Below, in pieces: positions 1 through 30,223 of a stretch of DNA of 30,223 nt (position 1 is the stretch's first letter; every line of letters starts with the position of its first letter). The notes beneath the pieces were generated by a model. The model made no database searches. It was not told where the DNA came from and was given only the letters and a program-made list of their open reading frames with translations. Position numbers and translations under genes: made by a program. Origin of the DNA: a virus (taxonomy: Duplodnaviria; Caudoviricetes); the IMG/VR virus record IMGVR_UViG_3300010362_000074, positions 1 through 30,223 of that record. One strand, 5' to 3'.

Positions 1-81
1 CTTCTCTACCCGCCAACCAGGAACCTTACCGATGCGCGTGGCGAGAGCCCGCATCGTGCCAGCACGTGTAGTCATGTCCAT
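1..81 (-). CDS. 5' part of a small protein cut off by the window edge (MDMTTRAGTMRALATRIGKVPGWRVEK...), possibly HicA-like
   Basis: ATG at 81-79 overlaps the TGA of the HTH gene (TGATG coupling) and the frame is open to the edge. GWRVEK resembles the Gw.v.r segment before the HicA catalytic His, which would lie outside the window. Confidence 0.45.
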   Translation of the reverse strand, partial: MDMTTRAGTMRALATRIGKVPGWRVEK

Positions 82-434
82 CAACCTTTCGTTTTCGAGC
101 GCCGCACCCGCGGCGACGGTCCACTTGCGACGGTCTGCGCACGGCGCTCTTCTCGGCGCTCGTCCGCAAGGGCCTTTTGCCGCTCGATCTCCCGGAGCAT
201 ACGATCGGTATGCTTCGTGCTCCACGTGTTGAGCGCGGTAGCGCTCACGCGTAGGGCGCGCTCCAGCTTGATTGCCGCGCTAGGGGTTATCGCGGCATTG
301 TCGTTACACAACTCATTGATGTGCTTGAGCGAATAGCCGGTCTGTTGGGCAAGCTCGGTCTGTGTCATCCGGCGCTTGCGAAGCAACTCGCGGAGCCGCG
401 CACCAGGAGTCATGTATACGTCTGGATCCGTCAC
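81..434 (-). CDS. XRE-family HTH protein, HigA-antitoxin-like (117 aa)
   Basis: TPGARLRELLRKRRMTQTELAQQTGYSLKHINELCNDNAAITPSAAIKLERAL is a HigA/XRE pattern. Start moved to GTG 434, which follows GGAGG. Confidence 0.85.
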   Translation of the reverse strand: MTDPDVYMTPGARLRELLRKRRMTQTELAQQTGYSLKHINELCNDNAAITPSAAIKLERALRVSATALNTWSTKHTDRMLREIERQKALADERREERRAQTVASGPSPRVRRSKTKG

Positions 435-493
435 CCTGTCCCTCCCTTGTGGATCGGTGGATCTGGTCACTTGTTCAATATCACGACTAAGCC

Positions 494-534
494 CATAACG
501 TCCGAGGTTATGTTGAGTAACGGGTCGATCGCAA
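494..534 (-). promoter_or_regulatory. Candidate sigmaA-type promoter (TTGCGA-18 nt-TAACCT) with a CATAAC-N7-GTTATG palindrome over the -10
   Basis: Minus-strand -35 at 534-529, -10 at 510-505, A-tract upstream, inverted repeat at 494-499/507-512, all in the AT-richer gap before the HTH gene. Confidence 0.45.
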
Positions 535-565
535 TGAGTTGTTACGTTTTTTCGTGTCGATCTTT

Positions 566-661
566 CTACTCCGACCGATCGTTGCCCATGACGATGAGCA
601 CGAGACCGATCACGGCGATAGCGACCCATTGAAGGAGTTCGCTAAAGCCACCGGCGCTCAC
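566..661 (-). CDS. 31-aa single-TM microprotein MSAGGFSELLQWVAIAVIGLVLIVMGNDRSE
   Basis: Translated by hand, below the ORF-track cut-off. GTG overlaps the resolvase TGA (GTGA); hydrophobic core; TAG at 568-566. Confidence 0.6.
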   Translation of the reverse strand: MSAGGFSELLQWVAIAVIGLVLIVMGNDRSE

Positions 662-1002
662 TTCAGACTCTCCACGTAGGACACAAGCAGCGGAACAGCG
701 AAAACGCCCGATGTCGTAACGTACCAATCGGCAGGCGAGCCCTTACCCACGCGCTTATGCCAGACAATTCCAGTGTGGACGTTGGCGGCAGCGACCATCG
801 CGGGCAGGTCATTGACCCACGCCGACAACGCCAAACGTGAATGGTTTTTCACACTCACCACGAGCGGTAGTCCAGTGATGTCGCCGCTATCGTCCGGCGC
901 TCCAGCGCGCGGACGGTAGAGCAGCTTGTCCCCGAACAGGGGAGCGAGGTAGTTCAATACCTCATGCTCCGCACGGTATCCTTTCTTGCTCGCGTAACTC
1001 AC
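658..1002 (-). CDS. Holliday junction resolvase, PD-(D/E)XK family
   Basis: SKKGYRAEHEV...DDSGDI...VVSVKN pattern. GTG 1002 overlaps the upstream TGA. Confidence 0.8.
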   Translation of the reverse strand: MSYASKKGYRAEHEVLNYLAPLFGDKLLYRPRAGAPDDSGDITGLPLVVSVKNHSRLALSAWVNDLPAMVAAANVHTGIVWHKRVGKGSPADWYVTTSGVFAVPLLVSYVESLK

Positions 1003-1268
1003 GACAGCCACCCTCGATCCGCTACCTGCGTACACAATGGAGCGCGCCGCAGGATAGCGACAGCCTGACGCGCGAGCTTGAGCGTCGTGTGCGCCACGAT
1101 GGGACGTCCGTACTCCGTCTTCAGGAGCAGCACAACGGCCGGCTCGCCATCGTCGGTAGCGTTAGCGAGCAAGCCAACACGCTCGATCTCCGCGTGCTCG
1201 TGCGGCATACCCTCCAGATCCGTCCACGGCGAGCCTTCGAGGTCCGGCCGGATGTCCAATGTAGTCAT
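999..1268 (-). CDS. Hypothetical protein (89 aa, MTTLDIRPDLEG...)
   Basis: ATGA/GTGA overlaps with both neighbours. Confidence 0.7.
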   Translation of the reverse strand: MTTLDIRPDLEGSPWTDLEGMPHEHAEIERVGLLANATDDGEPAVVLLLKTEYGRPIVAHTTLKLARQAVAILRRAPLCTQVADRGWLS

Positions 1269-1504
1269 TCCTGGCTCGCAATCTCCACGAGCGCGACGGC
1301 CGCGATCGTCCGCGCGATCTCGTATCCCCACGACATGTCAAGGTGCGTCCGGATGATGGCTGCAGCGAGAGCCTTGTTGCCTCCGTAATCCTCGAGTATT
1401 TCGGCCGTCTTCGATACGAAGAACGTGAACTCGTCTCGTGCTCGCGCGTAGATTTGATCCATCTGCGCCACTAGATGTGGCGGTGGCGTCGGAACCTTGC
1501 TCAT
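1265..1504 (-). CDS. Hypothetical protein (79 aa, MSKVPTPP...)
   Basis: ATGA overlaps on both sides; GAGGGAG upstream. Confidence 0.7.
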   Translation of the reverse strand: MSKVPTPPPHLVAQMDQIYARARDEFTFFVSKTAEILEDYGGNKALAAAIIRTHLDMSWGYEIARTIAAVALVEIASQE

Positions 1505-1917
1505 TGCTCCCTCGTTTCGCAATTAGTACACAATGGATGGCTGTTAGCTCCGTAGAGCCGGATCCGGCCTCGACACCGGGCGCACGGTCCCGCATCACGT
1601 GGAGGCGCGAGCACGGTGAACCGGTACGGAAAGCCGCCCTTGATCCAATGACCGCGCACAACGAGCGGCTCCAGGGCGTCGCCGTACCCTCCGGGAGCGA
1701 AACGCTCCGGCTCGTACGGATCCACGCGCGCCGGCCGTAGAACGCGGATGAGCGTGGCGAACGCTTCGCCGTACTCCGGACCGTCCGCGTAGGCGTGCTC
1801 CGCGCAATAGCCGCGTGCCGACTGGCGCGGCCGTTTCCAGTACGTCAACTCTCCGCAGCGCGCACACTTTCTCGCGTCTATGCAGAGCGTCAACTCCGTG
1901 AATTTGACTCGGATCAT
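1501..1917 (-). CDS. Cys-rich putative zinc-binding protein (138 aa)
   Basis: CARC...CAEH and CARC...CTNC pairs. ATG 1917 overlaps the primase TGA. Confidence 0.65.
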   Translation of the reverse strand: MIRVKFTELTLCIDARKCARCGELTYWKRPRQSARGYCAEHAYADGPEYGEAFATLIRVLRPARVDPYEPERFAPGGYGDALEPLVVRGHWIKGGFPYRFTVLAPPRDAGPCARCRGRIRLYGANSHPLCTNCETREQ

Positions 1918-3854
1918 GACGCGCCAACGGCATAGGTGTACGGCGAATGCGGTAAGCAGCGGACGGTCCAATGTGGCTTACCGTATCGAGTCACGCCATC
2001 ATCGACGTTCCCGCATATCTCACAGATCAACTCGGCCGCATCGAGCGACTCGTCCCGATCACTGTCTGTAGTGGACTCTCCAGCCTCTTGCCCACTTGCC
2101 CACTCAGGTAGGGCGTCCTTTGTGGGACTCAATTCAGTGGGCAAGTGGGCAAGAGACCACTTCGTCGATGACAGACCGTGATCGCCAACGATCTTCGCTA
2201 GACCGGCATCGGAGCGCGCTCGCCGAAGCGTGTGCTCCGTGAATCCATCGATCTTTCCGGCCTCAACGATCTCCGGCCACGACAGCGGACCATCGCGGAG
2301 AATATCTTGAAGGAATTCGATTTCCATAACGCGAGCGCGACGCTTCGAAGCTTTCTCTTCATCGTCATACGAGCGGTCCGGCTGCGGACCGTCCAATACG
2401 GACTGAGCCGTAAAGTCAGCCGCGCCATGCCAGGAAATGAACGGTATTCCCTCGTTGGTTGTCTCGACGGTGTACCGCAGCGATACCGGTTTGCGAGCGA
2501 GATTCATTTTCACGCATGCGAACACCTTCGATTCCTGGTCAGCCGGATCCGGAGCCACGAGGAAGGTCGCTCGCGCGGCTCCAGTGAATCCAATCGATCC
2601 GCCACCTCGATAGATCGCCTTCGACCCGGTACCGCCCTTGTTAAGATGCCGTACCGCGACAACGGCCGTACCGGTAGCCGCGGCTAGTGTCTTAAGTGGA
2701 TAGAGCGCGCGACGCACGGACGCATCGTTGTGCGAATCGGTCCGCTCCGCGAGGAACGCCATCAACGGATCGAAGACGATCGCGCATGCTCCGATGCGTT
2801 GCGCCAGACGGTAGACGCCCGGCAGTCCACTAAGGAATTCGAACGGCTCGTCAGGCGTCGCACCGTGCGGGACGAGGTACACGTTATCGAGCCGCGCGCC
2901 GGCAACTTCGAGGCGAGGCACGATCGTATCCTCGATATCGTCCTCTGCCGATACGAGGATGACCGGCCACGGACCGACACCGTTACTTCCGTCCGGCATC
3001 GGCGCGCCGGTCGAGAGCCGCGCGGCGAGATCGAGCGTCAAGATGCTCTTACCGTCACCCGGATCACCCTCCAGAATGGACAGCTTGCCGCGCGGAATGT
3101 ACCCATCCCATACCCACGTGACGCGACGCGTCTTCACCGTGCTCGCGACGTACGTTGACTCTTCGTCGCTCTCCGGCAGTGAATCCAGCGCATCGAGGGA
3201 GTAACCGGCATCGAGAAGCTCTGAGACGTCCTTACCGACGCGAGGGACGGTAAGACTAAGGGTCGCCGCGTACGGCCGCGTAGAGACCGCTACAGAGCGC
3301 GCGTGAGCCCGTCCAACCGGATCGTTGTCCGCGATGATGCTCACGTGGCAGTCGCGAAGCTGCTCGCCATAGTGCGCGAGCCACGAGCCGGCTCCGGTGA
3401 CACACGTCGTGGCCACGAGCCCTAGCGAGATCAACCGATCGGCGTCTTTCTCTCCCTCCACGACGTAGACCAGGAGCCCATGCTCACGCGCGTACGCGAT
3501 GGCCGGAAGTTGATACAGGATCCGCGCGGCCGCAACCGGCAACCCTGGCACGCATCGGAACGTCTTCGGTACCCAACGCTCCACTGTGTACCGCAGCGTC
3601 CCTAGCTCATCGCGGTACTCGTAAACCGCTACGACGTGCGGAACGGTCGAGAGATCCGCGAACGTCAAGCCAAGCGCGGCGAGCACGTCACCCGTATCGC
3701 AGTTGGCATGACACTTGACAACGATCCCACCTTCGCGACCGTGGTTAACCATGAGCGAGGAAACACGATCGTCATGCGCCGGACAGCGCGCCGACACTCC
3801 ACTAGGGAGCCTGCGAACGTTGTCCAGACGTAGCACGAGCTCGTCAAGCTCCAC
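1914..3854 (-). CDS. DNA primase-helicase (Zn finger + TOPRIM + RepA/RecA-like AAA helicase)
   Basis: CPAHDD...CHANC zinc finger, VEGEKD and IADND TOPRIM motifs, Walker A GDPGDGKS, Walker B IVFDP, RHLNK. Start moved to GTG 3854 after AAGGGA. Confidence 0.92.
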   Translation of the reverse strand: MELDELVLRLDNVRRLPSGVSARCPAHDDRVSSLMVNHGREGGIVVKCHANCDTGDVLAALGLTFADLSTVPHVVAVYEYRDELGTLRYTVERWVPKTFRCVPGLPVAAARILYQLPAIAYAREHGLLVYVVEGEKDADRLISLGLVATTCVTGAGSWLAHYGEQLRDCHVSIIADNDPVGRAHARSVAVSTRPYAATLSLTVPRVGKDVSELLDAGYSLDALDSLPESDEESTYVASTVKTRRVTWVWDGYIPRGKLSILEGDPGDGKSILTLDLAARLSTGAPMPDGSNGVGPWPVILVSAEDDIEDTIVPRLEVAGARLDNVYLVPHGATPDEPFEFLSGLPGVYRLAQRIGACAIVFDPLMAFLAERTDSHNDASVRRALYPLKTLAAATGTAVVAVRHLNKGGTGSKAIYRGGGSIGFTGAARATFLVAPDPADQESKVFACVKMNLARKPVSLRYTVETTNEGIPFISWHGAADFTAQSVLDGPQPDRSYDDEEKASKRRARVMEIEFLQDILRDGPLSWPEIVEAGKIDGFTEHTLRRARSDAGLAKIVGDHGLSSTKWSLAHLPTELSPTKDALPEWASGQEAGESTTDSDRDESLDAAELICEICGNVDDGVTRYGKPHWTVRCLPHSPYTYAVGAS

Positions 3855-4074
3855 GGTCACCGTCCCTTGTGGCCGCTCGAAAACCGATGTACGAGCCGAG
3901 CAAGCCGAACGCGCCACTAAACGCAGCCGTGAGAATCTGTGTGGCGTTATCACTCAATCCCGGTCCCTCGCTGAAGATGGCGTCATAGAGGACCGCGAAC
4001 GTAATCATGTTGACCGCTGTAGCGATCCCTACCGCGAGCAGGATCGCAACGAGGTCCTTCCCTTCCCGCTGCAC
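3844..4074 (-). CDS. Two-TM membrane protein (76 aa), holin-like
   Basis: Two hydrophobic segments and a short charged C-terminus; GAAGGG upstream. Confidence 0.6.
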   Translation of the reverse strand: MQREGKDLVAILLAVGIATAVNMITFAVLYDAIFSEGPGLSDNATQILTAAFSGAFGLLGSYIGFRAATRDGDRGA

Positions 4075-4086
4075 CGTCGCGCCCTT

Positions 4087-4260
4087 CTAGTCGAGGTAGC
4101 GATGTTGATCACTCGTTAGGTGATTCTCTAGCTGGACCGTCGCCACGCCAATCGACGTCACCGGCTCGCCCTGCCAGCTACACGTGACACAGACAGCCTC
4201 GAATGTCTGCTCACGAACGTTGAACCGTACGCACCATGAGGTCTCTTCGGTGTCATGCAT
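4087..4260 (-). CDS. 57-aa putative C2H2-type zinc-finger protein MHDTEETSWCVRFNVREQTFEAVCVTCSWQGEPVTSIGVATVQLENHLTSDQHRYLD
   Basis: Translated by hand. It fills the gap between flanking genes and has CVTC...HLTSDQH ligands. Confidence 0.65.
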   Translation of the reverse strand: MHDTEETSWCVRFNVREQTFEAVCVTCSWQGEPVTSIGVATVQLENHLTSDQHRYLD

Positions 4261-4429
4261 CGGAACCGTCTACGGTGGACGTTCCGCCGGCGGACTGTCC
4301 ACGCTGGACAGTCGTGGGCTCCGGCTCGTACTCCAGCCGGTAGTACACGAAGCAATGCACGAGGTATCCGATAAGGAACGCGGTAACGCTCATCGCACCT
4401 AACAGCACGATCGCGACTGGCCAAGTCAT
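4253..4429 (-). CDS. Small single-TM membrane protein (58 aa, MTWPVAIVLLGAM...)
   Basis: ATGA overlap with the upstream gene; N-terminal hydrophobic helix. Confidence 0.65.
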   Translation of the reverse strand: MTWPVAIVLLGAMSVTAFLIGYLVHCFVYYRLEYEPEPTTVQRGQSAGGTSTVDGSDA

Positions 4430-5490
4430 AACAGGCTCACTTCCTTGCCGTACCGAACGATGGTTTCTCCACAGTGGACGGGGTTCGCCTCCGCACCGAT
4501 GCACACGCGGTCAGCCTTATCCGCAGCGAGCAACATCGCACCGTTGCCGAGGAACGGATCCGCCACAACGTCGCCGCTCGATGTGAAGAGCTTGAGTAGC
4601 TTCGTAGCGAGCGAGCGCGGATCGACGGTCACGGTTAGAACGTCGTGCGCCTCGTGATAGAGCCCACCGTCTTCCTTCGCGAAGAGATAGACCGGAATCC
4701 AATCGTTGAAGCCAAGCGCTCCCGGTGCGGAGCCGTTGGTAACGCACGCGGCGAGCGTCCACCGGTACGGCATTTTGACGACTCGTGCGAAGTCCACAAG
4801 GGACGGAACGCCTAGCCGTACGGCAACGACCGGTGCGACGTCGACGAGGTAATCGTGAGCCCACACGAGTCCGTCTAGGGCAGACACGTCCGCGAAGACA
4901 AAGAGCGGCTCTGCCTGCCGTACCTTCTCGATAAAGGGCGCGTCCGTACTCTCGCCACAGTAGAGCCGATGGTCTCCGAGCTTCCACCACTGTCCACGTT
5001 GGACGTCCGGTGCGTCCGGACGCTCGCTCGTCGGAGCCGTCTCGCGCAATCTGGCCTGTTGACAGAGCTTGAAAACCCCACGCACGGACACACGAGCCTG
5101 AGCAATCGCGCGTTCCACAATGGACGGATAGGCCGCTATGGTGCGTGCTTCGTAATCGCGCTCGCGCTGAAGGTGGGTCATCGGCTCGCTTGGATTTGTC
5201 ATATCGTGAGCGGCCGTTGACGTTATGACCTCCGGTGGCCGTCCCAGCGTCGCCGGACCCAACAGCACGCCAATGCGCTGCACAACGAGCACGCGCGTGC
5301 GGTCAGCCTCGATCACATCCTCGTTGAGTTGCTTGAGCCGATGACGCGCACCAACCAACACGGACTCAAGCTCGCGGAGCCGATCGATGTCCTCGATCTC
5401 TTCGAGCTTGCGACGGACTTCGATCGCAAACCGACGGATCTCGAAAGCCTTAGCCTCGACAGGATCGATCGAAGCGATTTCCGTTGACAT
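4426..5490 (-). CDS. N6A/N4C DNA methyltransferase homologue with a degenerate catalytic motif and a helical N-terminal domain
   Basis: GQWWKLGDHRLYCGEST and SAM-binding VADPFLGNG...CIGAE are kept, but the DPPY position reads FVFADVSA. Confidence 0.75.
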   Translation of the reverse strand: MSTEIASIDPVEAKAFEIRRFAIEVRRKLEEIEDIDRLRELESVLVGARHRLKQLNEDVIEADRTRVLVVQRIGVLLGPATLGRPPEVITSTAAHDMTNPSEPMTHLQRERDYEARTIAAYPSIVERAIAQARVSVRGVFKLCQQARLRETAPTSERPDAPDVQRGQWWKLGDHRLYCGESTDAPFIEKVRQAEPLFVFADVSALDGLVWAHDYLVDVAPVVAVRLGVPSLVDFARVVKMPYRWTLAACVTNGSAPGALGFNDWIPVYLFAKEDGGLYHEAHDVLTVTVDPRSLATKLLKLFTSSGDVVADPFLGNGAMLLAADKADRVCIGAEANPVHCGETIVRYGKEVSLL

Positions 5491-6243
5491 TTAGAACCCT
5501 GCCTCCTCCGGCGTCGCTGGAGGTACGCCGGTACCACCGCCATACGCGGAGCCCGGAAGGTGTGGCGGAGCCGTCTGAGACGGTCCCTGCGGCGCGTTCG
5601 GTGGCACCGGAGGGTTAGACCCTGGAGCCGGAGCCGGAGGCGCGTACGGAGGCTCTGAGGCCGGCGCTGGATAGGGCGGGACCTGACCGTACGTCGGTTG
5701 CGGAATGTTCGCGGACGTCGGTGGCGCACCGTACTGAGGCTGCGGAGGCGGCGCGTAAGCGTTCGCCCCTGACCCGTACTGGACTGGTGCGTACGCAACC
5801 GGAGCCGGTGGAGCTTGCAACGCTCGCGCTTGCTCCGCGAAGTTATGGACCGCTTCGCGTGCGAGTTGCTCGATACGACCTGGATTCATCGAAACCCAGT
5901 AATTCGCCACTTGCTCGTCATACGCGGAGGCCGCTTCGAACGAGACCGACTTGCCGCGCGCCACGATGCGAGCGAGCGTGTCCGCTCCCGGTGGCATCGC
6001 ACGGACCTGCGACAGTAGCGCCGCGTTGAAAATCATCACATCGTCAAACACGTCGTTCTGCGACCGTCCGGTTAGGACAACCACCGTTCCGCGTGCGGCT
6101 GCCTTCTCACCGAAACTCGTTTTGATCGTCTCGTGAACGCCTCCGTGGATCCAGATAAGAGTCTCGCCGGCGTACTCTGCCCAACCAAACGTCTTCACTG
6201 GCTCCGGCCGGTTCCATGCTCGTTGTGGTGACTGCGGTTGCAT
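5491..6243 (-). CDS. Putative ssDNA-binding protein with a Pro-rich linker
   Basis: Folded N-terminal domain, long P/A/Y low-complexity tail ending EEAGF (acidic-Phe tip), located in the replication module. GAGGAG RBS. Confidence 0.5.
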   Translation of the reverse strand: MQPQSPQRAWNRPEPVKTFGWAEYAGETLIWIHGGVHETIKTSFGEKAAARGTVVVLTGRSQNDVFDDVMIFNAALLSQVRAMPPGADTLARIVARGKSVSFEAASAYDEQVANYWVSMNPGRIEQLAREAVHNFAEQARALQAPPAPVAYAPVQYGSGANAYAPPPQPQYGAPPTSANIPQPTYGQVPPYPAPASEPPYAPPAPAPGSNPPVPPNAPQGPSQTAPPHLPGSAYGGGTGVPPATPEEAGF

Positions 6244-6261
6244 CTACTCCTCTTCTCCGTC

Positions 6262-7212
6262 CTAAAAGGACTTGTCCAACATCCGATAGGCGAGTCCCGC
6301 TTGCGGCGGACACACGCCGTTACCTAACGCCGTGATAGCTCGCGTCCAATTGAGCTTCGCGGTTACGTGTCCACTAGGGACACACATGAGCCATTCAACA
6401 AACTCCGGCGACACTCGTTGCCGTACGCCGTTGGCATCGAGCACGGTCGGCCGTGGCGGTGGTCCATAGATACTCGTCTGCCTCATGACAGCCTCGTAAA
6501 ACTGCTGCCAGTACAACCGAGGCCGCGTGCGATAACACTGTGGACGGTCGAGCATTGGCAACGAGGTAATCGCTCCGCTCAACGGACGTCCCTCCGCGCG
6601 ACGTGACCAATACTCCGGCGTCCCTCCGCGCAACCGTCCATCGCTCGCCGTTGGCGTCGGGAACATGTACATCGATGGCACCGGGCACGGTGGCTCCGGT
6701 ACAATGTGGACAGTTGCCGCGGCACGCTTAACGCGCTTCGCGAGCATGAAGACACGTTGCCGATGATGGGCCGCGCCGACGTTGCACGCTCCCAACGTAA
6801 CCGCGTGAACGGCGTAGCCAAGCTCCACAATGGATCCGGCCACCGCACGGAAGAGCGAGCCTCCGTCATAGCTCACGAGCCCGGCCACGTTCTCCAGGAA
6901 GACGAAGCGCGGCCGCATGATAAGCACGGCGCGGAGCACGTGCGGCCAGAGCCAGCGAGGATCATCCGTGCCGAGCTTCGCTCCCGCCGCGCTCACTGGC
7001 TGGCACGGCCAACCGGCCGTAAGCATCGAGACACGTGGCGCGGAGGCGAAGTCAGCTTCGCGAATGTCCCCTAGGTTTGGCTCGCTCGCGATCGCATCGA
7101 AAACCGGATCCACTTCGGCGCGCCACACCGTACGCACATCGAGTCCGATGTGGACTAGCCCTAGCTCTAAGCCGCCATAGCCGGAGCACAACGCGCCCAC
7201 GCGGATCGTCAT
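6262..7212 (-). CDS. DNA cytosine-5 methyltransferase
   Basis: Motif I LCSGYGG, IV GWPCQ, VI ENV, VIII RQRVF, X LGNGV. ATG 7212 overlaps the upstream TGA. Confidence 0.93.
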   Translation of the reverse strand: MTIRVGALCSGYGGLELGLVHIGLDVRTVWRAEVDPVFDAIASEPNLGDIREADFASAPRVSMLTAGWPCQPVSAAGAKLGTDDPRWLWPHVLRAVLIMRPRFVFLENVAGLVSYDGGSLFRAVAGSIVELGYAVHAVTLGACNVGAAHHRQRVFMLAKRVKRAAATVHIVPEPPCPVPSMYMFPTPTASDGRLRGGTPEYWSRRAEGRPLSGAITSLPMLDRPQCYRTRPRLYWQQFYEAVMRQTSIYGPPPRPTVLDANGVRQRVSPEFVEWLMCVPSGHVTAKLNWTRAITALGNGVCPPQAGLAYRMLDKSF

Positions 7213-7952
7213 GACTCGACTCCGGGACACGCTTGTGTGAGATCGCTCGATCCTTTGCGGTAGTGCGCGCACCATGGGCACAAGTGATCCGGGGTGGCGC
7301 GGACGTCTTCGGGGCGTTTACCGGCGAGCCGCTTGATACGGTCAATCGCACGGTCCGCAATGGACGGATCGAACGGAGCCCGCCAAACCCAAAGGTCGTT
7401 TAGCTCTCCGTCGATAGGTAGGAACGCAAGCGCGACGTGCCGGACGTCTTCGCCGGCTGCCACGAGCGCGGCTCCGTAGAGTTGAGTTTGAACTACATAG
7501 GATGCCGTCGGTCCCTCGTGCCGGAGCCGCTTGAGCTTCGCCAGCGTGGTTGTCTTCCAATCGATTACCGTCTTCGTGTATCTATCGAAGAGATCGACTG
7601 TGCCTGGCATGCCCCGATAGTCCAGGTCTCGCTCCACGAGGAAGCGTCCCGACGTCGCGTTGAGCCGATAGAAGATCGAAGCGAGCGCGGAGTGAACGCC
7701 TACGCCAACGAGTGAACGCAACGGATCGCGAAGGTTAACCATCGGCACGGCCGCGAGTTTGTAGGCAATGCGCCTATCGCATAGATGACCGGCCTCCGAT
7801 GAGCCGAGCGTGGTTTGGAGAGCACGCGGCATCGTGACGGCTCCGAGCGAGACGAGGGAGCGCAACTCACGCTCCATCGCGTACGCCTCCGGATCGAACG
7901 GTGCCCCGCGGGATTCGTCCACAGGGGACGGTTGTCGCCATTCACGCGACAC
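7209..7952 (-). CDS. Cas4-like / RecB-family exonuclease
   Basis: GTVD...VIDWKT...QTQLYG nuclease motifs. One N-terminal Cys (HLCDRR) plus CPWC...C gives the Fe-S pattern. Start moved to GTG 7952 after AAGGGA. Confidence 0.88.
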   Translation of the reverse strand: MSREWRQPSPVDESRGAPFDPEAYAMERELRSLVSLGAVTMPRALQTTLGSSEAGHLCDRRIAYKLAAVPMVNLRDPLRSLVGVGVHSALASIFYRLNATSGRFLVERDLDYRGMPGTVDLFDRYTKTVIDWKTTTLAKLKRLRHEGPTASYVVQTQLYGAALVAAGEDVRHVALAFLPIDGELNDLWVWRAPFDPSIADRAIDRIKRLAGKRPEDVRATPDHLCPWCAHYRKGSSDLTQACPGVES

Positions 7953-8265
7953 GATGACGTCCCTTGAGTATGAATTTCTCCACGGTGGACAGTCGCGTAA
8001 AGCGGCGCGCCGTTGCCGGCTCTTCCTCCCTAAGCCGCTTAACGTCGATGGTCTCGCGGTCAACCTTCGAGACCTGACACACCGGCTTGCCGTCTACGGT
8101 GCCGACACTCGCGTCATGCACTGCCAGAAACGCCACGAGCGCATCGCGAGCCTTGTTGCGCCGCTCCTTAGCGGCATCCTCTGCGTTGCACGCGTCCACA
8201 TACTCATCGAGCGTTTGCCGCATTTCATGGGTTAGCGGGAAGCCCGCTTCGGATTCCTCAGACAC
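7942..8265 (-). CDS. Coiled-coil protein resembling the C-terminal domain of YqaJ-type exonucleases (107 aa)
   Basis: Helical N-half then GTVDGKPV...RETIDVKRLREEEP...RF; adjacent to the exonuclease; first gene of the leftward operon. Confidence 0.6.
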   Translation of the reverse strand: MSEESEAGFPLTHEMRQTLDEYVDACNAEDAAKERRNKARDALVAFLAVHDASVGTVDGKPVCQVSKVDRETIDVKRLREEEPATARRFTRLSTVEKFILKGRHRVA

Positions 8266-8403
8266 ATCGACTCCCAGCGTTCTTACAGTTCATAGATGGC
8301 TCACGAAGACTTGACTAACGGACACGAAGTTGTCGTGTTGCGTACTTTGAAAACTGACCCTTGCGGCTTAACCTCAGAGGTGTATGCGGCTTAGAGGCGA
8401 GCC
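8266..8403. promoter_or_regulatory. Divergent control region between the early operon and the repressor
   Basis: AT-richer non-coding gap between divergent genes, with imperfect inverted repeat GACACGA-agttg-TCGTGTT at 8321-8339. Confidence 0.5.
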
Positions 8404-8781
8404 GTGCGGGATTGGAGAGCCGTGACCCATGCGCGTCAAGTCAGGTACGCGAACACTCCTGCGTTACGGACGTTGATTTCTGAACGCATGAGCGAGCTTC
8501 GCTATGATCCACGCGACGTAGCGGGTAAGAGCGATGGTCGGCTGTCGCATCAGACGGTGTACGCCCTGATAGCGCGCCGGACGTCCACTGTGTACCTTCG
8601 CACCCTCGAAGGTCTCTCGATCGCTCTCCGCGTAGACATAGACGAGTTGCTCGAATGCGTTCGCGACTATGCACCGTGGACGATGCCAACACGCTTCGAT
8701 GTCACGCCGCCACGAGTAAGGGCGGAGATCGAGCGCACGATAGGCGCGATGCTCGAAGCTATCGGCATCCTGGAGACCTAG
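8404..8781 (+). CDS. XRE-family HTH repressor, probable immunity repressor
   Basis: LRTLISERM...RDVAGKSDGRLSHQTVYALI...RTLEGLSIALRVDIDEL HTH pattern; opposite orientation to the lytic genes. Alternative GTG start at 8422. Confidence 0.75.
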   Translation: MRDWRAVTHARQVRYANTPALRTLISERMSELRYDPRDVAGKSDGRLSHQTVYALIARRTSTVYLRTLEGLSIALRVDIDELLECVRDYAPWTMPTRFDVTPPRVRAEIERTIGAMLEAIGILET

Positions 8782-8786
8782 CCACA

Positions 8787-9167
8787 TCACGCGACGTCAC
8801 CGTTGCGGCGCTTGCGTCGTACCGTCTCCCGCTGCTCGCGCTCGCCGTGCCGTAGGCGCGCTTGTGCTCGCCGTTCGCGGTTGGCATCGATGACACGAGC
8901 CACGGCCGCGCCTTGAGCCTCTGTGAAGTCCGCTGCGGCCTCTAAGCCAGGGATCGGTGGTTGCTCATAACGCGTCGCGCGAGCTTCGTACTCGTGGATC
9001 TGATCCTCGCTCACGTAGATACGCCCACGGTGCCGGATGTGACCCAACGTCCCGGACTCGATCCGACGCTCTAGGGTCCGCAGGCTCATGTTCAGCCGTT
9101 GCGCGGCCTCACCGCGCTCGTACACGCGGTAACCCAAATCGTCAGAGACATCGACGGACCTAGACAT
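8787..9167 (-). CDS. Excisionase-like winged-HTH DNA-binding protein (HTH_17-like)
   Basis: YERGEAAQRLNMSLRTLERRIESGTL..IRHRGRIYVSEDQI pattern; strong GGGAGG RBS. Confidence 0.8.
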   Translation of the reverse strand: MSRSVDVSDDLGYRVYERGEAAQRLNMSLRTLERRIESGTLGHIRHRGRIYVSEDQIHEYEARATRYEQPPIPGLEAAADFTEAQGAAVARVIDANRERRAQARLRHGEREQRETVRRKRRNGDVA

Positions 9168-9269
9168 TCGTTTAACCTCCCTCGTTGGCTAAGGGAACGA
9201 AGGTTTGCACGAACGGTTTCGGCGCACAAGCATGCCAACCGGCGCTTGTCAAGCATCAATACATGATCG

Positions 9270-9309
9270 GTGTCATATCGTGTCATACTTTGGTCAACGT
9301 GAATGACAC
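9270..9309. repeat. GTGTCATA direct repeat (10-bp period) plus inverted ATGACAC
   Basis: Copies at 9270-9277 and 9280-9287 and the inverted copy at 9303-9309, in the 370-bp intergenic gap. Confidence 0.6.
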
Positions 9310-9480
9310 TCACGAACGGAGCCCACACGATACGCCACAATGGACTCTCGATTGTCGAATGTGGACGGTTTCACCCGGAAGGTTTTTACCTCAGCAGTAA
9401 AGACAGAGATCGAAAAAGTCGATTGGATTTCCGTCGCCCGATTGAGTGACGCACTACAACGCTGTAATCACATGGCTGTA

Positions 9481-9519
9481 ACACAAAGAGGCCGGCTCCC
9501 ATGACGGAGAGCCGGCCTC
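9481..9519 (-). terminator. Rho-independent terminator for the 9540-9839 gene
   Basis: 11-bp stem GAGGCCGGCTC (9488-9498) / GAGCCGGCCTC (9509-9519), followed by TTTGTGT on the minus strand. Confidence 0.8.
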
Positions 9520-9539
9520 GATGGAACCTCAGCGCGTTG

Positions 9540-9839
9540 TCAACTTAGCGATTGATCTTCAAACTTGCAGCCGTCCGGCCGGTGCGTCAGAACCTCGTGG
9601 ATCTCGCGCCATCCGGGATCGCCGTACGTGGGAGCCATGCCACCGTTGGCCCGCTTGCCGTCCCCTACGGCCGCACGGTAGCTGAAATTCCAGTCCGCGC
9701 ACGTCGGCGCTGGCCGCAGGTTCGCTGCCACGAGGAAGGGCAGGAAGAGCGCGGCGACGATGAGCCCGAACCGGAGCCATCCGGAGAGCCCGCAGAACCA
9801 TGTCCAGAACCGCGCCGCGTGTTGCTTGATCGATGTCAT
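9540..9839 (-). CDS. Membrane-anchored protein (99 aa), superinfection-exclusion candidate
   Basis: N-terminal TM helix, soluble domain bracketed by two Cys, own terminator, located in the lysogeny region. Confidence 0.65.
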   Translation of the reverse strand: MTSIKQHAARFWTWFCGLSGWLRFGLIVAALFLPFLVAANLRPAPTCADWNFSYRAAVGDGKRANGGMAPTYGDPGWREIHEVLTHRPDGCKFEDQSLS

Positions 9840-10046
9840 AACTTTGCCGTACCCTCAAGATCCAACCGGCGTCACCGTGAGGCCGGAGCTTCGAGGGTAG
9901 CGGAGCGTTTCCGCAGGTCAGAGCTTCGCACGTACTGTGACGCGACACACACTGCGAATTTGAGCGTTACCGTTGGGCAACCTGCATTTACGCAGTAGGC
10001 TTCACGGCGAAGCCGTGATCAACGGCACAACGAGGAAGGGCAACAC

Positions 10047-10340
10047 ATGACAGAGCACGATCCCGCTGCCGACTACGTGGCGGAGTACGCAGCGAGGAAG
10101 TACGACCCCCGCACGTACGTCGAGAGGATCGAGGCAGAGACGGACGCGCTCGCCGCGTTGCTGGGCTCCGGTTGGGAGCGCGCGAGCCGCGCGGGACTGC
10201 GGAGCACGTACGGCAACGCATTTATCAACATGATCGCCGGTGAGATCGTGTACCGGATCGATGGCCGCGTTACTCGCGTTGACGTTCGCGACATGAGCGT
10301 TGCGGATATCGCTGCGGTTGTGAAAGCGGCGAAGCTGTGA
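10047..10340 (+). CDS. Hypothetical protein (97 aa)
   Basis: GAGGAAGGG RBS; first gene of the coupled plus-strand operon. Confidence 0.75.
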   Translation: MTEHDPAADYVAEYAARKYDPRTYVERIEAETDALAALLGSGWERASRAGLRSTYGNAFINMIAGEIVYRIDGRVTRVDVRDMSVADIAAVVKAAKL

Positions 10341-10534
10341 GCCGGACCGTCCGCAAAGGACAGAGCTTCGTTCTCGACGTCCGCGAGGTAGCGCTCATCG
10401 TCGATGGGCTCGACCGGCTCCGCGAGCACCTCGAAGACCTTGCCGACACCGACATGCCGGAGAACCGCGCGGCGTGGTTGCGCGAGGCGGACGAGGTTCG
10501 CGAGCTTGGCAAGCGTTTGGAGGCCGGCGCATGA
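10337..10534 (+). CDS. Hypothetical helical protein (65 aa)
   Basis: GTGA and ATGA overlaps with both neighbours. Confidence 0.7.
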   Translation: MSRTVRKGQSFVLDVREVALIVDGLDRLREHLEDLADTDMPENRAAWLREADEVRELGKRLEAGA

Positions 10535-10764
10535 GCGCGCCGGCCGGTCTCGTTAGTTACCGGCGAGCGCGTTCGACCGGTACCCATGTCGGCGTATACC
10601 GCGCCGACGAGGCCGGTATCGAAAGCGACCCGAAAACGCCATGGGCAACCGTGTGCGAGGAGCACGCCGGTTGCGTCTGTCACGCGACGCGCGCTCTCGC
10701 GATGTCATGGGCAAGCCAACCGGAGTCATGGTGCCCAACGTGTCAGGAAGCGAACGCGTCATGA
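10531..10764 (+). CDS. Small putative Zn-binding protein (77 aa, CEEH...CPTC)
   Basis: ATG 10531 after GGAGG; ATGA overlaps. Confidence 0.7.
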   Translation: MSAPAGLVSYRRARSTGTHVGVYRADEAGIESDPKTPWATVCEEHAGCVCHATRALAMSWASQPESWCPTCQEANAS

Positions 10765-11015
10765 GCCTTACGCCGGACCAGAAAATCATCGCGCTCGCTA
10801 TTGATGTGCTCGTATCCGTTAACCCGACGTTGCTCGCGGACAACAATCGCTCCGATCGTGCGAGCCGGACCCTAGTCGATCCGTTCGCGCTCGCTCGTCT
10901 CAACGCTGCGATCCTGCGGGACTACCCCGGAGCGATCGAGCGGACGCGCGAGCAAACCCGTTGCACCGTGTGCGGCGACATGTCGTGGCGCTCGCACGTT
11001 ATGTGTAACCGCTAG
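10761..11015 (+). CDS. Small protein with C-terminal CTVC...HVMC motif (84 aa)
   Basis: ATG 10761 overlaps the upstream TGA. Confidence 0.65.
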   Translation: MSLTPDQKIIALAIDVLVSVNPTLLADNNRSDRASRTLVDPFALARLNAAILRDYPGAIERTREQTRCTVCGDMSWRSHVMCNR

Positions 11016-11038
11016 TCCACATAGGAAGGTAAGTAAGA

Positions 11039-12535
11039 GTGACCATCACACAGACCCGACGTCACGTCACGGAGCCATGGCAGGCAACCGGCATCACGGA
11101 TCGCGAGCGCATTGACATGCTCGTGGCTGCGTTCCGCGAGCGTGACGTGGATCCGGCGTTTGCCGGCGCGCTCGTGCTCGACGCATACGCGCGGATCTCG
11201 AAAGACGAGGATGGCAACACGGAGAAAACCGATCGTCAATTGGTCGATGTCCTCAGCGCCATGTACCGCGACGGTTACCGGTTGGGTCGCATCCTCGTCG
11301 ACAACAATTTCTCCGCGTGGAAGCGCAACCGGAAGCGCCCTGGTTGGGACGTCCTGCTAGAGCGGCTCGGCAAAGAATCCAACGGCGTCTATGCGTGGCA
11401 CATCGACCGGTTACTTCGTCAGCCGTTCGATCTGGAGATTCTCATTAAGACGGCTGAAGACGGCATCATCGTTGCGTCGTGCCACGGTGACTATCACTTG
11501 CGTACGTCGGAGGGGCGTACGACGCTGCGGATCCTGGTCACGATGGCTTGCAAGTCAAGCGACGACACTGCGCGACGCGCACGGCGTAAGAACCTCGCTT
11601 CGAGGGAGGCCGGAATCATGCAACAGGGCGACGGCTTCGGACATGGCTCCGGCCCAACCGTTGCGGCCGAACGCGAATTCATCGCATGGGCTATTCAGTT
11701 CATTGTGGACGGTAACGACGTCTCGTGGAAGCGTTGCGCGGACGAAGCCAACCGGCTCGGTATCACGAGCCGCAACGGTCACTCGTTCAATGCGCTTAAG
11801 GTCCGGACCGTGCTCAACCATCCTCGCCACGCCGGACTAGTGGCGTACGAGAACGTGGAGACCGGTCACCGGCTCGCGGATGACACGGTGGCCATCGTCA
11901 GTGTTGAGCTTTGGCGCGAGTTTCAAGCCGTGCTCGCCGGTCGCAAGCGTGGCCGTCCACAATCGACGGAGCACTACCCGCTTAGCGGTCTCGTCCGGTG
12001 TGAGTGTGGATTCTCGCTTACCGGGACGTCACAGAAAGGCTATAAAGGCAACGGCCGGATCCGTGCCTACCGCTGCGGCGTACACGGTTGCGGTAAGAAC
12101 TACGCGAACGCGGACGCGCTCGAAGCATGGGCAGAGACGCGCATGCTCGATGTGCTGTCGGATCCTCGCGCGGCGCGCATCATCGCTCGCAAAGCCAAGG
12201 CTCTAGGCCGCGCGCAACTCAAGCTCGCCGCGCTCGAAAAGCGTGAAAAGGCGATCGCGGAAAAGCTAACGGACCTGCGATACGACTCGGACCCGTTGCT
12301 GCAAGCAGTCGACACGCTGCGGGCTCAGATCGAGGCCGCGAAAGCAGAGTGTCGCGAGCTTGAGCACGAGAGCGACGGCTCCAGCACGCCGTACGATCGC
12401 GCGGAGCTTGCGTACGAGTACGGGCAGGCTGACCGCGAGGGACAACGGACCTTCCTCGCGCAAGCGTTCGCGGAGGCGCACCGGATCATGGTTCTCGTGG
12501 ACCGCGACGCACCGGAGCGCTTCAGGCAGTTGTAA
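11039..12535 (+). CDS. int: Large serine recombinase (serine integrase)
   Basis: Catalytic YARIS, WHIDRLLR, recombinase domain, zinc ribbon LSGLVRCECG...YRCGVHGC, then coiled coil. AGGAAGG RBS. Confidence 0.95.
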   Translation: MTITQTRRHVTEPWQATGITDRERIDMLVAAFRERDVDPAFAGALVLDAYARISKDEDGNTEKTDRQLVDVLSAMYRDGYRLGRILVDNNFSAWKRNRKRPGWDVLLERLGKESNGVYAWHIDRLLRQPFDLEILIKTAEDGIIVASCHGDYHLRTSEGRTTLRILVTMACKSSDDTARRARRKNLASREAGIMQQGDGFGHGSGPTVAAEREFIAWAIQFIVDGNDVSWKRCADEANRLGITSRNGHSFNALKVRTVLNHPRHAGLVAYENVETGHRLADDTVAIVSVELWREFQAVLAGRKRGRPQSTEHYPLSGLVRCECGFSLTGTSQKGYKGNGRIRAYRCGVHGCGKNYANADALEAWAETRMLDVLSDPRAARIIARKAKALGRAQLKLAALEKREKAIAEKLTDLRYDSDPLLQAVDTLRAQIEAAKAECRELEHESDGSSTPYDRAELAYEYGQADREGQRTFLAQAFAEAHRIMVLVDRDAPERFRQL

Positions 12536-12549
12536 GCCTCACAGAGGCA

Positions 12550-12600
12550 CGGAGAGCCCGTCTAGGCAACGAGGAACCTAGGCGGGCTCTCCGCGTTTCT
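12550..12600 (+). terminator. Terminator between the convergent integrase and tail operons
   Basis: 17-bp stem CGGAGAGCCCGTCTAGG / CCTAGGCGGGCTCTCCG (12550-12593, one U-G pair), then CGTTTCT. Confidence 0.8.
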
Positions 12601-12618
12601 ACGGCCGTTCTAGGCCGG

Positions 12619-12900
12619 TTAAACGAGCGGTTCTGGCCACGCGGCCGAGAACGGCTCCGGGACTGGATCTTGACTTGGCTCCGGTACGGGCTCCGGCTCC
12701 GGCTCCGGTGCCGGTGTGGGCTCCGGTGTGGGCTCCGGCGCTGGAGGCTCCGGCTCCGTACCCATGTCATCGAGCAGCGGCATCGGTGCGTCCTTCCATC
12801 CTCCGTTGTCATAGTCGGCAAGCTGCGGGACGCGCTCCGTCTGCTCCACGGCCGTACCGGCTCCGGGACCACTACCCGGATAGACGTATTGCGTTGCCAT
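12619..12900 (-). CDS. 93-aa protein: GAGTA...NGGW N-terminal motif + Pro/Glu-rich repeat tail
   Basis: ATG 12900 after GGGAGG; EPEP/TPEP repeats. Confidence 0.75.
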   Translation of the reverse strand: MATQYVYPGSGPGAGTAVEQTERVPQLADYDNGGWKDAPMPLLDDMGTEPEPPAPEPTPEPTPAPEPEPEPVPEPSQDPVPEPFSAAWPEPLV

Positions 12901-12968
12901 GATTCCTCCCTCACTCGCCCGCGGGATCTGTCCACTTGAGACATTCGCCGGCGATCCTCCACTAAGGA

Positions 12969-13373
12969 CTATGCCGTCCACGTGAACGGAAGCGTGTTGG
13001 ATTGCACCGTCCCGCCCGCACCGTCCGGGATGGTAACGAAAACCTGCGTGACACCTTCGGCCGGCGCGAACACTGGCGGCGAGGCGTGCGCCGTGGTTGG
13101 CGAGTCCAAAGTGGTGTTCAGGTTCGCCATGTTGAAAAACACGAGACCGGTCACGAAGCCGGTTCCCACGAGATCGAATTGCGGAGGCTTCGTGGTTGCG
13201 GAGCCGGTGTTGGGCGTAACCGACGTTAGGGTCGGCGCAACCACCGGAGGCGTAGTGGACCAGCCTCCGTTTTCCGGATCCGCGAAGCGCTGCGCTTCGG
13301 CTGCCTGCGTTGCGGCCGTACCGGCTCCGCTGCGGATACGCGTCGGGTCTGGTGAGTGTGTGCCTTGTGCCAT
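12969..13373 (-). CDS. 134-aa protein: same N-terminal motif + IPT/TIG Ig-like domain
   Basis: PTLTSVTPNTG...LVGTGF...V.V......SNTLPFTW is an IPT/TIG pattern; GGAGG RBS. Confidence 0.8.
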   Translation of the reverse strand: MAQGTHSPDPTRIRSGAGTAATQAAEAQRFADPENGGWSTTPPVVAPTLTSVTPNTGSATTKPPQFDLVGTGFVTGLVFFNMANLNTTLDSPTTAHASPPVFAPAEGVTQVFVTIPDGAGGTVQSNTLPFTWTA

Positions 13374-13396
13374 TGCGGTCCCTCCAGTTTGGACAG

Positions 13397-14626
13397 TTAT
13401 CCGGTCGATGAGCCGGAGCTTAGTTGTACGGCGAGATACGAAACGAGCACCGTCGACGAAGACGAAGCGTTGTCGATGTGACGGATACCGATGTCAAACT
13501 GTGTGGCCGTGATGCCACCGGGCCAAGAGTGGAAGAGCCCGGAATTTGTCTGTGTCCATACGATCGGTGGCAACGTAAACTTGCCGGCCGTGAACGGAAC
13601 GGCGCTAAGTACGCCGGAGTTAGAGCTCACCGTGGAGACGTTGCGTTGACCGATCTCAGTAGCGAAGGGTATGAATCGGCCTGGCGAGCCTGCCCACGAC
13701 GTCCACAGTGAACCGTTCTGAAACGCTAACGTACCCTGCTCCACGGCATCTTTGAAAAATCGCCATACCCACTGATAGGTGGGCGGGATAATTTCGAGCC
13801 GCGTGTCCCAAAGGTTCGTAGCGTTTTTCTGTACAATGTGGAGTCTCCGACTCGCGGTCGACGCTGCGTCTCCAATCGTGAAGTCAGTGTTTGGTACCAC
13901 CGGCACGGAATCGATGATGATGCGACGTCCGTCTTGCGTAATGAGCACGTCAACCGTTTCGCCTGTCGCGACCCACGGCAACGTTGTCTCGCACGTCTGG
14001 TCCGTACCATCGATGGTCACTACGGCCGTTGTCTGGTCAGTAGCGACCGACACGATGGGGCCGGACTTGACTATCCCTTGTGGACCAGCAGGACCCTGCG
14101 GACCCGTTGCGCCGGTATCGCCCTTCGGACCCTGCGGACCCTGCGAACCGGTAGCGCCGGCCGGACCCTGCGCACCGGTTGTCCCTTGTGGACCCTGCGT
14201 ACCCTGCGGACCCTTCAGATTGCCGATCTGTGTCCACGCGGCTTGATTGGCCGTACGCAGGTAGAGCGCACCGTCCGTCGTATTGAGGAAGTACGTATCG
14301 TAGGGAAAGCTCCCGGAGGCCACCGGTGGAGCCGTACCGTTCTGCCATTGGTCTCCGTCCGCGCCGGCCGGACCTGGAGTACCACCGCTCACGGTGATGT
14401 GTCCCGGGATCACGTAAGCCAAGTCATCGAACGTCAGCAGTAGCGCGACGTCGCCCACCGTTGGGTCCGCAATGAGGTATGGAACATCGGTAATAGGGTC
14501 ATCGGTGCCGAGTCTCACTCCACATCGGGCAGTGGCCGCGGTAACACTGTCCACAGTGACCACATAGGAGTGTACGGCTCGCCGGTCGCGAACGAGCTTG
14601 CCATACTCCACAAACGGATCGGTCAT
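13397..14626 (-). CDS. Tail fibre/spike with collagen repeats and a C-terminal lectin-like receptor-binding module
   Basis: (GXY)n run [19 protein letters not shown]...; C-terminal F...P.V...F.I pattern. ATG 14626 overlaps the upstream TGA. Confidence 0.8.
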
Positions 14627-16287
14627 GGATTCTTCGCTCTCGTTGCCACCGCCACGTCCATTTCGAAGAGAACGCACTGAGTGTTAGCCGGTACCGTGCC
14701 ACCGTTCGTGTTGGACCAGATATCGACACCGGCCGCAAAGACGGTCCCGGAGCCTAGATCGAGGTCAGCCGATACAGCACGCGTCTTACCCTTGTCGATC
14801 CGTACCGGTGTCGTGGAGTACCGCGCGCCGGATTGGTTAGGGTCGATAAACGCTCTACAGTAGACGGTTCGCGTCAAGCTCTTGATGGTCGCGGCAACCT
14901 TAGCCCGGTGTTCGGTTGGCATGGTGAAGACTGACGATGTGTGCATGTTCGATGTCGCCGCACCGTTGGCCGTGAACAGGAGCCCACTGGACTTGACACG
15001 CACCGTACCGCCTACGCCAATCCATCCGCGCGCCGTGTTGCCGGTCAGATCGACGTTTTTGTTTGTCGCGTCCCGCCAGTCCACCGCGTCTCGGATCTCG
15101 CTCTCGTCCGTCATGAATGTCCTACGTGGACTAGACCAGCGGCCGAGCGGAGCGAACGCGCGGACGATGAGCGTCCACGGATCCGCAGCGGTAAGCCCTA
15201 GCGTCCCGCCCACGAGGATCCCTCGCGCGGCCGTACCTTGTGTGTTCTCGATGCGGAGCACGTCACCGGACTCCAGTCCGTAGATCGGAGAGACCTGAAC
15301 CTGGAAATCACGCGCTTGATTGAGCGAGGCTATGAGCACGCTCTGAGCCGCTGCGGAGGCATCGGCATCGTTGGTTACCTTCGAAGAGTCCACATCGAGC
15401 GTCACTCGTCCGAACGGTCCACCGGCACGGATGTCCGATGTGGGCTCCACGTACTCCGACACGAGCCGCCGTTGCAACGATGCGATCCGCGCGCCCTGGA
15501 CCGCCACGTCCTGTTGCCACTTGACGATAGCGACGTTCGTGATTCCGGTTCGATCGATGGTCCCGTTAATCTCATCGAGGTTACCCAACTGTCCACCTCG
15601 GACAGTAGTCACGGCTTGATCGTCCTGCGTTGTGGGTACGAGCATCCGGAAGACGGCAGAACCATCGAGCGGCATTCCCACCTTCATACCGATAGCCGCA
15701 GCGAGGGTTGAGACCGCATCGACACGCGAGCCGGTACGTTGGATCCGCGCGACCGGCTTAGCCGTTGGCTTACTCGGATCGAAGACAACTGTCGATGTCC
15801 ACCACGACGGTATACCGTCGAGCGCGGCCGTAAGCAGCGCGGAGCACGCATCGGCGTAGCTCGTTGTCGTGAGAACCTCGCCAGACTTCAGGGTCGTTAG
15901 CTGATAATCCGCAACGAGGATGCCGGCATCGTCGCCGGTCACCTCGATCGAGCCAGCGAGGAAGTTGACTACGACGCGCGTCACTCGGAAGTATCCGAGC
16001 GGAATGCGGATCACAACGCCATCGATCCCGGTCACATCGTGGAAGAGACGGACCCACGAGCCGAACGGCGAGAGTACGTTGAACACGTCCTCTTCGCTGT
16101 CTGTCCACGTTAGAACGTTGACCGTGCACGAGCGCCCTGGCATGCTGCCAAGCTCGTTGAGCGTGACGGAGCCGGATATCACGAAGAGCGGCAACCATTC
16201 GCCACCCTCCGGCGCACGGACCTCACACACGCCGACGAGTTGATGCGACGCCACTTCGACGTCAAACACTCCAGGGATATCGAGCAT
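14623..16287 (-). CDS. Minor tail protein, baseplate hub/Tal-like, with a C-terminal beta-rich extension
   Basis: SGSVTL...R.C...LSPFGSWV...IPLGYFRV pattern of actinophage minor tail proteins; position after Dit. Confidence 0.75.
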
Positions 16288-16290
16288 TGG

Positions 16291-16923
16291 CTAACCCTGA
16301 CTGTTAGTCGGAGTCATCTGTACACATAGGACATGCACGTCCACGGAGCCGCCCGCCGCTCCATTGGTGTTGTTGTATGACCGTACGGTGATCGGTCCAC
16401 CGTTCACGGTCCATCCGGAGGGACGGCTAACCATCCATATCGAGTTTGTCGATGTGGCGATTACCAACGGAACCTGCGTGAACCGTCCGGCTTCGAGAGC
16501 GACGTTGCCAGTACCGAGCGACGTCCCGCTAACCGACACCGGCACAATCTGAGCCTGTTGTGCGAACGGCAACGGCCGCCACTGCGATCCGGTGGCCACC
16601 ATGGTCTGACCGGACGGCCGGATGGTCATACGGGATTGCCACGCACCGTTTTTCATGCTCCCTAGGACCCATGGGTCCGTTGCGGAGTCGATCTGTATGC
16701 GTAGCTCCCATTGGTCCGCGCCGATGAGCCGACGCAGTGATAACACTCGTTGCGTCGCGTTCGTGAACGAACCGATCCGCATATCGTTGTCGAACGAAAG
16801 CGGGAACCGCTTACCGGTCAACAGGTCATCGACCTGCGTCGCTAGCGTCTTAAGGTGCGTCGGTACGTCCGGGATATCGGTGAGTTGCGGAACGTCGAAC
16901 GCGTACGCGCCAATGGTCTCCAC
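16291..16923 (-). CDS. Minor tail / receptor-binding protein (210 aa)
   Basis: N-terminal P.LTD.PDVP.HL..LA..VD attachment-type segment; C-terminus paralogous to that of 13397-14626. Confidence 0.75.
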   Translation of the reverse strand: METIGAYAFDVPQLTDIPDVPTHLKTLATQVDDLLTGKRFPLSFDNDMRIGSFTNATQRVLSLRRLIGADQWELRIQIDSATDPWVLGSMKNGAWQSRMTIRPSGQTMVATGSQWRPLPFAQQAQIVPVSVSGTSLGTGNVALEAGRFTQVPLVIATSTNSIWMVSRPSGWTVNGGPITVRSYNNTNGAAGGSVDVHVLCVQMTPTNSQG

Positions 16924-16926
16924 GGC

Positions 16927-17721
16927 TTACCTCCGCGTGCCGGTGATGACGGATAGATAGTCCACAAAGGAATCGCGGAGCCACTGATACGTGACCGGTG
17001 ACGGATCACCAGGGCGCGACGGTTGACCGTTGAGGATGTCCTGATAGGTAGGCGTCTGGATCCGTACCGGCGAGACCAACGGATCGTCTACCTCCACATA
17101 GGTCAGCCGGAGCAGCCACGCATCGCGGTATCCGAACCGCGTAAACGTCGCCGCGCCAACGGCCATCATGCAAGGTGTCCACAGTAGATCGCTGCACATC
17201 GTCAGGAGCAGTGGGTTACCGGTGGCTAACAGAGCTTCGATCGCGGAGCGGTTGTCACGGTCCGGTGCGAGCAACGTGACCTCGCCGCGCCTACCCTCGC
17301 GGATGTCGTGGACAACGAGCGGAAGCCTACGGCCGGAGATGTCATAGATGTTTTGATATGCCGGCAGCGTCTCGTCTCCGGTGGACACAACGACAACGTT
17401 GGATGAGAGAACCGGCGACCGGACGTCACGCAACCACGCTTGATTTCCAGGGATCGCGATACTCGCGCGGACGTACGACGCATCGTCTATTGTGGACCCA
17501 ATGGGAGCCACAACGTACGTCTCTATCTCTCCGATGCCAGGGCGGTAGTCCTCACCGAAACCGGCTCCACCGGATATCCACGTGTCGTCAGTGAATCCCG
17601 GGATCGGCTCTAGGTGACCAGTCGTGGATACCCGCATGACGGTGTTATTGACCGGTACGCCAGTCACGGCGAAGCGCACGTAACCGTGATCCGGAGCGTA
17701 CGTTAGGTCCAATGTGGTCAT
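16927..17721 (-). CDS. Distal tail (Dit-like) minor tail protein
   Basis: Directly after the tape measure gene; AWLRD...I.GR..P.V pattern. Confidence 0.7.
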   Translation of the reverse strand: MTTLDLTYAPDHGYVRFAVTGVPVNNTVMRVSTTGHLEPIPGFTDDTWISGGAGFGEDYRPGIGEIETYVVAPIGSTIDDASYVRASIAIPGNQAWLRDVRSPVLSSNVVVVSTGDETLPAYQNIYDISGRRLPLVVHDIREGRRGEVTLLAPDRDNRSAIEALLATGNPLLLTMCSDLLWTPCMMAVGAATFTRFGYRDAWLLRLTYVEVDDPLVSPVRIQTPTYQDILNGQPSRPGDPSPVTYQWLRDSFVDYLSVITGTRR

Positions 17722-19817
17722 GTCTGGACTACCTGACGTGAGTTGAGTACGCGCAACGTTCCGCTTACGGCATCGCGTACGGCAACGGTGATAAGGTCCG
17801 ACAGTCGCTTGTCACTCACATTGATGATTACCTGCGGCTGCGCCGCCACAACGCCAAAGTTAACCGGCACGCCTCCGACTGTCCCTTGTGGCATGACGCC
17901 AGAGACTGTCTGTTGTGGACCGACGCTGCGGGGTGCGGGAGCTAGTGGCGCAGTGGGCGGACCGATCTGGAGCCCTGGTCCCACGTGCGACTCTTCCGGA
18001 GGCATCGAGCGCGGAGCGGTACCGCCACGCGGCGCGATGTCGCTCGCTCCGAACCGATCGAGCTCTTTCTGTACCCTCTGGCTAATGTGGACTTGCAGGT
18101 TCAGTTGTACCTCTCGCTCCCGCGCGAGCTTATCTATCTGCTTCTCGGCCTCAGTGACACCGGTCACTTTGACTTCGGTCGCTACTTCCTCCGGCGTGCC
18201 CAGCAGGGTATTGACGTACTCCTCCGCTTTGCGCTTCGATCCGGTGAACCGCGTTGCTTGCTCGATGAGCGACTGGCGCATGCGGTTGTAGTCACTAAGG
18301 ATCGAGGCTGTCGACTCGCCGGACTTACGAGCGTCGTGGAGCCGCGCGTTAGTCTGGTCCCCGATAGCCTTCGCGACGTCGGTAAGCGCTTCGCGGTTCT
18401 GCCGACCCTTCTCACTGTTGATATCGAGCGTGCGCCCATTGTCCTTAAGGGACTGTGTAGCGTCATCGATGGCACGTTGGTACGCGATCTGTGCTTCCTG
18501 ACGTGAGACGCCCTTCTCATCGAAGACGTCGAGCGAGCCCAACAGTTTGTCCAAAGAGGACTTAGCATCGTCATACGCCTTGGCTAGGTCCCTCGTTTGC
18601 GTGACCATGCCTTTCGTCTCTGTCGCCGCATCCTTCGTTGTCTTCGCTACGACCTGCGTAGGCTTTTGCATTTCGCGGATCTTGCCGACCGTGCCGAGCA
18701 CAGAGAACTGATTGAGGAAACCCATCCACTTCGCAAACTCTGCCGTGGCCGCAGGCAGGTTCGAATCGTTAACGAGATCCATGAATGTCTTAAGCTGCGG
18801 GTTTAGCTCGTTGCCAAACTGAGCCGCGATGTCCTTCGTCAGATCGGAAAGCGTCGACATCTTGCCGTTGAACGTCTCTGCCTGGCGGGCGATCGATCCA
18901 CTGTAGACATCGGCAAACGCAGCGGGAAGCTTCTCGATTTCTTTACGACCGATCTTCCCTTGCTCCGACATTTCCTTCAGTTGATCGACGGTAACGCCTA
19001 GCTGTTTCGCAAGCGATCCCCACACATCGATCCCGCGCGACTGAAGCTGGAGCACGTCCTCGGCGGAGAGCTTGCCACGAGCCAACATCTGACCGTAAAC
19101 CAGGGCGACATCCTGGATCGGCGCTTGAGCCGCAGACGCAGCCTCACCTAGGCCGCGCACGGTCTCCACGAGTTGATCCGCTTGCACACCGAACGATGCG
19201 AGCGTGTTGGTTGCCTGGAGTAACTCCGGGAATTCGAACGGCGTCGCCGCTGCGAACACTTTCAACTCATCGAAGACTCGCTTTGCGTTGTCGCCGCCCT
19301 TAACCACGCTGTCAAGCTGAGCCCGCATCGTTTCCATGTCGGCCGCTGTCTTGACGGCCGCAGTGGAGGCCGCGCCCAACGCACCAACGAGTCCAGTTTG
19401 GACACTGACCGCACCGATGCCGAGCCCACTTAGTTGCGTACCGAGCTTGCTCAACTCACCGGTCGCGGTTGTCTGTACACTCACCTTGACGTTGTGCGGC
19501 TTGTCTTCGAGCGCGCGCACGTTGCGTTGAAGCTCCGCGATACGTTTCTGCGCCGCGCTCGTATCCGCGCCAACGAGCAGTCCGCGTGCTACCTCGTCCC
19601 GGAGCCGCGCTATGTCAGCCTTGGCTTTGGCGATCGCTTGATCCTTGACCGTCACTGTGACGGTTGGCGCGACCTTTTGATCTCCGAGCTTCGCGAGATT
19701 CTTACTCGTCTTCGCGGCATCACTGCTCAGAGTGTCTAAAGAGGACGCAGCCTGCGAGACGCCCTTTTGTACGCCGGAGGCATCCGCGCTGATTTTGAGG
19801 GTGAGATCGTCAGCCAT
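17718..19817 (-). CDS. Tape measure protein (699 aa)
   Basis: MADDLTLKISADASG start, FAAATPFE...YGQMLARGKLSAED..QL tape-measure domain, Ala/Lys-rich helices. Confidence 0.93.
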   Translation of the reverse strand: MADDLTLKISADASGVQKGVSQAASSLDTLSSDAAKTSKNLAKLGDQKVAPTVTVTVKDQAIAKAKADIARLRDEVARGLLVGADTSAAQKRIAELQRNVRALEDKPHNVKVSVQTTATGELSKLGTQLSGLGIGAVSVQTGLVGALGAASTAAVKTAADMETMRAQLDSVVKGGDNAKRVFDELKVFAAATPFEFPELLQATNTLASFGVQADQLVETVRGLGEAASAAQAPIQDVALVYGQMLARGKLSAEDVLQLQSRGIDVWGSLAKQLGVTVDQLKEMSEQGKIGRKEIEKLPAAFADVYSGSIARQAETFNGKMSTLSDLTKDIAAQFGNELNPQLKTFMDLVNDSNLPAATAEFAKWMGFLNQFSVLGTVGKIREMQKPTQVVAKTTKDAATETKGMVTQTRDLAKAYDDAKSSLDKLLGSLDVFDEKGVSRQEAQIAYQRAIDDATQSLKDNGRTLDINSEKGRQNREALTDVAKAIGDQTNARLHDARKSGESTASILSDYNRMRQSLIEQATRFTGSKRKAEEYVNTLLGTPEEVATEVKVTGVTEAEKQIDKLAREREVQLNLQVHISQRVQKELDRFGASDIAPRGGTAPRSMPPEESHVGPGLQIGPPTAPLAPAPRSVGPQQTVSGVMPQGTVGGVPVNFGVVAAQPQVIINVSDKRLSDLITVAVRDAVSGTLRVLNSRQVVQT

Positions 19818-20277
19818 CGTTGAGCGCCTTAGCCGCTACTTGACGGATCCGCTTACGGATGCCTTTAAGGTCTCGCCGCGCGGATGGCCAAAACCAGTAA
19901 CCGCGACGCCCTAGGTTCGGCCGGAATTGCATCGTGGCGCGGCGACGCACAACGTACGCCGTACCGCGCGGCGAGCGCGTCACGTACGGCCGGCGCGGCT
20001 TGCGCTGGCCACCGTACTCCGCGCCCTGGAGCACCGTGGAGCCCAAACCACCGCCACCGCCTACCCGTATAGCGCCTCCGTCCCTAGAGGCCGCTACGTG
20101 CATCGTGGAGGCCGCGCGACGGCTCTGACGATCGGAGCCCGCAGCGGAGCGTATATCGCTCGCCAACGGGCGAAGCTCGTCCCGCTGGATGTGCCGTACG
20201 ACGTCGGTCCGCACGGCCTCCGGTATGCGACGGAACCGCGCGAGCAACCGCGCCATCCCAACCACTTCGATACTCAC
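19810..20277 (-). CDS. HK97 gp10-like tail completion/neck protein
   Basis: IEVVGM..L...F, AEYGG, YWFWP pattern; basic protein. Confidence 0.65.
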   Translation of the reverse strand: MSIEVVGMARLLARFRRIPEAVRTDVVRHIQRDELRPLASDIRSAAGSDRQSRRAASTMHVAASRDGGAIRVGGGGGLGSTVLQGAEYGGQRKPRRPYVTRSPRGTAYVVRRRATMQFRPNLGRRGYWFWPSARRDLKGIRKRIRQVAAKALNDG

Positions 20278-20752
20278 GCGCGTAACTCCTCAGGCCATAA
20301 CCGCGCTAGCTCTCGCTCTTCCTCGTCTTCGTCCACTTGCGACAGTCCCCGCGGGACATCCGCCGGCGGAGTCGCAAAGATGTCGACATACGTCGCTACG
20401 ACGTCGGGGCCTTCCGCTTCGAGCGCGGACGGGAGACAGCCGAGCCGGAGCGCGAGGAAGCATAGGAGTCTTCCGTAGCTTCCTGCGGCGTAGGGTTTCC
20501 GGCCGCTTGGATCCCTTGCGCATCGAGGCGAACACAGTCCGCGTCAAAGTCCTTATAGGACGGATACCGTCCGTCGAACGCGCCCAACCGCATACCAGCG
20601 AGGTACGCAATCTGTGCGGCTTGCGTCGCCGACCACGGCACATCGAAGAAGCTCTGTGCGTACTCGCTCTCCCACGTGCGGACGTCGCGAGCGTCACTGG
20701 TCACGGTGAACACTTCGCCGGTTGTAACTTCGATGTCGAACGTTGCTCGCAT
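20274..20752 (-). CDS. Tail assembly chaperone GT, -1 frameshift product (about 159 aa)
   Basis: In-frame A AAC CCT at 20498-20492. The -1 frame reads YAAGSYGRLLCFLALRLGCLPSALEAEG...EELRA and stops at 20276-20274, overlapping the next GTG. Confidence 0.75.
20396..20752 (-). CDS. Tail assembly chaperone G (118 aa)
   Basis: ATG 20752 after GAGGGAG; lies between the major tail and tape measure genes. Confidence 0.8.
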   Translation of the reverse strand: MRATFDIEVTTGEVFTVTSDARDVRTWESEYAQSFFDVPWSATQAAQIAYLAGMRLGAFDGRYPSYKDFDADCVRLDAQGIQAAGNPTPQEATEDSYASSRSGSAVSRPRSKRKAPTS

Positions 20753-20786
20753 TCTTGCTCCCTCGTTGTCCCGTCCTCGAGGATTC

Positions 20787-21506
20787 CTAAGTGGACGGCT
20801 GCGCGTCTTCCTGCTTATCGGCATGCTTACTGACCAGCGGGCCACCGATGAACGTCAACGCGTCCGCAACGGAGAGACCCATGGCTTTGATGTCTTCGCT
20901 CGTGTACGCGGCTAGCGGTACTCCGGCCTCTTGCAGCGGCTTATAGGCGTGGTACGTGTAGACGCCACCAGCAGCCGGACCCGACATGGCGCGCCGTAGA
21001 CCAGCGTCACTGCGCCAGACGTTCGGGTCACCCTCCACAGTGAACAGAAACATTTCTCCTCCGTACTTTCGCACCGGATCCGGTGGCACATCGAAGCCAG
21101 CACACCGGTAGTTCTCTGCGCTCGTGTCGTATCCGGTTCCGGTTGCGGAGCTATAGCCGGTGCCGTTGTGCTTGCCGGAGACGTGGACGTGATCCGTGTG
21201 CGGATTCGATCCGCTGTAGTTGCGTTGAGTCCAGCCGTGCGAGCGAGACCAGATGTGCCGATTGAAGATGACGTATTCCAGGTCCGTCGTGTCCTCAAGG
21301 CACCAATTCACGATCGCGTTACCACGCGCGACATCGGAGTACGTCATCGCATCGAGCGCGTGGACGATGCTCCGCGCATCCGGGTTATGGTCCGACTGTC
21401 CACTTTGGTGCGACGTATCGCCTACCTGATAGACCGTGATCCCGGGATACTCGTCTTTAATGAGCTGCGTTCGATGGTCGATGTTGCCGGCCGGCTTCCA
21501 TGCCAC
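20787..21506 (-). CDS. Endolysin, Zn-dependent M15-like (LAS) peptidase
   Basis: GDTSH...SDHNPD...VHALD...YVIFNRHIWS...NPHTDHVHVS motifs. Start moved to GTG 21506 (MAWKPAG) for RBS spacing. Confidence 0.8.
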   Translation of the reverse strand: MAWKPAGNIDHRTQLIKDEYPGITVYQVGDTSHQSGQSDHNPDARSIVHALDAMTYSDVARGNAIVNWCLEDTTDLEYVIFNRHIWSRSHGWTQRNYSGSNPHTDHVHVSGKHNGTGYSSATGTGYDTSAENYRCAGFDVPPDPVRKYGGEMFLFTVEGDPNVWRSDAGLRRAMSGPAAGGVYTYHAYKPLQEAGVPLAAYTSEDIKAMGLSVADALTFIGGPLVSKHADKQEDAQPST

Positions 21507-21527
21507 AATGGACACTCCCTAGTTTGA

Positions 21528-21570
21528 GCGAGGCGTCTAACGGGCTTCGCCAAGCCGCTAGACGCCCCGC
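21528..21570 (-). terminator. Long stem-loop after the major tail gene (terminator or mRNA stabiliser)
   Basis: 16-bp stem GCGGGGCGUCUAGCGG / CCGUUAGACGCCUCGC with two G-U pairs; no clear U-tract. Confidence 0.55.
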
Positions 21571-21592
21571 GGCTACTGTCCCCAGTGGACTG

Positions 21593-22273
21593 TTACGGCG
21601 CGGCTCCTGCGACCCATGCGGACGCATCCCAATGAGCCTGCGAAGAGTCGCCCAATACGACGTACTGTCCCGTTGTCCACGCGGTTGCCTGCCCTAGGGG
21701 CCCTAGAGCTTGCAGGGCGGCGAGATTGGCTGGAGGCGTAGCGTTCGCCGGTTGGAAGGTGCCTGGCGTACCGGGAGTGACGCCGGTTGGCGTAACCGAT
21801 GGAACGATCTCGTTACCGTCCTCATCGATCATCGTGTACTTACCCTTAAGTGGCAGGTTCGCGGTAAAGGTTGCCCACGCTCCACTTGCGACGTTCCCAA
21901 CGGTGTCGGGAGGTCCGATGGTTACGGTTCCCTTGAAACCGCGCCCTACCGGGTTCTCATCGCGATCAACCTTCGGGTAGTACGTGAACTCTGCTTCCTC
22001 GCCATCGTGCTCCAGTAGGAACATCTGGAAAGATTCAGCGCTCTCGACGTCCTGAACGCCGGTCACCGTGAGGTTCCACGTGCGCTCCGCGTTTTCGGAG
22101 TACGAGCCCGTTGGACACAATGTGGACAGAGCCACGACGTCGCCACCGGCTGACGTGAGGCCAGCCTGCGTTACGGAACATTGAAACTCGTGGACGATTC
22201 CGTCTTTGCCCTTGATCGTGAGCTTGATCCATCGGACAAAGAGCGGCTTGACGTCCATCACTGGAGCGGTCAT
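21593..22273 (-). CDS. Major tail protein with a small C-terminal accessory domain
   Basis: FQCSVT...WNLTVTGVQD...FTYYP...FKGTVTI tube pattern; C-terminal AWTTGQYVVLGD..AHWDASAWVAG. Confidence 0.85.
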   Translation of the reverse strand: MTAPVMDVKPLFVRWIKLTIKGKDGIVHEFQCSVTQAGLTSAGGDVVALSTLCPTGSYSENAERTWNLTVTGVQDVESAESFQMFLLEHDGEEAEFTYYPKVDRDENPVGRGFKGTVTIGPPDTVGNVASGAWATFTANLPLKGKYTMIDEDGNEIVPSVTPTGVTPGTPGTFQPANATPPANLAALQALGPLGQATAWTTGQYVVLGDSSQAHWDASAWVAGAAP

Positions 22274-22285
22274 GTATTGATTCCC

Positions 22286-22639
22286 CTAACAGTTAAGTTG
22301 TCCGATGGCACACGTCACGACGTACGCCGGATAGTTCAGTTCCGCGATCACACGGACGGCCGGCTCAACGTGCGTAACAACGATGTCCGGACCGTTGAGC
22401 GCGCGGATCACTTCCTCCGTCACGGCGTCAAGCTCGTCTTGACTGTCCATATCGGAGATTCGCCGGCCGATCACGAACACCGGACACGCGTAGGCGTATA
22501 ACTGCGTGTCGAGATCGATCGTCGGCCGGCCAACCACTACACACGGAACGTTGGTCACGTCATCGGGATAGAAGCCGTACACTTCCCAATCCACTGTGGA
22601 CAGGTAAGCTACGAGTTGCTTCCGCGCCGCGCGGATCAT
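22286..22639 (-). CDS. Tail terminator-like protein (117 aa)
   Basis: VY...PD....PCVVVG pattern; position between connector and major tail gene. Confidence 0.6.
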   Translation of the reverse strand: MIRAARKQLVAYLSTVDWEVYGFYPDDVTNVPCVVVGRPTIDLDTQLYAYACPVFVIGRRISDMDSQDELDAVTEEVIRALNGPDIVVTHVEPAVRVIAELNYPAYVVTCAIGQLNC

Positions 22640-22956
22640 GCGATACCCAAAACGCGATAGGTGTGGATTTTTTGCTCCAGCAGCGACACGAGGTCAGGAT
22701 CACGAGCGATGATGCGGATTGCGCCCATGTCGTCCCAACCGGCGACACCCTCCGGCGACAACCGTCGTTTGTAGAGCCTTGACGCGAGCAAGAGCACGGC
22801 TTGGACCACTTCAGGGTCATTGATCATCGTGGGGTACACGCGGTCGTAAACCCAATTGCCTGCGGCTTCGAGGCAAATCGATAAGGTGCCATCGTCCTTT
22901 GTGGCTTGTGCGCCAATCATCTTGCGCAGTGAATCCAAGCTCGCGCGCTCGCTCAC
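22636..22956 (-). CDS. Head-to-tail adaptor (gp6-like, 106 aa)
   Basis: SLDSLRKMIG..DD..L...LEAA...V.QAVLLLASRLYKRR.SPEG pattern. Start GTG 22956 after GAGG. Confidence 0.8.
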   Translation of the reverse strand: MSERASLDSLRKMIGAQATKDDGTLSICLEAAGNWVYDRVYPTMINDPEVVQAVLLLASRLYKRRLSPEGVAGWDDMGAIRIIARDPDLVSLLEQKIHTYRVLGIA

Positions 22957-22970
22957 GGTGTTACCTCGCT

Positions 22971-24170
22971 CTACGGAGCAACGTGAATCGCACCGTCGGC
23001 AGCCGGACGGTAGAGACCGACGTAACCGGCGTACGAAACCTGCGTACCGAGGACACTCGGCTCGCCAACGGAAAGCTGGCCAACGATCTGCTCGTACATT
23101 TCGAGGCACAGTCCATTGAGGACCCAGAACGTCGCGTCCGTGATCCCTGGCGTAACGACCATCCGGAGACCGGCCGCGTTGCCCGCGAAGCTCGTTGCGT
23201 TCGGCGCTCCGAGGAAGGGGAGCAACGGACGTCCACTTAGGTCAGTCAGACCGCCGAGGCGCGCCCAACCGAGCGGTCCCGCAGCGAAAAGCGTCGGAAG
23301 TGAACCGGTAGCCATATAGACCTTCGCCGCAGCGTTGTAGATAGCCTGGAGCACAACGTCTCCAGTCGCATCCGCAGCGAGCGTCTCTTTACCGGTGGAC
23401 TTCGCCATTTCCGCGATTGCCGCACGCTCCGTCGCTGCGGAGTACCGTGCGGCAAGCTGATTGACGATACTGTCCATTGTGGCCACGTTCCAGTCCGTGA
23501 CCTGCCGCGCCACGTTCACGTACCCGCCGAGCGTCACCAGGGCGACATCCTCAGACGTGATAGTGAACGGCAACGATACAAGCTCGTCCTTTTGGTTGGC
23601 CTGCTCCGCAACGCCGGTCTGGAAATTCGGATCGTTCAGCCGTGGACGCCGGAACGTCGGTCCACTAGGGACACCGTTCGGTCCGAGCGCGTTCACGAGC
23701 GGCCGCGAGGAATTGATGAAGTCAATTACCGGACCGACGATCGCGTTGGGGAACTGTCCGGCGAATTCACCGGTAGTGATATGCGCAACGGCGCGGTCGT
23801 ACCGCGTGAGCCGATCGGTAGCCTCTTCGCGCTCGTGACGCTGACCGATGCGCGAAACGAAGATGTCACGCATGTACGCGCCAACGGAGCGGTACTCCGG
23901 AGCCGTACGCGCGGAACCAGAGCCCGAACCGGTGGCCGCGCCACCGATCTTCGCGAGTCGATCCTGAGCTTCCTGCGAAAGCTCCACGTCGATGCTCAGC
24001 ACGTCAAGCTGCGTATCGATCGCCTTGATACGTTCCTTCGAGCGAGTAATCAACTCAAGCTCGTTTGTGGACAGGTCGCGGCTCTGCTCTGCCGCGTCTG
24101 CGGTTAGCTTCTCGATGAATTCGAGCTTGCCCTTCCGCTCACCCGTCAGCTTCTCCAGCATTGGATCCAC
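22971..24170 (-). CDS. Major capsid protein, HK97 fold, with N-terminal scaffolding (delta) domain
   Basis: Coiled-coil N-terminal ~120 aa, then VAEQANQKDEL...TLGGYVNVARQ; protease gene upstream. Confidence 0.9.
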   Translation of the reverse strand: MDPMLEKLTGERKGKLEFIEKLTADAAEQSRDLSTNELELITRSKERIKAIDTQLDVLSIDVELSQEAQDRLAKIGGAATGSGSGSARTAPEYRSVGAYMRDIFVSRIGQRHEREEATDRLTRYDRAVAHITTGEFAGQFPNAIVGPVIDFINSSRPLVNALGPNGVPSGPTFRRPRLNDPNFQTGVAEQANQKDELVSLPFTITSEDVALVTLGGYVNVARQVTDWNVATMDSIVNQLAARYSAATERAAIAEMAKSTGKETLAADATGDVVLQAIYNAAAKVYMATGSLPTLFAAGPLGWARLGGLTDLSGRPLLPFLGAPNATSFAGNAAGLRMVVTPGITDATFWVLNGLCLEMYEQIVGQLSVGEPSVLGTQVSYAGYVGLYRPAADGAIHVAP

Positions 24171-24348
24171 TTTGGACAGACCTTCCGGGAGATTACGAGA
24201 ACGTGCATTGACTTACGTCTCGCTCCGGAGGCTGACGATGGGATCGAACCGCTTAGCGATCTCTGTCCACATCGGATGTCCGACGCTGCCTGACTTACTA
24301 GGCGCGGAGGGAGCTTGCCTTTAACAGGTATAGATCCCTCCGCAGACA

Positions 24349-24388
24349 GAAACGCTAGACACGGATCGAGCTTCGTGTCTAGCGTTTC
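24349..24388. terminator. Perfect 15-bp hairpin in the capsid upstream region
   Basis: GAAACGCTAGACACG-10 nt-CGTGTCTAGCGTTTC; on the minus strand the stem ends TTTC and continues TGTCT. Confidence 0.7.
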
Positions 24389-24472
24389 CCGCGGCGACTA
24401 TCCAAAGTGGATGACATTTAGGCGACGGAGCCGGTTCGAAACAGACCAGAAAGCCTCCGGCTCCGCCACGTC

Positions 24473-25630
24473 CTAGAAGTGGGTAATCACGCGGACGAAT
24501 CCATCTCCGCCCTTACCACCGGCACCGGAGGCAAAGCCGTTGGTCGATGCGCCCCCACCGCCGCCACCACCACCGGCAAAACCGTCTCCACCGTTGCCAC
24601 CGGTGCCACCGGTTCCCGCACCACCACCAGAACCGCCGTACCCCGGAAGCATCGCGGTTGCCGGAAACGCTTGCACCGGGGTCGCTCCGTTGCCACCTGT
24701 AACGCCTCCAGCGCCACCGGCCGTGACGCCGGGGTAGTTACCTAGCTCGAAGCGCGCTAGGCCGGCTCCGCCAGCCTGAGGGGCGTTTGCGGCGCTAATG
24801 CCGCCACCGCCACCGCCACCGGTCGAGGCAAGCTGATTGGCCGTGCCTCCGTTGGCTCCCGCCGCGCTTCCGTTGGATCCGGCTCCGCCACCGTTGTTCC
24901 ACTGAATCTGCGTCAGAGCCGCACCACCGGCCGTAGCGGTTCCACCGTTGCCTTGACCACCGCCCCATGGTCGATATTCATTGTTGTTGAATCCTGAAAA
25001 CGTCCCGGCAACGCCAGCGGCTCCGTCCGTGTCGTCCGTCGTACGAGCCGCTCCGCCAATGCCTCCAGCGCCGACCGTGAGCGGAACACTCGCGGGCAGG
25101 TCTTCGGCCGCGTACCAAACATTGATAACGTTGGCTCCGGCTCCACCACCACCGCCACCCCGGATTACTCCAGCGGCTCCGCGCCGGCCGGATCCGCCAC
25201 CGCCTCCACCGGACGTCACCAGGACGTTAACGAGCCGCGCTCCCGCAGGCTTATTCCACGTGTAGTTACCAGGGATCGAATAGCTGTCCACTTGCGACGC
25301 TCGTGGGCCCGGTGTGTACAGCTTGCCGTCCGCACCTAAGCGTGAGTAGTTACCGGCATCGGCACTAACGGCCGTCGGTCCGGCCGGACCTTGCGCTCCC
25401 GTTGTCCCTTGTGGACCGGCGTTGCCCTGCGGACCCTGCGGGCCGATATCACCCTGCGGACCGATCGGACCGTCCGCGCCAGTCGCTCCAGTCGGACCAG
25501 GGACACCCTGGATCCCTTGTGGACCTTCCGGCCCCTCCGGTCCGACCGGTCCCGGAATCCCTCCAGCCGGCACGCCTACCGTTACCACGCCTTCGTCCAC
25601 AAGGGTCAGTCGATCGTTGCTCCCGTTCAT
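24473..25630 (-). CDS. Collagen-repeat + glycine-rich fibre protein (385 aa)
   Basis: (GXY)n segment, then [22 protein letters not shown]...[11 protein letters not shown] Gly-rich domain. ATG 25630 overlaps the upstream TGA. Confidence 0.85.
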
Positions 25631-26133
25631 AGCATGGGCTCCAATACGGTCAACGTACCTTCGAGCATCCGGAAGATTCCTAGCTCCGATGTGGACACGT
25701 ACATGTGCCACGGCCACGCGCCCATGTACTTATCGCCCATGTCTTGAGCATCCTCGCTACTCAACGCCAGGAGGATCGTATCGTCCTCAATGGACGTTGG
25801 CAGCGTCGCGAGCGCATCGCCAAAGCTCGCGAGAGCCTCAACCGTCTCCGGCGTCGCTTTCTCGGCCGGCTGCATCTTTTCCTCAGAGAACACACGAAGG
25901 TGCGGATCGTCCCATAGACCCTGACCGAATACGATGTCCGTCCACAATCGACCGTCGACGCCGATCGTGTTTCGTACCTCTGCGATCCGCTGCGGAAGCC
26001 CGTCGAGGTATACACGATCGTCAACAGTGACGTTCATAGCCTCCACGAGCGAGGGAGCCGGACGCCACAACACGAACGCGCGATGTAGTTCGCCGTGCGG
26101 CTCTACCACGAGGTCATAGCGCGCGGCTCTCAT
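25627..26133 (-). CDS. Putative fibre adaptor protein (168 aa)
   Basis: RYDLVVE N-terminus and W.MYV......[12 protein letters not shown]-terminus recall BppU-like adaptor domains; coupled to the fibre gene. Confidence 0.5.
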
Positions 26134-26753
26134 TGCGCGGCCTCGAATGCTCGCCGCTCCTCCGGCGTCATACGGAGGAGTCTGAGGTCCGCGCGTACCG
26201 CATCGAGGTTGGGAGTACCGGCCGGTGCTTCCGGTGCCTCTACGGCCGTTTGACGGCTCCGCAGAGCCAACACACGCGCTCCCGCGTACTGTGCTTCCGG
26301 CACCAGGGCGACATGCTCCACGTAAACGCGAGCGCGCTCGATCACACCGTCGTTAGCGCGGCGAGACTCCAGCGCGTAGAAAGCGAGGGAGAGCCCGTTG
26401 TCAGATTCCTCCACAAGCTCGCGCGTCTTTTCAGCCGTGGAGGGATAGAGCCTAAAGGATGCGTACGCTCCGTCCGAACGTTCCTCGATCACGGATCCAT
26501 AGCCGAGGATGTTCGGGAAACCGTCCACATGGGAGTATTGCAACTTCACCTTGTGCCAACGAGCATCCGCGCCACGAAGCGAACCGAGGACGAAGCGCTC
26601 ACGATCCTCGCGTCCCCTCTCATCGTCCCAATACTCAACCGTCTCTCCATAAGGGACAACGCGGCCGAACAGAGTCCGGCGCGGACCGCGAGAGCTTGAC
26701 TCTTCGCGGATCTCCAGCGGAACGCTGAAGTGTCGTACATGCAAAGTGTCCAC
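26130..26753 (-). CDS. HK97-family prohead protease
   Basis: RTLFGRVVPYG...ERF..GS...L.YSH...GLSLAF...HVALV..AQY.GA.V pattern. Confidence 0.88.
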   Translation of the reverse strand: MDTLHVRHFSVPLEIREESSSRGPRRTLFGRVVPYGETVEYWDDERGREDRERFVLGSLRGADARWHKVKLQYSHVDGFPNILGYGSVIEERSDGAYASFRLYPSTAEKTRELVEESDNGLSLAFYALESRRANDGVIERARVYVEHVALVPEAQYAGARVLALRSRQTAVEAPEAPAGTPNLDAVRADLRLLRMTPEERRAFEAAQ

Positions 26754-28129
26754 TATAGACCTCCGTCCGTAGTTTGCGCGAGGATCGCGGCCGAATCGCT
26801 CGCCGCTTGAATAGGTGGAAGGTTCTCGATAGCTCGCGCCTCGTCCACTGTGAGCACACCAGACTCAATCATCGTCTTGTATGCGTTAGCGCGTCCCTCG
26901 ATGGTCGGCCGGACAAGAGACTCCGAATCGTGGCGTACCCACTGTCCACGAGGGAGAGCCCAACCGCTTAGCGCTTGCATCATGTTGAATGACATCGCGC
27001 GGAGCGTGGCTCGCCAGAGGAAATCGAAGGTTCCCTCTACGGTTGTGTACGTCAACCCATCGGCCATTGGCAGTCCGACGAACCATAGTGGAACGCCGAA
27101 CACGGAAGCGATACGAGCCTCGTCAAACGTACGGAGATCGAGGAGCCCGATGTCCGATGGCTTAAGATTGAGCGGCGTATACGTCAACCCTCCACTAAGG
27201 ACGGCCGGAAGCACGCCACGACTCAACGCGGCCTCAGCCCACGAACGTTTGAGATCCGTCGCTTGATCCTTCGTGAGCTTCGTCGCGGACTGGAGTACGG
27301 CCGTAGGAATGCCGTTGCTGACCGCAAGCTCCGTGCCGTACCGCTCCAGCGCGTCCGCGCTCGCTAGGTTGCGTGCGGCCGCTTCGAGCGGTCCAACACC
27401 GTGCGCGAGACCTGGCCACGTCTGATAGCGAACATGAAGAATCTCCGCGCGTGGAATCTCGCCAAACTCCGGGAGCGTGTACGTCGGGAGCCCGAACGAG
27501 TTTTCGTCCACTTGCACCATGTCAGGGTTGAGGACAACCATGCGTGCCACTGTGTTGTCCGCGTACCGCGCCGTTGCGACAACGAACGTCTCGCCCCGCA
27601 TGAGCAGCGAGTTAACGAAACACTTGGTAAAGTCCACAATGGACGTATAGAGCTCTGGCTCCGGGTTCTCCGTCCACGGTGTTGCCGGTATCGGCTCCGA
27701 ATCTCTCGTTTGCAGAATCTTCATTGTGGACAGCGTTCGCGAGATTAGATCGATACACGCGAACACCGTGGAGATACGCCCCTCCAGCAGCGGGCCACCG
27801 AAACCGAATCGACCCCACCACATACCCGTCTTGTCGAAGAACGGTGGCTCCCAATCCGTTGGCCAACCGGCCCAACGTGTCCCATGTGGATAGCCAAGCT
27901 CGTCCGGCAGCTTGTTACCGTCGCCACCGATAGGGAAGTCACCAGGGCGACCCACTTCGACCACAGTGGACGGAGGCCGCGGCGCACCGACAAACACGCG
28001 CGGACCAACGCCCCACGTATAGCCACCACCGGGCAGGCGTTGCCCTACCCCGGTGTCACTGTAGACAATGGACGCAGGCAACGTATTGATGTCAACCGTG
28101 GATCCCTTCGCCCGCGTACTTCTACGCAC
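26753..28129 (-). CDS. Portal protein, HK97 family
   Basis: VFACIDLIS, LLMRGETF, EILHVR, GVGPL, IASVFGVP, LTVDEARAIENLPP motifs. Start moved to GTG 28129 after GGAG. Confidence 0.93.
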   Translation of the reverse strand: MRRSTRAKGSTVDINTLPASIVYSDTGVGQRLPGGGYTWGVGPRVFVGAPRPPSTVVEVGRPGDFPIGGDGNKLPDELGYPHGTRWAGWPTDWEPPFFDKTGMWWGRFGFGGPLLEGRISTVFACIDLISRTLSTMKILQTRDSEPIPATPWTENPEPELYTSIVDFTKCFVNSLLMRGETFVVATARYADNTVARMVVLNPDMVQVDENSFGLPTYTLPEFGEIPRAEILHVRYQTWPGLAHGVGPLEAAARNLASADALERYGTELAVSNGIPTAVLQSATKLTKDQATDLKRSWAEAALSRGVLPAVLSGGLTYTPLNLKPSDIGLLDLRTFDEARIASVFGVPLWFVGLPMADGLTYTTVEGTFDFLWRATLRAMSFNMMQALSGWALPRGQWVRHDSESLVRPTIEGRANAYKTMIESGVLTVDEARAIENLPPIQAASDSAAILAQTTDGGL

Positions 28130-28143
28130 CGTCTCAACTCCAA

Positions 28144-29535
28144 TCAGTAGATGGCAACGGATCCCTCGTTGTGTTCCAAGGCATAGAGCGCGCACGATGC
28201 CGCAATGAGCGCGGTTGGCGGAGTCGCCGTACGTCGGTCCCAAACCCAACCACCGGTGAGTTGTCGCGCGATCGCGGATACACAGTCACCAATGAGCGCC
28301 GGCGAACGTCCTATGTGGATAGCTCCCTCCGTGACCCGTTGCACGAACGCGGCGCACGCGGCGGGATATTGACCGTACTTAAGCGGCATGCCGGCAACGT
28401 CATGCTCACGGTCCGCGCGCTCCATGAGGTCAGTGATCCCTCCACGAGCGTCGTACGCCACCGGATCCGCACCGTACGAGGAAGTGAGCCAGCCAAGCCG
28501 CTCCGGGAGCCAACCGGCTCCAGGACGCGTTTCGACCAACGTCACTACCGGCAAGCCATCGTCAGCGATGAACGCGGCCGCGATAGCCGCTCCGGTGCGT
28601 CCCTCGTTGCCAGCGACATCGACGCCCCAACCGATGCGCGCTCCGCGCTCCGGCCGTGGATCGTCTACGGCTAGGTTGTTAATGTCCTCTTCGGACAGTA
28701 CGGCTTCCACGGCTGACTCGCTCCACACGCCGAGCCGCTCACGTTGGAACGACTTGACGGACATCGATTCAAGCTCGCGCTGGATACTGTGCTCCGTGAG
28801 CCGGTACCCGTAACCCGGATTGACGCGCGCCCATAGTCGTGGATCCCGATGGTCCTCCGTCGCGTCCGCGTGCCATTCCCAATAGGCGAAGCGCGGAGAG
28901 ACCTTCGAGTGTCCACGTTGGCGGAGCTTGAGCAGGACGAGAGCCTCCCATGTGGACGCTGAAGACAGGTAATAGACCTGCGGGTTTGGCCGCGCTGACA
29001 GTGACGGGATAGTGGAGGCTGTCACTTCCTCGCTCAAAGCGAACGCTTCGTCAAACAGCAAACAGTCCGGCGAGAAACCACGACCGGACGTGCGCGTACG
29101 AGCGATCAATCGAAAGCGAGCACCATTCGTAAACTCCACTTGCTCGCCACCGGAGCGCACGCGGATGCGGGACACGAACGGGGATAGGACGTCGGACTCA
29201 CACACGTCGCGCATCGTTCGCCAAACCTCTTGTGCCGTGCGGTACTCGTGCGCGGAGTAAAGGATCAACTTTTCGCCATAGACGAGGATGCCCGCCAGGG
29301 CGCGAGCGATGATCAAGAAAGACTTGCCATTTTGACGTGGGACGATGGCCACGTTTTCGAACGCGGACCACCGTCCATTGTGGTCAGTACGCGCGGACTC
29401 TGAGAGGATCTCCGCTTGCCATGGATCAAGGTCCATACCGATGGCGCGAGCGAGCTTGACCCCGGAGTCATCCGGCGTACCGTCCGGCAAGCTCCGCGTT
29501 GTCGCTTCCTGCGTACCGTAAAGATCAACCGGCAT
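28144..29535 (-). CDS. terL: Terminase large subunit
   Basis: LDPWQ, Walker A VPRQNGKS, Walker B LLFDEA, nuclease GVDV. Confidence 0.95.
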   Translation of the reverse strand: MPVDLYGTQEATTRSLPDGTPDDSGVKLARAIGMDLDPWQAEILSESARTDHNGRWSAFENVAIVPRQNGKSFLIIARALAGILVYGEKLILYSAHEYRTAQEVWRTMRDVCESDVLSPFVSRIRVRSGGEQVEFTNGARFRLIARTRTSGRGFSPDCLLFDEAFALSEEVTASTIPSLSARPNPQVYYLSSASTWEALVLLKLRQRGHSKVSPRFAYWEWHADATEDHRDPRLWARVNPGYGYRLTEHSIQRELESMSVKSFQRERLGVWSESAVEAVLSEEDINNLAVDDPRPERGARIGWGVDVAGNEGRTGAAIAAAFIADDGLPVVTLVETRPGAGWLPERLGWLTSSYGADPVAYDARGGITDLMERADREHDVAGMPLKYGQYPAACAAFVQRVTEGAIHIGRSPALIGDCVSAIARQLTGGWVWDRRTATPPTALIAASCALYALEHNEGSVAIY

Positions 29536-29827
29536 GTGCCGATCCGCCGATCTTGCGCGCTCGCGCGGAGGCAAGCTCGTCCAGCACGGCCGCTAAGCCC
29601 GCTGGAGGCGTCGCTGCGGGCTCAACGGGCTCCGGTGGTACCTCAGGACGGTCCGCGAGCGTGAGAGCCCGTAACTCTTTCTGAGCCGCCACAAACGCGC
29701 GGATGTAGCCAAGCCGTACGCGGTGATCCGTCTCCGTGTCGATCGACTCCGCGAGCCGGAAGACGAGAGCCTCAACGGCCGCGCGGTTGCTCACGAGCAA
29801 CGCGGTTCCGATGCGAGGGATCACCAT
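29525..29827 (-). CDS. terS: Terminase small subunit (putative)
   Basis: Between HNH and terL, helical, ends LDELASARARK. Exact start uncertain. Confidence 0.65.
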   Translation of the reverse strand: MVIPRIGTALLVSNRAAVEALVFRLAESIDTETDHRVRLGYIRAFVAAQKELRALTLADRPEVPPEPVEPAATPPAGLAAVLDELASARARKIGGSAHAG

Positions 29828-30081
29828 GACGCGCTCCACGACGGTGTGAGCGCCGCGTTGCCGCGCGCAGAGTTACAACTCCGGTGCGCCGGCCGGCCGT
29901 TCTCGATGCTCCAGCGGAGCGCCGGATGCGTGGAGACGGGTTTCAAGTGGTCCACTGTGTCGGCTCCAGCGCGGCCGCAAAGGTGGCAGAGCGAGCCGTA
30001 CGCCGCGAACACTGCCGCGTTGTACGCGCGCACACGACGTCCATTGACGGCCGGACCCATGCCGCGAATCGATCCGGACAT
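29821..30081 (-). CDS. HNH endonuclease, packaging-associated
   Basis: CHLCG...DTVDHLKP...N.RPAHRSCNSARG. Confidence 0.9.
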   Translation of the reverse strand: MSGSIRGMGPAVNGRRVRAYNAAVFAAYGSLCHLCGRAGADTVDHLKPVSTHPALRWSIENGRPAHRSCNSARGNAALTPSWSASW

Positions 30082-30223
30082 GGCAGGCAAGCTAACCGGC
30101 CGATGGGGGAGGTCGACAGTCCCTTTAGGACATCAAATCAATCGACGGCTGACATTAATCGAGAAACGTCAGTAGGCCGCATCGATCGGTCTCGTTCGGG
30201 CCGTTCCGCGCGAGATCGTCAAG

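Follow-up and report, generated by a model that had tools for sequence, protein, structure and literature searches.

Several families of short palindromes on bacterial chromosomes are bound by host dimers and serve chromosome handling rather than promoter control; matS (MatP), NBS (Noc), SBS (SlmA) and ram (RacA) often lie within genes, and each is regional and present in tens of copies per chromosome. Hyper-abundant words such as the DNA uptake sequences (DUS/USS) and HIP1 occupy permissive coding positions, and phages may carry sites of host proteins, as phi29 does with the host parS and Spo0A boxes. The DnaA box is a stand-alone 9-mer, TTRTCCACA. Gbn (SCO1839), a sequence-specific nucleoid-associated protein of Actinobacteria with the site GATCWT, is described, in the excerpted part of its report, as one host protein with thousands of chromosomal sites in and between genes (PMC9239103). 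Among actinophages, the excerpted account of the Cluster O mycobacteriophages gives dispersed, unoriented 17-bp dyad repeats, TGTTCGGNNNCCGAACA, which recur roughly every 2 kb, commonly between genes, and are reported there as absent from host genomes (PMC4351075). Cluster A stoperators are 13-bp asymmetric sites, oriented with transcription and bound by a monomeric phage repressor (PMC9283540, in excerpt). Phages of Alphaproteobacteria carry host CtrA sites (PMC9437464, in excerpt), and the NdgR/LtbR operator GTCCAC-N3-GTGGAC is documented at 19 promoter loci (PMC4340878, in excerpt).

The window analysed here, the whole 30,223-nucleotide stretch, derives from a soil phage that is temperate by gene content (integrase and XRE). 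A sequence-only reading had pointed out a dispersed palindrome, GTCCAC-N-GTGGAC, and all 12 one-mismatch and 31 listed two-mismatch coordinates were exact on recheck. The full count is 12 copies with one mismatch and 36 with two (about 35 had been claimed), and the perfect form is absent, as stated. These 48 copies at two mismatches or fewer compare with 2.05 ± 1.40 (maximum 6) in 100 dinucleotide shuffles, the originally estimated background being about 2. The core of the palindrome is GTCC-N5-GGAC, with 28 exact copies against 1.6 expected and 0–3 for every other spacer from 0 to 15, and within it TCC-N5-GGA is conserved around a central W. The two halves are coupled rather than independent: an exact GGAC at +9 follows 56 of the 436 GTCC in the window, against a background of 0.7%. 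The flanking extension (CT/AG), which had been called frequent, turned out to be minor (left 7 of 48, right 8 of 48, both 2 of 48).

Scanning with a matrix at a threshold of at least 10 bits revealed an unstranded array of 102 degenerate 13-bp dyads (119..30131; consensus GTCCAc(A/T)gTGGAC), compared to 4–10 for the spacer-shifted matrix; built from the window itself, the matrix gives partly circular counts there, a problem that affects neither the spacer-shift controls nor the counts in other genomes. The resulting density of about one site per 300 bp replaces the earlier figure of roughly 600 bp. In most records, unconstrained EM on the relatives ended up following codon periodicity; its place was therefore taken by the window matrix, controlled by spacer shifts and synonymous shuffles.

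Most copies lie in open reading frames, as first noted: 86 of the 102 sites are inside coding sequence, in all three frames. Selection at synonymous positions is evident, with 83 real in-gene sites against 9.1 ± 2.9 after synonymous-codon shuffling (maximum 19, 40 shuffles); the enrichment thus persists over shuffles of either kind. Of the places where the protein sequence permits a site, 40 of 50 are filled in the window versus 1 of 16 in a negative genome (G001), which has no site in 7,488 orthologous nt. At one column of the portal gene, the orthologous codons form a site in all 7 positive versions of the gene but not in G001. Sites turn over, only 27% (111 of 414) being common to genome pairs. 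The perfect site is absent from 7 phage genomes (0 versus ~4 expected), whereas the same form is among the commonest in positive bacterial chromosomes (see below).

The matrix over 566 sites (9 records) is mirror-symmetric, and no bias between left and right was found with genomes oriented by structural genes; on both counts the analogy with stoperators, drawn at the outset, fails. Site pairs less than 60 bp apart are depleted (11 observed versus 54 expected in 7 genomes) and become normal from ~80 bp. Even spacing is significant in just 2 of 9 genomes, and no helical phasing of sites was found. Among 407 TCC-N5-GGA sites, complementary pairs between the arms number 180, 130 and 97 versus 179, 143 and 128 expected. 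This complementarity, at or under independence and with no compensatory pairing, rules out a single-strand hairpin signal of the ssi or REP type. A dimeric protein bound throughout the genome, as proposed, agrees with the symmetry, the fixed spacing, the lack of covariation and the short-range exclusion; the phage-encoded binders suggested for it found no support (see below).

The half-sites recall two known host regulators, DnaA and NdgR/LtbR (IclR family), either of which is very improbable as the binder. The GTCCACA half resembles the actinomycete DnaA box, and 25 of 34 GTCCACA in the window have a partner half at one mismatch or fewer; TTRTCCACA itself occurs 0 times in the window. The NdgR motif derived from ChIP-seq (PMC4340878, in excerpt) shares the identical half-site GTCCAC, but its centre has 3 bases versus 1 here, and its 19 promoter loci contrast with genome-wide saturation. 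This 2-bp difference in spacing separates the two in the window (GTCC-N7-GGAC 0, GTCC-N5-GGAC 28), and IclR group 1 is stated to require a 3–4 base centre in the excerpted text of PMC8222616. Moreover, 121 genomes of another, Streptomyces-sized order showed no real excess of the word (N5/N8 ~0.9–1.5, N5/N11 1.1–1.4), which argues against both regulators.

Among individual sites, all unstranded, the top-scoring one, GTCCACAATGGAC (27632..27644; 18.6 of 19.1 bits), encodes the peptide SIVD in the portal gene, and two other strong sites are CTCCACAGTGGAC (4467..4479), close to the 3' end of the degenerate methyltransferase gene, and ATCCACTGTGGAC (22589..22601), within a gene of the tail-completion region (22286–22639). 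Close pairs are rare. One comprises sites 4268 and 4297, 29 bp apart (4268..4313, unstranded), the second within a 9-bp-arm inverted repeat that is the perfect GACTGTCCA-cgc-TGGACAGTC repeat noticed earlier and located at 4293–4313; another comprises sites 9333 and 9354 (9333..9366, unstranded) in non-coding DNA upstream of the Xis-like gene. The product of 5491–6243 matched only unnamed phage clusters in a protein atlas.

Silencing of the stoperator kind, with the XRE, the HigA-like HTH, the Xis-like HTH or the degenerate methyltransferase as the phage's repressor, would suit a temperate genome with an integrase and an XRE gene (8404..8781, + strand), the latter indeed holding two sites, 8583 and 8669. 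Sites are also ~2-fold enriched between −30 and +10 of gene starts (52 versus 27). On the other hand, the control and integration region (8300..12600, unstranded) has the lowest site density, with 7 sites or 1.6 per kb versus 3.6–3.7 elsewhere, and orientation bias is lacking. In fact, the four candidates put forward as binders are found in only 0–2 of six motif-rich relatives (HigA-like HTH 0, XRE 1, degenerate methyltransferase 1, Xis-like HTH 2), none of them in the complete genome G004, and phage methyltransferases are each present in 1 of 6 positive relatives. A single identical specificity across differing immunity regions, together with the same word on bacterial chromosomes, makes this explanation scarcely credible.

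The scan of related phages, proposed as a check, detected the same word in six relatives of a clade defined by the major capsid protein (22971..24170, − strand; relatives 56–65%, MooMoo and Cluster O mycobacteriophages 31–36%). The word is common to unrelated phage modules, being carried by phages whose capsids differ and whose integrases are of either the serine or the tyrosine type. The capsid/terminase module was rejected as the cause, as positives G312, G314, G315 and G797 carry other virion genes and negatives G001 and L002 are nested in the clade. The large serine integrase (11039..12535, + strand), found in every strongly positive member of the clade and seemingly a perfect fit on 8 records, was ruled out as the binder by the positive complete genome G312, which has a tyrosine integrase and no detected homologue. 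A nested sister lineage without the word is rich in GATCWT instead (13–15 per kb); lineages that lost it probably changed host group. The word is absent from MooMoo, Corndog, Squash and a Streptomyces plasmid with a distant primase-helicase, and a pattern scan of viral contigs yielded 0 enriched of 80 analysed loci (of at least 120). The word is enriched, however, in a phage-like replicon of Amycolatopsis, NZ_CP045481.1, with 28 sites versus 3–7 in the control.

The best phage-encoded rival binder, yet a disfavoured one, is the primase-helicase (1914..3848, − strand; Toprim-like and AAA_25), a replication protein that might bind the sites for loading or priming. Its gene and those of a RusA-like protein and an exonuclease are all that the complete positive genomes G004, G312 and G314 have in common, in a phage sample that leaves out RusA-bearing phages with other replication genes. 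All 11 phage records with the primase-helicase show some excess of sites, which leaves room for a phage-encoded contribution, and G313, with a different primase, shows none. However, a copy 53% identical (G310) goes with just 9 sites versus 3.9, the C-terminal helical region does not follow site density, and distant carriers are without the word. Likewise, no close full-length homologue ranked among the plasmid records (best 34%), including the enriched NZ_CP045481.1, and the bacterial chromosomes are left unexplained. Overall, we regard this alternative as improbable.

The check on bacterial chromosomes, also called for by the sequence-only reading, revealed the word chromosome-wide in one actinomycete order, where 42 of 121 genomes (41 without the unpublished G808) have at least 20 forward matches to TCCACWNTGGA and the reversed control never exceeds 11. 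In five positive genomes the matches per strand are 592/604, 429/461, 428/427, 377/385 and 138/136, compared to 2/6, 4/3, 5/5, 0/2 and 2/4 for a control with the spacer lengthened by 3. The reading of positive chromosomes covered first places and pieces of 20 kb. Across 307 kb drawn from 10 of them, the matrix excess was modest (69 sites versus 14–45 in controls; in genes, 48 versus 26), some 15-fold lower than in the phage. Host sites fall both within and between genes, 44 of the 69 being in long ORFs that cover 67% of the DNA, and the phage density exceeds that of positive bacteria 3- to 15-fold. Surveys of the phylum (301 genomes; maximum 20 GTCCANNNTGGAC) and of the class (251 genomes) missed the positive group. 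The order was located through the bin G465, which is not enriched overall (13 sites versus ~14 across 40 unselected contigs totalling 179 kb) and has a minority of enriched small contigs, whose CcsB matched G518 and not the bin's own family. Two outliers, G334 and G492, were set aside as having REP-like paired perfect repeats 34 bp apart. The positive bacteria are candidate hosts of this phage, for which no prophage was seen, nor, among contigs from two soil runs (its possible source), any host junction or genome ends, and no RNA holder is listed.

The occurrence of the same word throughout the chromosomes of bacteria from one order makes it most likely that the candidate binder is a host dimeric DNA-binding protein and not a phage repressor. 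Judging from sequence comparison, the dyad is probably the site of such a host-encoded protein, recruited as a near-continuous coat of the phage genome. A homodimer would read both TCC/GGA half-sites on double-stranded DNA, and the putative binder would be nucleoid-associated. Each bound complex may cover or serve ~60–80 bp, a nearer second site bringing no gain, and selection would act on density, not position, leaving sites wherever the protein sequence permits. Against this reading count the modest matrix excess in positive chromosomes, the perfect site that is common there and missing from the phages, the excess of sites in all 11 records with the primase-helicase, and the small number of genomes with significant even spacing. 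Given such a coat, its benefit could plausibly be, although we say so with reserve, that the cell treats phage DNA like its own chromosome, shielded and organised; prophage silencing is a possible alternative benefit, and segregation with the nucleoid a more doubtful one.

Two other uses of a host factor have to be weighed. Under molecular drive without a coat, a host machine would prefer word-bearing DNA in uptake, transfer, recombination or repair, after the manner of DUS/USS or HIP1, in line with degenerate, unoriented sites that turn over in permissive coding positions and with a word found in hosts and their mobile DNA. The many-fold phage density over hosts, the short-range exclusion that points to a footprint, and the two arms with a free spacer that suit a dimeric binder render this rather unlikely. 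Alternatively, ~100 sites per replicating copy could act as a decoy that titrates the host protein away from its chromosomal sites, disturbing host regulation or the organisation of the chromosome. The identity of the word with that of the host, the excess density in phages and the mostly sub-maximal sites are compatible with a decoy; still, it would profit from clustered strong non-coding sites, whereas the actual ones are spread through genes at codon cost, avoid one another within 60 bp and lack the perfect form, so that we consider it unlikely.

The recruited host coat, which we continue to prefer, suggests that an actinomycete group, apparently with Amycolatopsis among its members, has a DNA word that is chromosome-wide and undescribed, and hence a putative abundant DNA-binding protein; a cultured Amycolatopsis strain allows a direct test. 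In all their genes the phages adjust their codons so as to bear this apparent host mark several times more densely than the host does, and such host adaptation goes further than codon bias and the avoidance of restriction sites. The word could act as a signature from which the hosts of uncultured soil phages are predicted, and for further orphan palindromes of phages, e.g. the Cluster O repeats, a host-encoded binder becomes a hypothesis open to test. More tentatively, a group of actinomycetes might mark their chromosomes with an undescribed dyad and protein (for self/foreign sorting, or for delivery to the nucleoid and spores), and their phages might have recoded most of their permissive codons in a genome-wide chromatin mimicry far denser than the mark of the host, switching to GATCWT upon a change of host.

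No description of this word was found in the literature searched. Like DUS and HIP1 it fills permissive coding positions genome-wide, differing in its spaced dyad, its short-range exclusion and a density much higher in phages than in hosts. Phages evolving sites for a host DNA-binding protein have a parallel in CtrA, parS and Spo0A, whose sites are few or promoter-clustered, unlike the ~100 sites over all genes observed here. With stoperators, as excerpted, it shares 13-bp sites across a temperate actinophage genome; it is, however, symmetric, unoriented and common to bacterial chromosomes, and unchanged while XRE is present in one in six positive relatives. The Cluster O repeats, in the excerpted report, are likewise dispersed unoriented dyads in and between genes of actinophages, with a related capsid protein (31–32%). 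They have another sequence (TGTTCGGNNNCCGAACA has no match at three mismatches or fewer in the window) and are invariant (13 exact and only 5 with 1–3 mismatches in 49.9 kb), whereas the present sites are degenerate and the word has hundreds of copies in genomes of bacteria that may include the phage's host. Compared to matS-type sites, it is present in hundreds to thousands per chromosome and far denser in phages. The likeness to Gbn, on the excerpted description, lies in many sites of fixed architecture on bacterial chromosomes, inside and between genes, and the sister phage lineage is saturated with the Gbn consensus itself; the difference is a 13-bp spaced dyad confined to part of one order versus a 6-bp motif. 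Overall, this comparison classifies the word as neither a stoperator nor a Cluster O repeat, but as akin to the sequence-specific nucleoid sites represented by Gbn and matS.

A sequence-only reading had proposed that an imperfect palindrome, GTCCAC-N-GTGGAC, is dispersed over the whole window as a protein-binding site, and each of the 43 copy coordinates it listed was exact on rechecking. The claimed enrichment held (48 copies with at most two mismatches as compared with 2.05 in shuffles), as did the fixed spacing of the half-sites: GTCC-N5-GGAC occurs exactly 28 times against an expected 1.6, while any other spacer of 0–15 gives 0–3. A palindromic matrix with the consensus GTCCAc(A/T)gTGGAC and weak flanks detected 102 sites (≥10 bits), falling to 4–10 with a lengthened spacer. 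As this matrix was trained on the window itself, the proof is carried by the spacer-shift controls, the shuffles and the other genomes. Genes make up 90% of the DNA and hold 86 of the 102 sites, which use all three frames (26, 14 and 41 among the scanned genes); the sites are ∼2-fold enriched around gene starts, and their density in the control region is half of that elsewhere.

The codon-preserving shuffle suggested as a check bore the enrichment out, with 83 sites in genes as compared with 9.1±2.9 after synonymous shuffling. Permissive places, at which the encoded peptide allows a strong site, are filled in 40 of 50 cases in the window, in 24 of 29 and 43 of 53 in two motif-rich capsid relatives (G005 and G007, respectively) and in just 1 of 16 in the motif-negative phage G001. 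Codon alignments of 14 genes showed that site-making codons are used in the positive genomes and not in G001, which has 0 sites in 7,488 nt of aligned codons (1.5–4.0 per kb in the positive genomes). One portal column bears a site in 7/7 positive genomes; overall, only 111 of 414 possible pairwise same-column matches were found, thus the sites turn over, and it is their density, not their position, that is kept. Accumulation of the word by molecular drive appears an unlikely origin of the array.

Across 566 sites, the matrix has mirror symmetry and shows no bias with respect to gene direction, and no covariation between the arms was detected; these features favor the reading of double-stranded DNA by a symmetric dimer and disfavor hairpins. 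Site pairs less than 60 bp apart are depleted (11 versus 54 expected in 7 genomes), normal frequencies being reached from ∼80 bp, with no helical phasing of the distances. Of 9 genomes, 8 show a depletion of short inter-site gaps, but in only 2 is the overall evenness of spacing significant. None of 7 phage genomes contains the perfect W-centered site, against 40 sites with one mismatch and 170 with two; this is a weak deficit, as ∼4 perfect sites would be expected by rough extrapolation.

By gene content (terminase, portal, capsid, tail, serine integrase, an XRE gene, exonuclease, two methyltransferase-like genes, primase-helicase and a RusA-like resolvase), the window, a whole virus record of 30,223 bp, is a temperate, actinophage-like siphovirus. 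Its nearest cultured relatives, MooMoo and the Cluster O mycobacteriophages, are remote (capsid identity 31–36%). For its integrase, the best matches on plasmids, which include Kutzneria, Amycolatopsis and Actinoalloteichus, reach only 27–30%. No host junction was seen in the contigs of two soil runs that cover the window and may be where it came from. Several words are scarce between positions 1 and 30223 (GGCGCC 0, CTGCAG 1, AAGCTT 2, CTCGAG 2, CCGCGG 10, AGTGC/GCACT 7, CCCAG/CTGGG 7), a strong avoidance that suggests escape from host restriction. A terminator-like hairpin with a 13-bp stem lies at 9488–9519 on the minus strand, downstream of the membrane-protein gene 9540–9839.

The six motif-rich capsid relatives (G002–G007, whole records, capsid 56–62% identical) contain 45–86 sites as compared with 0–14 in controls. 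Among other phages, the counts are 65 in G314, 41 in G312, 21 in G315, 18 in G311, 9 in G310 and 5 in G316, while G797 has 25 (1–8 in controls); G001 (1 site) and G313 (5 sites) are at control level. The word-bearing phages include carriers of either integrase type and of several different virion modules. A 17-row capsid tree places the negative G001 within a 100/98 clade alongside the positive G003 and G007, and the negative L002 within a 100/99 clade. From this nesting, the word was probably ancestral and has been lost at least twice. Separately, a DpdA gene in G003 (L167:3430–4179) and a cluster of PTPS, radical SAM and GTP cyclohydrolase genes in G314 (L267:7134–8910) point to 7-deazaguanine DNA modification in relatives.

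The phage-encoded binders nominated in the sequence-only reading did not fare well: among the six positive relatives, the HigA-like HTH (81–434) was found in none, the XRE protein (8404–8781) and the degenerate methyltransferase (4426–5490) in one each, and the Xis-like HTH (8787–9167) in two; a C5 methyltransferase occurs in one of the six. G004, which has direct terminal repeats, encodes none of these, and Pfam detected no HTH among 23 scanned of its 43 called proteins. In the slot preceding the primase-helicase, the window and G005 carry the degenerate methyltransferase, and G003 and G004 a DUF6551 protein; genes syntenic to window 4426–5490 are L168:5214–5789 and L166:9845–10471. Four serine-integrase phages (G002, G003, G007 and the complete G004) have no recognizable repressor gene between early operon and integrase. 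Binding of the sites by a phage repressor is the least credible of the possibilities considered. The only genes common to the complete positive genomes are those for the RusA-like protein, the exonuclease and the primase-helicase, the exonuclease occurring also in the negative G001 and G313. The primase-helicase is the best phage-encoded rival, as all 11 carriers show some site excess, but enrichment is marginal in G310, whose protein is 53% identical, and the word is missing from distant carriers, which makes the primase-helicase a very improbable reader.

Three broad bacterial samples, whose denominators include unpublished genomes, yielded nothing strong for the word. In an outlier bin, G465, a minority of the small contigs (L490, L496, L504–L523) combine ordinary cell genes with extra sites (20 versus 7 in 62.6 kb, selecting hits removed), whereas 40 unselected contigs are not enriched. 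The site-bearing contigs appear foreign to the bin, judging from a CcsB whose best match among 231 genomes (61%) is G518, a member of another order. In that order, at least 20 forward matches to TCCACWNTGGA occur in 42 of 121 genomes (41 positive genomes once the unpublished G808 is excluded from claims), with a maximum of 592 and no more than 11 in reversed controls; palindromic matches were counted on both strands. In five positive genomes, 136–604 matches per strand drop to 0–6 when the spacer is lengthened by three. The phage matrix, which had also served for the selection, found 69 sites in 307 kb of 10 positive genomes (0.22 per kb; 14–45 in controls), 44 of them in long ORFs, the perfect site being among the commonest. 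The window is denser, with ∼330 strict matches per Mb versus 118 in the bacterial genome G856, and ∼15-fold denser than positive chromosomes by matrix. Replicon pAmyYIM10 of Amycolatopsis sp. YIM 10 (NZ_CP045481.1, L581) contains 28 sites (3–7 in controls); although filed as a plasmid, it has an annotated full phage head module (terminase, portal, capsid) and a serine recombinase, and is therefore probably an excised phage. Partly from this replicon, we infer that the positive order is the one holding Pseudonocardiaceae. Intergenic REP-like elements of several actinomycete genomes (G334 C1:175822–175866; G492 C16:226491–226535, L493 and L494; G476) contain two ATCCACWGTGGAT palindromes 34 bp apart.

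Overall, we conclude that this is a real, strongly selected host chromosome word, carried at saturation by a set of soil actinophages. Its reader, of whatever kind, is very likely host-encoded. We consider it probable that a host homodimer, a sequence-specific nucleoid or chromosome-organizing protein, binds the dyad across the chromosome, and that selection has led phages of these hosts to recruit it at intervals of a few hundred bases, with ∼60–80 bp served by each bound complex. The array would then be a phage mimicry of the sites of this putative host protein. A titration decoy for a host protein is an unlikely use of sites so arranged. The coat that the recruited dimer would form may shield, silence or segregate phage DNA. 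The lack of an evident repressor gene in the expected interval in four of the six positive relatives speaks to some degree for silencing; the even coverage of late genes and the sparser control region are consistent with shielding.

Two sister-clade phage fragments on a long nested branch of the capsid tree, L017 (10,058 bp) and L018 (6,610 bp), have no TCC-N5-GGA word. They are saturated with GATC (191 and 129) and GATCWT (133 and 99; 13–15 per kb), the latter exceeding synonymous shuffling (79 versus 40 and 61 versus 28, respectively). Their abundant word matches the consensus given for the host nucleoid protein Gbn (PMC9239103).

Systems for comparison with such an array include matS, NBS, SBS, ram, the phi29 parS and Spo0A boxes, DUS/USS and HIP1. 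The word is apparently undescribed so far: no description of it in phages or chromosomes was found in the main texts of openly licensed papers and preprints, a prior mention being possible. A group of unrelated ParA-ParB-bearing proviruses (G799, with L478 and L479, and its kin L464, L471, L475, L284, L287, L324 and L353) has small numbers of a longer, near-perfect site, GTGTCCA-N3-TGGACAC, with one copy at the junction of parA and parB. The core is that of the dyad, but these sites are few and perfect, which makes them resemble parS or an operator. Phage Squash (L486) has ∼10 intergenic GATCAACC-N-GGTTGATC palindromes, and in the Streptomyces plasmid NZ_CP058979.1 (L485) two parS-like ACTGCA-TGCAGT clusters flank parA. 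The likeness to stoperators (PMC9283540) drawn in the earlier reading was not upheld, and the sites differ from the Cluster O repeat (PMC4351075); the single plasmid palindrome of PMC4170104 is not related to the dyad. NdgR (PMC4340878, PMC8222616) has the same half-sites but a center 2 bp longer, and occupancy of the sites by NdgR or DnaA is highly improbable. Phages are known to exploit sites of the host regulator CtrA, but these lie at promoters (PMC9437464), unlike the genome-wide array of the window.
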